From: Schmidtea nova | Lineage: Eukaryota | Direction of reading: 5' to 3' | DNA length: 64,000 nt | Assembly: GCA_044892505.1 (NCBI GenBank) | Contig: CM097882.1 | Span: forward strand, 477,214,001-477,278,000 | Translations under genes and position numbers: made by a program | Notes under the pieces: generated by a model | Databases searched by the model: none | Seen by the model: the letters and a program-made list of their open reading frames with translations, nothing else | What the model was told of the DNA's origin: nothing | Shown here: piece after piece, positions 1-64,000 of the stretch | Layout of the letters: each line of letters begins with the position of its first letter | How positions within the stretch are numbered: position 1 is the stretch's first letter

Positions 1-3000
1 CATTAGAATTAATTTAGAAAAAATTAAGAGAAAATTCTAGAACAATTTGTTTTATTGCACTACCGGAGATAGAGAAAATTTGATGGTATATATACCGCCA
101 TCAAAATGGCAGATTTCAGATTTTGTGGAAAAAATTTTTTTGTTTTGCTAGCTAAGAGAATTTGTGAGAAGTTTTCCGAAAATTTTTATTGCTAACCTAA
201 TTAAAGAGAATTTGTACCATTTGCCTCAGAAATTTAGAATTGAAGATATTGTGGAAAGGATTCAATTTATTGGAAAATCGGAATTGGTCAAAATTTAGTT
301 CCCGGAGCACGAACCTTTTTAGTAGAAAACAAAATTTCTTCCTGGAGTTTGAAATGTTAGGTTTATTTTATTTTTGTTTTATTTTAAACTGATTCGAGGG
401 GTATGGGATCGTCGGTAATCATGCCTGTCGATCATCCCATTCCTCACGTTCGTATTATTTAAAAATGTATTATTTTTGTTATTTTATATAATGCAATTAT
501 TTTATTTTGATATTATTAAATATTAAAAATTTATTTTATTCAGTTTGATTTTGAAAATATTTTTGTTTATTATACTCACAAGTTCCCAAAACACCTAAAA
601 TTACTATGAGAATTGTCGAAATAAACTTATGAAATTAAATAATTTTTTTTATCTCCCATATCTTCTGACGATCCGTCCAGCCTTGGTTGTGCGGATCTGT
701 TAGTAGCCTGGGTGGATCGTTGTCTGATTGGTAATCGGCCAGCCCATATTTCCACTTTAAGGTGAGGCTCATACATCCAAATTCTCGTCATCCCAACTGG
801 GGAATCGTGGTTTGGCCAAGAGCAAGGTTTTGTTATACTAATGATTTTTATTATAATAGAGTATCATATTTTTATTATCTACATAAGCAATTTCGTAACA
901 CAACATAAAATCTTCTAATTCACGTCTTGAAATCTAAAATAGGAAATATTATTGATTAAAAAAAAAAAAAAAAAAAAAAAATCGACTCGTACTCACCTTC
1001 ACCTTCGCACTCTCAACAACGATCATCTCATGAGAAAATGCAAGAAAAATGGATGCTAACGATGAAAAGAAAATTGTTCGAATTAATGCTCAAGTCTAGA
1101 ATGATGCTCACGAAACGAAATGAATTGTGAAACAAGTATTGATTTAGTCTGAATTTAAGACTCATTATGGTCTAAATAAGTTTTTCCTGTGAATCTTGTT
1201 TTTCGAGAGCCTGAAATTCCTAAGTGAAGTGTCCCGAAAAATTCGCGTGCACTTTGATTGGGAAATTCATGCTCAACAAAACCGAAATTTACTTCACTTG
1301 ATGTTAAAAATATTCGTCGAAAAAGGTGTAACTTATTTTATTTTATTTTTTATTTTTATTTAGTATATAAATCTCTTTAGATTAAATGCATATTTAGATC
1401 TCGAAATTCATGGATAAAATATTTTTATTATTATTTCATTTTGATCAAGAATAAAAATTTGCTTTTTATTATACTGCAAAAATTTTAAAATGAAAAAATT
1501 ATAAACCAAAAAATGTTCCTAATATTATTAATATAAAAAAGATCTTATCATTTCATAAAATTCCAGAGAATTTGCAAATCAAAAGTTATATTAAACCCCA
1601 TAAAAATTATAGATTGAAAGTTTATTGTTATAGTAAAAATTCTTATTATTTTATAAAAATCTGAATTTGAAATTTTATAGAAAATTTTTTGGTTAATATA
1701 TATTCTAAAATATAAAAGGTTAAAAACCTATCTTATAAAAAAATTAAAAATTTTATCATTAGTAAATTTTTCATGAAACTATAAATACAAAAAAAATTTC
1801 ATAAAAAGCATTATAAAAATTATTATTATTATTTTAATTTAAAATTATTATTATTATGTTAAAATTATTTTATATAGTTTATTTAAATTATAATATAACC
1901 CCCCCCACGATATCTTAAAAATATTAATACATCACTCATTGCAAGAAATCACACCCTTTTCACTCAATAGCATCACCCATACTAATATACAAGCAACATA
2001 CATATAAAATACAATATACACACATACACCGTATCGTTCAATAACATTCAACAATCACATGCATACAAGCAAACCATACAGAAAATCTACACCGTTAGGT
2101 TAGTTAGCATCATATATCCATAGCTCATTCAGGCACTCGCTCAATCACATCCACATCGTTTATTTCATCCAACCGACCAATGAACACACCAACACATGCA
2201 TTTATAACAATAGGAAGTCCACCACCGAACTATAAAAGAAAAAAAAACATAAACGTGATTCACCACAATAGGTATTTCCCACAAATCTATAACAAAATAT
2301 AGCAGCCTCATTCACCTTCAGATCATCACCTTAGAAATTACTTTCATTCATCTGTGAACATACCTCGCTGACAATATAACTTCCAATACCACTACCCAAC
2401 AGTTGACAATGATTTATATATACCCCACTTCATATTTTAAAAAATTTTATAATAATAAAAAGACATTCAAGACAAAAAATTTATTGATAATAAACATCAT
2501 TCACAACAGTTCCAGAAAACAGTCTGGTAGGGATTTCCCATAAGGAAGTTGGTTCCGTTGAGGAGTAAAACAACATCCAATTTGGGTACGATTTCTCGAA
2601 AATATCCAATCGTACTATACGTCTGGCAGATATGAGAACGAAACAAAAAAATTAATTCCACAGAGCAACTGCCGCTTGCGACGATTGATAGATTTTATTT
2701 TTGTGGTTCCTCATCGGAAAGCTGCTGGAGAATTTTTATTTAAGCCCTCGAATTTAAAGGGAAAAGATATTGGTCTATCATAGACTTGGCATTGAACGAC
2801 GAACGTGGTGAATCTAGTGGCCTCTGAATCAAGTGATAATAAAGTAAAAATATATTGATAAATCTAAATTACCATTTTCGACGATGATAAATTTTCCAAT
2901 TGAGTAGAATTTCATAATAGGAATTTGAGAGAAATTAAATAAATAAATGATAATTCAAATTGTTATCATTTACAATTGAGGGGAAATAAATTTTTCTTCT

Positions 3001-3801
3001 GGTTCAAACAAGAAGAATATTTCCGTTTGGTAAATTGCACCTAATTTTGTTCCAAATAAATTTAAAAATGCAAAAAATTTTTTAAATTAAATTCAAGAAT
3101 TAAATAATTTCAAAAGACCGAAATCTGATGGTTATAAATTATAAGCAAAAGTTTTACTAAATCAATTTCGTTACTAAGGCCTCAGCAAAATTTTAAAATC
3201 AAAATATTGAAATTTTAATAAATATTTTATTATAAATTTAAAGCAAGATAGACAATAGGATTTGAATATAAATAAAGTTTACATAAATTTTAAATATAAA
3301 AAACATAACAATTTAAGGAAATTGCGATAATGATAAAAATTTGGGTCTAAATAAGAGCAATTTGTATATTCCCAAATATATACATTTTCTGAAGGAATAA
3401 TTGATCACCTATTTGAGTTGCGATAATATTTTCGAATGCATGTTGCGAATAGAGTAAAAGCGCTCGAATAAATTAATTGATTAATAAATAAATCACAGTT
3501 TGGCGAAAATACTCAAATAAAAATCTCGTAATAAACCTATACAGTGATAGAACAGATAAATTAAGGGGGACAAAAATGGGCAAGAAACCTTCTATCGGTA
3601 GCCCTTGGACCCAGGAGATATTCGGTCAATCATAGTTTCGTATTGACGACGCTCACTGATTGCGAATACCCACCCACTTGTTACAGTACCAACGTTACAT
3701 AGTGACGGGTAACAAGGTGGTAATTTCAATGTTTTATGTGTTGAGTTGTTGATGAGAGCCATAGAAACGTCAAGGTCATATTGACGGTCAACAACCCACC
3801 A
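1..3801 (+). repeat. 5' LTR (truncated by window start)
   Basis: Matches 20188-23987; in spot checks the only difference was a C8 vs C7 run (~1889 vs ~22086). Ends in CA and is followed by the PBS. Confidence 0.9.
3619..3801 (+). other. Structured U5-terminal element (three stem-loops), also at the 3' LTR end (~23805-23987) and in diverged copies
   Basis: Pairings: TATTCG..CAATCA/TGATTG-CGAATA with inner TCGT/ACGA hairpin; CCACTTGTTAC/GTAACAAGGTGG; GTTGTTGA/TCAACAAC enclosing CGTCAA/TTGACG. Confidence 0.6.
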
Positions 3802-3811
3802 TATAAAAATT

Positions 3812-3829
3812 TGGGGGCTCAGCCGGGAT
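3812..3829 (+). promoter_or_regulatory. Primer-binding site complementary to tRNA-Pro 3' end
   Basis: TGGGGGCTCAGCCGGGAT vs canonical Pro PBS TGGGGGCTCGTCCGGGAT (16/18), 10 nt after the LTR end; absent after the 3' LTR. Confidence 0.88.
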
Positions 3830-4105
3830 TATCTCGATTTAGCTAGTTTGTTTTGTGTGAAGCGAAAATCAATGGAAATGACTTTACGTGGAAGTTTGTT
3901 AATGTTTTTGCGTTGGAAAGATAAAAGTATTTTAAAGAAAAACGAGATTTGGTGAAAGTTTTATAAAAATCGATAATCATTTGAGTATTTTCGACGAAAA
4001 TGGAAAAAATTTATGCTTGATTATTAATATTATTTATATTACTATTATTATTTTTACGACAATAGTTATTTTATACCATTATAAGTATTATTATTAGGAT
4101 TATAA

Positions 4106-4259
4106 NNNNNNNNNNNNNNNNNNNNNNNNNNNNNNNNNNNNNNNNNNNNNNNNNNNNNNNNNNNNNNNNNNNNNNNNNNNNNNNNNNNNNNNNNNNNNNN
4201 NNNNNNNNNNNNNNNNNNNNNNNNNNNNNNNNNNNNNNNNNNNNNNNNNNNNNNNNNNN
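4106..4259. other. Assembly gap (N run)
   Basis: 154 N bases. Confidence 0.99.
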
Positions 4260-4919
4260 CATTGAGTAGAGAATTATAAGTAGAGAATATTATTTTAAGT
4301 ACCATTTTGAATTAAGATTTGGAAAAATTTGGAAAATAAAAAGTTCCGAATCAAAATCACCGCGAAAGCGAATAAAAGTTAAGCCGAAAAAACGATCTTT
4401 AAGCCCCACGAGCAGCCAATGATTGGAATTGAGAGCGAATAATAACAACAGAGCGTAGAATAAGTGTCTTTAATACAAATAAACGTCAAACATAGCATAG
4501 GATAAAAAGTCGAGCCGGAATGGGTCAAAAGTCTAAGAAAATCACGGGTAAAATAGTCAAAAATACCAAATCGCGACAAATGAACCCCGCGAACAACCAA
4601 TAATCGTAAAATTGTTCAAATAACGTCCATGGAGCGTAGAAAGTGAGTGTGCAACACCGGCAAGTGGAAAATACCTCGAAAGATAGAATATGACACCGGA
4701 ATCCGCAAAAAGTGTAGAAAATCGCCGCTAAGAAATTTAAAAGATTGAAGAAATTACGGAATTTTGACCCAAGAAAGCAGTAACACCAAGTATTAATGAT
4801 AGTGTAGATATCAGAATTATTATTATCATCATTTTAGTTGTGGAAACAGTAATTTGGTCAAATAATATAAAAATAAAACTGATTTATTATATTTTTATTA
4901 TAATTATTACGTAATAATA

Positions 4920-5160
4920 TATAAGAAATATATTGGGTGAATTGCCGTATAACGCGCATTATTATTATTATCATTATAATTATTATTATTACTATTATTA
5001 TTATCAATTTAGTTATTATTACTAGTAGTACTATAAGCATCTTAGTATAATTATTATTATTATTATTATTATTATCATTATTATTATTAATATTATTATT
5101 ATTACTGTTATTATCATGAGTGTTACTGTGGATGTCATTATTATTACTAACGATATCGAT
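4920..5160. repeat. (ATT)n-rich microsatellite/low complexity
   Basis: Repeated attattatt tracts; similar tract at ~9040-9090. Confidence 0.8.
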
Positions 5161-5924
5161 GTTATATTATTTGATTGAGAATGACTGAGGTATGACCCCT
5201 GTAATTTTATTTTTGTTGGCAGAGAGGGACATGGAAAGTATCGGGTCTAAAAGAAATAACGGCGAAAATGGAGCAATGCGTGAATTGTTTGTTTTAATTA
5301 ATATAATAATACAAGTAGAGAATGAATGATATAATCTAATAAGTTTGAAGTTTGAATGTTGCGAAAAATTAGATTGTTGAAGTCAAAATGATGCATGGTG
5401 ATATTGGAATGTTGATCGCGACTCAATTCGGGAATCGAAATCGGGTATAATTCAAAAATCTGATGAAATCATAAAATAATATCTAGTAACGACTTAAAAA
5501 AAACAAATATAATGATATAGAACCAAACAAGAAAACGTGAGACTTAACGTAAATACGAAAATCGTGAGATGCCCAAAATTAGGAACCTAGTAAAAGGAGA
5601 TGCTATATGACCATACGATACGGGATAGAGTTCACGCGAATCACTTAGGGAATAAATATTCGAATATACAAAATTGCTTTTAGTAAACAAAAAATTACCA
5701 AAAAATTGCGAATACTGTAAATAAAAAATATAATTATCTTAAAATTGATAAAAAGTGTAAAAATCATGAAAAAATTGTGTAAATAAATGTTCAATTATTT
5801 TTTATTTAGAAAATATTAGTATATAAAAAAAAATATAAAAAATCATAAAAATTATGTACATAATGGCTGATTATTTTAATATTTTATTCGAAAAATATCG
5901 AATATGGACGAATGGAGAAAATTA

Positions 5925-6570
5925 TAAAAATATAAAAATATAAAAAATATAAAAATACAAAAATATATGTATAAAAATGGCTGAATATTCTGTTAGTTAA
6001 AAATATAAAAATATAAAAATATAAAAATACAAAAATATATGTATAAAAATGGCTGAATATTCTGTTAGTTAAAAATATAAAAATATAAAAATACAAAAAT
6101 ATATGTATAAAAATGGCTGAATATTCTGTTAGTTAAAAATATAAAAATATAAAAATATAAAAATACAAAAATATATGTATAAAAATGGCTGAATATTCTG
6201 TTAGTTAAAAATATAAAAATATAAAAATATAAAAATACAAAAATATATGTATAAAAATGGCTGAATATTCTGTTAGTTAAAAATATAAAAATATAAAAAT
6301 ATAAAAATACAAAAATATATGTATAAAAATGGCTGAATATTCTGTTAGTTAAAAATATAAAAATATAAAAATATAAAAATACAAAAATATATGTATAAAA
6401 ATGGCTGAATATTCTGTTAGTTAAAAATATAAAAATATAAAAATATAAAAATACAAAAATATATGTATAAAAATGGCTGAATATTCTGTTAGTTAAAAAT
6501 ATAAAAATATAAAAATATAAAAATACAAAAATATATGTATAAAAATGGCTGAATATTCTGTTAGTAGTAG
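5925..6570. repeat. Tandem array, 9 units of ~72 bp (one 64 bp) inside the element leader
   Basis: Nine copies of ATGTATAAAAATGGCTGAATATTCTGTTAG separated by a variable number of 8-bp AAAAATAT modules. Confidence 0.95.
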
Positions 6571-6713
6571 TTTTGAAAAAATACAAAATATATAAAAAAT
6601 TATAAAAATTCGTGTACATAGCTGTTGAAGTTTTTATTATTTATTTTTCGTTCAAATCATAATGAATGGTTAATTCAAAAAGTTATAAACACCAGTCATC
6701 ATGAATATTTTAG

Positions 6714-7196
6714 ATGGAATCGATGGAGCATATTTTACTACGAATCGAGTTGTTTTTCGATTTTAAAAATGACCCATTGCAGGTGTTGAGCGAGAAACTC
6801 GAACGAGTAAATGGAATAAAAGATGAATTATTGTTGAATCCTAGACCACAACCCGAGAACCTAATAGTGATTGCAGGAATTGTGGGAACAACAAACGATA
6901 TTTCGTTGGAAATGATTTATGAATTACAACGATTGCGACTGAATAATCCGAATTTTAATCTAAAAATACAAGAATGGATTGGTAAAATCGATAAAATCAT
7001 GGACAAGCTAGAGAGATCGATAAATCAACAGAGCGATTCGTTCGAAAGATGTTATATTTGTCGACAAAAAGAAGCGAACATTTTATTCATGCCATGTGGG
7101 CATTTGTGCTATTGCCAGCCGTGCTCTAGAAAAATAAAGAGATGCGTAATCTGCAAACAGACAATTGATGACAAAATCATCGTATTTTGTTCGTAA
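6714..7196 (+). CDS. RING-finger (C3HC4, IAP/Mind-bomb-type) putative E3 ubiquitin ligase, 160 aa, no BIR domain
   Basis: C-terminal CYIC-x-ANILFMPCGHLCYCQPCSRKIKRCVICKQTI; acceptor TTTTAG directly before the ATG. Confidence 0.85.
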   Translation: MESMEHILLRIELFFDFKNDPLQVLSEKLERVNGIKDELLLNPRPQPENLIVIAGIVGTTNDISLEMIYELQRLRLNNPNFNLKIQEWIGKIDKIMDKLERSINQQSDSFERCYICRQKEANILFMPCGHLCYCQPCSRKIKRCVICKQTIDDKIIVFCS

Positions 7197-8240
7197 AGAA
7201 TGTCGTTCGAAATAAACGTTTTGGTCGTATTTAACTTCGTCGATCATCCAGTACTCCAAACCGTTAAAAAAAAAAAAAAAAAAAATTAAATAAACACAGA
7301 ACACTAGGTAATTAATAACTGAGAATCGTGAAAAAACATAACAAGTAACGGCTAATGCCGAAAAATCAAACATTAGGAAAATGGGAATTTGTGACAAAGT
7401 TACTTTTCTTTTCTTTTTGAATTTTCTTTATTATTATTATAAATCCTCCTCATAATTATTATTTTGAACCGAATTTCATTACTATAATCTTCCTTATTAC
7501 CATTATTATATTGATTATCATTATTATACTGATCATTATATATATAAATATGTATGTATTAGGACGAGCCATAAGTAGCGTTATAGAAGTTGATTTTATA
7601 AGGGAATCTTCCGAAATACAGTGAGAAATGAGTGTCTGAGTAGAAACGAGAAAATAGTCCACAAATTCATAACTGAGCTATCAAAAGATAGTACGCCAAG
7701 TTTTAACAGAGCTATCAAAAGATAGTACGTCAATATTTTTGTTGTTAAAAATTAGCAGACAACAAACGGGGAAAAACTTGATCACCTTGAGGAAAGAGAG
7801 TAGAATAGGATATCCATCGCATATGTTGGCGAAATTTCGTTTGTGACTGATCATCACAAATTGCGAAACGAGTTAACGCGATTATTTTACGATTTTGAAT
7901 TAGGTGAAAGGGCTTAACCCGTAATGTTCGTCTTATACACCAGTTTGCCAAGGCATGATTGGTACACTGAGGTAGAGGACAGTAACATTAATAAAGAGAA
8001 AGATGCTGCAGATTTTAGAAAGTCGAAAGAGTAAAAAGTGAATTTCGATGATTATAGTAGATGATAGTATAATAAGAAAAGATTCTACCATGGTAGTTAG
8101 GGAATTGATTCGTAATTGAGAAGTAGTAGAACAATTTGAGAAAAACAGTCAGCAACAGCGAATTTAGTTAAAAATTTGAGAATAGGGAAACGAGTGATTG
8201 AATAGCATAAAGAGAATAATCGAAGACGGCCGAGAAAAAA

Positions 8241-8788
8241 TTGAGAAACTTTGAGAGTTCATGTATGTGAGAGACTTTGAGAGTCCAGATAATTGAGAAA
8301 CTTTGAGAGTTCATGTATGTGAGAGACTTTGAGAGTCCAGATAATTGAGAAACTTTGAGAGTTCATGTATGTGAGAGACTTTGAGAGTCCAGATAATTGA
8401 GAAACTTTGAGAGTTCATGTATGTGAGAGACTTTGAGAGTCCAGATAATTGAGAGACTTTGAGAGTCCAGATAATTGAGAGACTTTGAGAGTCCAGATAA
8501 TTGAGAGACTTTGAGAGTCCAGATAATTGAGAGACTTTGAGAGTCCAGGTAATTTAGAGACTTTGAGAGTCCAGATAATTGAGCGCTCTGGGAGAGACTT
8601 TGAGAGTCCAGATAATTGAGAGACTTTGAGAGTCCAGATGATTGAGAAACTTTGAGAGTTCATGTATGAGAGACTTTGAGAGTCCAGATAATTGAGAAAC
8701 TTTGAGAGTTCATGTATGAGAGACTTTGAGAGTCCAGATAATTGAGAAACTTTGAGAGTTCATGTATGTGAGAGACTTTGAGAGTCCA
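8241..8788. repeat. Tandem array of ~21 x 26-bp monomers partly organised as 52-bp dimers
   Basis: Alternating TGAGAAACTTTGAGAGTTCATGTATG / TGAGAGACTTTGAGAGTCCAGATAAT units. Confidence 0.95.
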
Positions 8789-9551
8789 ATGTTTGTGGAT
8801 ATTGTTGAGAAATTTAGGAAAAACGTTTGAGAAATAGAATTAAATAAAACTGCAGTTATAATTTTGTTATGATAGAGAGAAACGTTGAACGCGAATACTT
8901 AAGGTGTAGTAAGATAAACCGTTAATAAGAGCAGATAAAAGACATCGAGAAATACTTAGGAAATAAAATAATGGCCATGAATAGATAACGAACAAGACAT
9001 TTTTCCTCGAATGCCGAGATGAGTATGATCATACTGTTATTATAGTATTAGTAATGTTATTATTATTGTTACTATTATTATTATTATTATCAGGGTATAG
9101 ATAATTGATACGACCATATAGATAATTATTACGAGATATAGATAATTTAAAATCTGAGCTCAGAGTAAAAGGGGGGTAAATGGCGTCGATGAAGAAGCGA
9201 TATTTTTATTTAGATTGTCCAACAGATCAAAGCCAAGCCAAGAGATAGTCAAATCAATCAGTTATTGAAGAGGTATATATAGAAGAAAAGAAGAAAAAGA
9301 AGTCTAATTGAAAAGGAAAGAAGTAAAAGAAAATAAATCAAAGAAGATCCAATTGAAGATAAAAGAAAGATCAGCAATCGATATTAAACACAAATTGACA
9401 ATATTACCAAACCAACCAAGTTCGTAAAGTCGAAAGATAAAGAGTCAAATCTATTAAAAACGACGAAAGGAAATTAAAAAGAAATAAAGCTGATAAATAA
9501 AGAAGTAAAATCCACAATATTAGAAAGTTTGTAGCCGATTTTCAGAAAGAA

Positions 9552-12500
9552 ATGGAGGAGAATCAGAAAGTTACCAGTGCAAACTCAGAAGATAATTTAT
9601 TAAAAGAAGAGCAGAAAATAACCAGTTCAAATGTAGAAGATAATTTACAGGAAGAAGAAAAAGAAGTAATAACAATGAAAATGCAACTACAACAGAATAT
9701 CGAAGGAAAAGTAAATGAAATGATAACCGAATTATCAGACGTTGAAATTGAAAGAAAGGGAAATGTATATGAATTTTCAGTAAAAGATATGGAGGGAGAA
9801 GAAAAGAAGAAGTTTGTGGAGAAATATAACCGAAAAAGAAGAGAAAGAAGAAGCAATGATGATACATGTAGCATGGACGAGAAATGGGATGAATCTACGA
9901 CAATCAAATTAGAAGAAGTGGCACAAAGATTGTTAACAATTACCATGGAAGAAATGACGAAAATGGATCAAAAATCAGAAGAAAAAATAAAATCAGCAAA
10001 ACTCGAAAGATCAAGACAAACGGAAACGTCAAAGACCGAACGATTAATCAGTAACCTAATCAAGAATGCAGGAAATCAATGCGAAACAACAACTGAATTA
10101 CTAAAATGGGTTATAAAAAATAGTGCAATTATATCAAACATGAGATTGATAGTGAAAGAAATCGAGAAATGCAGACGTTTATGCCCTTGGTATTCAACAC
10201 AATTTGATGACATCATGAGAAAATGGAAACAACTAGAACAAACAAACGATGATCCACAAATGTGCAGATTGAAAATTCAATTTCCGAATCTAGAAGAAAT
10301 AAAGATGAATGTATCATTAACAACAAAGATCAAAGAGATAAAAGAGAGATTACCATTTAACTTACCATTTCACTTGAAATATGATGGAGAATCGCTGGAT
10401 GATGATATAGAAATCGGTGTAACCCCGATACAAATCAAAACAAGTAATAAATTAACTGTTGATAAAATTGCAGGAAGCGAGTTGACCAGAAAAGCGAGAG
10501 GTGAAGATAATCCCGAAATAACGATAATTGCCATGATGAAAACTCCAGCTGGACCAACACTTACAATTAACATCGAAGTTAATGGTGTAAAAGTAGACGC
10601 GATGATAGATACTGGCGCAAATATATCGGCAATAGATATCGATATGATACCAGAAATGTTACGGCTATGCATCGAGAAAACATCAGTAGACGTAATAACA
10701 TGCAGCAAAGAATCTGTCAATATCGTTGGAAAAATATGGACGGACATCGAATACAGAAAAGTAAAAATATCAACTTATTTGACAGTCATAAAACAACTGG
10801 GTGCCTCATGCATTATTGGAACAGACTTAATACCAAAACTGTTAAAAGGATCTGTAATCGATTTGAATACGATGAAGTTAAAACACCTAATTGAAGAGAA
10901 TGGCACAAGAGAAACAATGATAGAACAATCAAATCCAGAAACAACCAGAAAAGGACAAGTATATATGTTTCGAGAGAATAAAAATGACGATTGGCTACAT
11001 CGTATATTAACTGCGAGCAGAAAAGTAAATCAGCCGACAACAATATCTGAACAACCTAAGATAGTTGACGATGTAAAAATGGAGCACCGCAAAAAGATGG
11101 AATTGATCATTGAGATTACCAAAGAAATTATGCCAGAATGGTCACAAAGTAAAAATCTATTTGAAATATTGGGAGGAGTAAGCTTAATGGTTGAGGAATA
11201 TGCCAAAGGAAATGAAACGACAGAAGCGATGAATACCATAAAAGAAAGATTACCAATATTATTTACAATTGCCAGTTTTAAAGATGAGATACCGTTATAT
11301 CACGCAATAAAAAGTGGGAATGAACAGAGAATGTTTGAAATCATAAAACTCATGGAAAAGTGCAAGCAACATACCAACACGAAAAACTGGAAAGATCAAA
11401 CACCCTTGATGGTAGCAATTGAAAAAGGAGGATCCAAGAAACTCATAGCAGAACTGATGAGAACCGGATCAAGTTTTAAAGAAAGAGATGATAAAAATGA
11501 AACGGTGTTATCTTATGCAGTGCAAGCAAATAACCATCAAATAATCAAATATATTATGTCAAATGCTACAGAAGAAGATATTGAAGTGCTCAGTTCAGAT
11601 CCAAATCCATTAGTAAATGCAGTGAACAAAGATGCCGACGAAACAACAGCAAAAATGATTAAATGGTTACATCCAGTTACGCACGAAGGAGTGATAAATG
11701 TCAATGACAGATTTGAAGACGGTGAAAATATGATAATGAAAAGAGCCATGAAAAGAAAATGGAAAATGTGTAAAACGATTAAAGCATTGCTGCAAAGACC
11801 TGATTTCAGGTTTACGAACAACAAAAAAGAAAAAGAAAGAATTGGAGCTAAAAGACATGAATTATATCAGCAAGTTATCATATGGAAAGAAAATATAAAA
11901 GAAAGCAGAATTCACCGAAGCTGGAACAACGCCAAAGATGAAATAACCAAGAGAGCAAATATAAAAGCCGAAGCAGACGAAATAGCTAAAAGATATGAAG
12001 AAATAATAAAATTAATAAATGTCGAGGACGACATTTTAAACAGAACCGAGGGTGGTTCTAATGATCACAATGAGTCTGACGATGAAGGTGAAGAGAATAA
12101 CAACAACAAAACAAAGAAAGATGACAATGAGAGTATCAACAGAAACAATGACAAAGACGAGAAAGATGATGGAAAAAGCAATAACGACGAAATTGGGAAC
12201 AAAAGTGATGAACCCAAGCAAGAAACTTCAAACTATGAAAAACGAACAGCATGTCTACATAAAACTCGAATAAAAGACATAATATTACTGATATTGATGC
12301 TGTCAGCATTGAAAGGAACGGAAGCTGATGACAAGAGAAAACCAGTACAAGTATTAACACAAGGAGCAGATAATGAAGAAGCATGTTGGAGTAGCATCAA
12401 CTTGCAAAGTAAAGGAGATAACCCAGTCAAATGTCAACGAGCAGAAGGAGGAGAAATCCGAATAAATGGATTAAAACGAGAAACAAAATATAAAATCTGT

Positions 12501-12662
12501 GTTTACAAAAAGAAAGCAGCACAAGGATTGTTTAGAACACTCGTACGCCAGATAGTAGCACATAATGGTTCAAAAGTCACCCAAGAAGACATAAAAGTCA
12601 TATTAACCGACGAACTAGATGAGAACATCAGAGTGTCGTCGAAACGCAAGCTGCCGGAATAA
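9552..12662 (+). CDS. 1036-aa polyprotein: helical N-terminus, ubiquitin-like domain, retropepsin-type aspartic protease, ~5 ankyrin repeats, acidic linker, internal signal-like segment, FN3-like domain
   Basis: Protease VNGVKVDAMIDTGANISAI...IIGTDL (DTG at 10608). Ankyrin TPLMVAI/TVLSYAV/NPLVNAV (aa ~578-752). Ubl-like FHLKYDGESLDDD (aa ~238-303). IILLILMLSALKGTEA followed by INGLKRETKYKICVY. Confidence 0.85.
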   Translation: MEENQKVTSANSEDNLLKEEQKITSSNVEDNLQEEEKEVITMKMQLQQNIEGKVNEMITELSDVEIERKGNVYEFSVKDMEGEEKKKFVEKYNRKRRERRSNDDTCSMDEKWDESTTIKLEEVAQRLLTITMEEMTKMDQKSEEKIKSAKLERSRQTETSKTERLISNLIKNAGNQCETTTELLKWVIKNSAIISNMRLIVKEIEKCRRLCPWYSTQFDDIMRKWKQLEQTNDDPQMCRLKIQFPNLEEIKMNVSLTTKIKEIKERLPFNLPFHLKYDGESLDDDIEIGVTPIQIKTSNKLTVDKIAGSELTRKARGEDNPEITIIAMMKTPAGPTLTINIEVNGVKVDAMIDTGANISAIDIDMIPEMLRLCIEKTSVDVITCSKESVNIVGKIWTDIEYRKVKISTYLTVIKQLGASCIIGTDLIPKLLKGSVIDLNTMKLKHLIEENGTRETMIEQSNPETTRKGQVYMFRENKNDDWLHRILTASRKVNQPTTISEQPKIVDDVKMEHRKKMELIIEITKEIMPEWSQSKNLFEILGGVSLMVEEYAKGNETTEAMNTIKERLPILFTIASFKDEIPLYHAIKSGNEQRMFEIIKLMEKCKQHTNTKNWKDQTPLMVAIEKGGSKKLIAELMRTGSSFKERDDKNETVLSYAVQANNHQIIKYIMSNATEEDIEVLSSDPNPLVNAVNKDADETTAKMIKWLHPVTHEGVINVNDRFEDGENMIMKRAMKRKWKMCKTIKALLQRPDFRFTNNKKEKERIGAKRHELYQQVIIWKENIKESRIHRSWNNAKDEITKRANIKAEADEIAKRYEEIIKLINVEDDILNRTEGGSNDHNESDDEGEENNNNKTKKDDNESINRNNDKDEKDDGKSNNDEIGNKSDEPKQETSNYEKRTACLHKTRIKDIILLILMLSALKGTEADDKRKPVQVLTQGADNEEACWSSINLQSKGDNPVKCQRAEGGEIRINGLKRETKYKICVYKKKAAQGLFRTLVRQIVAHNGSKVTQEDIKVILTDELDENIRVSSKRKLPE

Positions 12663-12856
12663 CAAGGAAAAGGATCTGTGTAAATATTGTATAAAAGTAT
12701 ATTGTAATAAAAGTAGTATGAAAATTGTGTAAATACTGTACAAATAATATGTTAACGAAAAAAATGGTTTAAAACGTAAAATTAATTGATGATGAAAAAA
12801 CAACAACTATACCCTGTCATAGAAATATTATTCCTTTCTAGAAGCTCTAATCAACA

Positions 12857-14305
12857 ATGAAAAAACTAGCCAGTATAATTGTCCTATGCTCCGTATTCAA
12901 CACCTTATCAAGAAACAATGCAGAAGAATACTTTTTCAGCACAACAACAGCTAATCAGATTGCCTATAAAACAATTGAAAAGAGACCTAAAAACTCCTAT
13001 GAAAACATTCAATTACATGTCCTATTGACAAGCTTATCCGGAACATTGCTATATTTAACAAACGACGATGGTAATCAATTAATTTTAACCCTCTATAATG
13101 AAATCAGTGAAAGAATGAAGATAGAATACAAAGAGCTTGATTATGTTGTAGAACTTTGCGAGTTATGCCAAGATCAAAGCACCAGCGAATGTGAATTGTA
13201 CAAATATCGATCAATCAAAGTAAATATCAAGATTGCAGATAAACTCGCTGTCAAATGTAACCAAGGCAAGGAAACATTCTTTGAGTATGGAGAAAAACAA
13301 ATTACTAAAACTGATTACCCAACGATAAAGGAAATTGACAAAACAACAACACTTATCTACGTCATGAACACACCTCAACATGACAAAGGATACCCCAATC
13401 CTGAACAATTACAAGGTTGTGTGTATAAAGTGGAATACAATAATAAAACGCTGAAAATGGAAAGGAGCAGTGAAGAGATAAAAAACGAATGTCGAAAAAT
13501 ATGTACAGACAATATCTGTAATGAAGGTAAATGTTATGAAACATTTTCCGAGAAACCTATCTGTAATTGTAAATTTACCCCAAAAAACGGTCGGTACTGT
13601 AACACCAGCAGCATTAGCCGGAAATACCGAAGAATCAACGCACAAAAGCAAACACTTTGGATAGATTATGTAAAGTTATTAATAAATAACAACTCGAAGG
13701 AGCTAATTTTTGAAATGGAGAACAAAGAATCCAGATTGTACATACGGAGAGAAAGAGCATCAATTACAGTCAAATATGAAAACAAGAAAGACTGGTATAT
13801 AGAAGGCTTTTTGGCCAACCAGGTTGATGAAGTCAAACTGATAATAATAGGCATGAAGTTCACGGAGAAAGGAATCCATTTCCATATTATCAATCAGAAA
13901 ACCGAAATCTCAAGAGAAATGCCTGTTTTAGAAAAGATGAATGAAATACCTTGGAAACTTATAACGATTGCAGATAGTGTAGAAATGATATATAAGATAC
14001 ACCATTCACGGTACGATTGGTGCAGTACTGACATGGACGAAATTAGGAATAATGACAGAACATGTGCGGAAATTGAAGTAGTTCCTCCAACGAACGAAGC
14101 GAGAAGCCTAACAATGAAAAAGTTACCAATGGAGACAAATTATAAGATCAGTCGTCAAACATTCGTCAGTACATTAGTAATAGAAATTATAATCCTAGTC
14201 ACCGGAACTATTGGAATTTTTGTCCTCGTATACAAGAGAGCAAAACGGAAACTCGAACAACGAGTAAATATGATTTTGGAACAAGTTCATATGACCCCAG
14301 TATAA
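12857..14305 (+). CDS. 482-aa type I membrane protein: signal peptide, LamG-like, EGF, second LamG-like, TM, tail ending MTPV (neurexin/Caspr-like layout)
   Basis: N-terminal hydrophobic MKKLASIIVLCSVF; LTSLSGTLLYL and LQGCVYKVEYN LamG-type motifs; EGF CTDNICNEGKCYETFSEKPICNCKFTPKNGRYC; TM TLVIEIIILVTGTIGIFVLVY followed by KRAKRK. Confidence 0.75.
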   Translation: MKKLASIIVLCSVFNTLSRNNAEEYFFSTTTANQIAYKTIEKRPKNSYENIQLHVLLTSLSGTLLYLTNDDGNQLILTLYNEISERMKIEYKELDYVVELCELCQDQSTSECELYKYRSIKVNIKIADKLAVKCNQGKETFFEYGEKQITKTDYPTIKEIDKTTTLIYVMNTPQHDKGYPNPEQLQGCVYKVEYNNKTLKMERSSEEIKNECRKICTDNICNEGKCYETFSEKPICNCKFTPKNGRYCNTSSISRKYRRINAQKQTLWIDYVKLLINNNSKELIFEMENKESRLYIRRERASITVKYENKKDWYIEGFLANQVDEVKLIIIGMKFTEKGIHFHIINQKTEISREMPVLEKMNEIPWKLITIADSVEMIYKIHHSRYDWCSTDMDEIRNNDRTCAEIEVVPPTNEARSLTMKKLPMETNYKISRQTFVSTLVIEIIILVTGTIGIFVLVYKRAKRKLEQRVNMILEQVHMTPV

Positions 14306-14454
14306 ATAAAGAGGAACAGTGTATATAGTGTATAAAATTATATTGTATTATAAAAGTAGAATATATTTGTATAATAAAAATTTAAAAATCCAAAAAAATG
14401 AATACCTCAAAACTGGGAAAAACAAATGATAATATTGTGTAATTATTGACAGAA

Positions 14455-14904
14455 ATGAATTCGAACAACGAGAATCAAAGTTATCAAACATCAGTTCCAA
14501 CGTTCAATGAACCATCAAATCAAACTCAGTTTCCAGAAGATACCAATATACGAGAAAGAGAAAGGTCACTGCAAACCCCAGTAATCGAAAATGAAACGCA
14601 AAATCCAACAATTGACGATAGAAACCTGATATACCAAGTCGAAATTCCACTATTTGATGAAACCATGAACCCAATTCAAACGACATTCGTATTAAATCAA
14701 CAACCAACAAATAGCCAGACTCAATCAATATCAGCTCCGATGGTTTATCAGCAGACAATGACGCAAGAGTTATCATGGAAAACGCAATGTGAATTATTAA
14801 GCAGGATGTTGAATCAAGCCTATGCACAATGGAAAAATGAACAAGCTTTGTTAACAGAAAGTGTAAACAGAAATTTATTATATCTCCGTTATGCCGATCA
14901 ATAA
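14455..14904 (+). CDS. 149-aa Q/N/T/P-rich protein with C-terminal helix, unknown function
   Basis: Open frame; first ATG at 14455 lies 2 nt after a CAG acceptor (the track's TTG start at 14446 lies upstream of the acceptor). Confidence 0.7.
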   Translation: MNSNNENQSYQTSVPTFNEPSNQTQFPEDTNIRERERSLQTPVIENETQNPTIDDRNLIYQVEIPLFDETMNPIQTTFVLNQQPTNSQTQSISAPMVYQQTMTQELSWKTQCELLSRMLNQAYAQWKNEQALLTESVNRNLLYLRYADQ

Positions 14905-15038
14905 TCCAAATAAACAACTTTGTAAATAAAGTGTAAAAATTTTAATTTCAATCGATGTATACAAGTATTATTTAATAAGCATGAGCAACAAAAAATGTAT
15001 AAACAAAAGGAAATTACCCATGTTATTATTATTTCAGA

Positions 15039-16586
15039 ATGAATATACAACAATTGATAGACATCCTAGATCAGGAGATGGCAAAAAGACAAGAGCAATT
15101 AGATCAAATGAGAAGCTGTGAACAAAGAATGGAAGCCATCCAAGAGAACGTTAAAATGATTGAAAAACGAACCCAAGAGATCAACAAAATAAAAGAAGAA
15201 AACGAGGAACTGCGAAAGATAATAAACGACAAGGCGCATATCGAAGCTGAATTAGACAATTATAAACGAGAGTACCGAGAAATGGAGAGAAAACTCGAGC
15301 ACGAACAACGAAAGTCGGTACCGTTGAAAAATCAAGCGAGATTAAGAAAAGACGAGCTCGAAACCTATAAAAGAGATACCGAAACAAGGTATGACAACTC
15401 CATAAGATTCTATCAGCAGCAACTCGAAAGTGAAAGAAATAGATATGAAGCCATGAAAAAGAAATGGGAAAAGTGTCGAGATGAAGCATTTGCTTTGAGA
15501 GGACAACCTCAAAAGAAGCTTAAAGTCAGAACAAGAAACATTGAACCTGAAAGCGAACAAGAAAAGATCATTAGAAAAGTTAAAGCAGAGGCTAGGAAAT
15601 GGAAACAAGAACACCAAGATTTATTGGAAATGGCTCGACACAGGAAAATGCTACAGGAAGAATTACTAAGACGGAGAGACGTTCAAATCGAGGCTCTGAA
15701 AGAGGAATGTCATTGGTATGCAGACATACGTCATGAGGAAACGGAGAAACTCAGAAAAGAAATATTCCAGTTGAAAACGAGCGGACAGTTCAGAGTAAGA
15801 AGCATAAAGCATCAAATAAAGTGGCTAATAGAACAAGCCAGAACATGGAAAAAGACCTGGAAAAGAACTCGAGACGAACTACGAGAATTCCCAAAGAAGC
15901 TGATGTCAATAAATGAAGCAGAATTGTGGGAAAATGCAGAAAAGCAAGAGATAGAAAACAAAGAATTAAAACGACAAGTTCAATTAAAAACTGAATGGAA
16001 TCAAAGGAGAATGAAATTTACCAGGAATCAAGAAGCTCGTATCAAATATCTGGAATTTGAAAACAGGCAATATGATCAACAGAAAAATATGGACGATAGA
16101 AGTATTGAAGAATTGACAATCGAATTGACTATTGCAAACCGTGAAGTCAACGGATATCGAGGAACAAATACTCATAAAGATATTGTCATTCAACACCAGC
16201 GACGGCAGATAGAAGAAACAAAGGCCGAATGTGAGAAAGCGATCCAGCAATCGCAGTATGAGATTGAGATGGCAATCCAAAGTTTGGAAGAAAACCGCCA
16301 AAACTATGAAAGAGAGATTGAAAGGTTAAAATATATGGAAAATACGAGAGAGCTCGAGATAGAAAAGGAACAGCTGAGTGAAGAACTCGATTATATGACA
16401 TATTTGCTAGATGAAGAGATAGAAATCTCAAGAACCTTGCGAGAAAGAGTTCAGAGCCTACAAAATCAACCTCCAATCATTCTATGGCCACTATATCCAA
16501 CACCAATACAACCTGTACATTTGGAGCAAGAAAATCCTCAAATCGAAGATGAAGGGTTCGGAGAAATTGAAGAGACGTTTGTATAA
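15039..16586 (+). CDS. 515-aa long coiled-coil protein, Pro-rich C-terminus
   Basis: Long E/K/R/Q-rich heptad ORF; TTTCAG acceptor 1 nt before ATG. Confidence 0.8.
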   Translation: MNIQQLIDILDQEMAKRQEQLDQMRSCEQRMEAIQENVKMIEKRTQEINKIKEENEELRKIINDKAHIEAELDNYKREYREMERKLEHEQRKSVPLKNQARLRKDELETYKRDTETRYDNSIRFYQQQLESERNRYEAMKKKWEKCRDEAFALRGQPQKKLKVRTRNIEPESEQEKIIRKVKAEARKWKQEHQDLLEMARHRKMLQEELLRRRDVQIEALKEECHWYADIRHEETEKLRKEIFQLKTSGQFRVRSIKHQIKWLIEQARTWKKTWKRTRDELREFPKKLMSINEAELWENAEKQEIENKELKRQVQLKTEWNQRRMKFTRNQEARIKYLEFENRQYDQQKNMDDRSIEELTIELTIANREVNGYRGTNTHKDIVIQHQRRQIEETKAECEKAIQQSQYEIEMAIQSLEENRQNYEREIERLKYMENTRELEIEKEQLSEELDYMTYLLDEEIEISRTLRERVQSLQNQPPIILWPLYPTPIQPVHLEQENPQIEDEGFGEIEETFV

Positions 16587-16685
16587 ATAATAAAAGTGAA
16601 TGTAAAGTGTAAAAATAAATTGAAATGTAGTGTAAAAAGAAAACGTTGTAAACAAATGTAAAAAGAAAAAGTTGTAAAATATATC

Positions 16686-16716
<31 letters not shown>

Positions 16717-16868
16717 ATAAAAAGCAGAAAAAATAAAAAATCCAATAAAAATCAGAAAAAATGAAAAACAAATAAAAATTAGGTGATAAAAATGATAAAA
16801 ATGATAAAAACAAAAACAAAATTTAATAAAACTGTAGAAAAGAGTTATGAAAATTCAAATTATAGAGA

Positions 16869-17444
16869 ATGAGACTATTGAAGCAAAGATCAGAACCAGA
16901 ACAACAAACGATATCAAAAGAAAGATTCAAAAAACGGAAAAGAGCAACAGAACAATATTATCAAGACCAAATAGAGCAATTGAAGGAAGTAGTGAGCAAA
17001 GATAGAAAATATATCGCGCAAATGGAGCAAGAGTGCGAGACGATGGAAATAATCAAGCGCGAAAATTATCTATTTCGCCAACAAAATGGTCTTACCCAAA
17101 AATATTGCTACAGACAGAAGCAAGAGATTGACAGACTCAAAAGGGAAATAAGCAGTGAACAGAACACTGATAATAAAAGGAGGATTAAGATCGAGTCATT
17201 ACAACGATCATTGAAGAACAAACAGAAAAAGATTATAAAAAGAGAGAAACAGATAATAAAGTTGAAAAGTGAAATCATAGAAGCAAAATTCGATACGTTC
17301 AAAGCAAAGAAAGTTGTAGAAATTAAAACGGCAGAAAACTACGTCCTCAAAGAGAAAAGGCGAAAAGAAGCAGACGAGATTGCAAAAATGGGTAACTGGA
17401 AGCCAGAAAGTCCGTTAAAGCTAAATGAAGAGACGAAAGAATAA
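16869..17444 (+). CDS. 191-aa basic coiled-coil protein
   Basis: K/R/E/Q-rich ORF preceded by TATAG acceptor; AATAAA overlaps the stop. Confidence 0.75.
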   Translation: MRLLKQRSEPEQQTISKERFKKRKRATEQYYQDQIEQLKEVVSKDRKYIAQMEQECETMEIIKRENYLFRQQNGLTQKYCYRQKQEIDRLKREISSEQNTDNKRRIKIESLQRSLKNKQKKIIKREKQIIKLKSEIIEAKFDTFKAKKVVEIKTAENYVLKEKRRKEADEIAKMGNWKPESPLKLNEETKE

Positions 17445-17539
17445 AATATATCTAAACTCATGTAAATATCCCTGTAAAAATATCAAAGAGAAAATTTGAC
17501 AAATCATTAAACAAATTTGAATCTATAAATCTATAGAAA

Positions 17540-18364
17540 ATGAGCAATCTAATGAGGATCACAACAACCATCATGATATTTATGATTACAAACTGCCGAA
17601 GCGAAGAAGCATTGAGTCAATGTCAAGCAAGCCATCCATTTAGAAGATCCGATAGCATTTGTGCAAGCTATCAAGAAATGTGTATCACCAGAAATGAGGA
17701 GTGTCAACAGATCCAACTGCAATGTCAACAATGTCCAAAATCCAGAGAAGATTCAATCACTATTCTTAAACAGCTAAAAAACGAAACCCAACAATTAATC
17801 CAACTACAAATCTCCTTAACCCAAAGGAACAATCTTCAACTAAAGAAACAGCTCGAAAATCAATCATCTTTCAAACAGTTAACAACCGAACTAAAGAAAT
17901 TGAGCAAGTTAATAGAAAAATCTTTAAATAATAAAGATGAAGTTAATGAGGAACGATCAAGTTTTACAGAAGAGTTAAATCAAAAACTGAAAAGTCAACT
18001 TCATCAGACCGAGAGAATCATAAAACAATTGATATTACCCGAAAAGCAAAAGGAGATTATCCCTAAACAAGGATCAACCAACGAAGACGTCAGAGACCGA
18101 GAAGCAGCCATCACAGTCGTCCTACAAGGCATCAGTCTTTTCGCGGTCATAATGATCCTTAGCATTGTTGCATCAATCGGATTAGAAAAAATGAAATTAG
18201 AGAAAGCAAAAATCCAGTTGAATACAATCAAAAGAATCACCCATGAAGACAACAACCCGTCAGAAAATTTTCTAAGATCAATATTCGAAGATCCAGTTCC
18301 AGAACAGCCTAATCCTGAGACATCTACAACCTCGGTGCAGATGAATTACTTCTATAAACAATAA
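17540..18364 (+). CDS. 274-aa type I membrane protein: signal peptide, Cys-rich head, coiled-coil stalk, TM, tail
   Basis: MRITTTIMIFMITNC signal; six Cys in the head after the signal; Leu heptads; TM AITVVLQGISLFAVIMILSIVASIGL. Confidence 0.8.
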   Translation: MSNLMRITTTIMIFMITNCRSEEALSQCQASHPFRRSDSICASYQEMCITRNEECQQIQLQCQQCPKSREDSITILKQLKNETQQLIQLQISLTQRNNLQLKKQLENQSSFKQLTTELKKLSKLIEKSLNNKDEVNEERSSFTEELNQKLKSQLHQTERIIKQLILPEKQKEIIPKQGSTNEDVRDREAAITVVLQGISLFAVIMILSIVASIGLEKMKLEKAKIQLNTIKRITHEDNNPSENFLRSIFEDPVPEQPNPETSTTSVQMNYFYKQ

Positions 18365-18566
18365 TACGATTCTATTCCCTTTTGACAATTCATGTATTTT
18401 CTTCCATTCATTTAACCTATCTATCTATTTGTATTCTCATCTTTAACAATATTTCATCATCATTTAAATCATAACCCTGTGTAAAAATCGTAACACCCTT
18501 GTAAATAGCAAAAATTGTTTATCGTCATTATTCAATTTCTTTCTATTAGAAACACAAAAATCAACA

Positions 18567-19361
18567 ATGAAATCGTACCGAGAAGTTTTTCTAATCGCCA
18601 TGATCACAACAATTTATTGTCATCTCGAAGAAACCCAGAAATCAAGCCAATTAAACCCAAATCAACCAGATAATAAAGAACCATTTGAAATCTCTAACAA
18701 CAAACAACTATCCGAAAAGATTGAGCAAGCCAAAATCGAAATTCAAAATACCCTTTTCGATCAAAATGATGAAATTTCAGGTCTAAAAAGAATAGCAAGG
18801 ATAATATTAGCCGATTTAGCGATCAGAGATACATTCGAGGATATCTTTGATAATGATCGAGAAACCCGTGACGTAATAAAAAGTCTCACCAAAGAACTTA
18901 AAACGAATATAGGCAAGTTAATCGATCAGCTAACGATAAATTCATCAAGTCCGAAATGTCTGAAACAAATCCAGAAAATTCATCATAACCTGTCCCAGCA
19001 GATTTCCGAAGTAGGAAACCAAACGGCACAACAACTAAGAAAGGCTTATTTCGAAAGCCTGACATTTAAGAATAAAATCCACAATCACATAAACGAGATA
19101 TCGAAACCGGATAACAATCAAGGCAGAGACAAGTGCAGAGCACCCCTCCTATCATCCAAACGAATTCTCGATATCTGCCTGATCATCCTTAACTTTTTCC
19201 TAATAATCGGAATTTGTGGTATAATACGGTTAGGCTTGACCGCCACAAGAACGATGAACAACATGACCTCCAAACAATCCCGAAGAGAAGATGACAAGAA
19301 ACAGTTGATCGATACCGAGTCATTCAAACTATTCCAGTCGAAGATCCAACCAATTCAATAA
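18567..19361 (+). CDS. 264-aa type I membrane protein: signal peptide, helical ectodomain, TM, tail
   Basis: VFLIAMITTIYC signal; TM ILDICLIILNFFLIIGICGIIRLGL; size and topology parallel the preceding ORF. Confidence 0.8.
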   Translation: MKSYREVFLIAMITTIYCHLEETQKSSQLNPNQPDNKEPFEISNNKQLSEKIEQAKIEIQNTLFDQNDEISGLKRIARIILADLAIRDTFEDIFDNDRETRDVIKSLTKELKTNIGKLIDQLTINSSSPKCLKQIQKIHHNLSQQISEVGNQTAQQLRKAYFESLTFKNKIHNHINEISKPDNNQGRDKCRAPLLSSKRILDICLIILNFFLIIGICGIIRLGLTATRTMNNMTSKQSRREDDKKQLIDTESFKLFQSKIQPIQ

Positions 19362-20187
19362 TAAATTTGATAATTCAACAAACTTAATAAAACTTTTATC
19401 CGAGTCGTTGTAGACTCATATTGAACTTTGATTAGCCGCTGTAGGCACATATATTACATTTAATTTTGCTTGCGAGTCGATGCAGACTCATATTAATGTA
19501 TACGTATTAACTTTTTATTAATTTTTATCACTTTTTATTTTTTATTGTCGCGAACGGCATGATCACGACCAAGTAGCTCGTGTATAATGTACAACCTTTT
19601 GACCTTTGATTAGTCTTGGTTCTTAACCCCTCTGAGAAATTGCGGGACGCAATTTTTGCGGGCCCCCGAGTATTTTATGTTGGGCCAAAACCCAATTTGT
19701 TTTAATAAAACGATAACCCCATAGGTAGAGAACGCGCAAGATTCCATTTTTAACCTTAGCTTCCATTGAAAATCCAACAATTAAGTGGAAAACACCAAAA
19801 GGTGAAGATGAATCAAAACACAGCAACCGGTAGAATGCGCGCTAACTGCGAATTTATAAATATTTTCACTGAAATCTCGAGAAAAATTAAAAGCAGAATG
19901 TTTGGAAGCTAGAATAGGCAAAAAACCCATGGAAAGTGCCCATAAAGAACAGAATTTTGTCATAAAATCTTCAGTACAGAAAAATTAACAAAATTTTAGA
20001 AGAAAATTGTGAATTTATCACAAAATTTCACATTTAACAATAGAAAGAATTAATATGGATCGAATATCATAAATTAAATCAAATCGAACAAATTTCGATT
20101 CAAACATGAGAATTTTGAATTAAAATAAATTATTTATAGTTTATAAAAAATTATTATACAAAAATATGGAATTAATTTTCGGAAAAT

Positions 20188-23100
20188 CATTAGAATTAAT
20201 TTAGAAAAAATTAAGAGAAAATTCTAGAACAATTTGTTTTATTGCACTACCGGAGATAGAGAAAATTTGATGGTATATATACCGCCATCAAAATGGCAGA
20301 TTTCAGATTTTGTGGAAAAAATTTTTTTGTTTTGCTAGCTAAGAGAATTTGTGAGAAGTTTTCCGAAAATTTTTATTGCTAACCTAATTAAAGAGAATTT
20401 GTACCATTTGCCTCAGAAATTTAGAATTGAAGATATTGTGGAAAGGATTCAATTTATTGGAAAATCGGAATTGGTCAAAATTTAGTTCCCGGAGCACGAA
20501 CCTTTTTAGTAGAAAACAAAATTTCTTCCTGGAGTTTGAAATGTTAGGTTTATTTTATTTTTGTTTTATTTTAAACTGATTCGAGGGGTATGGGATCGTC
20601 GGTAATCATGCCTGTCGATCATCCCATTCCTCACGTTCGTATTATTTAAAAATGTATTATTTTTGTTATTTTATATAATGCAATTATTTTATTTTGATAT
20701 TATTAAATATTAAAAATTTATTTTATTCAGTTTGATTTTGAAAATATTTTTGTTTATTATACTCACAAGTTCCCAAAACACCTAAAATTACTATGAGAAT
20801 TGTCGAAATAAACTTATGAAATTAAATAATTTTTTTTATCTCCCATATCTTCTGACGATCCGTCCAGCCTTGGTTGTGCGGATCTGTTAGTAGCCTGGGT
20901 GGATCGTTGTCTGATTGGTAATCGGCCAGCCCATATTTCCACTTTAAGGTGAGGCTCATACATCCAAATTCTCGTCATCCCAACTGGGGAATCGTGGTTT
21001 GGCCAAGAGCAAGGTTTTGTTATACTAATGATTTTTATTATAATAGAGTATCATATTTTTATTATCTACATAAGCAATTTCGTAACACAACATAAAATCT
21101 TCTAATTCACGTCTTGAAATCTAAAATAGGAAATATTATTGATTAAAAAAAAAAAAAAAAAAAAAAAATCGACTCGTACTCACCTTCACCTTCGCACTCT
21201 CAACAACGATCATCTCATGAGAAAATGCAAGAAAAATGGATGCTAACGATGAAAAGAAAATTGTTCGAATTAATGCTCAAGTCTAGAATGATGCTCACGA
21301 AACGAAATGAATTGTGAAACAAGTATTGATTTAGTCTGAATTTAAGACTCATTATGGTCTAAATAAGTTTTTCCTGTGAATCTTGTTTTTCGAGAGCCTG
21401 AAATTCCTAAGTGAAGTGTCCCGAAAAATTCGCGTGCACTTTGATTGGGAAATTCATGCTCAACAAAACCGAAATTTACTTCACTTGATGTTAAAAATAT
21501 TCGTCGAAAAAGGTGTAACTTATTTTATTTTATTTTTTATTTTTATTTAGTATATAAATCTCTTTAGATTAAATGCATATTTAGATCTCGAAATTCATGG
21601 ATAAAATATTTTTATTATTATTTCATTTTGATCAAGAATAAAAATTTGCTTTTTATTATACTGCAAAAATTTTAAAATGAAAAAATTATAAACCAAAAAA
21701 TGTTCCTAATATTATTAATATAAAAAAGATCTTATCATTTCATAAAATTCCAGAGAATTTGCAAATCAAAAGTTATATTAAACCCCATAAAAATTATAGA
21801 TTGAAAGTTTATTGTTATAGTAAAAATTCTTATTATTTTATAAAAATCTGAATTTGAAATTTTATAGAAAATTTTTTGGTTAATATATATTCTAAAATAT
21901 AAAAGGTTAAAAACCTATCTTATAAAAAAATTAAAAATTTTATCATTAGTAAATTTTTCATGAAACTATAAATACAAAAAAAATTTCATAAAAAGCATTA
22001 TAAAAATTATTATTATTATTTTAATTTAAAATTATTATTATTATGTTAAAATTATTTTATATAGTTTATTTAAATTATAATATAACCCCCCCACGATATC
22101 TTAAAAATATTAATACATCACTCATTGCAAGAAATCACACCCTTTTCACTCAATAGCATCACCCATACTAATATACAAGCAACATACATATAAAATACAA
22201 TATACACACATACACCGTATCGTTCAATAACATTCAACAATCACATGCATACAAGCAAACCATACAGAAAATCTACACCGTTAGGTTAGTTAGCATCATA
22301 TATCCATAGCTCATTCAGGCACTCGCTCAATCACATCCACATCGTTTATTTCATCCAACCGACCAATGAACACACCAACACATGCATTTATAACAATAGG
22401 AAGTCCACCACCGAACTATAAAAGAAAAAAAAACATAAACGTGATTCACCACAATAGGTATTTCCCACAAATCTATAACAAAATATAGCAGCCTCATTCA
22501 CCTTCAGATCATCACCTTAGAAATTACTTTCATTCATCTGTGAACATACCTCGCTGACAATATAACTTCCAATACCACTACCCAACAGTTGACAATGATT
22601 TATATATACCCCACTTCATATTTTAAAAAATTTTATAATAATAAAAAGACATTCAAGACAAAAAATTTATTGATAATAAACATCATTCACAACAGTTCCA
22701 GAAAACAGTCTGGTAGGGATTTCCCATAAGGAAGTTGGTTCCGTTGAGGAGTAAAACAACATCCAATTTGGGTACGATTTCTCGAAAATATCCAATCGTA
22801 CTATACGTCTGGCAGATATGAGAACGAAACAAAAAAATTAATTCCACAGAGCAACTGCCGCTTGCGACGATTGATAGATTTTATTTTTGTGGTTCCTCAT
22901 CGGAAAGCTGCTGGAGAATTTTTATTTAAGCCCTCGAATTTAAAGGGAAAAGATATTGGTCTATCATAGACTTGGCATTGAACGACGAACGTGGTGAATC
23001 TAGTGGCCTCTGAATCAAGTGATAATAAAGTAAAAATATATTGATAAATCTAAATTACCATTTTCGACGATGATAAATTTTCCAATTGAGTAGAATTTCA

Positions 23101-23987
23101 TAATAGGAATTTGAGAGAAATTAAATAAATAAATGATAATTCAAATTGTTATCATTTACAATTGAGGGGAAATAAATTTTTCTTCTGGTTCAAACAAGAA
23201 GAATATTTCCGTTTGGTAAATTGCACCTAATTTTGTTCCAAATAAATTTAAAAATGCAAAAAATTTTTTAAATTAAATTCAAGAATTAAATAATTTCAAA
23301 AGACCGAAATCTGATGGTTATAAATTATAAGCAAAAGTTTTACTAAATCAATTTCGTTACTAAGGCCTCAGCAAAATTTTAAAATCAAAATATTGAAATT
23401 TTAATAAATATTTTATTATAAATTTAAAGCAAGATAGACAATAGGATTTGAATATAAATAAAGTTTACATAAATTTTAAATATAAAAAACATAACAATTT
23501 AAGGAAATTGCGATAATGATAAAAATTTGGGTCTAAATAAGAGCAATTTGTATATTCCCAAATATATACATTTTCTGAAGGAATAATTGATCACCTATTT
23601 GAGTTGCGATAATATTTTCGAATGCATGTTGCGAATAGAGTAAAAGCGCTCGAATAAATTAATTGATTAATAAATAAATCACAGTTTGGCGAAAATACTC
23701 AAATAAAAATCTCGTAATAAACCTATACAGTGATAGAACAGATAAATTAAGGGGGACAAAAATGGGCAAGAAACCTTCTATCGGTAGCCCTTGGACCCAG
23801 GAGATATTCGGTCAATCATAGTTTCGTATTGACGACGCTCACTGATTGCGAATACCCACCCACTTGTTACAGTACCAACGTTACATAGTGACGGGTAACA
23901 AGGTGGTAATTTCAATGTTTTATGTGTTGAGTTGTTGATGAGAGCCATAGAAACGTCAAGGTCATATTGACGGTCAACAACCCACCA
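20188..23987 (+). repeat. 3' LTR (portion verifiable against the 5' copy). True start lies between 19362 and 20188; candidate TGTTGGG at 19678 would give ~4.3 kb
   Basis: Direct repeat of 1-3801. TGTTGGG is a 6/7 inverted match to the terminal CCCACCA. The start cannot be fixed because the 5' LTR start is outside the window. Confidence 0.88.
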
Positions 23988-23989
23988 AA

Positions 23990-24270
23990 AAAAAAAATTG
24001 TGAAAAAAAATTTATGAAAAACAAATTTGTGAAAAAAAAAAATTTGTGTTAAAAAATTTTGTGTTGAAAAAATTTGTGTTAAAAAATTTTATGTTAAAAA
24101 ATTTTGTGTTAAAAAATTTTGTTAAAAAATTTTGTGTTGAAAAAATTTGTGTTAAAAAAATTTGTGTTGAAAAAATTTGTGTTAAAAAAAATTTGTGTTA
24201 AAAAAATTTGTGTTAAAAAAAATTTGTGTTAAAAAAAAATTTGTGTTAAAAAATTTTGTGTTAAAAAATT
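23990..24270. repeat. 14-16 bp minisatellite (AAAAAATTTGTGTT) abutting the 3' LTR
   Basis: Many tandem imperfect copies, followed by homopolymer-rich sequence to ~24420. Confidence 0.85.
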
Positions 24271-25867
24271 TTGAAATTTAAATTTGGCGCGAAAAAAAAA
24301 TTTTTTCAAAAAAAAAAAATTCAAAAATTTTTGGCGCGAAAAAAAAAAAAAAAAAAAAAAAAATTTTTGACCCCCCCCCCGGGGGGGGGGTTCGGAAAAA
24401 AAAAGTTCTTTGTTTAAAATTTTCCACCCACGCATTATGACTCATTTCTTTGTGTTTGACTCCACACATCTACCTACTGGAAACTAATAAATAATAATTA
24501 TTATAATTTTATACATCGTTTTTCTATGAAAATTTGGATACCCGATGATGTACAAAAATCCCGTTGTTAAGCTAACAAAATTAAATTCTATTTAAATATT
24601 GTTTTTCATCCATCTAAAATTCCCATTAAATCAAAGGAAGTAATTGAGAAACATGTTCAAAATAAAAATTGTATTTGAATTGCATTCAAGTGGCAAAATT
24701 TAAATCAATAATTCAAATATAATAATTGTCAATATAGTGATAGTTAATAAAATAATAATTAATATAATAACAAATAAATAAAATTTACCAATAATAATAT
24801 TATTTTGCTCTAAAATCCTCAAGAAATGTTCAAAAAAATCAATGAAAGGATCAGTCAAAAATTTTTTTCAAAATAAGAATATTGATTGAAAAGTTCTTGT
24901 TATTTACGCAAGCAACTCATATTCATTTTTGCACTTACAGTGTTGTTTTGAAATTGTAATGACGCCTAGCGTCTATGTTTAACAAAAATATTTATAGTAA
25001 TAATTTTAATAATTAATTAGCCCCTAGAGGGTTTAATTAATTTAACTGTTTATGTATGGGGGGGTTTTGGGTATTCCTTTATGATGAGGATAGGGAATTT
25101 GTCGAAATATATAGAATGTATTTTTCCTGGATCAAATTGTTGCCATATAAATTGTGATTGTGTGGATTATGTTTGGTAATGTTTTTGACTAGTAGAAATG
25201 TGTGTAGTGGGAGGAATTTGTAGTGCCTGAGAGAGTCCTCCAAAAAAGGTTCGCGTGGAGACACTCGGGGTTTTTGCTATGTATCTGTGTGATTGCGTGC
25301 TTTCGTGTGTAGTGTAAAAATAATATTATAAAAGATTATTATAAAACAAAAAAATGTTTATAACCACAACTTTTAGTTAATAAAATATAATAAAATTTGA
25401 ATCACTACTCACGTATTTGTTGAAAAAGGTCATATAATGTCAATCATAAAAGGTCAAAATGTCTTTAATTTTTGTTAATTTCTGATCAATTTGTGCTTCT
25501 GTTTTCCTTGGCAATTTATTTGCTAATAATTTTCAATTCTTTCTTTGGCAATTTTGTAGTTAACCTTTTAAATTCGGCTTTACGGCTTTTTAGTTTTTTT
25601 CAACACAAATCCATATTTTTTTATTTTGTCATATTCCTATAGTAATTTTCATTACTATAGGAAATAGATTTTTTAAATAATTTAAATTATTATTATTATT
25701 ATTTAAAGGCATAATTGCAATCAATCAACCAAACATAAATAGGGGGGTAACAACATACACTCAGCCGCCCGCGTTGACAAAAGCGCCGAATATATCAATA
25801 ATAATAATACACCCTTCACATATAATAAAAATAATAAAAACCTACAGCATTAACATATATATATATA

Positions 25868-26040
25868 ATCAATAATTCCCATAATGATGACTATAGATCA
25901 AAATTTTTTTATAAACAATAACACAATATTTCGGCAAAACCTTTATCAAGTGTGTATTTGATAAAGTCTGTGCCGAAATATTGTGTTTTTGTTTATAGAA
26001 AAAATTTTGATCTATAGTCATCATTATGGGAATTATTGAT
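25868..26040. mobile_element. 173-bp near-perfect palindromic MITE-like hairpin element, copy 1
   Basis: ATCAATAATTCCCATAATGATGACTATAGATCAAAA...TTTTGATCTATAGTCATCATTATGGGAATTATTGAT; fragments recur at ~47826 and ~60330. Confidence 0.8.
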
Positions 26041-26095
26041 AATAATAATAATACACCCTTTACATATAATAAAAATAATAAAAACCTACAGCATT

Positions 26096-26143
<48 letters not shown>

Positions 26144-26145
<2 letters not shown>

Positions 26146-26316
26146 CAATAATTCCCATAATGATGACTATAGATCAAAATTTTTTAAAAAACAATAACAC
26201 AATATTTCGGCAAAACCTTTATCAAGTGTGTATTTGATAAAGGCTGTGCCGAAATATTGTGTTTTTGTTTATAGAAAAAATTTTGATCTTTAGTCATCAT
26301 TATGGGAATTATTGAT
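26144..26316. mobile_element. Palindromic MITE-like element, copy 2 (tandem duplication with flank)
   Basis: Same palindrome; flank AATAATAATACACCCTT..CAGCATTAACA(TA)n duplicated at ~25797 and 26041. Confidence 0.8.
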
Positions 26317-26358
26317 AATAATAATGAAAAAAGATCAAATGTAAAAAAGATAATTATG

Positions 26359-26431
<73 letters not shown>

Positions 26432-29400
26432 TTATATGCATCTATCAGATTAATCATATCAAAATATAAATTTAATAAAATAAATCACCTTAACCAAATT
26501 AATACAATTTCAAGGGTGTCATCATAATTATAAAGATAAAATAGATTTAATAAAGGTAAAATTGTCAAAAGATAAAATAGATTATTATTTGAATCACAAG
26601 GCTGAATCTATTTGTCACCCAATAGAATTGTCGAACGATACAATAAATTGTTATTTGAATCACATCTTTCATCGGAGAGATATTGTTAATTGATGTATCA
26701 ATATATATATATATTTAGACTATATCTATTTGTCCCTATGCTATAGTCTTCATATAACTCAAATGTTTCTACCATTTTCCTTGTCTCTAACAGATGTATG
26801 TTAACAGAAAAACTACAACAAATGGTATTAAAGACCGCTGAAGAATTTATAAAAGAGACCAGTGGTGCTAGATGCTCACACTGTTTTAATAAATAAAGAA
26901 TGGTAAGAAAGGTTCTAATTTAGTGCAGCCGTGGTGCACACAACTAATCAAACGGTTGATTCACGGTTGATTTTAACAAATTATCTTACACAGAAAACAA
27001 TATTTTTACTAATTATAACAGATTCACAATTCAGTGAAATCTTTTTCTTCTAAAGGCTACGTAGAGCAGTAAACTTGATTGTAAAGGTTCAATTTTTAAC
27101 ATCAATTTTTGTGAATAAAACTTTTATTATTGCCTAAATTTTATGGAATATCGAAATTGGTCATAAAAATAAAAATTTACTTTTAGAGATACTATGTTAT
27201 GTAAAAATTATAATATAAAAATTATAAATCAAAAATTTTCCTAGAAATTTTTATATCAAACCTTATATTGGAATACGTGAAAACTATAGTCAAAAATTTT
27301 ATTATTATATTAGAAATTTTATTATTTTATAAAATTCTAAATTTAAAATTTTGTAGGAAAAGTTTCCAATTGATATGGTTATTATCATAATTCTAAAAAT
27401 TATTTTATATGTATATCCTTAAAATATAAAATTTTGAATTTGAAAATTTATTATCATATTATAAAAATTAGAAATTTTATTATTATAACTTTTATAAAAT
27501 TGTAAATTTAAAATTTGTAGAAAGAATTATAAAATTATTTTATATATAAATATATATATTATTTTATAAATACCCCCACGATAGCACAAAATTCATAATA
27601 CATCCATATTTGCAAAACAATACATCCATACCATTCATTAACATCCTCCATATCTAATACCACATACAAAATCCACTTATCTACAATACACACACCACAT
27701 CATTGCATTAAACAACATCCATCAGCATCACACATCCAGAAAATCCACATAAGAAATTCATTCAACAACATCTGTCTGCATCACACATCCAAAAAACCCA
27801 CAAGCACTCAATCTATCTCATTATCACTGAATTACTTATGTTTCACCCAACACACCATCACATACATTCACAACAATAGGACCTTCATTTCAATCTTTAA
27901 TAGTATATACAGCACAAACTTGAAATCAGTACATCCCATCTCACCAAACAATAACAAAATACCACATCCCACGAAAAAATTTCAGCACACACCAAAACAT
28001 TCCTATTCACAAATTCCCATACTTAACATATCTAACAATCTACATCCACATTCAACCACATCATTCATATTGGATCACCTCACTCATAAAAATTTCAGAT
28101 ATTCATTTATGAAGAGGTAGAAAAAGTTTCAGTTAAAATAAAATCCATAACTACAAAATGCAATATCTATTTTGCTATTTATCTTTATTATAAAGTAAAT
28201 CAAAAATTTATAGAAAAAATTATAGAAAATTGGAGCAAGATTTAATGAATTAGAACAGTAAGTCCGCATGCATTTTCAATCAAATGCGTAGAAAGTTTGA
28301 GCAGCATTCAAACTTGTTGAAGGTTGAATAGTGTTTTAAACAAATGAAATATTATCAGTAACTCAAATAAAACAACAAATATTTATAAAAATAGGGAAGA
28401 AACCTAATTTTAAAAAAAAGTTATTGTTTGTAAAATAAAAATTAAAGTTTTTTTTTGATTTTAAATGCAGATTAAATTTTTCTTTTAGAATGTTTTATCT
28501 AATGATTACCATAAATTGCAATATTACCAAAATTGAATGTTTAGTTAGTGTTTTTGATGATCGGAATGATTCATTTGGATGCGATAAAAAATTTATATTG
28601 ATGAAGAATATTTATGTTGAATTGCCGATAAAATTTTATTGAATGTTTATAGATAAATCATTAAGGAAGGAACAAAATAGGCATTTAACCTTTTATCGGT
28701 AGCCCTTGAACTCAGGAGATATTCGGTCAATCATAGTTTCGAATTTTTCGACGCTCACTGATTGCGAATACCCACCCATTTGTTGCATTTCCAACGTTAC
28801 ATTCTGACGGGAAACAAGATGGTTATTCTAATGTTTTGTATGTTGAGTTTTTGATGTGAGCCATAGCAACGTCAAGGTCATATTGACGGTCAACAACCCA
28901 CCAGTATTTGACTATTAGAATTAGAATATCTGATTTTTAAACGCGTCAAAAATACTTGTACACCACAATAAAATAATTTAAAATTCACGAAAAACACAAG
29001 ATAATACAAAGCAAAGTATAATACAAGCATAATCACAGTAGGCATACAAATCACAATTTATGGTTGATCAGGATATGGAAAAAATAGAAAAGTTGCATCT
29101 CAAAAGAGATTACACGTTTTGATTACAGGTCGAATTTACATAAAAAAAAGAGCGCATGAATAAGGTCGAATCTTCGATGGTCTTTCGAGGTTTTTGAAGG
29201 TTCCCGTCCGTCTGCCGATGTGGCTTCAGTTTTCTTGGGTAGATTGTCTGGTTGAAGGAAGAAATTAGAACATGGGTCTTGAAAATGGAGTTTCGAAGAA
29301 TTTACTTGGCACCAATTCGTGCGGGAAAATAAAATAAAACCAGGTATAGTATATAAAAAAAATCTTTCGACTTTGTTTTATACTTACCTGACGTGGAAAG

Positions 29401-30248
29401 AAATTTTCGCCTCTCTTGCATAGCACTGATGAGAGCCAAAAGCTCGAAACTAGTCTGCTATTGGGGATTTGCACTGGGTATCACAAAAATCACAAGCTTT
29501 ATTTGTTAAAAATAGAATAGTAGAGATTTTACTAAGAAATATAAATAACACACTGAAAATCTTTGAAACTAGTAAATAAAAGCAGAAGAAATCAAAATCA
29601 ATTTGAGATATCTAGCGAGACGCTGTTCAAGTCTGAAAAATCATTGAATATAAATGAAACGAGAATGGGTCTATAGTGCAGATGAATTGGTGTATATGCT
29701 AATTAGTACTAAATGACGTTCCAAAAAGATACGAATCGATGATTGAATAGACTTTGAACAAAGAAAGAATTTGGCGCGTAAGACCTTCGATCGTAGCCAG
29801 AAACCAAAATTGCGAATTTAGTGAGGAGTAGTTTCGGTACCAAAGCTCACCTGCTCATTGGTTCTCATACCGCTGTATACGTTAAGAACATAATTACTGG
29901 AAAGTAAAGATGTGTACACGAGTGAAGTAAAATAGCATTTCATGAAGGTACCATGGTTACAGTGACTCTAGTTATTACAAAAATTTAACAATTCATACAC
30001 AAGAATAAGCTGAAAAGTGCAGATCAAATTTAAAAGATGTTATTATCGATTGAAAAACTGTTTTAAATTTAAATAAATTAATATGTTGGGTCTTATTTTT
30101 ATTTGGAACAAAGAGCACCAGGAGTCCAACAACTCTATGAAAAATTTTATAAAATTGAAATCTGTTCGAAATCAGAAATTATATTTTTCTTTCATGAATA
30201 TGTTATTACATAAAATTTATAAATATAGTTTAATTTCATCTATTTTAG

Positions 30249-30530
30249 ATTTGCCCGTCATCTAGCTTTTTGACTGGTTCAGTACCTCATGATCATAAAC
30301 TTCATCCATTTCACACTTTCTGTAAAGATAAAGTTAATTATTCTATTAATTGTGATGATATTATGATAACTGGACGTAATCTGAAAGAAGAATATAAATT
30401 TTGCAAAAAGAAATTTCACATTTCAAATGAAGAAATAAAAAGAATTACTTTTAATGCTGCTAAATCTTCCTTTCTAGAGCCACAAGAAAAATCCTGTCTT
30501 ATAGATCATTTAGAAACTGCTTTTAAATAA
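30249..30530 (+). CDS. ADA: Adenosine deaminase, terminal coding exon (upstream exons not found in window)
   Basis: TTTTAG acceptor then ICPSSSFLTGSVPHDHKLHPF...NYSINCDDIMIT...FNAAKSSFL, matching the ADA1 C-terminus (ICP-SS-LTG, NYSLNTDD, NAAKSSFL). Confidence 0.85.
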   Translation: MCPSSSFLTGSVPHDHKLHPFHTFCKDKVNYSINCDDIMITGRNLKEEYKFCKKKFHISNEEIKRITFNAAKSSFLEPQEKSCLIDHLETAFK

Positions 30531-30647
30531 ACTAATATTATAATTCGATTTTAATCTATTTTGAGTCAATTATTATACTTGATTAGGATATTTTATTTAT
30601 TTTGAAATATAACTTATTTGTTTTAATATTCATTTTATATATCTGAC

Positions 30648-31121
30648 ATGTCGGAATCTAATGCGAATTTGTTGATTAACGATATTGATTCATCTTACAA
30701 TGTAATTTATTTTTTAATGATTTAAATAAATATATTTTCCCAGTTATTATTCCATAAATTATCCGCTATTAATTGCATTGCTGAAAATCAAATTCCAACT
30801 GGTAATGATTTTCGCTAACATTTAAAAATGTATAAACACATAATTATCAGAATCTAAAAACTGTGCATTGAAAATTATAAAGACTTTAGAAAAAGTCAAT
30901 TCGTGGTTTGATGAGCAAAAATTGTTTTCTGAAATCGATGCAGATGAAACAGAATCTCAAGTATTCAGTTAGGGGCGTATTTTATTTGTTTATTAGTGTT
31001 GACTTAGGCTTTCAAACTTTTGGATGATGATTTAAATCGCAAAACTAATTTAATTCTAGATCTGGAAGCAAGAATATATACTTACAAAGAGAAAGTTAAT
31101 GAGCTGTTATCAACTTTATGA
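30648..31121 (+). CDS. MED28-like (Mediator subunit 28) protein, 111 aa; exons 30648-30701, 30744-30801, 30851-30960, 31008-31121
   Basis: Four exons join in frame over GT-AG introns of 42/49/47 nt. LINDIDSSYNLLFHKL...KIIKTLEKVNSWF...DLNRKTNLI resembles MED28 helices (recalled similarity, not searched). Confidence 0.65.
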
Positions 31122-32094
31122 CTGTTAATTTTATCTGATCAAATTATTGGCTAAATTTTTTATGTAATTTATTTATACTTTTAGGTAAAATAAATTATAA
31201 TTTAATAACATTGTATTTTGTGTTATTATTAACACGTTTGTTCTGTGTATTGGTTGATATATTAATTATTGGTAATTAGTAATGTTTATTATTCTGACGT
31301 TAAATATCTTCCTGATTAAATTATTCTTAAAGGCAACATTGAATACTTTGTTATCTGATAATTACGTATTATTTTTCTGTTCCTGGAGTTCCTAATGTTT
31401 GCTGAAATTCTAAATCTATATTTTTAGGTACGCTAATTAACGTTTACTGAGTATTTCCTTCTCACTCGTGGTGTATCTTGAGACTAGATCATCTACACCT
31501 TTTTATTGTCCATTTAATTAAATTTGGTTTTAAGACTAGTGGATAAAAAATGGGTACGTACAAGAGACACAGTACGACCCTTCAATATGGATGTAACCAA
31601 AAACGAAATATTAGGCCCTTAGCTAACAGTTTTGTTAAAATTAGAGGATTATTCACGGATTGTTTCATTATAGTCGGTAGCAAGGAACCAATACGTAAGC
31701 TGAAGGCACTAAGAAATTTTAGATTGGGTTTTTCTATATAAGTTGTGGACTAAATAAATATGATTTCACTTCGTTTTTTTCCAGGACTGTTCATGACTCA
31801 GCTGCCATATTTATAGTGAGATTAACCGCCGTTCCCAGAAGCGGATATTAATCGTTTGAGACCCCGGGTGCAGAAGAAAACTTTGGACCCCTCTTAAAAA
31901 GAGACAGAAATAAATGTTAACCATATTTTTAAATAAATAAAAGTTATTATGTACTATTAATGTTTTATTTCCAATAAAATTTGAAAATAATATAGTAATA
32001 ATCACAAAGTTTTTATATTAATAGTTAAACATATGTTAAAGTGTGATTATAATTAATGATAATATAATATGTACATAAAAATCATAGAAGTTTA

Positions 32095-32398
32095 CAGGCA
32101 TACCCCAATTAACGTCGTTAATTGACTCCAAGAAAACATGACGTTAGGTGAAACAACGTTGTGGGGTGTAGTTATTATAAAAGAAAGAGAAAAAAGCTTC
32201 AACAGTGGGAAGCTAATGAAAACTGTACAAAAACAAATTTTCAAATAACACCGCCTGCTTAGAATTATAGAAAAATGATTTAAAAAAACAACGTTACAGC
32301 GAAGCAACACGACGTTACAGTGGGGTATGATTAAAATGGTAGACCGGCGTTACAGCAAAACTACTTTGCGCGAGGCAACGTTAGCCGGGGTATTACTA
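32095..32398. mobile_element. pogo/Tigger-like MITE remnant
   Basis: Imperfect TIRs ATACCCC..TAACGT, TA at left end, internal ACGTTA(CAG) repeats. Confidence 0.45.
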
Positions 32399-32879
32399 CT
32401 TAAAATTGCAAATTTTAAAATATTTTTTTTGTTAGTTTCGGTAACTTATTAACAATCAATAACTTTAAGTAAATCGCTCTATATAAAATGTATGGTGGGT
32501 TGACCTTGAATAGACTGAATTGTTTTAGCTCTGTATCTGACTTACATACACCAACATGAAAAACTTTTGCCCATCCGTTTGGCAATGTTGGTACTGTACC
32601 AAGTGATTGAATATGCCTGCAAAAGGGGAATTGTGTCGTGTCTCCGCAACTGATAATACCCAAGAAATTCATTGGGTTCAGGTACCACCAATACAAGGCT
32701 ATGGTATTCTTATTTTTTATCCTTTCATCATGTATTTAATTCGATCTTTATTCATTAACGCTCTTCAAAATTTATTATTTCAAATGAAAATCTTTATCGT
32801 TATATCTATTTCGAAACTGCTTAGTAAAACTCTCTTCCACTTATAATTCGTTAACGCTCCACCTCAGCCTAATTAACTC

Positions 32880-33950
32880 CATAATCATCCTATCATTTTT
32901 CAATTTTATCGGACGAAAGCAAAGAAAACTCGTAGACATAATAAATAAAATCGTAAATACAACGAGACTTGGATAATAGATTTATTTTTCCTTTGTTTTT
33001 GCTTTACCCATGAAATCCTGTTTGCCTTGCGAGTCGAACAATTTTTTCGTAATTGTCGTCTCTTCTGAACATCCTTTCCCTTTCCCTTTTCTTGATTTTC
33101 AAGACTTACTCTTCTTAGCTGGTTTGAACATAGGTTCCTGTCTTTCACTTAAGAATAGTTCTTATTCCGCGTAATTCAATCGTTTTATTGTTCTCTTGAA
33201 TGTCCCTCTGGTTTTCGCAAAACGAGCACTCTCTCAGTCGTATTTTAAATGTTCTGATTTTCACTGCATCTTGATTAATTTGTTTCTTTAGAATTTCAAT
33301 CTGTTGCTGAGCCTGTTTCATCCTTTCTGGCTGAACAGAGTACTTTCTAATTTTTGAAAGCACTGGAATAAGTTCACTCCCCTTCGCTCGGCGACTAACT
33401 TCTGAGATCTTGGCTATCAGCCTTCATCTATAATAAAAATACAAGTAAACGCCTATCACATCTCGTCGAATCTTAAATTCCCTAATAAAACATTACTTCA
33501 ATTTACTCAAATTCTTCATAACACACAAAAGAAAAGTAAAAATCACGATTGGAAAGAAGAAATATTTATTTTTAACACAGCGAAAAGTTAGTAACATTAC
33601 TCAGCACTGCTTCCTGATTGATTGTCCTCTATTATTTTCTTTCTCCATAGTTAGTATTCCCGTTCTTTCTGGCCTGCTCTTTGCTTTTCTCATACGCAAA
33701 TGGTGATGTCTTTTCTTATTGGGCTTGTTTTGGTGACTCTTTGTTGGATTGGTAAAATTCTTTCAGTCATTTTCATCACTGAATGTGTTGGTTGTCGATT
33801 ATGTAAAAGAGTGTTGTTACTTGTTGTTAAGTTAGAATGAGGTATTGGTGACGTGGGTTCTGTTGGTTCCCTTTTGATAATCAATATCCTCGGAGGTTCA
33901 TTCATTTGGTACTGCTCCACTGATATTGAAATAATTATATTGCAAATCGA
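32880..33950 (-). pseudogene. Decayed array of short coiled-coil/basic ORFs resembling the giant-element cargo
   Basis: Fragments 33690-33920, 33145-33363, 32906-33148; TTATTATAG|ATG at 33427. Confidence 0.4.
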
Positions 33951-34638
33951 TTGATATTAAAAAAAATTTTCATACTACTCAAATTTCTTTTGGGGCCCCT
34001 AGGCCATAGCCTAGTCGTCCTGCCTGTAAATCCGGCCCTGGGTGGCTGTAATTATCATTTTCTTTTGATAATTTTAAAAAAAATATGGAGTCACGATATA
34101 TTTGCTTATGGATTCAATTTCATTAAGAAAGTAATCGACGCAATCTAAACCGAAGAAAGATTTATAAATTCTAACTCCAGTTAAATTAATAATAAGAAGG
34201 AGACCAGTCGAAATAGGTAAATGCTTCTGAAAGTACCTTGTGTCTTTAGGTAAAATAGCTTCAAAGTCGGCTTAAATAACAAAAGGAGAAGTGACTGTTT
34301 TTTTCCAGTCCGTATATTCAAGAAATTTATTTTTGGCCAATGTATATAAAGTGGTACTCAACTGATTTTTATTACAAAGGCTTCTATGTTTATTAAAAGC
34401 CTCATTATTTTGAAAACCGTTTATAAACATCGAGGACACCACTGACTACAAATCCTAACTGGTGTAATTGAGCTATTTCTACAATTTAGAAATCTATTTA
34501 AATCTGCAATGGCAAGATAATTGTTCATATTTTCTAAAAGTAGTAAATTTAGAGGTATTCCTCCAACTACTTTACTACGGGAAATAAATGGGTGTTTTAT
34601 AACTACATCATCATTATCATCAGAAATATCTAACAACA

Positions 34639-34945
34639 CTATTATGTTCTAACTTTTTGTAGGTTGTTGATAGATTTTGTGTTAATAAGGGAAATATTGT
34701 AGAGCCCGAGAGATTCTTATAAAAACAGCGTGTAGACACTCGGGGTGCTTGTTGTGTAACTTGTGGTGCGTGTAAATACAAATAATTCAAAATAGAAAAT
34801 TCAAATGACAAACCAACAAAACTAATTATTTTTTTAAAACTTTTATTATTCAAAACTTTATAAATACGTACTCACGCAATTTTGACTTTAGTTCGTTTTC
34901 GTTAGTTTATCTTCCTTAGTAGTTAAGTTTTTTCTCCTTCTCTGT
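34639..34945. repeat. Dispersed repeat (copy of 50865-51200), probable fragment of a third LTR lineage
   Basis: Near-identical GT-rich block TTGTAGAGCCCGAGAG..GTGTAGACA(C/T)TCGGGG; a related motif occurs at ~25225-25270. Confidence 0.8.
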
Positions 34946-36348
34946 TTTTTATTTGCTTATGCCAAGATATGCCTGAGGAAACCACGATACTTTTGCAACG
35001 GTCAGATAAAGGTACCAGCTTTCTGGCCACTCAAGGATCTTCCGCGAAACGTCGACAGGGAACTGAATGAGAACATGTGGAGGTGGCGGCGAGAATTTTG
35101 ACATCGTGCTCCCTTCGTAATCTGGGAACAGGATAGCACCGAGAAAGTATAATAGAGGGGCAGTCCCCAGTGGCCCTCACCCGAAATCGATCTATTCTCT
35201 AATTCAACACCGAATGGTTCATTCTTCTGCGAGAGGCAACCGTCCCTTCTTCGTTGGATAATCTATTTTGGGTTGATTCCAATCAGCTGCTTCAACTAAT
35301 TTGGGTTCATTCTCCTCGACAACCCTAGGAGTCTCAAAACGGGAGAGATCAGGGATTTTACAACATTGCCATTCGAATTTCGAGAAGCCTGGCGGGTGAA
35401 GTCTAAGTGGTGTGCCGATGTACACACTCGAGAAGTGTTCCTGTATAAAAGGAAATTATGTTAGAGACCGAACCCATAAATCGATACTGCTGAGCAGATT
35501 CATCAAGAGGATGTCAAGCTCTCTCAAGATTTCGTTCGTAAGAATTAAGTTGGGACCGATATGATTTGACAGTGTTTATTCGATCAAATAAAATTCGATG
35601 TTGTTATCTACTTTATGAATGTCTTACATTTTCTGTCTTTTAGCTATTCGAAATTTAATATGGAGAGAATGAAGGAGTCACCGCTACAATTGATATTATA
35701 ATAGTGTTTGATTATATTTGATGAATCAAAGCCCACAGCATCATGAAGGGAGGGAAGGGTAACTGACGATAAAGTATACCAGGGGAGATTTAAGAGAAAG
35801 GGGAATCGTAAAAAGACGAGTACGGCGGTGACCTAATTGATACGAGTACAGCATAGTTATTTTATTATTAAAAAGAGATGGACAAAGGAACGAGGGAATT
35901 ATACAAATCCCAACAAGAGATACGCATCCTGAGGCTTGAGAACTACGAACTGAAAAGGAAAGTTGCACCAACATATACGCGCAAAGGTTGAATCCCAGAG
36001 CATATGGGTTGCACTGGCAAGAATGAAAGCTACCTTTCAGAAAATTAATAGTTTAAATCAAGCACTCATGCAACAATTCACAGAGCTGATGGCTACTAAA
36101 TGCGAGGTGAGCAATTGCCTCCGCTCGGTGACGGAAGAATACGTGATACAAGAACTGAAGAGTCAGATTAGACCTTTCACGCTCGAGAAGTGGACTACCC
36201 ATTGGCCATTGGTAAAGGAAACACAAACAGACTTACAAACACTCGCCGAGGAGACTGCCTCACCATCTATAGCCACTACGAATCCCTAAGGCAAAGTAGC
36301 GTTCAAATCAAAGCGACGAAATCAAATGGGCGCCAGCCATTGGTGTGA

Positions 36349-36406
36349 TGAGTTATTGATGATGAGCCATAGTAACGTCAAGGTCATATTGATGGTCAAC
36401 AACCCA
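36349..36406 (+). repeat. Third copy of the LTR-terminal motif
   Basis: GAGTTATTGATGATGAGCCATAGTAACGTCAAGGTCATATTGATGGTCAACAACCCA vs LTR 3744-3801. Confidence 0.8.
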
Positions 36407-36888
36407 TACGTCAACACCTAAGGTCGTCGTTAGGAATGGTGATGGTGTCAAAGTTTTTGTAATTATATAAAAAATCAAATTAAACCACATTATTACACAA
36501 ACAAATGCAAGCAGCTAAAATACGTTTATTTAAGTAATAATAATATAATTGTTATAAAACTACCATTTATTAGAAAGAAAGTTGTTTCCAAATAATTAAC
36601 TGTCGTAACTGAAAACAAAACTCAATCATTATTTAATATTAAAATATTTTTTTTCAAAAAATTTAATTTAAAATGAATATATTTATTTTTTTCGTTTTAC
36701 GTAAATTGTTTAAATATAATATTAAATTTGCTTATAATGATTTTTATTTAAATCTAATAATTTATATATATATATATATATATATATTGTATTTCGTAAT
36801 AAGTACTATTTATATCTTATATAATTAATATTATAATACATAAATATAGAATAAGATTAATCTACCTAAACCTATTTATTATTTCTAA

Positions 36889-39800
36889 ATGGGCATTCCA
36901 TTAGACAATTTTGCTGGAGAAGTTGATGAAGAATTATTTTGTTCTATTTGTAAAAATGTTTTAGATAATCCCGTTCAAGTAAAATTCTAATGAAAGTGAT
37001 AAAAAATATTCACACATTTTACTAATCAAAGGCTTGCAAATGTGAACATACATTCTGTAGTTCTTGCATCAGTGAATGGTTGAAATTTGATTCCAGCTGT
37101 CCGATAGACAGAAAAATACTAACCAAATACGACCTGAAGCCCGTTCCGAGGATTATCAAAAATCTGTTGAATAAATTATCCATATTTTGTGATTATAAAA
37201 TCGACGGCTGCCCCAAAATTGTGAAACTAGAATGCCTAATAGCTCACGTGAAAGAATGTGAATATAATCCTTCCAAACCGATCATGTGTCACAAGGGCTG
37301 CGGATCTGTGATTTCTAAAAATTGCCTAGTAATAATTATTACTTTTATAATATAATAATATTACTTAAAAATATTTTATTATCCAATTTTTATTTTTTTT
37401 ACAAATTTTCATGTCTTCTTGTGGTTTTATCGCAAGTTTAGTTTATTCTGAATTTTATAAAAATTTTAAAATTTGATTGTCAGTGAAATAATTAAAATAT
37501 TATAAAAATATCATTATTTATTATTAATAATTGGTTTAATCGATTATATAAATATATGTGTATCAAACAGGATCACAATTGTATCGAATCGCTACGCAAC
37601 ACAATCCGTGAACAGAGCAAATCCATTGAAATATTGGATAGCAAATATTCTGAATTGAAATCCAAATATGAATCTACTGCAGACGAAGTTTCCATTTTGA
37701 AAGTATTATATATCTTTATATTAATAACTAATAATAAATTTCTTTTGAATGAAATTTAATCAGAATTATTATTTTATTTACGCTGTTTATATAAATAATT
37801 TCATATATTTTCATTTTTATGACATTAGATCAATTTTTCCACATATAGAGCACAAATTTTTATCTATTTTTTACAAACGAAAATGCTGTGGGTTCCGCTT
37901 AAAGCGAAATCACAGTTGCCACCAAAAAAATTCGTCTTAACCGATATTCGAGTTAAGTGGTATTGCTATAAAACGTCATTATACAGTACTGCTCTGTATT
38001 ACTGTAGTTTAAATTAGGAAAACATAAAAATTTTGATCCATTTCACATTTATTATATCAAACATATACAACAAACATATACAGAAAATATATACAGAAAA
38101 TATATACAGAACTAGGTGATGACGACTGACAAGAAGTTGCCAAGCATCGGACAGGTAGAGGTTATTGATTAAGAAAACCAAGGCGCTGAAGGTGCTGCTG
38201 TGCCATCGGAAGTAAGCAAGTAAAAATATACAGAAAAATTTAAATGTTTTATTGATTATTTTTTTTTTGAAAATAACTTCTTAAAAAGACTAAATTATTT
38301 AAAGTCTTATCTTCTAGGTTGGATCTGATTTTAGTGCAAAATAAATCTGATCCTGAGAATACTCTTTCTGATTCTACACTCGCTGGACGAATTGTCATTA
38401 AACAATCGAATACCATTTGAATGTACTTCCCCCGCACTCTTTCCTGGCGGAAGTACTCTAATTCTTTTTTTACTATTTGTTTGAAATCTTTGGCATTTTT
38501 TGTTTGAGGTACTGACGCTTCCTAAGGTCCAGTTTTTTGTTTGATAAGTTCGTGAAGTTTCTGCTTCATGGATATTGCAACATTAGGTGTAAAAGTATCA
38601 ATACTTTCGTTATCTAACTCTGAATTCGAGGAATCCAAATCAAAATCGTGACACTGACTATTATCAACTATAATCGAGAGTATTTCTACAATTTTCTGGA
38701 TCATTGTTGCTTTATTGATTACATTAAAAATATTATAATTTTCTTCATCTGACAAAACCAAATAAGGATCTGCCAAATAGCTTAATACGTCTGAATAAAC
38801 ACGTCACTGATTTGTTTTCATACGTGAGAATAATGGGGATTCCCCAAGAAAAAAGGGTTAGAATAATACATATTTTGCACAATCTTAAGGCATAATAATA
38901 TTAGAATCTTGTAAAAAACTATTTGTAAAAAAAAATTACACAAAAATATCTCTCATAAAATATATAATCAAGTATATTATTACTTATACTTACATGATTT
39001 TATATTTTCAATATTTCTTTAGCGTTTTAAATATCTATAAACACAATATTTTGTACATAAAAATTACTAGTTTGGATTTTTTTATTTACCGAATTTACCG
39101 GTAAATTTACCGTACGTTTTTTGGTCAATTTACCGGTTAACCGGTAATACCATCCCTAGTTTAAATACATCCCCGCGGAGTCAGGTGGCACGGTAGCATA
39201 ATAATCCATGCCCTCAGCTAGCTGTGTATGAGGCATAGGATAATGGTGACAGCAACTGTTGTTACCTTGCGTATTCACGGATTAATTTATTAGTTCAATC
39301 ATCTATGAGGCAAATGAAACAAGCCTTATTTTACAGCATATTGATTATTATGTCACTCCATAATTTTCACATCATATCAAAGAAGCAGGTGCTCTCACTG
39401 GATACAAAAATGAAGATTTTCGGAGAGGTTTAGAAGGGAAGGAAGAAGTTAGACATTGCCACTGACTTCAAATACCAGTAAGTACCCTATCATCAGTTAT
39501 ACAAAACGGCACCAAAGTTTATTAAAGTGTTGGATCAGGTCGCGATGGAATGCGCAAGCAACAGTGGACATGAACTTACTCTGACGTGGATGATACTCCT
39601 TCTGTTCCAAAATAAGTGTCCGATTTGAAAAAGATTAGTGATAAAAAAGTATCGGTTTAAAAATAACACTTTTTCAGAAACTGCCCAAAAAATATTTTCA
39701 ATTAAACGTTACACGGTAACTTGATAATAAATAAATATAATAAAACTATTTATATAGTTACTAAATATAACACAGATGCTTTACTAAACTTCCCTAAATC

Positions 39801-42800
39801 CTAATCTTTGCTCGGACAAGCTCCAAGTCACAATTATGGCAAAGTTGTTACTGCCCTGGTCGTTTTAATTTGTCTTTGTCTTAATGAGGTAACTTATAAT
39901 TGTTGCCGCCATAGACTTTCGTAATTTCCATCATGAACTGCTGAAGTAAAATAAAAGTATTGTTGACAAACAAAATACCCTTCCTATCACTTCTGTCAAC
40001 AAATTTTCGTTTCCGACTGACTCTTCCAGCTTTTCAAGAATTTGCATTTTTACATTCTAATTCTTCAAGTATTTATGCTCGATGCCAAATTCGACTTACA
40101 ATTTTCTCTGATACGGAAAATCGAATGACTTCATTTTTTATTGATCCTTGTTTGAGTTTACCTTTGCTACTTTCTTCTCTCAGCTAATGGTACGCACTTT
40201 GATGCTTCACCATGATATATTAGGCTTTTTAATTTTTTGTTCAACTAGAGGTACTTCTTCACGGTTTATAATATGTCTACATCGGCATTTTTAAAAGTCA
40301 TAAGATAAAATTGGTTTTAAAAATTATTACCCAAAAGCCGAGCTAACATGTTTAAATTTTTTGACTACTCACAAATTTCACTTTTGACATTATTTACTTG
40401 ATGTAATAAGCAATTGGACAAAAATTTAAACAAACACGAGTCTTAAAATACTGTTAAGATCCGAAATCGAATACTTATTTCAGGACAAAGGGAATATTTA
40501 CTTGGTAAGCAATAGGTAATTATCACATTATTATTTATTGGTGGTTTCTTGGTATCAGCATTAATTAAATATCTAATTAATAACAAAATAAGTCTTCGCT
40601 GCAAAATTTTCACCTAATAAAATTTTGCAGCAAAGGCTTATTTTGTTATTTATTAATTATTCACATCATTATTTGTATGACCAGTGGTTGATCAAATCAA
40701 ATTGGGACTTAAGCGGTAAAAGTAATGAGACTCTCAAAACTTTTTACTTTTGGTGAAGAGACGATACTTTTCGGTTTCTGGTGCTGGTAAATAAAAGTCG
40801 ACAGAAATTGAATACAAGTGTTATAAAACAATGTTTAACTTAAACATTTAACACAATCGGCCTTTTATTTTGGGGGCCCCTGCGGCCACTTAGTCCACTT
40901 ACCGTATATTCCGCCACTGTGTATGACGCTACGTTATTTCTAGATCATTTTATTTAACTTTTTCATGACTTAGATATTAGATGTTGCTAGAACATCTTCT
41001 AAATTATTTTCTAAATCAGGTTGAGAAGTTAAAGTCATAATTCCAAGTTTTTAATTTATCAAATATTATATAAATTTCAAACAAATTTTTAGCCTTGAAC
41101 AAAATATTTTCAAAACAATTCATAAATTTTAAAATGTATAAAATTATTTATAAAATTATAATTTCTTAAAATTTAATTATTTATTTCATCTCTTTAAATT
41201 ACAAACTTTAAAAATAAAAAGTACAAATTATAAAAATTATAAAAATTTAAATACATTATTATAATAATTATTTCTCCACTTCAAAATTTTTGAAATCAAC
41301 GAATGACTACACACATATTTACACGACACTTGTACCAAACTTGGTTGATATTTTGAGCAGTTTGAATTGAACTATATCGAGTTTAAATTAGGAATAATAA
41401 ATTTAGTGAAAATACTGTTTTGACATTTTTATAAAATTGTAAAAATAAAATAATTTTAATTAAAAAGATATGTCTATTAAGAATGATGATAATTATAAAA
41501 ATTTATTTTATTTCTAGATCATTTATTTTAACTTTTTCATGACTTAGATATTGATGTTGCTAGAACATCTTCTAAATTATTTTCTAAATCAGGTTGAGAA
41601 GTTAAAGTCATAATTCCAAGTTTTTAATTTATCAAATATTATATAAATTTCAAACAAATTTTTAGCCTTGAACAAAATATTTTCAAAACAATTCATAAAT
41701 TTTAAAATGTATAAAATTATTTATAAAATTATAATTTCTTAAAATTTAATTATTTATTTCATCTCTTTAAATTACAAACTTTAAAAATAAAAAGTACAAA
41801 TTATAAAAATTATAAAAATTTAAATACGCATTAATTATAACAATTATTTTAAAACTTATTAAATTTAAATTATTTATCATTTCAAATTTTTTAATAAATC
41901 ATTGAAGTATTTAGTTCTCAGCTGAAAACTCCACACAATAGATATAATAACAAATTTTTAAATAATTCTATTTATTTATTACATAACTTTTCACAATATA
42001 TTTGCTAATTCTTTGCTAAATTCTTATTACCACGTGAGAGTGCCAACTAATGCTTGGCCAAGGCCAGAGTAAACATATGAAAATCTAGTCAACTCTGACA
42101 TAAAAGGGTCGGCTCTCAGTTAAAATAGGTAAACTCTTAGTAAAAAAGATTGACAATCAATGAAAAGCCTACATGATTCACTCGCACTATAAAGCCTAAA
42201 TGCTTATACTTTCAATTAATAAAAGTACTCTCAATTAGTTCTAAATAAAAGTAGTTTAAAAAGAAATACTCACTAAATTATTGAATCTCACAAAAACATT
42301 TATAAAAATTTTCTCTTATTTTTTTTCAAAAACTGACTAAATACCTTATAAATCTTTTAATTGTTATTTTATTAAAATAAATATTTTAATTAATAAACTA
42401 GGATATTGTCCGAAATATTACTTCCAGTCTCTATATCCAATCAAATATATTCAATGAAGATGAATTGTTCAGGTAAAGATATTTTTTGAGTTTTTGTTTA
42501 TTAAAATCTAATCTCCAGCAATTATATTTAAACTCAGTTTAAATACCGTAGATACTTGAGTATACCGCGAGGTTTTGTGACACAAAATTAGATAAAAACT
42601 TGTAGATCGAAACACTGTAGAAATAAAACTGTAAAAATATTTAGGAGTTGAGGTTACATTCATTCACAAAATAACGCGAATATAACGCGATCCACAAGTT
42701 TTTATCTAATTTTGTGTCACAAAAACCTCGCACTAGACTCGAGTATCTACGGTAATCAATTTATCCTAAAGGGGTTTTTAAATGGGCGAAATAATTTAAA

Positions 42801-45800
42801 AATGAAATAAAGCAAAAACCACAATTTTTTTCTTATTTTGAAGTACAAACGATCACATTATTATTTATGTACATTTGTTCTTATTCCTCTGTTCTTTGTT
42901 TTTATTTTCTCTGTTATTCATATTTATTGTTAAATCCTTCAATTTTTCTAAATGTTAAAATATCTGTTACAGAAATAGTAAACTATTAATAAATTCCTTT
43001 GTTCTTTTTCCTTTTATATTTTCATATGCATGATTATTTTCTTTTCCTTGTAATTTCTACTGAACAGTCGTCATAGGGAATTTCAACAAATTCCCCAATA
43101 ACCCTAAATGCTTGATTATGATTTTTTAATAATGTTTGCAAGTCTCCGTTTTCTGTTTTAAGTTCCTGGAGTATTTCTTTCGAAAAAGAAGAACTTGAGA
43201 AATATTTTTCCACCTTTATTCCACATTACACTAGAATCGGTCGTAACAAAAGTCTCAAAGATAATAAGTTTAGAAAAGACAGTGTCATATTAAATCACAG
43301 ATCGAATGATCAATCATTGAGCAGTTTTTGTTTTGCATTTCAATTTCCCCGGGTCTAAATTTGTAAATTCCTGACCGAGAATTTACGTATTCTTCCATTT
43401 GTGGTAAAATTACACCTTTGGAATTTTCATCAGTCAAATTTAGATGACCCAATCAATGAAAACTAAATAGAACAGTTAGTAATGTGGTAACGTCTATTGG
43501 AAAGTAATTTGTAAAAATGAAAAAGTATAAGATAAAATACAATGGAAGTAAGTGGATAGAACTATTATGTAATTAATCGACAAAAAACTAATTGAAAAAC
43601 TCTTTATATTTAATGTTGAAATTTTACTCCTCAAATAACCTTTTAAATTCCGTCACAAATTGTCGTACATTTTTTACAAAAAAACCTTCTTTTTATTTTA
43701 TTCGTCTTCTATTTATTACGCTGAATCTGATAATTTATTTAAAGATTATCAATATTTGTTTCCATCTTTACTATGCCGATTCTTTTATCGAGTTGCTTTT
43801 TCATAAAGAAATGTTACCAAACGACCCTAAAATGCAAATTGAAATACGCTCTATTTTAAATTATTTAATATTTTCACAAAAACTTCATTTATACAAAACA
43901 CATTTCAAAATTCCCGCAAAAATGTTCCCTTTGGTACTATTGACATACTAATGGTAGAAATTCGCGAATATTCGAGTGAATTAGAAAGCTTACTCCTACC
44001 TACTATAAAGAGACGAATTACTCACTATTTTTATGGTATGTTTCCATCGAACAAAAGATTAGGTATCTTTTATATGTGGGGAACTAAAGTATAAAAAATC
44101 TAATCATACACCAATAATCGCAATTGAATTTATTATATTATTGTGGTGGTTCTGTAAATGAGTATAAATAAAATATAAATACACAAAATTTCGAGGGCAA
44201 ATCAATTTCAATCAATCTTAATTCAAAAAGCAAATTAAATTGTATTAAATTCGACCAATCAGACTGGAATGATACCAAACTAGAACCGAATTATAAATTT
44301 AGAATTTCATAATATAATTTAAATACAAAAATAAGATGGTTTCATAATCATTTTTGAATCACAGACTCAATCGTATTAGTATTAAAAATATACACTTAAA
44401 ATTCATAGCAATGGATCCAGTTAATCATTCGCTAAATAAGAATTATAATTTGAGCCAACAAGTACACCAGATTTAAATTTAATCTACTATAAGCAGAGAA
44501 TTTTTACGTCATGCTCATGTAACATTTTGTGTTGTAAAAGAAGATGGCTCATGTATAGGCTGGGCAGGTGTAAATAGATCCGGATGTATTTATAATTCGT
44601 CTAGCTAGCTGTCCAGNNNNNNNNNNNNNNNNNNNNNNNNNNNNNNNNNNNNNNNNNNNNNNNNNNNNNNNNNNNNNNNNNNNNNNNNNNNNNNNNNNNN
44701 NNNNNNNNNNNNNNNNNNNNNNNNNNNNNNNNNNNNNNNNNNNNNNNNNCGCATTTTTCTGTTTATATCAGGATGAATTTGGAAAAAATGTAAATTGTAT
44801 TACCTGCATTTGGTTGTATGCCATCATTGCGTATGTGTGCATGAGTCAAGTCGTGTACACATTTCTCTGCTTATAGTAAAGATAAACAATACTTTAATCA
44901 AATCATAAAACAGTTTTAACGTTGGCAGCCAAATATAATATGTTGGTGCAAAATTATTGCAGTATTTTATTGTAAACTTTGAAGGTTCTTGTTTTTGACT
45001 TATTTGATATTGTATGATTTCTTTGGTTTCTTTGAATGGTTTTTGACTAATTGATTCTTGGTTTTTGTCTTGTTTGATGATTATGATTTCTTTTGTTTCT
45101 TTGGATGGCTTCTCGGATTATTGATTCTTGGTTTAGACTTGTTTGATGATTAAGAGGCTTTGTTTCTTTTTGATTTCTTTGCTCTTTTAGATATCTTTGT
45201 TTCTTCTTTTTGGATTGGGTTTTCGATGATTGCACGTTTTCTATTATCAATGTCAGGATTGGGTGCTTTTGGGAATATATTTTCTCTGGTCATGAGTTCG
45301 ATTACTTCTTTTCTGGTATTTTGTATCTCTTGAAGGGATAGATTTTTGTTTTTGAGCTTAGATTCGAGATTGATTACAACTTGCTGTGCTTTTAGGAAAT
45401 TTTCAAGTTGTTGCTAAGAAAGATTTTTAAATATTTAGAAAAGCGGTAGTCTGTTGGTAAGAGGTAAATATGTGGATGAGACAGAGTTTCGTAGCCTAAT
45501 TCTTTGGCCTTTTTCAGCATTAGTCGTGTGACATGTTGCTCAGCATTGTGATGCAAGAGGATTGGGCCCAATGCCGAACAAACAAGTCGAAGTTTCTAAT
45601 GCATTTCATCGATTTTATGACAATATTTATCTGCTGTGATGGTTTCGACAGGATTAAGAACGTTATAGTAATCTAGGCTGTAGACCACCTACAGTTACCA
45701 CGACCTTTTTTTGATAGAACTTTGGTTTCGGAAAATGTTTCAATGCTTCATTATTTTTCAATCATTGATAATGACACCTATTATTGTAAACAATTCATTT

Positions 45801-48800
45801 TTCATCACATGTTACTATACGACCGAGAAATGGGTTGTTTTTGTTGCATAACTGAAGCGCGGTTCAAATCTCGTTATTGACGAGGCACTCATTTGTTGAG
45901 CTTTTTCATCTTTCCGATTTGTTTCAAATGACAAACGATGGTGGAACGCTCAACTTTGACTTATCCCGCTACTTCGCTTGTTGATTTGGGTGGGTCAGCT
46001 TCTATTCTTGCCTTCAATTGATCGTCGAAAACATCAGGGGTGGTGACCTTCCTTGTCTTGAAGAGTGATTTCTCCACTTCAAAATTTTTGAAATCAACGA
46101 ATGATTACACACATATTTACACGACACTTGTACCAAACTTGGTTGATATTTTGAGCAGTTTGAATTGAACTATATCGAGTTTAAATTAGGAATAATAAAT
46201 TTAGTGAAAATACTATTTTGATATTTTTATAAAATTGTAAAAATAAAATAATTTTAATTAAAAAGATATGTCTATTAAGAATGATGATAAAATAAGCTTC
46301 AACTCAATATGTAATTTTGATTATTATCAATGCGATTTATGATAGCATTATTAATGTTTAACTTACAAATACCCAAAAACTGCACTATTCATGCACCAAC
46401 CTAATAGAATAACGTCACGTGCTATGTACCAATAGATCTGTTTACATATTTTCACAAAGTTCCATTTATTCAACATTTACAAATATAATTGTCGTACGAC
46501 CTTTGGATTATTTTATAAAAGTTTCGCTATTCATCTTTTTTTCAATTTTGAAGTTAGAAATCTTATTATAAATCAATAAATATAGGACCGCAACAAATCT
46601 CTAATATTTAATAATCTTATATATATATATATATATTAGTGATAATTTTAATTAATTTTAATTCAAGGAGGGACTAGAAGGCCATGTGGCACGGGCCCCT
46701 GCTTATAAAGGGCCCCAATTTCAAATTAATCAGGATAAAATTTTAATTTTTAAACGAAGGAAAATATTTCATGTCATAAATAGTTCATTAAGCTTCTTTT
46801 AAAAATTTAAAAATTGTGAAGTTATAAAAAATTTAATACATGCCTATTTATACCATTTTCTTCTGACTATACGAGAAAGGTTGATTTTTTAAATATCATT
46901 AAAGTACTAATTCAAAAGCGCGCAAAAGAATTTCTAAAATAATTAAAATAAAATAAATTATTATGTATTAAATAAAATGTATATCAGTAAATAAAAAATA
47001 ATTGTTTCTTTTATAATTCAAATATCACGATCAAATTACAGAAAATTAAATATTTAAAAAAATATATAATATATGGGCCCTGGGAAATATTTTAGGCCCG
47101 GCCCCATTGAAGCTCTCTGTGGTCCTATATTTATATATTTAATTTAATTTAAAATAAATATTAATTACAAATTATTGATTTTTTGGAATCAAGTTTAGTT
47201 GTAAGCTAGATATCATGAAGACTTCAAATAGGTAACTTTTCAAAACCATTGAAATGCCATTAAAATGTATGTTAAGATCATCAGTTAAATATTTTTGTAT
47301 TTTAATTATTATTTTTTTAAATTTTAAATTTATTATTTATTTATTTAATGTTTCATTAATGATAATAAATAAATAATTAAAATACAAAAAAATAATGATC
47401 TTGACTGAAATTTTAATGGTATTTCATTGACTCTGAAAAGTTATATATGTATACAAAGTGAGTTGGAGTCCTCACTATATAATACTTTTATAAAAATTAA
47501 TTTTTGGAATAAGACCGAAGAAAATAATATTTTCTGTTTTAGAATCAATTTTCTTTATTTCTAGTTGGTGAATTGAGTTTATTAATCATTTTAATATACT
47601 TGGAAAATGGTATTGAAATTCACATTATTTGTAATAGTTATGCACTATTATCGGATTATTTCATTAAACTTTCCGAACTTAGTTGCATGATAAATATCTT
47701 TTTTTTGTCACGTGTAAACTACATGAAACCCAAAAATATTTTTAAAAATTTTGTGTCTAATAAAAAATAAGAATATAATATCATAGTTATCTTTTTGTTT
47801 CACCTTTGATCTTTTTTTAGTATTAATATCAATAATTCCCATAATGGTAAGAATATAATGTTCCTCAAAAATCTTCAGCCTTCAGAAACTTCTAAAAGGC
47901 GCATATCTGTTATCGTAATTTGATGAAGATTAGTAAATAATGTGATGATGGAATAAAATACATCGAGTTCCTAAACAAATTCAAGAAAATTGTTTCAGAA
48001 TATTCTGCAAAAATCGAGTTTAAAACAACTATTAGTTATTGAAAATTTTTCTATTTTTGGTTTTTAAAATGAACAAAACATAATTTATAAAGCAATTAGA
48101 TGGGATTTGGTAAAACTGGAATATTTTAGCGGAATCCAATATAGAACTCTCTAAATACTTGTTATTTCGTTATTTTTTTTATGGAAAGCTGTTTTGATTT
48201 AGATTTTTATCGTTAGAAGATGTTAATAGATTTTCTGTAATTTGTTTAAAATATGATTTCTATCCATAATATTTTTTTATTACTTCAAATTGTTTATTTA
48301 TTTATTTTATTTATTTATTTATTTATTTATTTTACGAGATTTTCCACAGTATTATTTAAATCTATAATCTCCACTTTTGATTTTTTACGTTTATGTTTAT
48401 TATAATTTTTGTTAGACAATAAATAAACAAAAATTTGATATATTGCCTGAAAAAAATTATTATTTAAATTGACAGTGTGTTTTTTAAGAATTGTAAATAT
48501 AAACGTATTCAATGATGGTCTCTTGGTAGAATTAAATATTAATTAAATATTAAATAAATAATAAATAACAAGATAAGCCTTTGTTACTGAGTTTTATTGG
48601 GTGAAAATTTTCGATTGTCAAATAATCCTTATCCATCTTATCTTAGAATATAGCTGGACTCTACTGCTGTTTCTTTCCAATAAATTATCTGCTTTTTCAT
48701 TGGATATAAATCTGATTAATAAAATAACTAAAATTTATTTTTAAAATTTTAAAATAAAAAATACGAAGCTTAAAATTTTTAAAATCATTTATTTTAAAAT

Positions 48801-51800
48801 CTATTTAATTCGATACAAAAAACCGGCACCATGATGAAAATTATGGAAGAACAAAAGAAGGACAAGGGGTTTCAAGGAGCATGGAATTATATCAATGAAT
48901 TTTTGAATGAGGAAGAAGATTTTTTCAAGAAATCTTTCCTATATGCTCACAAAGACAGATTGAAGATCAACGATGACCTAATTACCGTAGAGAGAGAATC
49001 CAATGATTTAGTAGCAGTTCCAGAGAGCCATCAAAAACAACTGGTTAAGAAGATTCATGAAGAATTATGCCATGTGGGGGGAAAACAAGTTTTTCATTAC
49101 ATGGAAAATAGTTTTTTCTGGCCAAAGATGTGTGAAACAGTAAGACGCGTTGTAAAAGAATGTAGTATATGTGCGAGAAGGAAAATAGATCAAGGAAGAA
49201 CGAAAGAACTTTTTATTCCACGCGGAAGTAACGGGTTTCTGGAACAAATCGTAGTTGATGTAGCACACATGGAAAAGACTAGTAACAACAGGCGATATGA
49301 ATGGTGCGAGATACTTCCAAGGGTGGAATTCAGCGTCAATGCGACGTTTCAAAGCGCAACTAAATATTCTCCATTTGAGATTATGTATGGACGGAAAGTG
49401 TCACTTCATGCCAATGGACAAGGATCAGAGATCAAAGGCCAAAGAGTTGACGAGAAAGTGGTTCAGAATGCTAAGTTAGCGGCGGATAGAATGAGAATTT
49501 TAGAAAAAGATCGAAGAGGTAAACGTTCTTTTGAAGTGGGGGAGGAAGTATTGGTTCGACGGGAGCCACACAGAAGGAATAAGAATGACATACAATACGA
49601 TGGACCATATAAGATTGTTAGATTTTTGTCGGAACACCAGGTCGAGCTACAATTTCCGGATGCTAGACGACCGAGACGGGTAGAGTGGCTGAAGAGATGG
49701 CATCAAAGTTGAGGAGGGGAAAGTAATGTAATGATTATTAAAAAACAATGTTGTTTAAATAATCAACAAGAAGGAGTTGTTTTTAAAATAAATATTATTA
49801 TTCTTGATGTCTGATATTAAGATAGTTACTTGTTTAAAATTTGTTTCAAAATTAAATATTAAGCTACCGTATATACTCGTGTATAAATCGAGAAATATTG
49901 TACTAAATTTGAGGACTTTTTAAATTTGACTTATACACGGGTCATTCAAAAATCATATTTAGTTTTTTCCATAAATGAGTTTTTTTAATCGTGTCGCTTT
50001 TTCTCAAATTAATTACTTTCATTAAATTATGGAATTCAAACAACGGATTTGTTAATTATTAAGACATTTAAAATAAATTATTATTTTTAGTCAATATTTT
50101 TAGTCAATATATTTTTGTCAATGTTTGTACAATAAAATTTTTCAATATATTATTTTTGAACTTATTTTTTACTTCGACTTATATAATGGTTTCCAATTTT
50201 GGACTAAAAACTGGCTTTAAATTTTCAATTCGACTTATACTCGAGTCAACTTTTACACGAGTCTTTATGGTACGTAAAATCATTTTTTATTTTAATCTCT
50301 GGTTTTTAATTTAATTTAGATGATAAAATCTCTATAAAATCGTCCATATTTTTCAAGTTTTTTATTTTCCCCTTATTGAAAAAATTTAAACTCAAAATTT
50401 TTTAACAAATTAGTAGGTGAGCGATTTCACTGGCTTCCTTATTAGAATGATTTTTGGTGTTGGTCTCTAATGAGCATAGCCTCTTTAAGTCGGAAATTTT
50501 TTCATCATTTTCACTTGTTAAAATTCTCACTGATATTAATTTTTTTCTTTTCTGGCTGACATTGTTGAAAATTTCGGTATACCGATGATAATCTACCAGG
50601 ATCGAGGTGTTCTTTAATTCTTTTGTGCAAAATTCGAAGGGTACATTTAATATAAATTTCTTTGCAGTTTTTTACTTGATACAATAAACTACATTCCTGT
50701 GAAATAATATTTTCTTAGGTGCCTGACTAATTTACAAGTATTCTATTTTTTGTTTTGTTACTTTGACCTTTCGTTAATGACCACATCAATTTCAATATCA
50801 TCAAAGAACTTTTTCTCACTGGCCTTCTGATTCGTTTCGAAAATCTTTTAGAAAGAATTTATATCTATTATGTTCTATTTTTTTAATTATTAAGTATTGT
50901 TATTTGTAGGTTGTTGATAGATTTTGTGTTAATAAGGGAAATATTGTAGAGCCCGAGAGAGTCTTATAAAAACAGCGTGTAGACATTCGGGGTGTTTGTT
51001 GTGTTTGTTGTGGTGCGTGTAAATACAAATAATTCAAAATAGAAAATTCAAATGACAAACCAACAAAACTAATTATTTTTTTAAAACATTTATTATTCAA
51101 AACTTTATAAACACGTAATTTTGGCTTTAGTTCGTTTTCTTTAATTTGCCTTCTTTAGATTATCTTCCTTAGTAGTTAAGTTTTTTTCTTACTCTATTTT
51201 TTTCTTTGCTTTCTTTAATTAGACTTCTTCAACTGAGTTTCTTTGAGCAAGTTTCTTTAAGTTACTCGCAATAATCTGTATTGTCGTTTGTTAAGGTTTC
51301 TTCTCCGTCTTTATTTCTTTCTTTTGTCTTCTTTAATTTGACTTCTTCAATTTTGTTTCTTTAAGCAAGTTTTCTTTCGTTTTAATAATTAATTTGAGTT
51401 AATTCTTCCGTCTTTAAATTCAAATAATTTTGTCAATCGTTTTTCTTTTTATTTTCAATTTGTTTCTTTAGTTTCCAATTCCAATTTTCTTTAGAGGTTT
51501 TAATTTTTTAATTCCTTAGTAATTTTCTATAGTTTCTATTTGTGTATCGATTTTTTCCAAATTTTTTAAATTTGTTTTTTGTATTTAATTATTATTATTA
51601 TATGTTATCTTTACATCATAAATAAAAAGAGGGGGGGGGGGTCTTCTTGTGTCCACACGGACAGCCAACGTCAATAAAACAACGGCGATATTAATCAGAT
51701 GATGATAATAAAAATATCGTAATGTCGATACAACTTTTAGAGTAAAAAAAAATAAACCCAATGTTGATATAACAATTACCATAACCATAATAAAAATATA

Positions 51801-54800
51801 CATTAACAATATCTATAATATTAACCAGGTTTATACCCAATGAAATAGCAGATAAATTACTGGTAAGAAACAACAGTACACAAGTAAGATTCCAGTTATA
51901 TTATGAGATGATATTAATAAAGATTAGGGATAATCGACAATTTGCATTCAAAATTTTTCAGCAAAGGCTTATCTTGTTATTTATTAATTATTCCACATAA
52001 AAATATTCTATGAAAGAATCAATGTTGGGTTTTTTTTGAATTATTTACTCATGATAATTTCAATTGAATAAGTTTCTATATAATCAGGTTATGGATTAAT
52101 AACCTGCCAGTTGCTCAGGAGGTTAGATGGGGAGGAATAATATCTACACCAGATTCACTTCTTCAAACAGTTATTAAGCGTTCGATATTAGAAAGTGGCT
52201 GTCCACCTGCCCATGTACTTTTATTGATGGATAATGCCCATGAAAGACGGTGGCCTATTGGTTTGCGTAGTTTAGAGAATCGGCAAGCAAACCGATATGC
52301 ATTTGAAAATTTCATTATCCGTCGAGTGCCTAGTAAGTCAAGTTTATTTCAAAAATATAAAAGTATTATAAGTAATATAAACTTTTTTTCTTTTGAAACA
52401 GCTTCAAAATGTGGAAGCCTATTGAAATGATTGAAAGAATTCAAAATTAAATATTAAACATTTTAATTTTTGATATAATGGCCGAAAAATCTAATTTAAT
52501 TATTAAAAAAAAATCTTTTATTAAATACATTTTAAAATTTTCTGTCACGTTTGTTATTTATTTTTATAAAAATGTCGAATTTTAAAAGATAAGGAAGTAG
52601 TACAAAAGAATATCGGTTTAGACAACACTGATCACTTGGATTCTGAATAATGAATTTTATTCACTTGGCTATTTTACAGAAACAACAAAATCTAAAGAGT
52701 CAAACGCACCAAATGTCGAGAATTGTTGAAATAGTGTGAAAAAACTGCTTATTACTATGTCACAGTAACTTCGGCTTTTCTCTCTTTCACTTTACCAGGT
52801 TGAGTCAAAATTTATTCATGTTTTAATTTACACAAATTGTTATAACACTGACCATATTATTCTTCGAAATACAGCAAAATATTTTCAAGCCATCTTTCTG
52901 CCAATTGTTCAATTCCATGGCGATACCAGTCGAGTGTCTAGGAGACGAAAAATTCGTCGATTACAGTTTTTACCTCTTCCTCTGAACCAAAACGTCTCCT
53001 TTGTAAAAAGTCTGAAAGAAAATAAAACAAATGATAATCGGAAGGACAAGATTTGGACTATACGCTGAGTGGAAGATAACTTCTATGCCTTGTAGTTCTT
53101 GAATTTTCTGCTTTACTCTTCGTGTCGTAGGAGCTGGGGCATTGTCATGCTGTAGGATTGCTTTGCCGCTATACAAAAGACCTGGGTAGCGATTGCTCTA
53201 AGCATCATGAATTCACTATAGTTGTTCAGCGTAAAGTTTAATATCGATAGCTCGACCTTCCGGAACAAGTTCCCAGTGCACAGGTCTCTTATAATCCCAG
53301 CAACACACAAAATAACCTTTTTGAAGCGACCCGGAGAAACAATTTGCTGAGTTGGCTGGTCACACTGAAGCCACTGCTACATCCACTAGAATTACGAAAG
53401 AAAACCTACTTTTCATCTCCTGTAATAATCCGCTTCCAAAATCGACTGTCTCTTGAGTTATCGAGTGGTTCGCGGAAAAGATCAACTCGACGCTGGGCTT
53501 GAATATTTGTCAATTCGTTGGGAACTCGGAGTGGATTTTTATTTACAAAGTCCATGTTATGTAGATGACTAAAAATGGTGCTTTGAAAATGGCCGAGCTC
53601 CTCTGACAGCATGCGATGCTAGTAATGGACTGCTGATCCACCAGGGCATGAAACTACTCTTTGTTCACCACTGATGGTGGACCTGAGTGATCCTGATCTT
53701 CAAGACTGATACTTCCCTGATTACAACGACGAAACCACACTGAGTTGTATTTTCCTTGATCCTATCCTTGCCTTCCACTTGAAGATTTCTCGCGTCGCAG
53801 CTGCTGCTGTTAGGCCTTTTTTCTAATATTGTCATTATAAGACACGAATTGCTGCCTTTTTTCAATCATTCCAAAATGTAAAAATAACTGAATTGTATTT
53901 TAAAAATGCAACTTTTAAGGTGGTTAGATTCATATTTTCAGGGGCTGTAAAATGATACCAAATGTTGCATATAAATGTTATGCTTTAATGATCTGGTAAA
54001 ACAATAACTTTAAATACCTAAAGAACATGAATAACTTTTGACTCAACCTGGCACTTATTATCTTTATTAAATAAAACTTTTACAAAAAGGGATCAATATG
54101 GAAAATATTAAATAAAAATAAATTCCTTTGCACATAAAAACTTAATTTTATAATTAATCTCAATGTCGCGCATTTTGTACTTGGTGGGCTTTCTAATATT
54201 GATAATTTGCTTATACTAGAATTCTGAAATTTAATAAATTATTTCAATATTTGTAAATAAAATGAGCATAGTTTTTAATACATCTACAAATATGTTTGAT
54301 GATTTTATATATTCACTATATTTTATATAAAATTTAAAAATACACAGATAAAAAAAATTAAGTCCAAATATAAAAAAGTTTAAATAAAATATAAAATTAA
54401 TTAAAAATTAATATTTTCCGGGAGTCAAAGGAATGGTCAGGTTGCAAATAAAAATTTAAAGATGAACATAATAATTAAAAATTTATTGGGGATTTCCGGG
54501 TAAAGGTATGACAAAAAACTAATTAACTAACTAATTAATTATTTAAAAAGTTGTGGGCGATCCGGAATTTAGCAGGCGCAGTGGTGGTCTATCAGATTGA
54601 AACTCAAGTAAATTATTAGATGTTGAGAACTACTGTCAAGAGACGATCAATTCATCAGGATCATTAATAAATAGTTTTTCAAAACCTTGGATTTAGTCAT
54701 TAATTGGGTGCTTTACCAAACACTATAAAAGCAAAGACAACAATACGAAACCATAGAGAAATCAAGATTTATAGACAGGAGAGAAATGATGGAAGCCTCA

Positions 54801-57800
54801 GGCGACAACTAATTGTTTTGCAGTTTAACCGTTCCAAGTCTTGTCTGAGTAGTTCATCATTGGTAAACTTACTCAAGTCTTTTCAAAGTCTAGATAGTTG
54901 TAAATTCTGTGAATTTGTTATAAAAAGAAAATAAACTTTACTATTTGTTGAGATATGTATTGTTTGATCAAAGCGACTCGTGGAGTCAATAAAACATTCT
55001 AGCTAAACATTTATTCATAAAATTCAACAATAAAATTATTAATCTTGAATAAGACTAAAGATATTGAAATTATAATTAAATAAAATTATTTAATTATAAT
55101 TTACTAAAACTGGATTTTTAAAATAATTATAATAGACCAACGGTGGGCAAATGCGGCTCTTCGTTGAGTAAACTGCGGCTCATTGATAATTGAATTTGAA
55201 AATTGAATTCGATTTTTTTTCCCACTGATTTTTTTGGTTTGGAATTTTTCACTGAATTTCAAAAAAAAATTTTTTTGTTGCAATTGTTTCAACAGAGTTT
55301 CTTTATTTTTCAAGCAAATATGTTTAATGTACCTTTCAACCTTAAAATAATAAATGGGGGAACATTGTTTTTTCTTCAAAACCCTTCTATTTTATAGCTA
55401 TTATCAATATTAATTATTTCACTTTTATACTATGCGGCTCTTCAAAATTTTAAAACTATGTATGCGGCCCTTTTACTAAAAAGTTTGCCCACTCCTGTAA
55501 TAGACAAATTTTTACTAAATATTTTATTTTGAAGATATTATACAAGACTAATATGATTGTTTTAACTAAATATAATATGATAAGTAGATTATTATAATAT
55601 GTGGTCAAAAAATATCAAAAATTTAGTATTTAAGTGAAAAAATCAAGGGAAAAGTTTTAGGCAAATTGGCGAATTACTGTCTATATCAAGAGACATCTGA
55701 AGATCTTTGCAATCATAGCATTTTTTACAATCATTAAAAACATGGACCAAAGTTTAGACTACATCAAATCGAAAAACTGATTAATAAACAACTAATTAAG
55801 AGTTGCTTTCAAAATCAGGATAAGATAATCTCAAGTTAAATTGTACAAAAATATAAATTAAATGTATCAAAGTGGACCATTACTTGGTAAGTGGAAAGTC
55901 AAATTAAAAAATAAATCAAATTTATCAGCGAATTAAAGAAAATCTAAATTTACAGAATGTAATATTTAGTGATGAAAAACGATTTAATTAGGTTTGGTCT
56001 GCTCATTGGAATTCGTATAAGCAAAGGGGCTGTAAAATTTATCGAAAAAACGCATTGTCGGTTGCAGTTATACTTTAGTAGGGATGATAATACTTCCAAT
56101 CCGCTTTCTATCATATATACATTTATTGATAGCAATTTAAATGCATTGAAATATGAGAGAATACTGTACAATACTATGATATCCACAGCAAAATTATATA
56201 CGGGTTACAACTTTTGGTTTTCAGCAAGATGATTCGAGATGTTACAGCTAAACGAGTATAAGAAATGCTTGCAGATATACAAGTAAAGGTTCTTGACTGA
56301 CCTGCGCTATTTCCAGATCTCAATATTATAGAAAATGTTTGAAAATAAAATCGGATAATGTGTGTTATGGTATGCAGTTTCATAAGATATTACTTGGAAA
56401 ATGACCGTGATTGTGGAATTTATTAGTTGGAAAATAAATAAATTGTGCAGGCTTTATACCTTGATTAGATCAAGATTATTGCAGGTAATCGTAAATAAAG
56501 GAGAAATTTTTAAAAAGTAACTTTCATTCTGTTCGTAATATCATTGATGTAGCACAAATTATGCACCATTGAAAATCCGCTCTAGTAAATGTTTAACTAT
56601 TTCTTGTTGGTTTAATATTAATATAATATTTGTAATTAAATAAAATTATTTTTTTTCACGTGTGGTACAATTTATATTCTTTTCACAATTTAGCTGGACA
56701 CCTGAAGTAAAAAGGTAGTTAAAAGTATAAGAATTAAAATTTGAAATAAAAATAAAAGTTACGGATTTAAATTTAATTTTTGCGATATTTTAGATTGTTA
56801 TAATGAGCACAATAAGTTCGCGTTTGGCTTAATATTGGAAAGAGCAACTCGAACTTTTCTATCGATATCTTTTAATCACGATCGTTTATCGTTTTTGATT
56901 AGTATTAAAGATGAAATGCGCTGATTAAAATTTGAGCAGACTTTTAGCAGCCGCGTTATAAATTTGCTTTTATCCTTCTTTGATCGATAACCAAATAACG
57001 TCAAGTTGAATTTCAATCTCAGAGTTCAGTTATTTCGTGGTTCCAAAACTTTTTCTCAAATGTGTAGAGACAATTCTTCTGTTTAAAGATAAGTTTCAGG
57101 CTAATGGTGTGTGGTCTTTTCTGGGGCGAAATCAATTTCGCAACGTAGTCACTAGTATCTAATGCTTTTTTTGAAACTCTGACAGATGACTTTATAAACT
57201 ACTTCTTATTCTGATTTAAAATTCTCTCAAAGTATTGTTTATCTTTTTTGGCATGACTGGAATGCTTTAATTTTAAGTTGTGAATAAGTTTAATTGGAAC
57301 CATTGAATGATTTGCAACTTGTTCTCCACAAATTACACATTGATTTTAAAGCCTCTTTCATCACACTAAGAAAATCCATACCGAATATAATCTTTATTGT
57401 ATTGACTTTTAAGAATTTTTTGATTCTTTACAACACCACTGGTTCTGCGTACGTTTTAAGTTCATTATCATTCGCTGTTGAGATTGGTCTCTTCAAGAAT
57501 TCACATGGATGTATTCTCTAAAAATAACAGTAACTGAATAAATAAAAAACTTTAACTTTAACTTTACTAAATAAACTCACTAAACCAGTGGTTCCCAAAC
57601 TTTTACCAGTCGAGACACACTATTAAAAACAAGAATAAAGTAAAAACTTCATTTATATATTTATTAAAACCACAAATATAAACATAATTAAGAGGATGCA
57701 TGAGATTGTTTTCTATTTTGGACAATGAAATCTTCGACATATACTTTTCTATATCGGCAAATTAATTAAAATAAAATTGATATGCACAAAATTAATAAGA

Positions 57801-60731
57801 ATAACTTAATATTTAAATTTTTGGCGAACCACCTTAAGTCGGTTCGCAACCCACACTTTGGGGAACCACTACAATAAACTACTATTAACTAAATAAATAT
57901 TCACTGTGAATTTCAAAGCGTTATAATAATGAATTATCAATTAACCTTTTGCACTCCGTTGGCGTCTAAATGTCGCCAATATGTATAAATGTATTGTTTA
58001 CTCTAAATAGTCATATGATTATAAATAGTCACCGATTGTTGTTATTTTTGTTTAAATAAATTTATTTACTAATAAATCTAGGGTTTTGAATGCACAATTG
58101 CATGATACTTTTTTTTACTTTTTAATTAATTTTGACTACCATTTTTGCTTGAAATTGCAAAACTGTATGCTGGAGGTACAGGTATGCCATACAAAAAAAT
58201 CAAGAGTTGAAAGGGTTAATATAGGAAATCAATATAAATGAGCAGTAAACCAAGTATGGATTGGAGCAACACATCCGACACTCACGGAATTTTCCATCAT
58301 GCCAGCTAACACAACGCCCAGCAAAATAACACAAACAAAACAAGTGTTTTGTGAGCTAAGCTTAAAATATTATTGCTCTTATTAAAAGCGAAAATATACT
58401 TTAAAAAAGTATTGTTTATTTTAAAATTTTTATTGATGTTTCACTGCACGACACTTAGTGTCGTCCTTGCACACTGGTAGCGGAGCACCGGTCTATTGCA
58501 TTTCATAATCATTTGTTATATTCATATTCACAGTTTTCATTTGAATTTTTAGAAAAACCAATACACTTGACGTTAATATTTAAACTCCTTCACTTAACTA
58601 AATATTTTGACAACAATTTACAAATTAATTATTTTAACAAAATTTCTCTTTTAATTTACTCTTAAAAAACAAAAAATCTTTCTACAATAAATCCATTTGC
58701 TTATAATAAACCAGATTTTTCAAACCCGAAATGTTGATAACAGTTGCAATAAAATTTCTGATTTGCAAACCAAAATAATCAACAACAATAAAGTAATTTG
58801 TTAATGGGTAATTTTTATTTTTTTAAAGACATTGAAGCTGAGAACAACAGTTTAATTGTCTGAGAACTGGTATCAACAAATATTCTTTGTATTCTGGGAG
58901 GGAATGTAATTGACTCGTAGCTTTGGTTACCTTTATTTTTATCGATCAAAGAAGCTACTGGAAAATCATATTGTTTTACAAAAGCCTTTTGACTGAAATA
59001 TTGTTCAAATATGATGTCAATCCACTCAATAATTGATAATCTGAAACCTCCAATACCAATTCTAATCCCATTATTCCCATCAGATTAAAATTTTATTCGT
59101 AAAAGAGCCCGATTGTGACTAATAAAGTTTATTCCAATATTAACCCTCGAATACGGTAGTTTGAGTGTTTGACACCAGGAGTGTTATATAAATGAAATAT
59201 ATTTCATCTCATCCACTAGATGCATTTTTAGGTATTTAAGTGTATATTGAAAGTAATTCTAGACTGATACATTTTTTTCTGATAAAAAAATACATTTTTG
59301 AAGCTTTCGATTGTTGGACATCTACCGACCGTACTGATATGAGGAACTAAGTCTTTCCATTAAACTCTTCCGAGAATTGAGACTCCATAATTACGTCATC
59401 ACATGTTATTAGTGTAGTAGAGATAGTAGATACTTCGAATAATTGATGTGGATGCCTCATATATTTGTTCATAGTTTAATAAAATGTCTAAAAATAATTT
59501 TGTTTTTAAAACAAGTACAGGAATACCTCGCATAGTACGGTTTCGATCAGTACGGTTTCTCTATAGTACGGTTTCGATCAGTACGGTTTCTCTATAGTAC
59601 GGTTTTGAAATTTTCAAAATATGATTGTTTTTAAAATTATTAAATAAAATTTTCGAAATTTAAAAAAGCTTTTTTAAATTAATTTTTTAGAATTTATTCG
59701 TTATTATAAAATCAATAGATCAATAATAGATCAAAGTTGTTGGTTTTATATTTTTAATCGTAGAGTATGTTGACTTTTATATATTTAGATTTTAATTTAA
59801 AAAATAAAATGAGTGGCAGAACAAAGTGTAAAAGTGACTCCACGACCAAAAAACGCAAATGGCTCACTTTAGAACAGAAGCTTAGCGTTATTAAACTTCA
59901 TGAGGAAAGGGCTTCGTTTGCTAAAGTAGGAAAAAAAAGGGGAATGAACGAGGCGTCAGTTCAGAAAATTGTGAAAAATAAAGATCAATACAAGTCGCAA
60001 GGTATAGCTACGGCGTCATATTTGTCAAAAGTGGTAACCAGAATTAAAAGCCCTCGAATGGTTAACATGGAGCAACTATTATCTATATGGATAGAAGACC
60101 TTAGCCAAAAACGTATTTTTGTTTACTAGATTATAATCACGATTTTTAAATTTCTTAATAGGGGTACTAAACCGTAAATTTATTAGCACCAGAATGCCTC
60201 GAATAGTCCGGTTTCAAATAGTACGGCTAAATTCCAGAACCGATTAACCGTACTGTTCGAGGTATTCCTGTATTAAATTTAGATATTCGTAAAATTTAAT
60301 TCAACAATTTTCATTTAATTTTTTGCAAGACTAGATCAAAAATATTTCGACACAGCCTTTATCAAGTGTGTATTTCCTGGAAAATAAGCAGTAGAAAATA
60401 TGCCACACTTAAGCAGCGCCTACATCCAGTCCGACATCAATCGACCTAAATCATGTTTTCAATAGATGGTTAAAACGAAACATAACAGTGGTTAAGAATA
60501 AAGTTATTTAATAAATTAATGTCTGATCTCCGGTTCAATAGTGCAAATAATAATAAATATTCATTCTATAATTAATCCGAGTTACTGCAATCTTTTAATT
60601 TGAAAGTAATTGATTATTGATGTTTAGACAAACAAGCAATCATAATTCTCGCAGCAGAAAATAGTCACATGTCCCCGGACATGATTGTGCAACCAGGAAT
60701 TGTGATGATATTTGCTCATGGGATCACCTAA
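36889..60731 (+). CDS. RNF41: E3 ubiquitin ligase NRDP1/RNF41, 312 aa; exons 36889-36978, 37032-37328, 37571-37702, 42402-42472, 52088-52332, 60628-60731
   Basis: Six GT-AG exons join in frame (939 nt). MGIPLDNFAGEVDEELFCSIC RING, TRAF-type Zn region, coiled coil, then RWGGIISTPD..ESGCP..NAHERRWP and AENSHMSPDMIVQPGIVMIFAHG, matching RNF41. Confidence 0.93.
38240..39158 (-). mobile_element. hAT transposon remnant (C-terminal dimerisation domain plus one end)
   Basis: IRPASVESERVFS motif (38249-38437); TAGGGATG-type TIR at 39151-39158 with ACCGGT subterminal repeats. Confidence 0.8.
39596..40494 (-). mobile_element. Internally deleted mariner (Stowaway-like TIRs)
   Basis: TA|CTCCTTCTGTTCCAAATAAG ... 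CTTATTTCAGGACAAAGGGAA|TA; decayed HTH-like peptide on the minus strand. Confidence 0.55.
40682..40919. mobile_element. hAT-type MITE
   Basis: CAGTGG...CCACTG ends with perfect 8-bp TSD TGTATGAC. Confidence 0.85.
40934..41827. repeat. Local duplication: 40934-41254 = 41508-41827; the spacer 41271-41492 recurs at 46069-46290
   Basis: Direct sequence comparison. Confidence 0.9.
42546..42752. mobile_element. Tc1/pogo-type MITE with ~65-bp TIRs
   Basis: TA|CCGTAGATACTTGAGT...CTCGAGTATCTACGG|TA. Confidence 0.85.
44617..44749. other. Assembly gap (N run)
   Basis: 133 N bases. Confidence 0.99.
45420..46068 (-). pseudogene. Mariner transposase pseudogene fragment
   Basis: Minus-strand RIVTCDEK, LLHHNAEQH (HDNA), HPHIYLLPTDY (YSPDLAPSDY) with stops and frameshifts. 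Confidence 0.8.
48831..49712 (+). pseudogene. Ty3/gypsy integrase remnant with in-frame deletion of most of the catalytic core, followed by PPT (49711-49723) and probable LTR start TG at 49727
   Basis: H2C2 IHEELCHVGG...CSIC; QIVVD joined almost directly to WCEILPRVEFSVN; YSPFEIMYGR; DGPYKIV; GAGGAGGGGAAAG. Confidence 0.85.
49867..50270. mobile_element. Tc1/pogo-type MITE
   Basis: TA|CCGTATATACTCGTGTATAA ... TTTACACGAGTCTTTATGG|TA. Confidence 0.75.
50865..51200. repeat. Dispersed repeat (copy of 34639-34945)
   Basis: Near-identical sequence; the paired track ORFs 34620-34853 and 50900-51100 show this. Confidence 0.85.
52795..54051 (-). mobile_element. Near full-length mariner element (1257 bp) with disrupted transposase
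   Basis: TIRs CCAGGTTGAGTCAAAA/TTTTGACTCAACCTGG; minus-strand WKRIITGDEK, LQHDNAPA, HSAYSPNL in broken frames. Confidence 0.92.
55138..55497. mobile_element. hAT (Charlie-like) MITE
   Basis: CAACGGTGGGCAAA...TTTGCCCACTCCTG ends; perfect 8-bp TSD TAATAGAC. Confidence 0.85.
55740..56480 (+). pseudogene. Tc1 transposase pseudogene
   Basis: QNVIFSDEKRFN, FQQDD (FQQDN), D*PALFPDLNIIENV (WPxxSPDLNPIENxW) with stops. Confidence 0.85.
57586..57871. mobile_element. hAT-type MITE
   Basis: CAGTGGTTCCCAAA / TTTGGGGAACCACTA ends; TSD CACTAAAC/CAATAAAC (7/8). Confidence 0.8.
57945..58215. mobile_element. piggyBac-type MITE
   Basis: TTAA|CCTTTTGCACTC ... GAGTTGAAAGGG|TTAA. Confidence 0.75.
59518..60270 (+). 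mobile_element. Internally deleted Tigger/pogo element retaining the CENP-B-type HTH N-terminus (ORF 59767-60129)
   Basis: TA|CAGGAATACCTCG...CGAGGTATTCCTG|TA; KRKWLTLEQKLSVIK...MEQLLSIWIED; tandem subterminal AGTACGGTTTC repeats. Confidence 0.9.
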
Positions 60732-63329
60732 TTACTAAATAGCACCTTGAAATATGTATTTGTTATTTATATTTATTCAGATTATTGATTTTTTACTTCT
60801 CTGTCGCTTTTAAACTTATTAATTTTATTTATGTTATTATGATTGAAACTAGGGTGCTTAATTTATTTTCGAAAATCAGATTACTACGGGAACTATTTGA
60901 AGAAAACTTGACACAATCAGAAAATTTAAGACTGAATTAATTGTAAATTTTTGTAAAATAATCTTCATGCTCGGAAATCTTAACCTTCATGGGAAAAAAT
61001 GAGAAGAGGACATTGTTGATGCGATTGAGAATTGTATAAATTTTTTAAGAGCTATTTGACAAATGGTTGATGCACCAGGTACCAGCCACATAGACCCCTC
61101 ATTCCGTCTTTGATACTCATTAAAAATCAGCTTCCAATAAAAAATATTTTAATTTTTCTGTTATCGTACTGATTTGTTTTGAAATTAATTTTGTTTAAAT
61201 GAAGTCTTATTATTTAATAATTATTTAACAATGTTTACATTTCAGTAACTCTCATTGGGTCAATTGTATATATTGTGCGTTGGTTGATTAAAATTTATTA
61301 ATCATAAATTGTAAAATTTACAAATCAATTCCATATAGTGTGAGTATTATAGTTGGTTCTGTGAGCTATATACGGACGCGTAAAGTATTTCAGGGCAGAT
61401 TTATGTTCTTAATAAAACGAAATATATAATAACTTTATTTTTGAAGAATACTAGATAGAAATAAATAGTTTTAGTCAATGAAGTGACCTTCAGCTTCCTA
61501 TGCGACATCAAAATCGTCTAAATGTATGAATAAAATAACCCTTGTTCATTTTGGACTTATTGGCTCTCAAAAAACATTTAGACCCAAGAATTGAGGTCTG
61601 GTCAATTAGTAGGTGTTGTATGGTTCAGAAACATTTCAGACATCTATTCATGTGTTATTTGGGTTGGTGGTGCAAAATCTTTTGATGAAACACAAGGAAT
61701 TCCATTTTGTAAACAGTCGATCTAGAGTTTAAAGCTGTTTTTAGGACGTAAATGACAGCAAGGTTAGGGTTACGGAGGTATTATGTGTTCTTCATTGCTG
61801 ACAACCCCAAAAACCCTTACAGTTGCAGAAAATTTTGTGAGCTTCAAAAGTATCTGTATAACTATTCATCATTTCGTCTGTTAACATTCCTATTTTGGTT
61901 AAAACTTTTCTCGTCTGAAAAAAACATCATATATGTTGGATTTTTAAGTTGGCTTAAGAGTCTTTAAAATCTGATAAACTGAATTTCTTTGTTCTTAGAA
62001 TATATTGATCTTTTCTTATCACTTAATACTTTCTCCTGAGATATTAAAGTTTTTATAGGATTGCATTCGATAGTCTGATGAACTTGTTTGATAAATTCAA
62101 ATGTTGTAATGATATCAAAGCGTTTGGAATGCTTTTTACTATTTTAAACTGGTGGTAAATTTCCATATTGGGTCTTAAACTCTACAAAATTTAAAGACAA
62201 AAGATTTTCCGATATAAAAATCAAGATATTTATAAATTGTTATTATTGGGTTTTAATTTAATAATAATAGTCAGTATCTCTGACTCCTCGTGCTCTGTAG
62301 ATCAATAAATAACAACACTCCTGACGTATATTTATGTTCAATTTATTACAAACTACGAATAAAATGTGCTCTTTACTGATCACTATTCAAAAAAACGTCT
62401 TGATAGTCACACAGGGCTCCGCTGTGAGCTGTCTTACCTTTGCGTACTTTTTAACAATAATAACCTTTCGATATTCTAATTTCCTTTTAATTCAACTTAA
62501 TCCTTTCTGTTTGCTCTAGTTTTTCTGTTAAATTGTCTTAAATAATTTAATATATCATCTAAATTTACTCTCGTTTTCTTCTTCAGTACCATAGACAAAA
62601 TGATTATTGCTTACAATTTTGAATTCCTTTATATAGTAGAATAATCCATTTAATTAATGATCTTTGAGTCAGATCACAATTGTTTGTCAATCTTTGCTTT
62701 TTGTTTTTCTTGCACGTTCTTGTCGTAAAAATTTAATTGTTCTATTATTCGTCTTCCTTTCGACAAACCTTTTTCCAATTGTTTCGATTATTCATAATGA
62801 CTTTCCAGGATTCACTTTTATTACTTTTTAGTTGTTTTCTTTAGGTTTTCTTTAGTTCATTATTTGATTAATTAAGATTTTGTGTTTCTGATACATTCTA
62901 TTGCTTTCCTATCCTTTCAAAAAGTTTTTTGAAAAATATCACAGTTATGACTATCATCTTTCGTAACTTGACAATTAACTTCAGAGTCATTAAACAAATC
63001 CATAAAATTTATTCAATACAAATAATCATGAAAATACTAAACTAATTTTCATTTGTTATGTTATTTAAATAAATTAACCATTTTTTTACTTTAAAATTTT
63101 CAATTGAAAATATTTTTTTTAATTTCGATTTTTTATCTTCACTGTTCAATTTCCCATTTAAAATATTTTGTAAATAATAATTTTAAAATTTTTTAGAAAC
63201 TTCAAGCTTCTCCATATCACCCTTCTAAGTAATTTTTAAAATTTTTCCAAGTTTCTTTTGATCTATTTACCGTTCTCGTTTTCAAGATATATCTTCTTTC
63301 ATGAACTTTCTAGATCACTTTCTAGATCA

Positions 63330-64000
63330 CTTTGTATAGTCACTTATACTTGTCTTTATTTTTGTTGCGTATTTCTATTTTTATAACACGTCTTCCCCAT
63401 ATTGAAATTTATCCTTGTTCATTCATCCGGTTCTTCTTTTAACTGTTTTTCTTCGGGCCCGTAACATCTTTACCTGCTTATCATTTTTCTAAAAACTATC
63501 TCTGCTGGGCTTTTTTCCCTGTCATTTTTATGTGGTTACATTTAATATAAATTCGACTTATAGAAGTAGATTTGTCCAATACATCTTCATTCTGTCCTTA
63601 TAAATTAGTTCTCAAATTGTCCTGAATTGTATTTTTATTTTTCCATTGTTTGGTAATAGTATGGACTCGAAAAACATAACTTAAGATCTAGGTTTTTTGT
63701 GAATTCTCTCATCATTCTTGATTTGAACGCTTTCCTACAATAAACTCTTGTCTTTTTTGGGCAACCCTATCTCAAAATTAATTTTTCGAAAATCGGTTTC
63801 TTTATCGTTTCTTCGTATTGTCTTGTAATGACTGTCAAAATATGATATTTACTTTACTGATCTATTCTACTCAATATGTGCTTCTTACGTACTTTAATTT
63901 CTTGCATTAGTTCACATACCTCCATTAATATAATTTTGACCATTTTGGTTGATTCTAGGTTCATTACTGGTTCCTTCGTCGCTACAATTATACCTTGGTT
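63330..64000 (-). pseudogene. Decayed Ty3/gypsy integrase (runs off window end)
   Basis: Minus-strand KKHILSRIDQ*SKY, PKK..CRKAFKSRMMREFTKNLDLKLCFSSPYYYQT, GKSPAEIVF, FQYGEDVL with stops and frameshifts. Confidence 0.75.

What the first reader, a model, noticed from the sequence alone, without database searches (positions are those of the whole stretch)
1..23987. Giant pol-less LTR element carrying an eight-gene cargo rich in cell-surface and ubiquitin-pathway proteins
Seen: LTRs of at least 3.8 kb, a Pro PBS, about 16 kb of internal sequence and eight co-oriented intronless ORFs. No RT (YxDD), RNase H, integrase or CCHC Gag motif appears in any ORF. Known: giant gypsy-type elements with multi-kb LTRs and extra ORFs exist (plant Ogre, planarian Burro), so size alone is not new. 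Inference: this is a non-autonomous gene-carrier (satellite-like) retroelement. Its cargo of three membrane proteins, a RING E3, an Ubl-protease-ankyrin protein and coiled coils may form a particle/cell-contact system or manipulate host cells.
Basis: partly seen in the sequence, partly recalled or inferred. Interest (0 to 1): 0.92.

Follow-up and report, generated by a model that had tools for sequence, protein, structure and literature searches.

The report
Giant LTR retroelement without reverse transcriptase
A young, roughly 24-kb retrovirus-like element in an AT-rich animal genome keeps its long terminal repeats, a primer-binding site, a retroviral protease and seven other intact genes. It has no detectable reverse transcriptase or integrase, so it most likely depends on a related "giant" element of the kind known from planarians.

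Summary
Window 1-3801 and 20188-23987 are direct repeats, 99.92% identical, and the left copy is cut by the window start. The repeat end is a real element terminus: it is shared with two diverged LTR fragments elsewhere in the window. An 18-nt PBS-like site lies 10 nt after the left repeat. Eight intact co-oriented ORFs fill 6714-19361.

Three independent tests found no RT, RNase H, integrase or CCHC Gag in the readable sequence. "Pol-less" is still only partly right, because ORF2 carries a retropepsin. The only non-ankyrin relative among the 150 listed hits is the protease of an Env-PR-RT-RH-IN retroelement polyprotein.

The domain set is an IAP-type RING, a weak Ubl match, protease, ankyrin, coiled coils and membrane proteins. 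It echoes the published accessory repertoire of planarian Burro elements, so it looks like lineage-own genes rather than captured cargo.

This is an operon-like, multicistronic layout.

Best reading (confidence about 0.55): a helper-dependent, RT/IN-less derivative of a Burro-like giant gypsy-type element. The main caveat is the assembly gap at 4106-4259, which sits where gag-pol would be expected. Copy number, LTR start and TSD could not be tested.

The parts
1..3801 (+). 5' LTR, cut by the window start (at least 3.8 kb); ends in CA
   Evidence: 99.92% identical to 20188-23987. Its terminus is shared with the diverged copies at 28902 and 36344-36406.
3590..3801 (+). Conserved, structured U5-like end of the LTR
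   Evidence: This is the best conserved part between diverged LTR copies (80-87%, against 63-67% upstream). The fold z-score is -3.35. Three compensatory pairs are seen, but between only two sequences, which is weak evidence.
3812..3829 (+). PBS-like 18-mer starting with TGG, 10 nt after the LTR end
   Evidence: Read directly. Unique in the window with up to 3 mismatches, 0 expected by chance. The tRNA isotype was not verified.
3830..6713 (+). Long non-coding leader containing the assembly gap (4106-4259), an ATT microsatellite and a 72-nt x 9 tandem array (5925-6565)
   Evidence: No Pfam match in any open segment of 35 aa or more.
4106..4259 (.). Assembly gap (154 N, length only estimated); not filled or looked up
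   Evidence: The flanks are AT-rich and closed in all six frames within 17 codons.
6714..7196 (+). ORF1, 160 aa: IAP-type C3HC4 RING (7050-7154) with no BIR domain
   Evidence: PF13920 at 7.4e-14. The closest solved RINGs are cIAP2, cIAP1 and XIAP, 2e-10 to 5e-7. All eight zinc ligands are present.
8239..8797 (+). 26/52-nt tandem array in the 2.35-kb spacer between ORF1 and ORF2
9552..12662 (+). ORF2, 1036 aa. Contains a weak Ubl-like match (10266-10409), a retropepsin (10560-10841; DTGA at 10608-10619), ankyrin repeats (about 11274-11666), an acidic tract, a hydrophobic segment (12279-12317) and a Cys-containing C-terminus.
   Evidence: Pfam, PDB ankyrin hits and PR similarity to P0144. The Ubl match is only E 0.025. 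AlphaFold2 of this segment failed.
12857..14305 (+). ORF3, 482 aa: signal-peptide-like N-terminus, EGF-like six-Cys pattern (13502-13600), one transmembrane segment (14174-14242) and a short tail
   Evidence: No homologue, no PDB hit, no similarity to the Env of P0144. The AlphaFold2 model was unusable, pLDDT 35.
14455..14904 (+). ORF4, 149 aa from the first ATG (the tool's TTG start is 14446); Q/N/T/P-rich; the weakest gene call
   Evidence: Its length alone is within the chance range. It has both the upstream acceptor-like signal and the downstream UGUA module.
15039..16586 (+). ORF5, 515 aa: highly charged, coiled-coil-like
   Evidence: K+R+D+E make up 41%. Only sub-threshold coiled-coil Pfam matches.
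16869..17444 (+). ORF6, 191 aa: basic, coiled-coil-like
   Evidence: K+R = 51 of 191 residues.
17540..18364 (+). ORF7, 274 aa: signal-like N-terminus, helical region, transmembrane segment (18116-18172)
   Evidence: No similarity to ORF8.
18567..19361 (+). ORF8, 264 aa: signal-like N-terminus, helical region, transmembrane segment (19170-19226)
12679..12696 (+). UGUA-rich gene-end module after ORF2. Equivalent modules are at 14320-14337, 14921-14938, 16601-16620 (variant) and 17461-17479, with a displaced pair at 18480/18500.
   Evidence: The first TGTAWA lies +15 to +17 nt after the stops of ORF2 to ORF6. The bipartite pattern occurs 4 times in 64 kb, all just after stops, against 0.03 expected (the pattern was derived post hoc). 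Alignment.
19362..20187 (+). 3' untranslated internal region plus the unseen start of the 3' LTR. The one candidate short polypurine tract, at 19998-20006, is unverified.
   Evidence: The boundary cannot be placed, because the left LTR start is outside the window.
20188..23987 (+). 3' LTR (the part that can be matched to the left copy)

Best explanation
This is a recently integrated member of a giant LTR retroelement lineage of the Ty3/gypsy, Burro-like kind, in an AT-rich metazoan genome that is plausibly a planarian. It has two near-identical LTRs of about 4 kb, a PBS-like site, a long repeat-rich leader and eight intact genes. It has no reverse transcriptase, RNase H, integrase or zinc-knuckle Gag of its own.

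Inferred mechanism:
- The full-length LTR-to-LTR transcript is the template.
- It is reverse-transcribed and integrated by enzymes from an autonomous relative that recognises the same conserved LTR end and PBS region.
- The element's own products are a retropepsin-ankyrin polyprotein, an IAP-type RING ligase, coiled-coil proteins and three type I membrane proteins. They are made from processed sub-transcripts.
- Each ORF has a pyrimidine-tract-plus-AG acceptor just before its ATG, and ORF2-ORF6 each have a UGUA-rich 3'-end module right after the stop. This is like a flatworm operon resolved by splicing or spliced-leader trans-splicing and internal polyadenylation.

Shown: the repeats, the terminus, the PBS-like site, the ORFs, the domains, the absence of RT/IN in readable sequence, and the junction motifs.
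Inferred: helper dependence, kinship to Burro, the expression mode and the protein functions.
For: - LTR pair at 99.92% identity.
- The terminus is shared by diverged copies, with the last ~250 nt the best conserved part.
- PBS-like site unique in the window.
- ORFs far beyond chance length.
- Retropepsin in ORF2 with DTGA and IIGTD. It is 28-31% identical to the protease of P0144, whose Pfam architecture is fusion glycoprotein, 3 x PR, RT, RNase H and integrase.
- No RT/RH/IN/gag by Pfam six-frame scan, tblastn or motif search.
- The domain set matches that described for Burro elements, which also carry tandem repeats (PMC6431247).
- A-rich sense strand: A 41-49% against T 16-24% in ORF2-ORF8 (ORF1 is milder, A 37%, T 28%). 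The two host exons have A and T about equal.
- Gene-end modules at +15 to +17 nt after five consecutive stops.
- YAG within 6 nt upstream of 6 of 8 ATGs, against a 17% background (P about 5e-4). Within 17 nt it is 8 of 8, against 35% (P about 2e-4). The upstream tracts are pyrimidine-rich.
- Spacers between ORF2 and ORF8 are 95-283 nt, close to the ~100-bp modal spacing of flatworm operons (PMC8629364).
Against: - The assembly gap at 4106-4259 lies 276 nt after the PBS, exactly where gag-pol normally starts. Its length is only estimated, and it may be a scaffold join.
- Only one full copy is visible. The LTR start, PPT and TSD are unseen, so family-level propagation is unproven.
- No Burro sequence was available, so kinship rests on one protease match and on a published domain list.
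- The Ubl match is sub-threshold.
- ORF2 and ORF3 have no detectable full-length homologues, and ORF1 and ORF4-ORF8 were not searched beyond Pfam (ORF1 also against PDB).
- Both structure predictions failed.
- The junction motifs were defined after seeing them.
- The host's identity as a planarian is not demonstrated.
Confidence: 0.55

Rival explanations
1. The element is autonomous. Its gag-pol lies in sequence missing at the assembly gap, either because the gap is much longer than estimated or because the scaffold joins two contigs from different places in a longer element.
For: The gap sits 276 nt downstream of the PBS, where gag-pol normally begins. Published Burro elements have internal regions of up to 25 kb, against about 16 kb here (PMC6431247). 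Repeat-rich giant elements are typical places for assemblies to break.
Against: The stated gap is 154 nt, and the other gap in the window is 133 nt. These sizes look measured rather than placeholders, whereas at least 2.5-3 kb would be needed. Both flanks are AT-rich low-complexity sequence, closed in all frames. No partial gag or pol runs into the gap from either side. The protease sits 6.3 kb downstream in ORF2, detached from any RT.
Confidence: 0.15
2. This is a one-off defective provirus. An autonomous element integrated recently and then lost gag-pol by internal deletion or recombination. It is a dead copy, not a propagating helper-dependent family.
For: Only one full copy is seen. The 5.7 kb between the PBS and ORF2 is mostly non-coding, with three tandem arrays. 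That is what a rearranged region could look like.
Against: LTRs at 99.92% identity leave little time for such a loss. All eight ORFs and their junction signals are intact. No truncated pol remnant marks a deletion junction. The protease is embedded in a complete ORF with ankyrin repeats rather than being a stump.
Confidence: 0.2
3. This is not one mobile element. It is a cluster of host genes caught between two LTR copies of the same family, or a segmental or tandem duplication with a period of about 20.2 kb whose left part is outside the window.
For: The left repeat is cut by the window start, so a longer duplicated unit cannot be excluded directly. The TSD is untestable.
Against: A PBS-like site sits right after the left repeat. 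The repeat ends exactly at a terminus shared with independent diverged copies. The ORFs are intronless, tightly packed, co-oriented and compositionally unlike the host exons in the same window, which are short and widely spaced. One ORF encodes a retroelement-type protease.
Confidence: 0.07

Closest known systems
Burro / GYPSM1 giant Ty3/gypsy-like LTR retroelements of planarians (Grohme et al. 2018; reviewed in PMC6431247)
   Same: - Multi-kb LTRs and internal tandem repeats in an AT-rich host.
- Retropepsin.
- Accessory RING, SUMO/Ubl-like (PF11976), ankyrin and Smc-like coiled-coil domains tied to ubiquitin and apoptosis pathways.
- ORF1's RING is of the IAP type, and Burro carries BIR/IAP motifs.
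- Membrane glycoprotein-like products.
   Different: - No RT, RNase H, integrase, dUTPase, retrotrans_gag/CCHC, MATH, BCL2 or BIR domain detected.
- No Monjiviricetes-type Env.
- The domains are spread over eight separate cistrons instead of one polyprotein of about 4,900 aa.
- The internal region is about 16 kb rather than up to 25 kb.
- Direct sequence homology to Burro could not be tested.
Non-autonomous LTR retrotransposons (LARD, TRIM, BARE-2-type)
   Same: LTRs plus a PBS without their own RT/IN; mobilisation by an autonomous partner that shares cis signals; conserved LTR ends.
   Different: Those elements are non-coding or carry a crippled gag-pol. This one keeps about 9 kb of intact, organised coding sequence, including a protease.
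Replication-defective, helper-dependent retroviruses and complex retroviruses with accessory genes
   Same: Loss of pol functions with retention of LTRs and PBS; extra genes that act on host pathways; accessory ORFs reached through splice acceptors placed just upstream of each ORF.
   Different: Those have far fewer extra genes, and their mRNAs are 3'-co-terminal. Here each of ORF2-ORF6 appears to have its own 3'-end module. No helper has been identified.
Spliced-leader operons of flatworms and nematodes
   Same: Co-oriented genes about 100-300 nt apart. Each is preceded by an unpaired acceptor close to the ATG and follows a 3'-end signal (PMC8629364).
   Different: Known operons are host gene clusters, not the interior of an LTR retroelement. 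Use of a spliced leader here is inferred only.
DDI1/DDI2 (Ubl plus retropepsin proteins)
   Same: ORF2 has a possible Ubl just upstream of a retropepsin. The best solved-structure matches to the protease segment are DDI1.
   Different: Those matches are weak (E about 0.09). The retroelement protease of P0144 matches better. ORF2 has no UBA/HDD domain and carries ankyrin repeats instead.

Membership tests
LTR retrotransposon / endogenous retrovirus-like element | Two direct long terminal repeats | tested here: met
   1-3801 against 20188-23987, 99.92% identical
LTR retrotransposon / endogenous retrovirus-like element | TG...CA termini | tested here: inconclusive
   The 3' CA is present at 3800-3801 and 23986-23987 and in the diverged copy at 28902. 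The 5' start lies outside the window or is unresolved.
LTR retrotransposon / endogenous retrovirus-like element | Target-site duplication | not testable with these tools
   The left flank is outside the window.
LTR retrotransposon / endogenous retrovirus-like element | tRNA primer-binding site next to the 5' LTR | tested here: met
   An 18-mer beginning TGG at 3812-3829, 10 nt after the LTR, unique in the window. The isotype (Pro) was not verified.
LTR retrotransposon / endogenous retrovirus-like element | Polypurine tract before the 3' LTR | tested here: inconclusive
   Only a 9-nt purine run at 19998-20006. The LTR start is unknown.
Autonomous Ty3/gypsy (Metaviridae-like) | RT, RNase H and integrase | tested here: not met
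   Not found in readable sequence; the gap is untested.
Autonomous Ty3/gypsy (Metaviridae-like) | Gag with CCHC knuckle | tested here: not met
   No retrotrans_gag or zf-CCHC in Pfam. No CCHC pattern in any of the six frames.
Autonomous Ty3/gypsy (Metaviridae-like) | Retropepsin | tested here: met
   RVP at 23.6 bits, above its cut-off of 20.7. DTGA and IIGTD are present. Matches the PR of P0144.
Burro (planarian giant gypsy-like) | Accessory RING, Ubl, ankyrin and coiled-coil domains | tested here: met
   RING 7e-14 and ankyrin 4e-10 are solid. Ubl is sub-threshold (0.025), and the coiled coils are called by composition only. The comparison is with the published list (PMC6431247).
Burro (planarian giant gypsy-like) | One giant Gag-...-Env-PR-RT-RH-IN polyprotein with an in-frame Env | tested here: not met
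   Eight separate ORFs. No Monjiviricetes_fusion match.
Burro (planarian giant gypsy-like) | Sequence homology to Burro LTRs or proteins; planarian host | not testable with these tools
   No Burro sequence was on hand and fetching one is barred. The host is inferred only from about 30% GC, large introns and metazoan exons.
LARD/TRIM-type non-autonomous LTR elements | No protein-coding capacity | tested here: not met
   Eight intact ORFs
IAP family (for ORF1) | At least one BIR domain | tested here: not met
   Only the C-terminal RING matches
DDI1-like (for ORF2) | Ubl plus retropepsin plus HDD/UBA | tested here: inconclusive
   The retropepsin is present. The Ubl is weak. No UBA/HDD domain; ankyrin repeats instead.

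The most novel reading that the evidence does not exclude
A "satellite" of giant planarian retroelements. It has shed RT and integrase but keeps its own protease, membrane proteins, coiled-coil proteins and an IAP-like RING ligase. It expresses them as an operon inside the provirus through splice acceptors, possibly by spliced-leader trans-splicing, and internal 3'-end signals, while relying on an autonomous relative for replication. This would be a retroelement counterpart of helper-dependent viral satellites, with a self-contained host-manipulation and surface gene set.
Probability: 0.25. Interest if true: 0.8.

Novelty: new variant of a known kind. Interest (0 to 1): 0.55.

Why it matters
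Giant LTR elements of flatworms are already the size record holders among retrotransposons, and they are suspected of tampering with host ubiquitin and apoptosis pathways.

A young copy that has lost the replication enzymes but keeps about 9 kb of intact, neatly punctuated genes would show two things. First, this accessory repertoire can be maintained and spread separately from RT and integrase. Second, a retroelement interior can be organised like a flatworm operon.

It would also give a compact, testable set of eight proteins for asking what these elements do in their hosts. If the gap instead hides gag-pol, the finding reduces to one more Burro-like element with an unusual split gene layout.

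Tried and rejected
- **Protein searches.** Word-based searches with ORF2 (whole, and residues 225-450) and with ORF3 were all blank. phmmer of ORF2 against 1.84 billion representatives listed its best 150 hits. All but one match only the ankyrin repeats. The exception is P0144, which matches the protease. P0030, an integrase-plus-ankyrin protein, matches ORF2 only in generic ankyrin repeats.
- **Structure.** Both AlphaFold2 jobs ran without an alignment and failed: ORF3 at pLDDT 35.5 and ORF2 residues 222-445 at pLDDT 29.7. No fold search was run, so the Ubl fold and any Env-like fold remain untested.
- **PBS isotype.** I scanned genome contigs with the complement of the PBS to find a matching tRNA gene. 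It returned only chance hits in GC-rich bacteria, and none of the 60 loci I scanned has a tRNA gene at the match. "Pro" therefore rests on memory alone.
- **tRNA and Rfam.** No tRNA genes and no Rfam family in the window.
- **ORF comparisons.** ORF3 shows no similarity to the fusion glycoprotein of P0144. ORF7 and ORF8 are not paralogues. No diverged copies of any ORF exist elsewhere in the window.
- **LTR start and PPT.** Neither could be placed.
- **Literature.** The Grohme et al. 2018 paper is not held.


Full report
**1. The observation**

A self-comparison shows that window 1-3809 matches 20188-23995 at 99.92% identity, with 2 mismatches and 1 indel. Reading the ends directly puts the shared end at 3801/23987. 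The eight further matching bases are A-rich chance.

The left copy starts at base 1 of the window, so the repeat is at least 3.8 kb. Its true start lies somewhere between the stop of ORF8 (19361) and 20188, which caps it at about 4.63 kb.

The end of the repeat is a genuine element terminus. The same last bases, ending in CA, close a diverged copy at 28902. That copy is 87% identical over the last ~250 nt and 63-67% further in, back to about 27037. A 63-nt fragment at 36344-36406 also carries most of the terminus.

Ten bases after the left repeat there is an 18-nt site beginning with TGG (3812-3829). It is unique in the window even with three mismatches allowed. It looks like a tRNA primer-binding site, but I could not verify that the tRNA is Pro. 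A scan with its complement returned only chance matches in GC-rich bacterial genomes, and none of the 60 loci I scanned has a tRNA gene at the match.

**2. The gap, tested first**

The run of N at 4106-4259 is flanked by AT-rich, low-complexity sequence. In all six frames the reading frame closes within 17 codons of either edge. No readable ORF is therefore interrupted by it.

What cannot be decided from the window is whether the two sides are contiguous, or how long the missing stretch really is. This matters because the gap lies only 276 nt after the PBS, where gag-pol of an LTR element normally begins.

**3. The genes**

Eight + strand ORFs occupy 6714-19361. Between 9552 and 19361, 89% of the sequence is coding on one strand. 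In 300 composition-matched simulations the longest open frame averaged 97 codons, with a maximum of 163. The observed ORFs are 1036, 515, 482, 274, 264 and 191 codons.

- **ORF1 (160 aa)** is short, but it has a clear IAP-type RING: PF13920 at 7e-14, with cIAP1, cIAP2 and XIAP as the closest solved RINGs. It has no BIR domain.
- **ORF2 (1036 aa)** carries a retropepsin, with RVP above its Pfam cut-off, DTGA at residues 353-356 and IIGTD at 421. It also has ankyrin repeats (4e-10). A SUMO/ubiquitin-like match just upstream of the protease is only sub-threshold, PF11976 at E 0.025.
- **ORF3 (482 aa)** has a signal-like N-terminus, an EGF-like six-cysteine pattern and one strong C-terminal transmembrane segment.
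- **ORF7 and ORF8** have the same overall topology as ORF3 but are unrelated to each other.
- **ORF5 and ORF6** are highly charged and coiled-coil-like. ORF6 is strongly basic.
- **ORF4 (149 aa)** is the weakest call.

**4. What is missing**

Pfam found no RT, RNase H, integrase or Gag in the eight ORFs. It found none in any of the 128 open segments of 35 aa or more outside them, in all six frames of 1-9560 and 19300-20187.

A tblastn with P0144, a complete fusion-glycoprotein, PR, RT, RNase H and integrase polyprotein, matched only the ORF2 protease inside the element. Its integrase matched two unrelated fragments further along the window.

Pattern scans of all six frames found one DTGA and no CCHC, YxDD or HHCC motif. 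"Pol-less" overlooks the protease.

**5. Relatives**

Word-based protein searches with ORF2 and ORF3 were blank. An exhaustive phmmer of ORF2 listed its best 150 hits. All but one match only the ankyrin repeats. The exception is P0144 (2855 aa), whose three protease copies align with the ORF2 protease at 25-31% identity. The protease is thus of the LTR-retroelement kind. DDI1 matches are much weaker.

The literature supplies the best frame. Planarian Burro/GYPSM1 elements are giant gypsy-like LTR elements with internal tandem repeats. Their polyprotein carries a RING, an Smc-like coiled coil, MATH, PF11976 Ubl, BCL2-like, Env, PR, dUTPase, RT-RH-IN, BIR and ankyrin motifs (PMC6431247).

The window element has a subset of that repertoire: RING, possibly Ubl, PR, ankyrin and coiled coils, plus tandem arrays at 5925-6565 and 8239-8797. 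These are split into separate genes, and the replication enzymes are absent.

The host context fits but does not prove a planarian. GC is about 30%. The neighbours are metazoan exons separated by long TE-rich introns: an adenosine-deaminase last exon at 30249-30527, and RNF41-like exons at 37026-37352 and 52068-52427.

The sense strand of ORF2-ORF8 is strongly A-rich (A 41-49%, T 16-24%), and ORF1 is milder (A 37%, T 28%). The two host exons have A and T about equal. This argues that the genes are old residents of a retroelement rather than fresh captures.

**6.

After the stops of ORF2, 3, 4, 5 and 6, the first TGTAWA lies at +15 to +17 nt and a second at +22 to +29. A bipartite form of the motif occurs four times in the whole 64-kb window, each time right after one of these stops, against 0.03 expected. 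I derived that pattern after seeing the sites, so the statistic flatters it; the positional regularity does not depend on it. TGTAWA is about 20-fold denser in the 120 nt after stops than inside coding sequence. For ORF7 the pair is displaced, to 18480/18500.

Upstream, every ATG is preceded by a pyrimidine-rich tract and AG. The mean pyrimidine fraction is 0.64, against 0.37-0.41 for all AGs (resampling P below 5e-5). A YAG ends within 6 nt of 6 of the 8 ATGs, against 17% of other ATGs (P about 5e-4). Within 17 nt it is 8 of 8, against 35% (P about 2e-4).

Spacers between ORF2 and ORF8 are 95-283 nt. This is the layout of a flatworm operon, where the modal spacing is about 100 bp and genes are resolved by spliced-leader trans-splicing (PMC8629364). 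It could equally be a complex retrovirus with one leader donor and many acceptors. Which of the two applies, and whether the UGUA modules are poly(A)-site or Pumilio-type elements, is inference.

**7. The LTR end**

The last ~210 nt of the LTR is the best conserved part between diverged copies. It folds better than shuffled controls (z = -3.35). It shows three compensatory pairs, but between only two sequences. That is what one expects of a U5/att region kept under constraint by shared replication machinery, though the evidence is thin.

**8. Verdict**

The most likely reading (about 0.55) is a young, helper-dependent, RT/IN-less derivative of a Burro-like giant LTR retroelement with a multicistronic interior.

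The rivals are:
- gag-pol hidden at the gap or scaffold join (about 0.15);
- a one-off provirus that lost gag-pol after integration (about 0.2);
- a host gene cluster or segmental duplication between LTR copies (about 0.07).

Novelty: a new variant of a known kind.

**9. Limits and disclosure**

Both structure predictions failed, having no alignment to work from, so no fold comparison was made. One search, an exact look-up of ORF2, was made before I had judged the element to be virus-like. It returned nothing and was not repeated.

Noticed in passing
window 23988-24340 and 24375-24395: Right after the 3' LTR the flank is a 15-nt tandem array (about 19-22 copies). It is followed by long A runs and a C-run/G-run palindrome. 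The element seems to have landed in, or next to, satellite-like sequence.
   Followed up: partly
window 27037-28903: A diverged LTR of a related family, 63-67% identical over most of its length and 80-87% over the last 250-320 nt. It ends at the same terminus and has no PBS after it, so it is a solo or 3' LTR remnant. It contains a 173-codon open stretch (27599-28117) of low-complexity translation with no Pfam match.
   Followed up: partly
window 36344-36406: A 63-nt fragment 92% identical to the extreme end of the LTR. It sits alone, about 620 nt upstream of the host RING exon.
   Followed up: no
window 30249-30527 (+): Last exon of an adenosine-deaminase-like gene (PF00962 positions 241-329 of 330, E 8e-20), on the same strand 6.3 kb downstream of the element. 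The element could sit in an intron of this gene or just upstream of it; earlier exons were not found.
   Followed up: partly
window 37026-37352 and 52068-52427 (+): RING exon and USP8-interacting-domain exon (E 4e-32) of an RNF41/NRDP1-like E3 ligase gene. They are about 15 kb apart, and the intron between them is full of transposon debris.
   Followed up: partly
window 48831-49712 (+) and 63647-63949 (-): Fragments of gypsy-type integrase. The first has an H2C2 zinc domain and part of the core in a 293-aa ORF. The second is a weak core match at the window end. Neither has an RT nearby and neither resembles the LTR studied here.
   Followed up: partly
window 38252-38521 (-) and 59767-60129 (+): DNA-transposon remnants: a hAT dimerisation domain at the first site. 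The second, a CENP-B/pogo-type N-terminal DNA-binding domain, is placed from the look of the ORF's translation; the Pfam match was not tied to a segment.
   Followed up: no
window 44617-44749: A second assembly gap (133 N) inside the RNF41-like intron. It was not filled or looked up.
   Followed up: no
window 12660-12736 vs 14303-14379: The 3' flanks of ORF2 and ORF3 resemble each other over about 60 nt, well beyond the short UGUA motif, as if a whole 3' UTR module had been duplicated. ORF3 and ORF8 also share the same 8 nt before the ATG.
   Followed up: partly
window 9564-9658: A 48-nt tandem duplication inside the start of ORF2 gives a repeated 16-residue acidic motif at the N-terminus of the protein.
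   Followed up: no
window 40980-41845, 41263-41492 / 46061-46290, 34656-34870 / 50903-51117, 25855-26325: Several other dispersed or local repeats of 200-300 nt at 96-97% identity, plus one 108-nt inverted pair. They probably belong to other transposon families.
   Followed up: no

Follow-up and report, generated by a model that had tools for sequence, protein, structure and literature searches.

Genomic copies of a giant LTR retrotransposon of Schmidtea nova carry deletions that start with GT and end exactly at the splice acceptors in front of six of the eight ORFs of the element, which is new evidence on how these ORFs are expressed. With moderate confidence, the data suggest that a single 5' leader is spliced in cis to any one of the ORFs to give single-gene mRNAs, the ORFs being alternative last exons, each with a poly(A) site of its own. 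The copy in the window (the whole stretch of 64,000 nucleotides analysed) belongs to a Burro-like LTR retrotransposon of 24.5 kb that lacks RT and integrase and has thousands of young copies in the genome, and is laid out as follows:

1..3801, + strand: 5' LTR, ~4.3 kb, starting 509 nt before the window; 99.93% identity to 19678-23987, TG...CA ends, A-run target duplication
3812..3829, + strand: primer-binding site (PBS), 18 nt identical in three families, presumably tRNA-Pro-like
6711..7196, + strand: ORF1 with acceptor (AG 6712-6713), RING finger, 160 aa
9552..12662, + strand: ORF2, 1036 aa, made of polyprotein pieces fused together (SUMO-like, aspartic protease, ankyrins); Gag, RT and integrase are missing
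12839..14305, + strand: ORF3 with acceptor (AG 12840-12841), 482 aa, hydrophobic N- and C-terminal stretches
14450..14904, + strand: ORF4 with acceptor (AG 14451-14452), shortened in the window copy
15035..16586, + strand: ORF5 with acceptor (AG 15036-15037), 515 aa, coiled coil
16863..17444, + strand: ORF6 with acceptor (AG 16864-16865), 191 aa
17534..18364, + strand: ORF7 with acceptor (AG 17535-17536), 274 aa
18547..19361, + strand: ORF8 with acceptor (AG 18548-18549), 264 aa
19678..23987, + strand: 3' LTR, 99.93% identity to the 5' LTR

The element is classed as Burro-like by its LTRs, PBS and domains. Its LTRs span several kb and have TG...CA ends, a PBS is present, and so are SUMO-like, protease, ankyrin, MATH/TRAF and BIR modules, MATH and BIR being confined to sister copies and missing from the window copy. 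The ~5000-aa Gag-Env-PR-RT-RH-IN polyprotein of the autonomous form is absent: since ORF2 comprises 1036 aa without RT/IN and the longest frames do not exceed 1079 aa in 150/150 scored copies, the element is, to judge by its reading frames, a non-autonomous, helper-dependent Burro-like LTR retrotransposon. A homologous autonomous element with a 5488-aa polyprotein resides in the same genome; searches for the closest autonomous parent, one of them for longer proteins, gave nothing or another family, and a sister region was fragmentary. Related families with the same layout encode proteins of 26-55% identity. Across copies, the gene set comprises up to ten ORFs, eight of them in the window copy: ORF3 is an optional cassette (in 13/40 copies), for which a search returned no homolog, and ORF4 measures 149 aa compared to 211 aa in its full form because the window copy is devoid of the ORF4 end and two further ORFs. 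All ten ORFs are under purifying selection (285 synonymous versus 199 non-synonymous shared variants; omega ~0.17, by simple counting and biased low).

A hallmark of the array is the motif YAG|A, which an earlier note on this DNA had described in front of every ORF; its eight AG and ATG positions are all confirmed, the motif is found 0-17 nt upstream of the ATG in 8/8 cases (0, 6, 15, 2, 1, 3, 3 and 17 nt for ORF1 to ORF8), and the +1 base is always A. Dinucleotide shuffles, 3000 per ORF, yield only 1.18 expected occurrences of YAG|A within 20 nt of the ATG (product of per-ORF chances 6e-8) and 2.2 of YAG alone (2e-5). YAG also precedes 10 of 11 further ORFs from sister copies and two related families: both extra sister-copy ORFs, the one ORF in a third family and 7/8 ORFs of the autonomous relative, where 3.3 were expected (P 0.008). 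The RING ORF is preceded by YAG in three families. The acceptors thus described hold for all eight ORFs, yet "cargo", the term used for all of them, does not fit ORF2, which is a deleted polyprotein (SUMO-like, protease, ankyrin).

In total, genomic copies show 12 distinct deletions, from 41 nt to about 7 kb in size, whose first bases are GT and whose last base falls precisely on the acceptor of ORF2, 4, 5, 6, 7 or 8. GT makes up 3.8% of dinucleotides, and the donors read GTA in 11/12 deletions, weak and cryptic as they are. The other joints shown were not GT..AG in 14/15 cases of one set and in 15/15 of a second; these joints come from four sequence runs (X1-X4, of unrecorded kind), whose coverage extends over ORFs as well as spacers and which served for joints only. 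Three junction copies checked in full each have both LTRs. Two features recur:

9505..9545, + strand: GT..AG piece of 41 nt that ends at the ORF2 acceptor and that many copies lack
10761..10766, + strand: cryptic donor within the protease domain, with joints to the ORF5 and ORF6 acceptors several kb away

The joint without the 41-nt piece occurs in 4/4 runs, in 150 copies and in 9/20 fetched copies; a tree of the ORF2 5' region, poorly resolved, did not root the direction of this change. At the ORF4 acceptor, one two-LTR copy lacks a 123-nt GT..AG piece equivalent to 14330-14452. Junctions at the ORF5 acceptor are found in 40 copies, about 1% of all, and use six donors (14997, 14957, 14933, 14922, 10761 and one in ORF4b), all GT; at ORF6, one two-LTR copy is joined from donor 10761. 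Of the 11 matches listed for ORF7, 9 show a GT..AG loss that starts at donor 17462 or at one in ORF4b, and for ORF8 there is one exact loss from donor 18335, while nine copies from donor 18501 and two from 18394 lie within one base of exact.

The deletions are best read as reverse-transcribed spliced RNAs, and on this reading the acceptors of ORF2, 4, 5, 6, 7 and 8 appear to be real and to work in cis, long distances included. Four deletions span long distances, about 2.8, 4.1, 4-7 and 6-7.5 kb, and pass over other acceptors and AATAAA sites; they indicate use of acceptors in cis with nearer ones skipped, as a model of alternative acceptors needs. The proposal of the earlier note that all eight AGs are working 3' splice sites is thus supported by intron-less genomic copies for six of them, all but those of ORF1 and ORF3. 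The genome-wide pattern search gave no spliced copy at the ORF1 acceptor, and junctions at the ORF3, ORF4b and ORF4c acceptors were found in 0/13, 0/21 and 0/21 fetched copies, respectively. A deletion scan of 60 stretches, noisy in tandem repeats, revealed one GT..AG-compatible 50-nt loss in unique sequence inside ORF3, not at the ORF start.

AATAAA had been reported at or near the stops of seven of the eight ORFs, and this is borne out (offsets +15, +44, 0, +5, +3, -4, none and -1 for ORF1 to ORF8). The signal lies within 50 nt of 15/20 stops versus 5.6 expected, the 20 stops not all being independent because some spacers are homologous, and its total in six spacers is not above chance (11 versus 10.5); it is the position of the signal that points to separate 3' ends for each ORF. 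Runs of A are seen 70-105 nt behind three stops.

In the favoured cis-splicing model, the leader donor would lie either at the end of the LTR or shortly after the PBS, the 5' leader would be spliced onto the acceptor of any one ORF, and each ORF would likely serve as alternative last exon with a separate poly(A) site. Because the acceptors are weak and weak donors would be bound by U1, a share of the transcripts would escape processing and remain full-length genomic RNA, to be packaged by a helper element. One site may provide the donor:

3846..3851, + strand: candidate leader donor A|GTTTGT directly 3' of the PBS; GTTTGT follows the PBS in 19/19 PBS-holding copies of 20 fetched

Two autonomous families have GTRAAT at PBS+24. 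For the donor candidates 3709, 3720, 3846 and 5190, no junction to the acceptors was found, and the 66 matches listed for six acceptors include no leader-to-ORF junction; the patterns for ORF4, 5, 7 and 8 were blind to donor 3846, whereas that for ORF1 was not and found none. Site 5190 was discarded, as it matched a single copy, a point mutant. The missing leader junctions are weak counter-evidence, because neither mRNAs ending at internal poly(A) sites nor a donor upstream of the PBS would be expected to leave copies of this kind.

Possible, although doubtful, is an operon, in which one transcript is cut and polyadenylated after every ORF, with the host spliced leader (SL) trans-spliced onto the next acceptor and cis junctions being noise at unpaired acceptors. 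SL trans-splicing has been described in Schmidtea (cited in PMC12582326 and PMC8629364), and C. elegans Cer1 has an SL1-bearing mRNA (PMC3315495). Spacers of 95-282 nt, as given in the earlier note, are found in six of seven cases, the ORF1-ORF2 spacer being 2355 nt long; in these six, same-strand genes that each follow an acceptor lie no more than 300 bp apart, the limit that PMC12582326 takes as its working definition. Measured from stop to acceptor (92-279 nt), they fit flatworm operons equally well, Macrostomum operon spacers peaking near 100 bp (PMC8629364), and both the AATAAA at the stops and the exclusively weak, cryptic donors of the fossil junctions would suit an operon. Yet cis junctions are many among genomic copies, some across several kb, and cis-splicing is strongly depleted at operon-resolving SL sites (PMC12582326). 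Flatworm SLs are reported to end in AUG (PMC12582326), but a leader of this kind would be in frame and open for only 4/8 window ORFs. Moreover, no SL-like 5' piece occurs among the 66 junction matches listed, of which one (L075) has unmapped upstream DNA, and a donor-like site lies behind the PBS in two families. Altogether, the evidence leans to a cis leader.

The spacers share a further element:

12679..12695, + strand: example of the stop-anchored UGUA pair (+17 and +26 after ORF2), with the same layout after ORF3-ORF6

The first UGUA is found at +15 to +19 in 11/12 inter-ORF spacers and at this position in none of 6 other regions. AATAAA and the UGUA-rich stretch behind each stop may together form a working 3' end. 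The Pumilio site consensus underlies a comparison of UGUA-N-AUA, which is seen in 16/58 cases versus 5.5% in flanking DNA and is possibly a Pumilio site. That the array is a ten-gene operon run by the host SL trans-splicing machinery, with the conserved stop-anchored UGUA as switch between single-gene mRNAs and full-length genome, seems unlikely. UGUA as a CFIm poly(A) element is disfavoured, since it does not characterise the poly(A) sites of planarians (PMC5068929). This absence, the fixed position of the first UGUA and the finding of all four UGUA sites of the ORF4-5 spacer as fossil donors would be in line with spacers being ordinary introns with U|GUA 15-30 nt behind the stops as donors, giving a compact polycistronic or exon-skipped RNA that ends in the 3' LTR and downstream ORFs expressed by reinitiation or leader splicing. 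We consider this improbable: donors are scattered rather than fixed, no fossil links a stop-proximal site to a distant acceptor, whereas donors inside ORFs do so, and AATAAA is enriched at stops.

Conservation of the acceptors counts partly against leader splicing. Copies of the family conserve the AG no better than the spacer as a whole (mismatches 16/563 versus 1015/33175); the ORF8 AG is absent in 13/38 copies and the ORF2 acceptor in 10/20, the ORFs mostly still being open, and these losses in subfamilies argue against the leader-splicing reading. At 7/10 acceptors there is no AG mismatch. A small promoter for each ORF, or acceptors as relics of gene capture or an autonomous ancestor and no longer needed in this Burro-like family, would explain losses in successful subfamilies and A-runs that could be old poly(A) tails, but is very unlikely in view of the spacers of only ~100 nt, the recurrence of the layout in families with such diverged proteins, the seven intact acceptors and the purifying selection on the ORFs.

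Among the genes found in Burro elements are apoptosis and ubiquitin genes; one of them, B-IAP, reportedly protects the stem cells of planarians (Lee 2026, as summarised in PMC13465017). A row of cassettes, up to ten in number and each made of acceptor, ORF and poly(A) site, would account for gain and loss of whole genes in such elements and poses the question of how a 20-kb genomic RNA gets past ten processing units. The intron-less copies indicate that, for a retroelement present in many copies, the genome by itself suffices to map splice sites.

The adenovirus major late unit, with one leader, many acceptors and several poly(A) sites, resembles the layout proposed for the element; however, adenovirus is a DNA virus, the RNA of which is never the genome, whereas the RNA of the element must also survive whole. 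Complex retroviruses (HIV-1, foamy viruses) and gypsy env use one major donor and several acceptors. Complex retroviruses share with the element weak acceptors before accessory ORFs, competition with genomic RNA and possibly U1 shielding of poly(A) signals, but their mRNAs end together in the 3' LTR, whereas the ORFs of the element seem to have poly(A) signals of their own and its putative major donor has candidate sites only. In foamy virus, the donor lies in the LTR and U1 blocks polyadenylation (PMC3694450). SL-resolved operons of nematodes and flatworms (PMC8629364, PMC12582326) likewise have short spacers with a poly(A) signal followed by an acceptor; for the element, SL use is a hypothesis. 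Cer1 differs in having one SL1 site and no array (PMC3315495). The literature searched, including the available part of PMC6431247, holds no statement on how downstream and accessory ORFs of Burro are expressed, which Grohme 2018 and Lee 2026 may cover. In common with the giant gypsy-like planarian elements Burro/GYPSM1 (PMC6431247), the element has LTRs of several kb, tandem repeats in its internal part and SUMO-like, protease and ankyrin domains, and its sister copies have accessory RING, TRAF/MATH and BIR-RING ORFs; unlike them, the element is devoid of Gag, Env, RT, RNase H and integrase, and its ORFs, up to ten, are separate and all preceded by an acceptor.

The placing of an acceptor-like YAG before each ORF is a real feature of this ~24.5-kb Burro-like LTR retrotransposon, the interior of which is occupied by eight ORFs (ORF1-ORF8), all on the plus strand. 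The features needed here are:

-509..3801: 5' LTR, 4.3 kb, with TG...CA ends and an A-rich target
19678..23987: 3' LTR, 4.3 kb, 99.93% identical to the 5' LTR
From 6714, + strand: ORF1, RING finger
From 9552, + strand: ORF2, SUMO-like, aspartic protease and ankyrin matches
L022:545-3355 (a sister copy), between ORF4 and ORF5: two extra ORFs, RING-zfTRAF-MATH (467 aa) and BIR-RING IAP-like (389 aa)

The AG and ATG coordinates in the earlier note are all correct, and YAG|A lies at most 20 nt before the ATG of all eight ORFs (1.18 expected). A YAG also precedes both extra ORFs, seven of eight ORFs of F1, an autonomous relative located elsewhere in the same genome, and the one ORF examined in a third family; the A at +1 may partly reflect an A-rich start context. 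The spacers, described as 95-282 nt long, have that length with one exception of 2355 nt. AATAAA is not in excess (11 against 10.5 predicted from composition) and is nevertheless placed within 50 nt of the stop in 15 of 20 ORFs, against 5.6 expected. ORF1, ORF5 and ORF4b, the last being one of the extra ORFs, are each followed, 70-105 nt past the stop, by a run of at least 20 A (7266-7285, 16688-16711 and L022 about 2040), either the remains of a poly(A) tail from mRNA capture or the result of slippage.

Domain matches of the element's ORFs include neither reverse transcriptase nor integrase; the 18-nt PBS is common to the window family (the copies of the element across the genome) and two other families. 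ORF2 aligns in four separate blocks (26-55% identity) with the 5488-aa polyprotein of F1, where counterparts of ORF1, 4, 4b and 5 are present in preserved order. A protease query of the genome (1.25 Gb) gave 6333 first-look candidates, relatives counted in, and frames did not exceed 1079 aa in any of the 150 candidates scored. The resemblance to Burro elements makes a dugesiid planarian the probable host. The extra ORFs, missing from the window copy, occur in 21 of 40 fetched copies, each behind YAG|A. ORF3 (12650-14312), for which a homolog search found none, is an optional cassette absent from 27 of 40 copies; the short repeats that bound its losses stand where two spacers begin. Long non-coding parts hold tandem arrays of 72-nt and 26/52-nt units (5860-6600 and 8190-8790), variable in length among copies. 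Past the end of the element, after a further 3 kb, comes a solo-LTR-like diverged relative at 27200-28915 (blocks of 68-90%). Mobile elements of other kinds have left remnants in the form of an integrase fragment at 48831-49712 and a CENP-B-type DNA-binding ORF at 59767-60129.

When a retroelement copies spliced RNA, the DNA copy lacks the intron. For ORF1 and ORF4-8, such fossils were sought as ORF starts with something other than their own acceptor upstream. At ORF2, a 41-nt GT..AG skip ends at the acceptor in four of four runs (kind unrecorded), in at least 150 genomic copies and in 9 of 20 fetched ones. The 40 rows for ORF5, 21 mapped on fetched DNA and the others assigned from 16 upstream letters (one by eye), fall into six junction types with GT after every left end and one common AG as right end; the losses measure 41, 81, 105 and 116 nt, about 2.8 kb (from within ORF4b), or begin at 10761 in the protease. 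ORF4 gave three rows: one 123-nt GT..AG loss, one diverged relative and one chance match. The single ORF6 row uses donor 10761. Nine of 11 ORF7 rows are junctions, with donors at 17462 and in ORF4b (4.1 kb); of the other two, one has a diverged native acceptor and one has unmapped DNA upstream. One of ten ORF8 rows is exact (donor 18335), nine are off by one base or less (donor 18501), and two fetched copies with donor 18394 lie within one base of exact. For ORF1, the genome search returned one row, a one-base indel.

In total, 12 exact junction types fall on six acceptors, and the donor reads GTA in 11 of them (GT makes up 3.8% of dinucleotides). Other joints in the runs were not GT..AG in 14 of 15 listed (of 37) and 15 of 15 listed (of 45), and losses of whole modules, ORF3 for example, have short repeats at their ends. 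The acceptors of ORF2 and ORF4-8 are thus almost certainly spliceosomal sites, and it is for these that the claim of an own acceptor for every ORF stands, by exact losses ending there. Acceptors are used in cis over long range.

Some results count against the model: across acceptors of the window family, AG mismatches (16 of 563) are about as common as in spacer DNA overall (3.1%), because the ORF8 AG is missing in 13 of 38 copies. The ORF2 acceptor is missing in 10 of 20 copies and the ORF6 AG in two; seven acceptors are without any change. In three junction lineages the final base before the joint is now G, restoring the AG; the cause may be selection, or else copy-choice with spliced and unspliced RNA as templates.

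All ORFs of the family are under purifying selection. The analysis drew 60 stretches from 40 copies; variants present in at least three copies comprise 285 synonymous and 199 non-synonymous changes (omega about 0.17, counted without regard to transition bias; 0.28 for private variants); the copies are young since they were drawn from the best protease hits. Each ORF is intact in most of its copies. Selection thus points to translation, and the downstream ORFs therefore need a way to reach the ribosome.

The mechanism that we favour, at somewhat better than even probability, treats each ORF, together with its acceptor and its poly(A) signal, as one cassette, and a single leader would be cis-spliced onto any cassette; leader, 3' ends and mRNAs are what we infer. 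SL trans-splicing onto the same acceptors, compatible with the spacing and with the host (PMC8629364, PMC12582326, PMC3315495), is possible but rather doubtful and gains no direct support: a leader with a terminal AUG would give an open, in-frame start to just four of eight ORFs, and at operon SL sites of other flatworms cis-splicing is avoided, according to PMC12582326. That each spacer is an intron, or that the ORFs have own promoters or the acceptors are relics, is in either case improbable.

The fossil donors are weak and cryptic, and the fossils derive from RNAs read through to the 3' LTR; three junction copies checked over their whole length carry both LTRs. None of 66 rows showed a 5'-leader junction (four of six patterns are blind to candidate donor 3846, which the ORF1 pattern can detect), as expected under both main models, since the LTR route cannot copy mRNAs polyadenylated internally or spliced from a donor that precedes the PBS. 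GTRAAT lies exactly at PBS+24 nt in two autonomous families; the window family has GTTTGT closer to the PBS, and most copies are without GT at the aligned position.

LTRs barely align across three families outside a conserved block near the 3' end (3590-3625), a candidate promoter or start site. Those of other copies align only at ends and in some blocks, and part 22350-23350 has cover far below the remainder in all four runs; LTR interiors appear to have been exchanged between subfamilies. A minus-strand consensus donor lies 65 nt from an acceptor-like site (989-999 and 928-930), possibly giving an antisense spliced transcript. At L013:4996-6258, each LTR of the autonomous relative contains two ORFs, YAG directly before both.

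UGUA occurs 28 times in spacers (11.7 expected; reached in none of 500 shuffles). TGTAAATA, the top 8-mer of a de novo search, lies within 50 nt of the stop at 10 of 20 ORFs (0.29 expected). In 11 of the 12 spacers that separate downstream ORFs the first UGUA stands at +15 to +19; the second follows at +22 to +30, a pair common to the window family and F1; none was found behind the last ORF or the RING ORF. The pair could be a Pumilio site. It could also form the downstream portion of a poly(A) site, or a weak U1 site shielding one; UGUA sites acted as donors in fossils. Planarian cleavage sites lie 10-30 nt 3' of AAUAAA, generally without UGUA (PMC5068929).

What this analysis adds is a record of junctions for six acceptors, the finding that every ORF of a non-autonomous family is under selection, and the UGUA pair anchored to stops; the literature searched, which did not extend to the two main Burro papers, gave no account of the expression layout. 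Foamy viruses have a donor before the PBS (PMC3694450). Burro elements and their cargo are already known, and the element agrees, as a non-autonomous derivative, with the description of Burro/GYPSM1 in PMC6431247.

Follow-up and report, generated by a model that had tools for sequence, protein, structure and literature searches.

The closest described relatives of the element analysed here are the Burro (GYPSM1) retrotransposons of dugesiid planarians, giant gypsy-like elements with multi-kilobase LTRs and accessory ORFs, in which SUMO-like (PF11976), protease, ankyrin, MATH/TRAF, BIR and coiled-coil modules occur and a single frame of about 5,000 amino acids runs Gag-3xCCHC-MATH-SUMO-like-Env-PR-RT-RH-IN (PMC6431247). 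The available text of that review account mentions neither a coding non-autonomous family nor a tail composed of an internal signal, four FN3-like repeats and a transmembrane (TM) segment, and in the literature searched, the original accounts (Lee et al. 2026, Grohme et al. 2018, Jurka 2007) aside, no such family is described for Burro.

Non-autonomous LTR elements with partial coding capacity are known from other hosts. In mouse IAP 1-delta-1, one internal deletion of 1.9 kb yields an in-frame gag-pol fusion protein that acts in cis; the element is mobilised in trans and dominates new insertions (PMC6466679). Plant TR-GAG and other GAG/PROT-retaining families are likewise non-autonomous and partially coding, sometimes with a protease, and the TR-GAG families keep Gag (PMC13570524). 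A different comparison is offered by Ddi1/DDI2, a host gene with the architecture UBL-HDD-RVP, which places a ubiquitin-like domain N-terminal of a protease of the retropepsin fold and requires the HDD for activity (PMC7149228).

A non-autonomous Burro element and its helper

The window, a stretch of 64,000 nt of Schmidtea nova DNA (assembly GCA_044892505.1, contig CM097882.1, forward-strand positions 477,214,001 to 477,278,000), contains ORF1 within a 24.5-kb LTR element (Table 1). The two LTRs are identical, with 4310 of 4310 aligned bases equal and one gap; the family is still inserting, and the copy in the window integrated very recently. Its 3' LTR is flanked by an A-run and its 4-bp target duplication is therefore uninformative; other ORF1-type copies have the duplications CTAG and CATG, and helper copies ATAC and AATA. 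The primer-binding site (PBS), which we take to be of the tRNA-Pro type, has 2,951 exact matches in the genome compared with none in the control; the window itself has no tRNA by ARAGORN. The original prediction that ORF1 stands in place of gag-pol is borne out, in that, when the internal region is searched by six-frame tblastn with the polyprotein of the helper, Gag, RT, RNase H (RH) and integrase (IN) are all without a match. Having two LTRs, a PBS, target-site duplications, many dispersed copies and cis ends matching those of the helper, and none of the four activities of an autonomous Burro, the element is a non-autonomous (satellite) Burro LTR retrotransposon.

Table 1. Positions of the element and its parts in the window
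Feature	Position	Strand	Remarks
5' LTR	1..3801	+	4311 nt; begins 510 nt before window base 1 (TGTTGGG), ends CCCACCA
Primer-binding site	3812..3829	+	common to helper and other Burro families
RING-only ORF	6714..7196	+	160 aa; in helper elements too, 72-78% identity
Intron	9505..9545	+	41 nt, GT..AG; just upstream of ORF1 ATG
ORF1	9552..12662	+	open, 1036 aa; deletion-derived Burro mini-polyprotein
ORF1 aa ~32-105	9645..9866	+	homologous to helper aa ~542-620 (past zinc knuckles), 33% identity; capsid and nucleocapsid gone
Four-helix region, aa ~130-232	9939..10247	+	before Ubl; homologous to helper stretch after MATH
Putative SUMO/ubiquitin-like domain (Ubl), aa 237-314	10260..10493	+	helper aa ~1506-1583, 68% identity
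Candidate self-cleavage site before protease	10521..10538	+	TIIA/MM; helper MTIA/MM; by resemblance
Retropepsin, aa ~325-444	10524..10883	+	catalytic D353 at 10608; helper aa ~2757-2876
Candidate cleavage site before ankyrin part	10956..10973	+	QVYM/FR; helper QICM/LR after integrase; by resemblance
Ankyrin repeats	11295..11831	+	Pfam aa 582-672; helper homology runs on to ~aa 760
D/N/E-rich linker	12057..12236	+	neutral evolution, omega 0.95
Internal signal-like segment	12279..12326	+	homologous to helper aa ~4363-4377
Degenerate FN3-like repeat	12330..12581	+	single; helper has four repeats plus TM
Cargo ORF of minor subfamily	12857..14305	+	signal-like N-end, Cys-rich EGF-like stretch (by eye), C-terminal TM
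Cargo ORF	14455..14904	+	longer in sister copies
Coiled-coil cargo ORF	15039..16586	+	515 aa; 27%-identical relative in second Burro family
Three further cargo ORFs	16869..19361	+	191, 274 and 264 aa; last two with signal-like N-end and one TM
3' LTR	19678..23987	+	4310 nt

The helper is a 5006-aa single-frame Burro-type polyprotein, seen at two loci, with the order Gag, MATH, SUMO-like, Env, protease, RT, RH, IN, ankyrin, internal signal (aa ~4363), four FN3-like repeats and TM; a second internal signal stands before Env. This order fits Burro as published (PMC6431247), and we assign both helper and satellite to Burro on domain content and order relative to that account, in which BCL2-like and dUTPase-like motifs were reported by HHpred; a Pfam scan of the helper at E 0.05 gives no match to either. 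A dUTPase search of the genome returned one locus. Two further candidates for a partner were rejected: four RT-family loci proved to be ordinary gypsy elements, and a Bcl-2-bearing family of ~3,070 aa has other LTRs and another PBS.

Satellite and helper have the same LTR ends, PBS and 3' priming region, the last 235 nt of the LTR being 96-99% identical, and both make 4-bp target duplications. Because the ends are shared and the enzymes are missing from the satellite, it is probably mobilised by helper proteins. Among 19 loci with the satellite LTR end and PBS, 16 are ORF1-type, two helper-type and one without a match, and genome-wide matches to a protease 20-mer number 1,878 of the ORF1 type and 260 of the helper type; the satellite, at ~1,900 copies against ~260, is about seven times commoner than its helper. 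It differs from Burro as described in having no Gag, Env, RT, RH or IN. Compared with the IAP 1-delta-1 protein, ORF1 is the product of several deletions, lacks capsid and nucleocapsid while keeping the protease and non-viral modules, and has diverged far from its helper, and in contrast to the TR-GAG families the satellite retains no Gag ORF by tblastn, encoding instead a protease without Gag and several cargo genes in 24-28 kb.

Relationship of ORF1 to the helper polyprotein

ORF1 is open throughout, with the motifs KIKEIKERL, FHLKYDGESLDDD, DTG, IILLILMLSALKGTEA and INGLKRETKYKICVY at residues 259, 273, 353, 910 and 971, as originally reported. It aligns with the helper in four collinear blocks of 33-67% identity, in which ORF1 residues 32-185, 105-314, 311-444 and 436-1025 correspond to helper residues 542-704, 1381-1583, 2743-2876 and 3888-4494, respectively. 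The Gag capsid and nucleocapsid, a coil-MATH block, the Env block and also RT-RH-IN have been lost by in-frame deletion, and the tail has been truncated with loss of FN3 repeats 2-4 and the TM; all of the junctions are in frame. The contact between Ubl and protease is the junction left by loss of ~1160 aa (Env), and that between protease and ankyrin the junction left by loss of ~1010 aa (RT-RH-IN). ORF1 is therefore best read as a shortened, collinear patchwork of the Burro polyprotein and probably not as a repurposed host-type protease. Synonymous divergence between ORF1-type and helper sequences ranges from 0.87 to saturated (dN 0.17-0.57), and because dS to the helper exceeds 1 the satellite family is old. 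Just upstream of ORF1, the intron is precisely missing from 4 of 33 genomic copies; its joint is present in all four sequencing runs, whose kind is not given, so that joints and depths are silent on expression.

The protease and ankyrin assignments are firm, both lying above the Pfam cut-off (RVP, E 6.5e-5; Ank_2, E 4.4e-10), and the top Foldseek rows for the protease are retropepsins. The Ubl assignment is weak: PF11976 falls under the cut-off (E 0.025), the AlphaFold model has a beta-beta-alpha-beta pattern at pLDDT 45-61, the Foldseek match is to Rad60 SLD2 (E 0.098, rmsd 2.8 over 63 columns), and the Atlas lead is 0.84-0.86; these leads are consistent with one another, and a profile of only four sequences found no ubiquitin match in the PDB. 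Support for the FN3 identity of the tail repeat is likewise weak, and partial. It has no Pfam match of its own, and the model from the single sequence (pLDDT 46.6) does not form a sandwich. It is, however, homologous to the four repeats of the helper; two of nine homologous repeats match fn3, one helper repeat at E 4.8e-4, eight of nine PDB rows found by the profile are FN3-bearing by name (fibronectin, Tie2, tenascin, ELFN1; E 0.017-0.81) and Atlas leads are 0.87-0.89. No part of ORF1 is a true TM, and none beyond the signal-like segment had been proposed; the best 19-aa hydropathy window (1.36) is the signal-like stretch itself. Protein database searches gave two generic ankyrin proteins, a set whose best 150 listed matches all fell on the ankyrin stretch, and, in another search, none.

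An ordinary retrotransposon capsid at the N-terminus, a condition named as fatal to the original prediction, was rejected, as nothing in ORF1 matches the helper capsid (aa 155-248). A CARD reading of residues 130-232, made by eye, was also dropped; the region is confidently modelled as four helices (pLDDT 73-89) with fold matches to generic helical repeats only (Z at most 8.7).

The order of Ubl and retropepsin had suggested a Ddi1-like protein, in which an uncleaved Ubl-protease-ankyrin fusion would cut targeted host proteins and secrete an FN3 piece. The order itself, the intact and selected active site, and protease matches whose best rows are Ddi1 RVP domains (PDB E 0.026; Foldseek E 4e-3) favor such a reading, and a new function is compatible with a deletion origin. 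However, both contacts on which a refitted, substrate-targeted host-protein protease would depend are Burro deletion junctions, and the protease, a retroelement protease as originally stated, is identical to that of the helper at 85 of 119 positions (71%) and to the intron-bearing Ddi1 of the host genome at only 24 of 98 (24%). Its PF09668 score is 24 bits, compared with 148 for host Ddi1 and up to 45 for other gypsy proteases of the genome, and the suggested phylogeny places ORF1 with the Burro proteases (80/91), with a long-branch warning for Ddi1. The HDD is missing, since only about 10 aa separate Ubl (end ~aa 314) from protease (start ~aa 325) and the helical region precedes the Ubl. Motifs like the domain-boundary sites of the helper are retained on both flanks of the protease and would free it from Ubl and ankyrin; moreover, 9 of 35 copies have a broken signal core, and the cysteines of the FN3-like repeat are variable. 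A Ddi1 reading of ORF1 is unlikely, and we regard the targeted protease with a secreted FN3 piece as highly improbable.

Selection on ORF1 and the contribution of the cargo genes

Variants shared among 26 copies were used to examine selection; these copies are related and recombining, so the p values overstate independence. The ORF1 core has 92 nonsynonymous and 101 synonymous variants (omega 0.28, p 6e-18), with values of 0.34 (p 0.002) for the protease and 0.10 (p 2e-9) for the ankyrin region, the most constrained part of ORF1; for the Ubl taken by itself the signal does not reach significance (omega 0.49, p 0.18). Residues 1-835 are under purifying selection in the satellite's own lineage, and all 36 copies examined have an intact DTG. 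The proposal of a signal followed by FN3 stands insofar as the design is real and homologous in the helper, but the tail is the decaying, least constrained piece of ORF1: its omega of 0.72 is indistinguishable from neutral, and a lysine lies within the hydrophobic core of the signal-like segment in the nine broken copies.

A TAG stop is common to 16 of 137 best matches. The five stop-bearing copies retrieved lie on three contigs and show no difference from one another across 700 nt; in each the stop replaces the codon for residue 396, which belongs to the protease. This lineage has multiplied to at least 16 copies, and ORF1 is therefore not strictly needed in cis; from the position of the stop, the lineage spread while lacking both an intact protease and the ankyrin part beyond it. 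Such multiplication, and the near-neutral tail, would fit ORF1 as a passive remnant without current function, the excess of silent changes deriving from a closer, unsampled autonomous parent or from recombination with it, and the counts are compatible with closer parents at a few per cent. Against this, the 16 ORF1-type loci of the PBS sample and all 137 best matches are of the deletion type, with frames of at most 1081 aa; the protease-end motif (in 17 of 33 copies) continues differently at one genomic place, an unrelated element; and the in-frame junctions and intact DTG would not be anticipated. A genome-wide search, with a sensitivity of about half, found no ORF1-type protease running into RT. 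We consider a passive ORF1 quite improbable.

We favor the interpretation that ORF1 is a working satellite polyprotein, to which we assign a probability of about 0.6. It would be made from spliced RNA, dimerise through its retropepsin, and cut itself at the retained Burro boundary sites, identified by their resemblance to those of the helper, so that the protease would be released along with a coil/helix-Ubl piece from the N-terminus and a piece bearing the ankyrin repeats. All three may act as in the helper, in particle assembly and maturation, giving the satellite RNA a quantitative rather than absolute edge in using helper Gag, RT and IN, perhaps through cis action like that of the mouse IAP 1-delta-1 fusion protein; the signal/FN3 tail would be a decaying remnant of the helper's type-I membrane protein. 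Two observations count against a polyprotein of this kind, namely that ORF1, having neither capsid nor nucleocapsid, has no evident route into a particle or onto RNA, and that the stop-bearing lineage spread without an intact protease.

The cargo genes bear on another interpretation. In sister copies the homologue of the 14455..14904 ORF is followed by a TRAF ORF (a 492-aa frame, RING-zfTRAF-MATH) and a BIR-RING IAP ORF (399-aa frame), both missing from the window copy, while the 12857..14305 ORF is missing from five of five sister copies examined. TRAF and IAP genes are present on many satellite copies (a BIR 20-mer has 982 matches genome-wide) and absent from both helpers examined. It is possible, though we think it unlikely, that ORF1 cuts itself and that the ankyrin and Ubl fragments so released join the TRAF/IAP cargo in acting on host signalling, keeping expressing cells alive, such that selection operates at the level of the cell or host and labor is divided with the helper. 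The strong constraint on ankyrin and the distribution of the cargo would fit, a product shared in trans would tolerate stop-bearing lineages, and the Burro1 IAP has been reported, second-hand, to protect stem cells (PMC13465017). Sharing among ~1,900 copies would, however, leave weak selection per copy, yet the core is constrained; the window copy, very recently inserted, has neither TRAF nor IAP; and the helper has ankyrin too.

Implications for Burro biology

A tempting false lead is removed by the satellite polyprotein interpretation, as the Ubl beside a retropepsin reflects deletion and not convergence on Ddi1. What emerges is a giant coding satellite retrotransposon in which the protease is kept and Gag lost, opposite to what the published accounts available to us usually describe, and which outnumbers its helper and carries anti-apoptotic cargo. 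The internal-signal/FN3x4/TM tail of the helper is a further membrane module, one unmentioned in the available text of the Burro review account (PMC6431247). A more speculative proposal, which we consider doubtful, is that Burro is effectively bipartite here, the helper giving Gag, Env, RT and integrase and the old satellite a selected protease-ankyrin-Ubl polyprotein plus TRAF/IAP cell-survival genes, and that the fused Ubl-protease-ankyrin may have a new host substrate; if it were true, the reported benefit to the host would be conferred by the partner that cannot move on its own. Satellite- versus helper-specific RNAi in the planarian would show whether stem-cell-protective IAP activity sits on the non-autonomous element, and this host would also let the role of a Gag-less polyprotein for its own RNA be probed.

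The LTR element carrying ORF1

ORF1 is an uninterrupted frame of 1036 aa (9552–12662), in which each motif cited in the original prediction is found in its place, and it resides in a 24.5-kb LTR element whose 5′ and 3′ LTRs agree at all 4310 aligned bases and differ by a single gap. The internal region contains a RING ORF, ORF1, and six additional ORFs. Neither Gag nor RT, RNase H, or integrase was found in it; we refer to this non-autonomous family as the satellite. Sister copies have 4 bp target duplications. The best 137 genome matches are 95–100% identical, with open frames of up to 1081 aa, and 18 of them contain a stop within the query stretch.

Coordinates of features in the satellite (window nucleotides) and in the helper polyprotein (amino acids)
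Element	Feature	Position	Basis
Satellite	5′ LTR	from 510 nt upstream of window start to 3801
Satellite	PBS	begins 3812, after 5′ LTR
Satellite	3′ LTR	19678–23987
Helper	Gag, then zinc knuckles	155–248 (Gag)	Pfam, one helper
Helper	MATH	1240–1384	Pfam
Helper	Viral fusion glycoprotein	1939 to ~2554	Pfam
Helper	Protease, RT, RNase H, integrase	between glycoprotein and ankyrin	Pfam
Helper	Ankyrin	4045–4121	Pfam
Helper	fn3	4543–4581	Pfam
Helper	Internal signal-like stretches	~1941, ~4363	hydropathy
Helper	TMs	~2517, ~4891	hydropathy

All five fully read sister copies carry a RING-zfTRAF-MATH ORF and a BIR-RING IAP ORF, a proportion that is not a frequency because four of the five were picked from the BIR match list; the window copy has neither, and a BIR 20-mer matches 982 places in the genome. 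It is possible, but we think unlikely, that ORF1 is a host-directed effector acting together with this cargo; an IAP role for Burro1 is reported second-hand in PMC13465017.

The right-hand LTR end is used in two versions (window 3795–3811; comparison loci L031/L034, L043, and L092–L096). In one copy the end lies 7 nt beyond the inner one, at …TATAACA, with CTAG as its target duplication; the remaining copies examined, like the two helpers, use the inner end CCCACCA, with TATAAAA at the outer place, leaving a 10-nt gap before the PBS. Some copies (L031:7696–8322; L051) have an open frame of ~190–210 aa inside the LTR that has no Pfam match and is absent from the window LTR. Tandem arrays in the 5′ internal region (5862–6659 and 8187–8791; periods of 72 nt and 26/52 nt) are common to the helper and variable in length. 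A YAG acceptor-like site lies 0–17 nt from the ATG in all eight window ORFs (starting at 6714, 9552, 12857, 14455, 15039, 16869, 17540, and 18567; chance level uncontrolled), and AATAAA-like signals lie past the stop codon in most of them, which suggests that cis- or trans-spliced subgenomic RNAs may be made. The cargo at 12857–14305 is a membrane protein of a minor subfamily, with a signal-like N-end, a TM, an EGF-like Cys stretch judged by eye, and no useful Pfam match; as a hint only, depth over it is 5–10% of that of ORF1 in all four runs of unknown kind. Elsewhere in the window are an older related LTR end (28651–28903; 87% identical, no PBS behind it), which lies 4.9 kb beyond the 3′ side of the element, and an integrase zinc-finger fragment from another, unrelated LTR element (48798–49712).

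Relationship of ORF1 to a Burro polyprotein

Using a diverged ankyrin-region copy as query we found frames of up to 5006 aa, in the elements that we call helpers. The satellite and two helper elements have in common the last 235 LTR bases (96–99%), the PBS, the 3′ priming region, and the RING ORF, while their LTR middles are merely 67–81% alike; both helpers carry 4-bp target duplications. The helper organisation is that of Burro, assigned through the description in PMC6431247 (which includes PF11976, MATH, BIR, ankyrin, and an in-frame Env), and the domain set is already known for Burro. The homology suggests that the host is a planarian. In two Burro families (L094:6560–8477; L129:3000–4955) the C-terminal part of the polyprotein consists of an internal signal followed by some four FN3-like repeats with cysteines, then a TM and a tail. 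This is a second membrane protein beside Env, unmentioned in the Burro section of PMC6431247.

ORF1 is a collinear patchwork of the helper polyprotein. Residues 32–185 correspond to helper 542–704 (33% identity, with collinearity stopping near residue 105), 105–314 to 1381–1583 (46%), 311–444 to 2743–2876 (67%), and 436–1025 to 3888–4494 (38%). At the Ubl-protease junction ~1160 aa are lost, Env included, and at the protease-ankyrin junction ~1010 aa (RT, RNase H, and integrase); the tail has a single FN3 repeat of the helper's four and has lost the TM. Ubl and protease are also widely separated in two further Burro families of the genome. ORF1 almost certainly arose by deletion from a Burro polyprotein.

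Among the domains originally proposed, the ankyrin (Pfam E 4.4e-10) and retroviral protease (6.5e-5) assignments lie above the cut-off, and the absence of a true TM is confirmed. The Ubl stands less firmly, with a SUMO-like PF11976 match below the Pfam cut-off (E 0.025), other leads weak but consistent, and one search blank; the FN3 piece is homologous to helper repeats that match fn3 but has no direct match itself. The protease DTG is unbroken in 36/36 copies, a Lys lies within the signal core in 9/35, and the cysteines of the FN3 piece are frequently substituted.

Other derivatives were noted. A second family of deletion derivatives (L102–L108) has the satellite's LTR ends and a 1345-aa frame running from integrase tail through ankyrin to polyprotein end; it occurs at C1:158408863-158412897 and C1:417116296-417120330, with LTRs 99.8–99.9% identical, and is frequent among genome matches to the diverged ankyrin-region query. 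Two elements with the same PBS and different LTR ends (L130, L133) match only the helper's Gag part in the stretches fetched, and are possibly Gag-only derivatives. A separate ~14-kb gypsy family (L047–L061; LTRs 1.1 kb), whose frame of 3,060–3,080 aa has a weak Bcl-2 match, a zinc knuckle, and protease and RT motifs, accounts for the majority of rows in one genome search.

Affinities of the ORF1 protease

The proposal of a Ddi1-type protease is not borne out, as the ORF1 protease is identical to that of the helper at 85/119 positions and to the host Ddi1 at 24/98, and a 16-row tree places it with Burro proteases (80/91; long-branch warnings); identity to the proteases of other Burro families is 64–66/119. 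The host genome encodes its own Ddi1, intron-bearing and scoring 148 bits. In favour of the original proposal, Ddi1 RVP domains are, weakly, the top PDB and Foldseek rows for the ORF1 protease, but HIV protease ranks first for the helper protease, and unrelated gypsy proteases of the genome outscore ORF1 on the Ddi1 profile. The HDD is required for Ddi1 according to PMC7149228, whereas ORF1 has just ~10 aa at that position, and helper-boundary-like motifs that are putative cleavage sites (TIIA|MM and QVYM|FR) lie on both sides of the protease. We therefore consider it very improbable that ORF1 acts as a Ddi1-like protease.

Abundance, selection, and a possible role

Among the first 30 of 2,951 PBS matches, 19 have the satellite's LTR end, comprising 16 ORF1-type, two helper-type, and one unmatched locus. 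Protease 20-mers match 1,878 places for the satellite and at least 260 for the helper (controls 0 and 3), the latter being a lower bound because the motif was chosen from two copies. Between ORF1 and helper, dS is 0.87 at its lowest and reaches saturation, whereas dN is smallest in the protease (0.17) and largest in the tail (0.57). With 26 of 36 copies left once near-duplicates were removed, and counting variants present in at least two copies, residues 1–835 have an omega of 0.28 (92 N, 101 S; p 6e-18 versus a mutation-spectrum null), p values being optimistic since the copies are related and 14/36 are top matches to the window. Omega is 0.10 for ankyrin and 0.34 for protease; values for the Ubl (0.49) and residues 836–1036 (0.72) are not significant. 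That ORF1 has no current function seems to us quite unlikely.

Just 5′ of the ORF1 ATG a 41-nt GT..AG segment is precisely absent from 4/33 genomic copies, two being near-duplicates, as would be expected of a reverse-transcribed spliced RNA; the same joint occurs in four runs of unknown kind and is uninformative on expression.

Coding non-autonomous LTR elements are known and usually keep Gag (PMC13570524, in part). Our literature search, with the primary Burro papers and supplements outside its scope, found no giant satellite that lacks Gag, retains the protease, is loaded with cargo, and evolves under selection of its own, and the available portions of PMC8532177, PMC11410931, and PMC13238120 hold nothing on Gag-less protease-keeping satellites.

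We estimate a probability of roughly 60% that ORF1 is a self-processing remnant polyprotein aiding the satellite's use of helper particles. ORF1 would then work like mouse IAP 1-delta-1, in which a fusion protein created by deletion has its effect in cis (PMC6466679); in cattle, defective elements are reported to outrun their helpers (PMC10924933). One TAG is common to 16 copies among the matches listed, and the five fetched, which come from three contigs, have the same sequence across 700 nt and carry the stop at residue 396, within the protease. This lineage has grown in number while lacking both a complete protease and ankyrin, which speaks against a strict cis role. Its spread implies that ORF1 confers at most a quantitative advantage, or that its product is partly shared in trans.

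Follow-up and report, generated by a model that had tools for sequence, protein, structure and literature searches.

A neurexin-like membrane protein gene as a probable optional cassette of a giant LTR retroelement in Schmidtea nova

Introduction

An open reading frame (ORF) of Schmidtea nova that reads like an adhesion receptor while lying between two long terminal repeats (LTRs) raises the question of what it is and what it does there. The ORF occupies positions 12857–14305 of the plus strand in a 64,000-nt stretch of contig CM097882.1 (positions 477,214,001–477,278,000; hereafter the window, whose own numbering is used throughout). A first-pass annotation had proposed a neurexin- or Caspr-type LamG-EGF-LamG protein with a transmembrane segment (TM), carried as intronless retroelement cargo and serving as an envelope substitute or to remodel cell junctions. 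Gene capture by LTR elements and the unusual cargo of Burro elements are already known (PMC6431247, available part). Giant planarian LTR elements are known for cargo related to apoptosis and ubiquitin, and for one of these cargo genes a contribution to regeneration is reported (accessible sections of PMC13465017). No report of neurexin or LamG cargo in such elements was found in the literature surveyed; some primary papers and supplements lie outside that survey and might mention it.

Features of the neurexin-like protein

The ORF stays open through 482 codons without the need for an intron, and the chance of an equally long open frame at this composition is approximately 2e-17. Its intronless state stands out because a host RING gene in the same window has a 242-nt GT-AG intron, across which the frame stays open; the proposal of an intronless ORF inside a retroelement was confirmed. 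The predicted product is a type I membrane protein of 482 aa with 15 cysteines. A signal-peptide-like N-terminus (12857–12922, approximately residues 1–22), recognised by hydropathy, is followed by a first LNS/LamG domain of about 190 aa (12923–13492) with a closing C188–C212 pair and two family-specific cysteines, C104 and C134. An EGF-like domain with six cysteines (13496–13606, C216–C248) separates it from a second, cysteine-free LNS-like domain of about 125 aa (13640–14014), the weakest-supported part. A C389–C403 pair (14021–14065) encloses 13 residues, 4 of them acidic, and precedes a single TM helix centred near residue 440 (KD19 2.75) with a 24-residue tail ending in T-x-V (14162–14302). 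The signal peptide, six-cysteine EGF, single TM, basic SRKYRR sequence and MTPV end listed in the first-pass annotation are all present.

SRKYRR (residues 254–259) does not fit R-x-K/R-R, the three RxxR sequences in the protein are not beyond chance (1.1 expected per protein), and RxxR is missing from all three relatives that continue past the EGF domain; the suggested furin cleavage was therefore abandoned. At the C-terminus, T-x-V has a chance of approximately 0.45% by composition and [ST]x[VIL] of 2.5%. None of the five relatives described below reaches the C-terminus or covers the region of the C389–C403 pair.

Protein identity and homology

A search of 1.84 billion representative sequences yielded five relatives (P0001–P0005; 54, 31, 39, 35, and 33% identity), all of them partial and none extending to the TM, which could be host genes; no canonical neurexin was among the homologues at E ≤ 0.001. 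The ORF, whole or in parts, gave no LamG or EGF match in Pfam and no sequence match in the PDB, and the second LNS-like domain matched nothing in Pfam. When six aligned family members were compared with Pfam, EGF was recovered in three and Laminin_G_2 in one, all weakly. A profile of the six sequences matched neurexin-1alpha with E 2e-6, most strongly where LNS5 meets EGF3, and a three-sequence profile did so with E 7e-7, the score deriving mostly from the end of the LNS domain and the EGF; ten cysteines were invariant in the three-sequence alignment.

Structure-related searches pointed the same way. LamG/EGF proteins made up all 10 best family matches in the ESM Atlas (top score 0.95), with a Caspr4-like cluster second, and residues 255–482 scored 0.91 with beta-neurexins, a value from a tool whose accuracy on protein parts is unmeasured. 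Both AlphaFold models were poor (pLDDT 35.5 from the single sequence, and 40.9). With the pLDDT-41 model, Foldseek ranked 3ASI (LNS5-EGF3-LNS6) first (E 8.9e-4) and alpha-neurexins at ranks 1–4, but TM-scores were low (0.13–0.16; 0.15 for 3ASI). In VIA-align, 3ASI was tied at Z 5.8 (rmsd 16.8) in a list dominated by TM-helix matches. The first and second LNS-like parts did not match one another. Word-index homologue searches, covering proteins up to 844 aa, returned 0/4804, 0/5, and 1/5456 candidates; pattern searches gave 37, 576, and 296 hits, in none of which a related locus could be confirmed, and phage records contained none.

The LamG identity proposed in the first-pass annotation is thus supported indirectly, by the homologue profiles, the ESM Atlas and Foldseek, but not by Pfam or PDB matches of the ORF alone. 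Taken together, this converging if individually weak evidence makes the LNS-EGF-LNS-TM architecture well supported, least so for the second LNS. With the profile match and the LTR context, the central proposal of a neurexin/Caspr-type protein as intronless retroelement cargo held, and membership of the neurexin family together with cargo status is very probable.

Comparison with known neurexins makes the distance plain. Alpha-neurexins contain six LNS and three EGF domains and beta-neurexins one LNS, and the neurexin stalk has a Cys-loop in which two cysteines flank acidic residues (PMC8024894, in the part available). The C389–C403 pair may be this Cys-loop or a shortened LamG disulfide. Alpha-Neurexin-1, the best profile and Foldseek match, has the same order of LNS-EGF-LNS, Cys pair, TM, and short tail in the 3ASI region, stalk, and membrane segment. 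The ORF differs in having two LNS-like domains and one EGF, which is neither the alpha nor the beta layout, in an identity of approximately 13% in the structural alignment, in a second LNS of only about 125 aa, and in its extra family-specific cysteines. In the profile alignment, its Gln74 takes the place of the Asp of neurexin LNS2 and LNS5, which binds calcium. Neurexin C-termini are class II PDZ ends, whereas the 24-residue tail of the ORF has a class I-type end.

Neurexin IV carries a LamG-EGF-LamG unit (LEL2) immediately before the TM, and in Drosophila the Contactin-binding unit is LEL1, not LEL2 (PMC3195077, accessible text). The terminal LamG-EGF-LamG before the TM is common to Caspr/Neurexin IV and the ORF at the level of architecture, and because Neurexin IV ends in this same module, the donor may have been either a neurexin or a Caspr/Neurexin IV gene. 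In contrast to Caspr/Neurexin IV, the ORF has neither discoidin domain nor LEL1, for which 482 aa leave no room and Pfam gave no match, and its C-terminal half scores best with beta-neurexins.

The surrounding retroelement

The left LTR (1–3801, plus strand) begins beyond the window and ends at a position where loose contig ends accumulate (225 records in run X1 and 222 in X2). The right LTR was placed at 20188–23987 (plus strand), its true start being further left, somewhere in 19362–20187. The two copies both end in CA and are a single indel apart across 3801 nt, which suggests a recent insertion of this cassette-bearing copy, with the caveat that assembly can homogenise repeats. The element measures at least 23,987 nt and its LTRs at least 3.8 kb. 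Ten nucleotides past the LTR end lies a primer-binding-site-like 18-mer (3812–3829, plus strand), presumably of the tRNA-Pro type. No tRNA genes or Rfam families were found in the 64-kb window. No polypurine tract was found directly before the right LTR; a polypurine-tract-like run occurs at 9165–9177, inside the element and upstream of ORF2. The terminal 230–250 nt of the LTR also stand alone (3554–3801, 28651–28903, and 36344–36406), many contigs begin at 3573 and stop at 3801 with far higher depth there, and this stretch is perhaps a separate short element. Elsewhere in the window, 27204–28903 resembles an older, related LTR, 48831–49712 holds an integrase fragment from another, unrelated LTR element, 37026–37760 contains exons of a host RING/Sina-zinc-finger gene, and 30249–30530 an adenosine deaminase exon.

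Between the LTRs lie eight ORFs, all on the plus strand: a RING protein, a SUMO-like/protease/ankyrin protein, the neurexin-like ORF, and five orphans. ORF1 (6714–7196, 160 aa) has a C-terminal IAP-type RING (zf-C3HC4_3 in Pfam, E 7e-14; cIAP RING, E 2e-10). ORF2 (9552–12662, 1036 aa) combines a weak SUMO-like match (PF11976, E 0.025, below cut-off), an aspartic protease, and ankyrin repeats, with the protease-to-ankyrin junction bridged gaplessly by an X3 contig; neither a CCHC knuckle nor YxDD was found in it. In its last part, at approximately 12280–12330, ORF2 also has a short hydrophobic stretch that resembles an internal signal peptide; the segment after it contains cysteines and matches nothing in Pfam. 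ORF4 (14455–14904, 149 aa) matches no family, ORF5 (15039–16586, 515 aa) is coiled-coil-like, and ORF6 (16869–17444, 191 aa) is basic and coiled-coil-like. The C-terminus of ORF5, E-T-F-V, is a better class I PDZ-type terminus than that of the neurexin-like ORF, T-x-V ending two of the eight ORFs. ORF7 (17540–18364, 274 aa) and ORF8 (18567–19361, 264 aa) are orphans that each have a signal-like N-terminus and one TM; they did not match each other, and no family was found for either. The non-coding internal region holds tandem arrays, of approximately 72-nt units at 5920–6610 and of 26/52-nt units at 8240–8790; a 184-aa minus-strand ORF at 6065–6619 was rejected as a gene and attributed to the tandem repeats.

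The element shares with Burro/GYPSM1, the giant gypsy-like elements of planarians, its giant size and long LTRs as well as SUMO-like (weak), protease, ankyrin, coiled-coil, and IAP-type RING features (PMC6431247 and PMC13465017, as far as accessible). Unlike Burro, it yielded no match to gag, reverse transcriptase (RT), RNase H, integrase, env, BIR (in ORF1 or elsewhere in the element), or BCL2, a 154-N gap at 4106–4259 being without readable sequence, and its cargo is arranged as separate ORFs with their own acceptors rather than as a single polyprotein. The Burro motif list in the available part of PMC6431247 contains no neurexin-like cargo. LARD-type non-autonomous elements are likewise LTR-bounded cargo without transposition enzymes that is mobilised in trans, with contents rarely exceeding 10 kb according to the same sections of PMC6431247, whereas the present element has eight ORFs, and its internal region exceeds 15 kb.

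Splice acceptors and the arrangement of ORFs

Each of the eight element ORFs (6714–19361) has a YAG 0–17 nt upstream of its ATG, compared to a fraction of 0.18–0.40 of background ATGs, the 17-nt window having been set post hoc, after inspection of the data. The context of these acceptors is pyrimidine-rich (p 5e-5). The six spacers from ORF2 onward measure 95–282 nt and so stay below 300 nt, the limit applied to flatworm operons. TGTA occurs 28 times in the spacers at 12663–18566 against 11.8 ± 2.8 expected, a count equalled in none of 1000 dinucleotide shuffles. Several of these copies read TGTAHATA, which we take to be a Pumilio element. AATAAA was seen, as a raw count, within 46 nt past the stop in six of eight ORFs. 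Flatworms use spliced-leader (SL) trans-splicing and have operon candidates with spacers of up to 300 nt, and their trans-splice acceptors often double as cis-splicing acceptors (PMC12582326, available part). The acceptor before each ORF points to a putative operon-like layout, in which each ORF could obtain its own mRNA either by cis-splicing from a leader or by SL trans-splicing onto the acceptor before its ATG.

Presence and absence of the cassette

Contig sets from four of the five listed sequencing runs, three from one study (X1–X3) and one from another (X5), were compared over positions 3000–22000. In two of the four (X3 and X5, thus in both studies), contigs join 12670 directly to 14312 and skip the whole ORF, which defines an optional cassette of 1641 nt (12671–14311, plus strand) consisting of spacer A and the neurexin-like ORF. 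In X2, loose ends at 14312 read like the end of ORF2. The depth of the joined, cassette-less contig in X3 was 108.1 vs. 15.3 for the ORF contig (approximately 12%), depth not being equal to copy number. The median over 17 further internal bins served as reference, and depth in the bin inside the ORF amounted to 0.035 of it in X1, 0.064 in X2, and 0.131 in X3, so that all three agree in the direction of a reduction within it. The majority of element copies appear to be without the cassette.

The two spacers that flank the ORF may offer a route for its loss or exchange. Spacer A (12663–12856, plus strand) is TGTA-rich and has a pyrimidine tract and an acceptor-like AG at 12840–12841; spacer B (14306–14454, plus strand) is identical with the start of spacer A in 60 of 79 columns. 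Among 15 pairs this was the sole strongly related one (z 5.9; next pair 3.0). Loss or exchange of the cassette by recombination fits these data, because the joint sits where the likeness between the spacers begins. Between the cassette-less X5 contig and the window, divergence is 9.6% immediately before the joint (12536–12670) and 0.5% after it; this one contig hints that the cassette-plus and cassette-minus forms are both old and have long coexisted. The divergence at 12536–12670 looks as if the cassette moves together with a diverged ORF2 end.

Alternative explanations

The ORF could be a neutral or decaying passenger that was captured or recombined in, hitchhikes with the element, and is lost through recombination of its flanking spacers. 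Four of the six listed contig pieces over the ORF are gapped (4, 9, 17, and 31), so that some copies are possibly decayed; the diverged pieces, at 82–88% identity, comprise one gapless and four gapped. The apparent minority status of the cassette form, the distance from every canonical neurexin, and the shortness of the second LNS-like part would also fit a passenger. The 482 codons are nevertheless open, and two pieces are gapless, namely a 1185-nt contig that differs at 9 positions and a 319-nt piece that differs at 55. Moreover, cysteines are invariant across relatives of 31–54% identity, signal, TM, and acceptor are all intact, and the contrast in divergence around the joint suggests long coexistence, albeit from one contig. 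Intact and decayed relatives of the ORF may thus both occur. The 40 variants listed (937 more exist) include 22 in ORFs, evenly divided between synonymous and non-synonymous (11 each), which are too few for a selection test; a single one, synonymous, falls in the neurexin-like ORF. On balance, neutral or decaying carriage is unlikely, and the cassette is probably maintained by selection. Selection could also act at the level of the host if the protein helped stem or epithelial cells to adhere or survive, as cargo comparable to the Burro1 IAP. The Burro1 B-IAP is a precedent, taken second-hand from the accessible part of PMC13465017, and the present element itself encodes an IAP-type RING. The cassette, however, resides in a recently inserted multi-copy element and not at a fixed single locus, and we consider a host-level benefit decidedly unlikely.

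Substitution for an envelope, as the first-pass annotation had suggested, would require the protein to be displayed on helper-made particles and to attach them to target cells. Its type I topology would suit this role, two further ORFs in the array encode a signal and a TM, and a proposal exists that Burro elements are proviruses that include an env region (PMC6431247, in the part available). The case is weakened by the adhesive nature of the fold, the lack of conservation at the basic cleavage site, the absence of any gag or env match in the element, and the abundance of cassette-less copies. LNS and EGF domains are, to our knowledge, not fusion folds, and the viral fold library returned nothing credible, just long high-rmsd matches to a poor input model. 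With no gag, RT, or fusion protein found in the element and the cassette apparently absent from most copies, the envelope role was not borne out, and we regard it as very improbable. Because many element copies are without the gene, it is more likely a passenger acting on host cells than an envelope substitute.

Proposed mechanism and significance

The reading that we prefer, with a probability of roughly 0.55, is that of an ancient capture from the neurexin family which became an optional accessory cassette and encodes a putative surface mimic or decoy. The element would be a non-autonomous, Burro-like giant LTR retroelement whose single-gene cassettes form an array and whose copying depends on a helper acting in trans. 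The captured piece would be the membrane-proximal module (LNS-EGF-LNS, stalk, and TM), acquired long ago and strongly diverged since, and recombination between spacers A and B would remove or exchange it; the neurexin-like gene would be an accessory dispensable for transposition. The protein may arrive at the surface of element-expressing cells and there, as a mimic or decoy of host neurexin/Caspr, bind the partners of these receptors without their full ectodomain, which could alter cell contacts or survival. This decoy mechanism is put forward tentatively and is less likely than not. A more elaborate version, in which an operon-like array of exchangeable cassettes supplies each cistron with its own acceptor, possibly for SL trans-splicing by the host, and the long-polymorphic cassette encodes a functional neurexin mimic that alters contacts or junctions to the benefit of element or host, is unlikely to be right in every part.

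New in this work are the 1641-nt presence/absence cassette with its related flanking spacers and contig joints from two studies, and the splice-acceptor-like YAG ahead of every element ORF. A surface cargo of the neurexin family would extend the reach of giant LTR elements from cell survival to adhesion. The natural plus and minus forms of the cassette constitute a built-in comparison for the effect of an accessory gene on a retroelement, and the layout of one acceptor per ORF provides a testable route from one LTR transcript to eight expressed genes.
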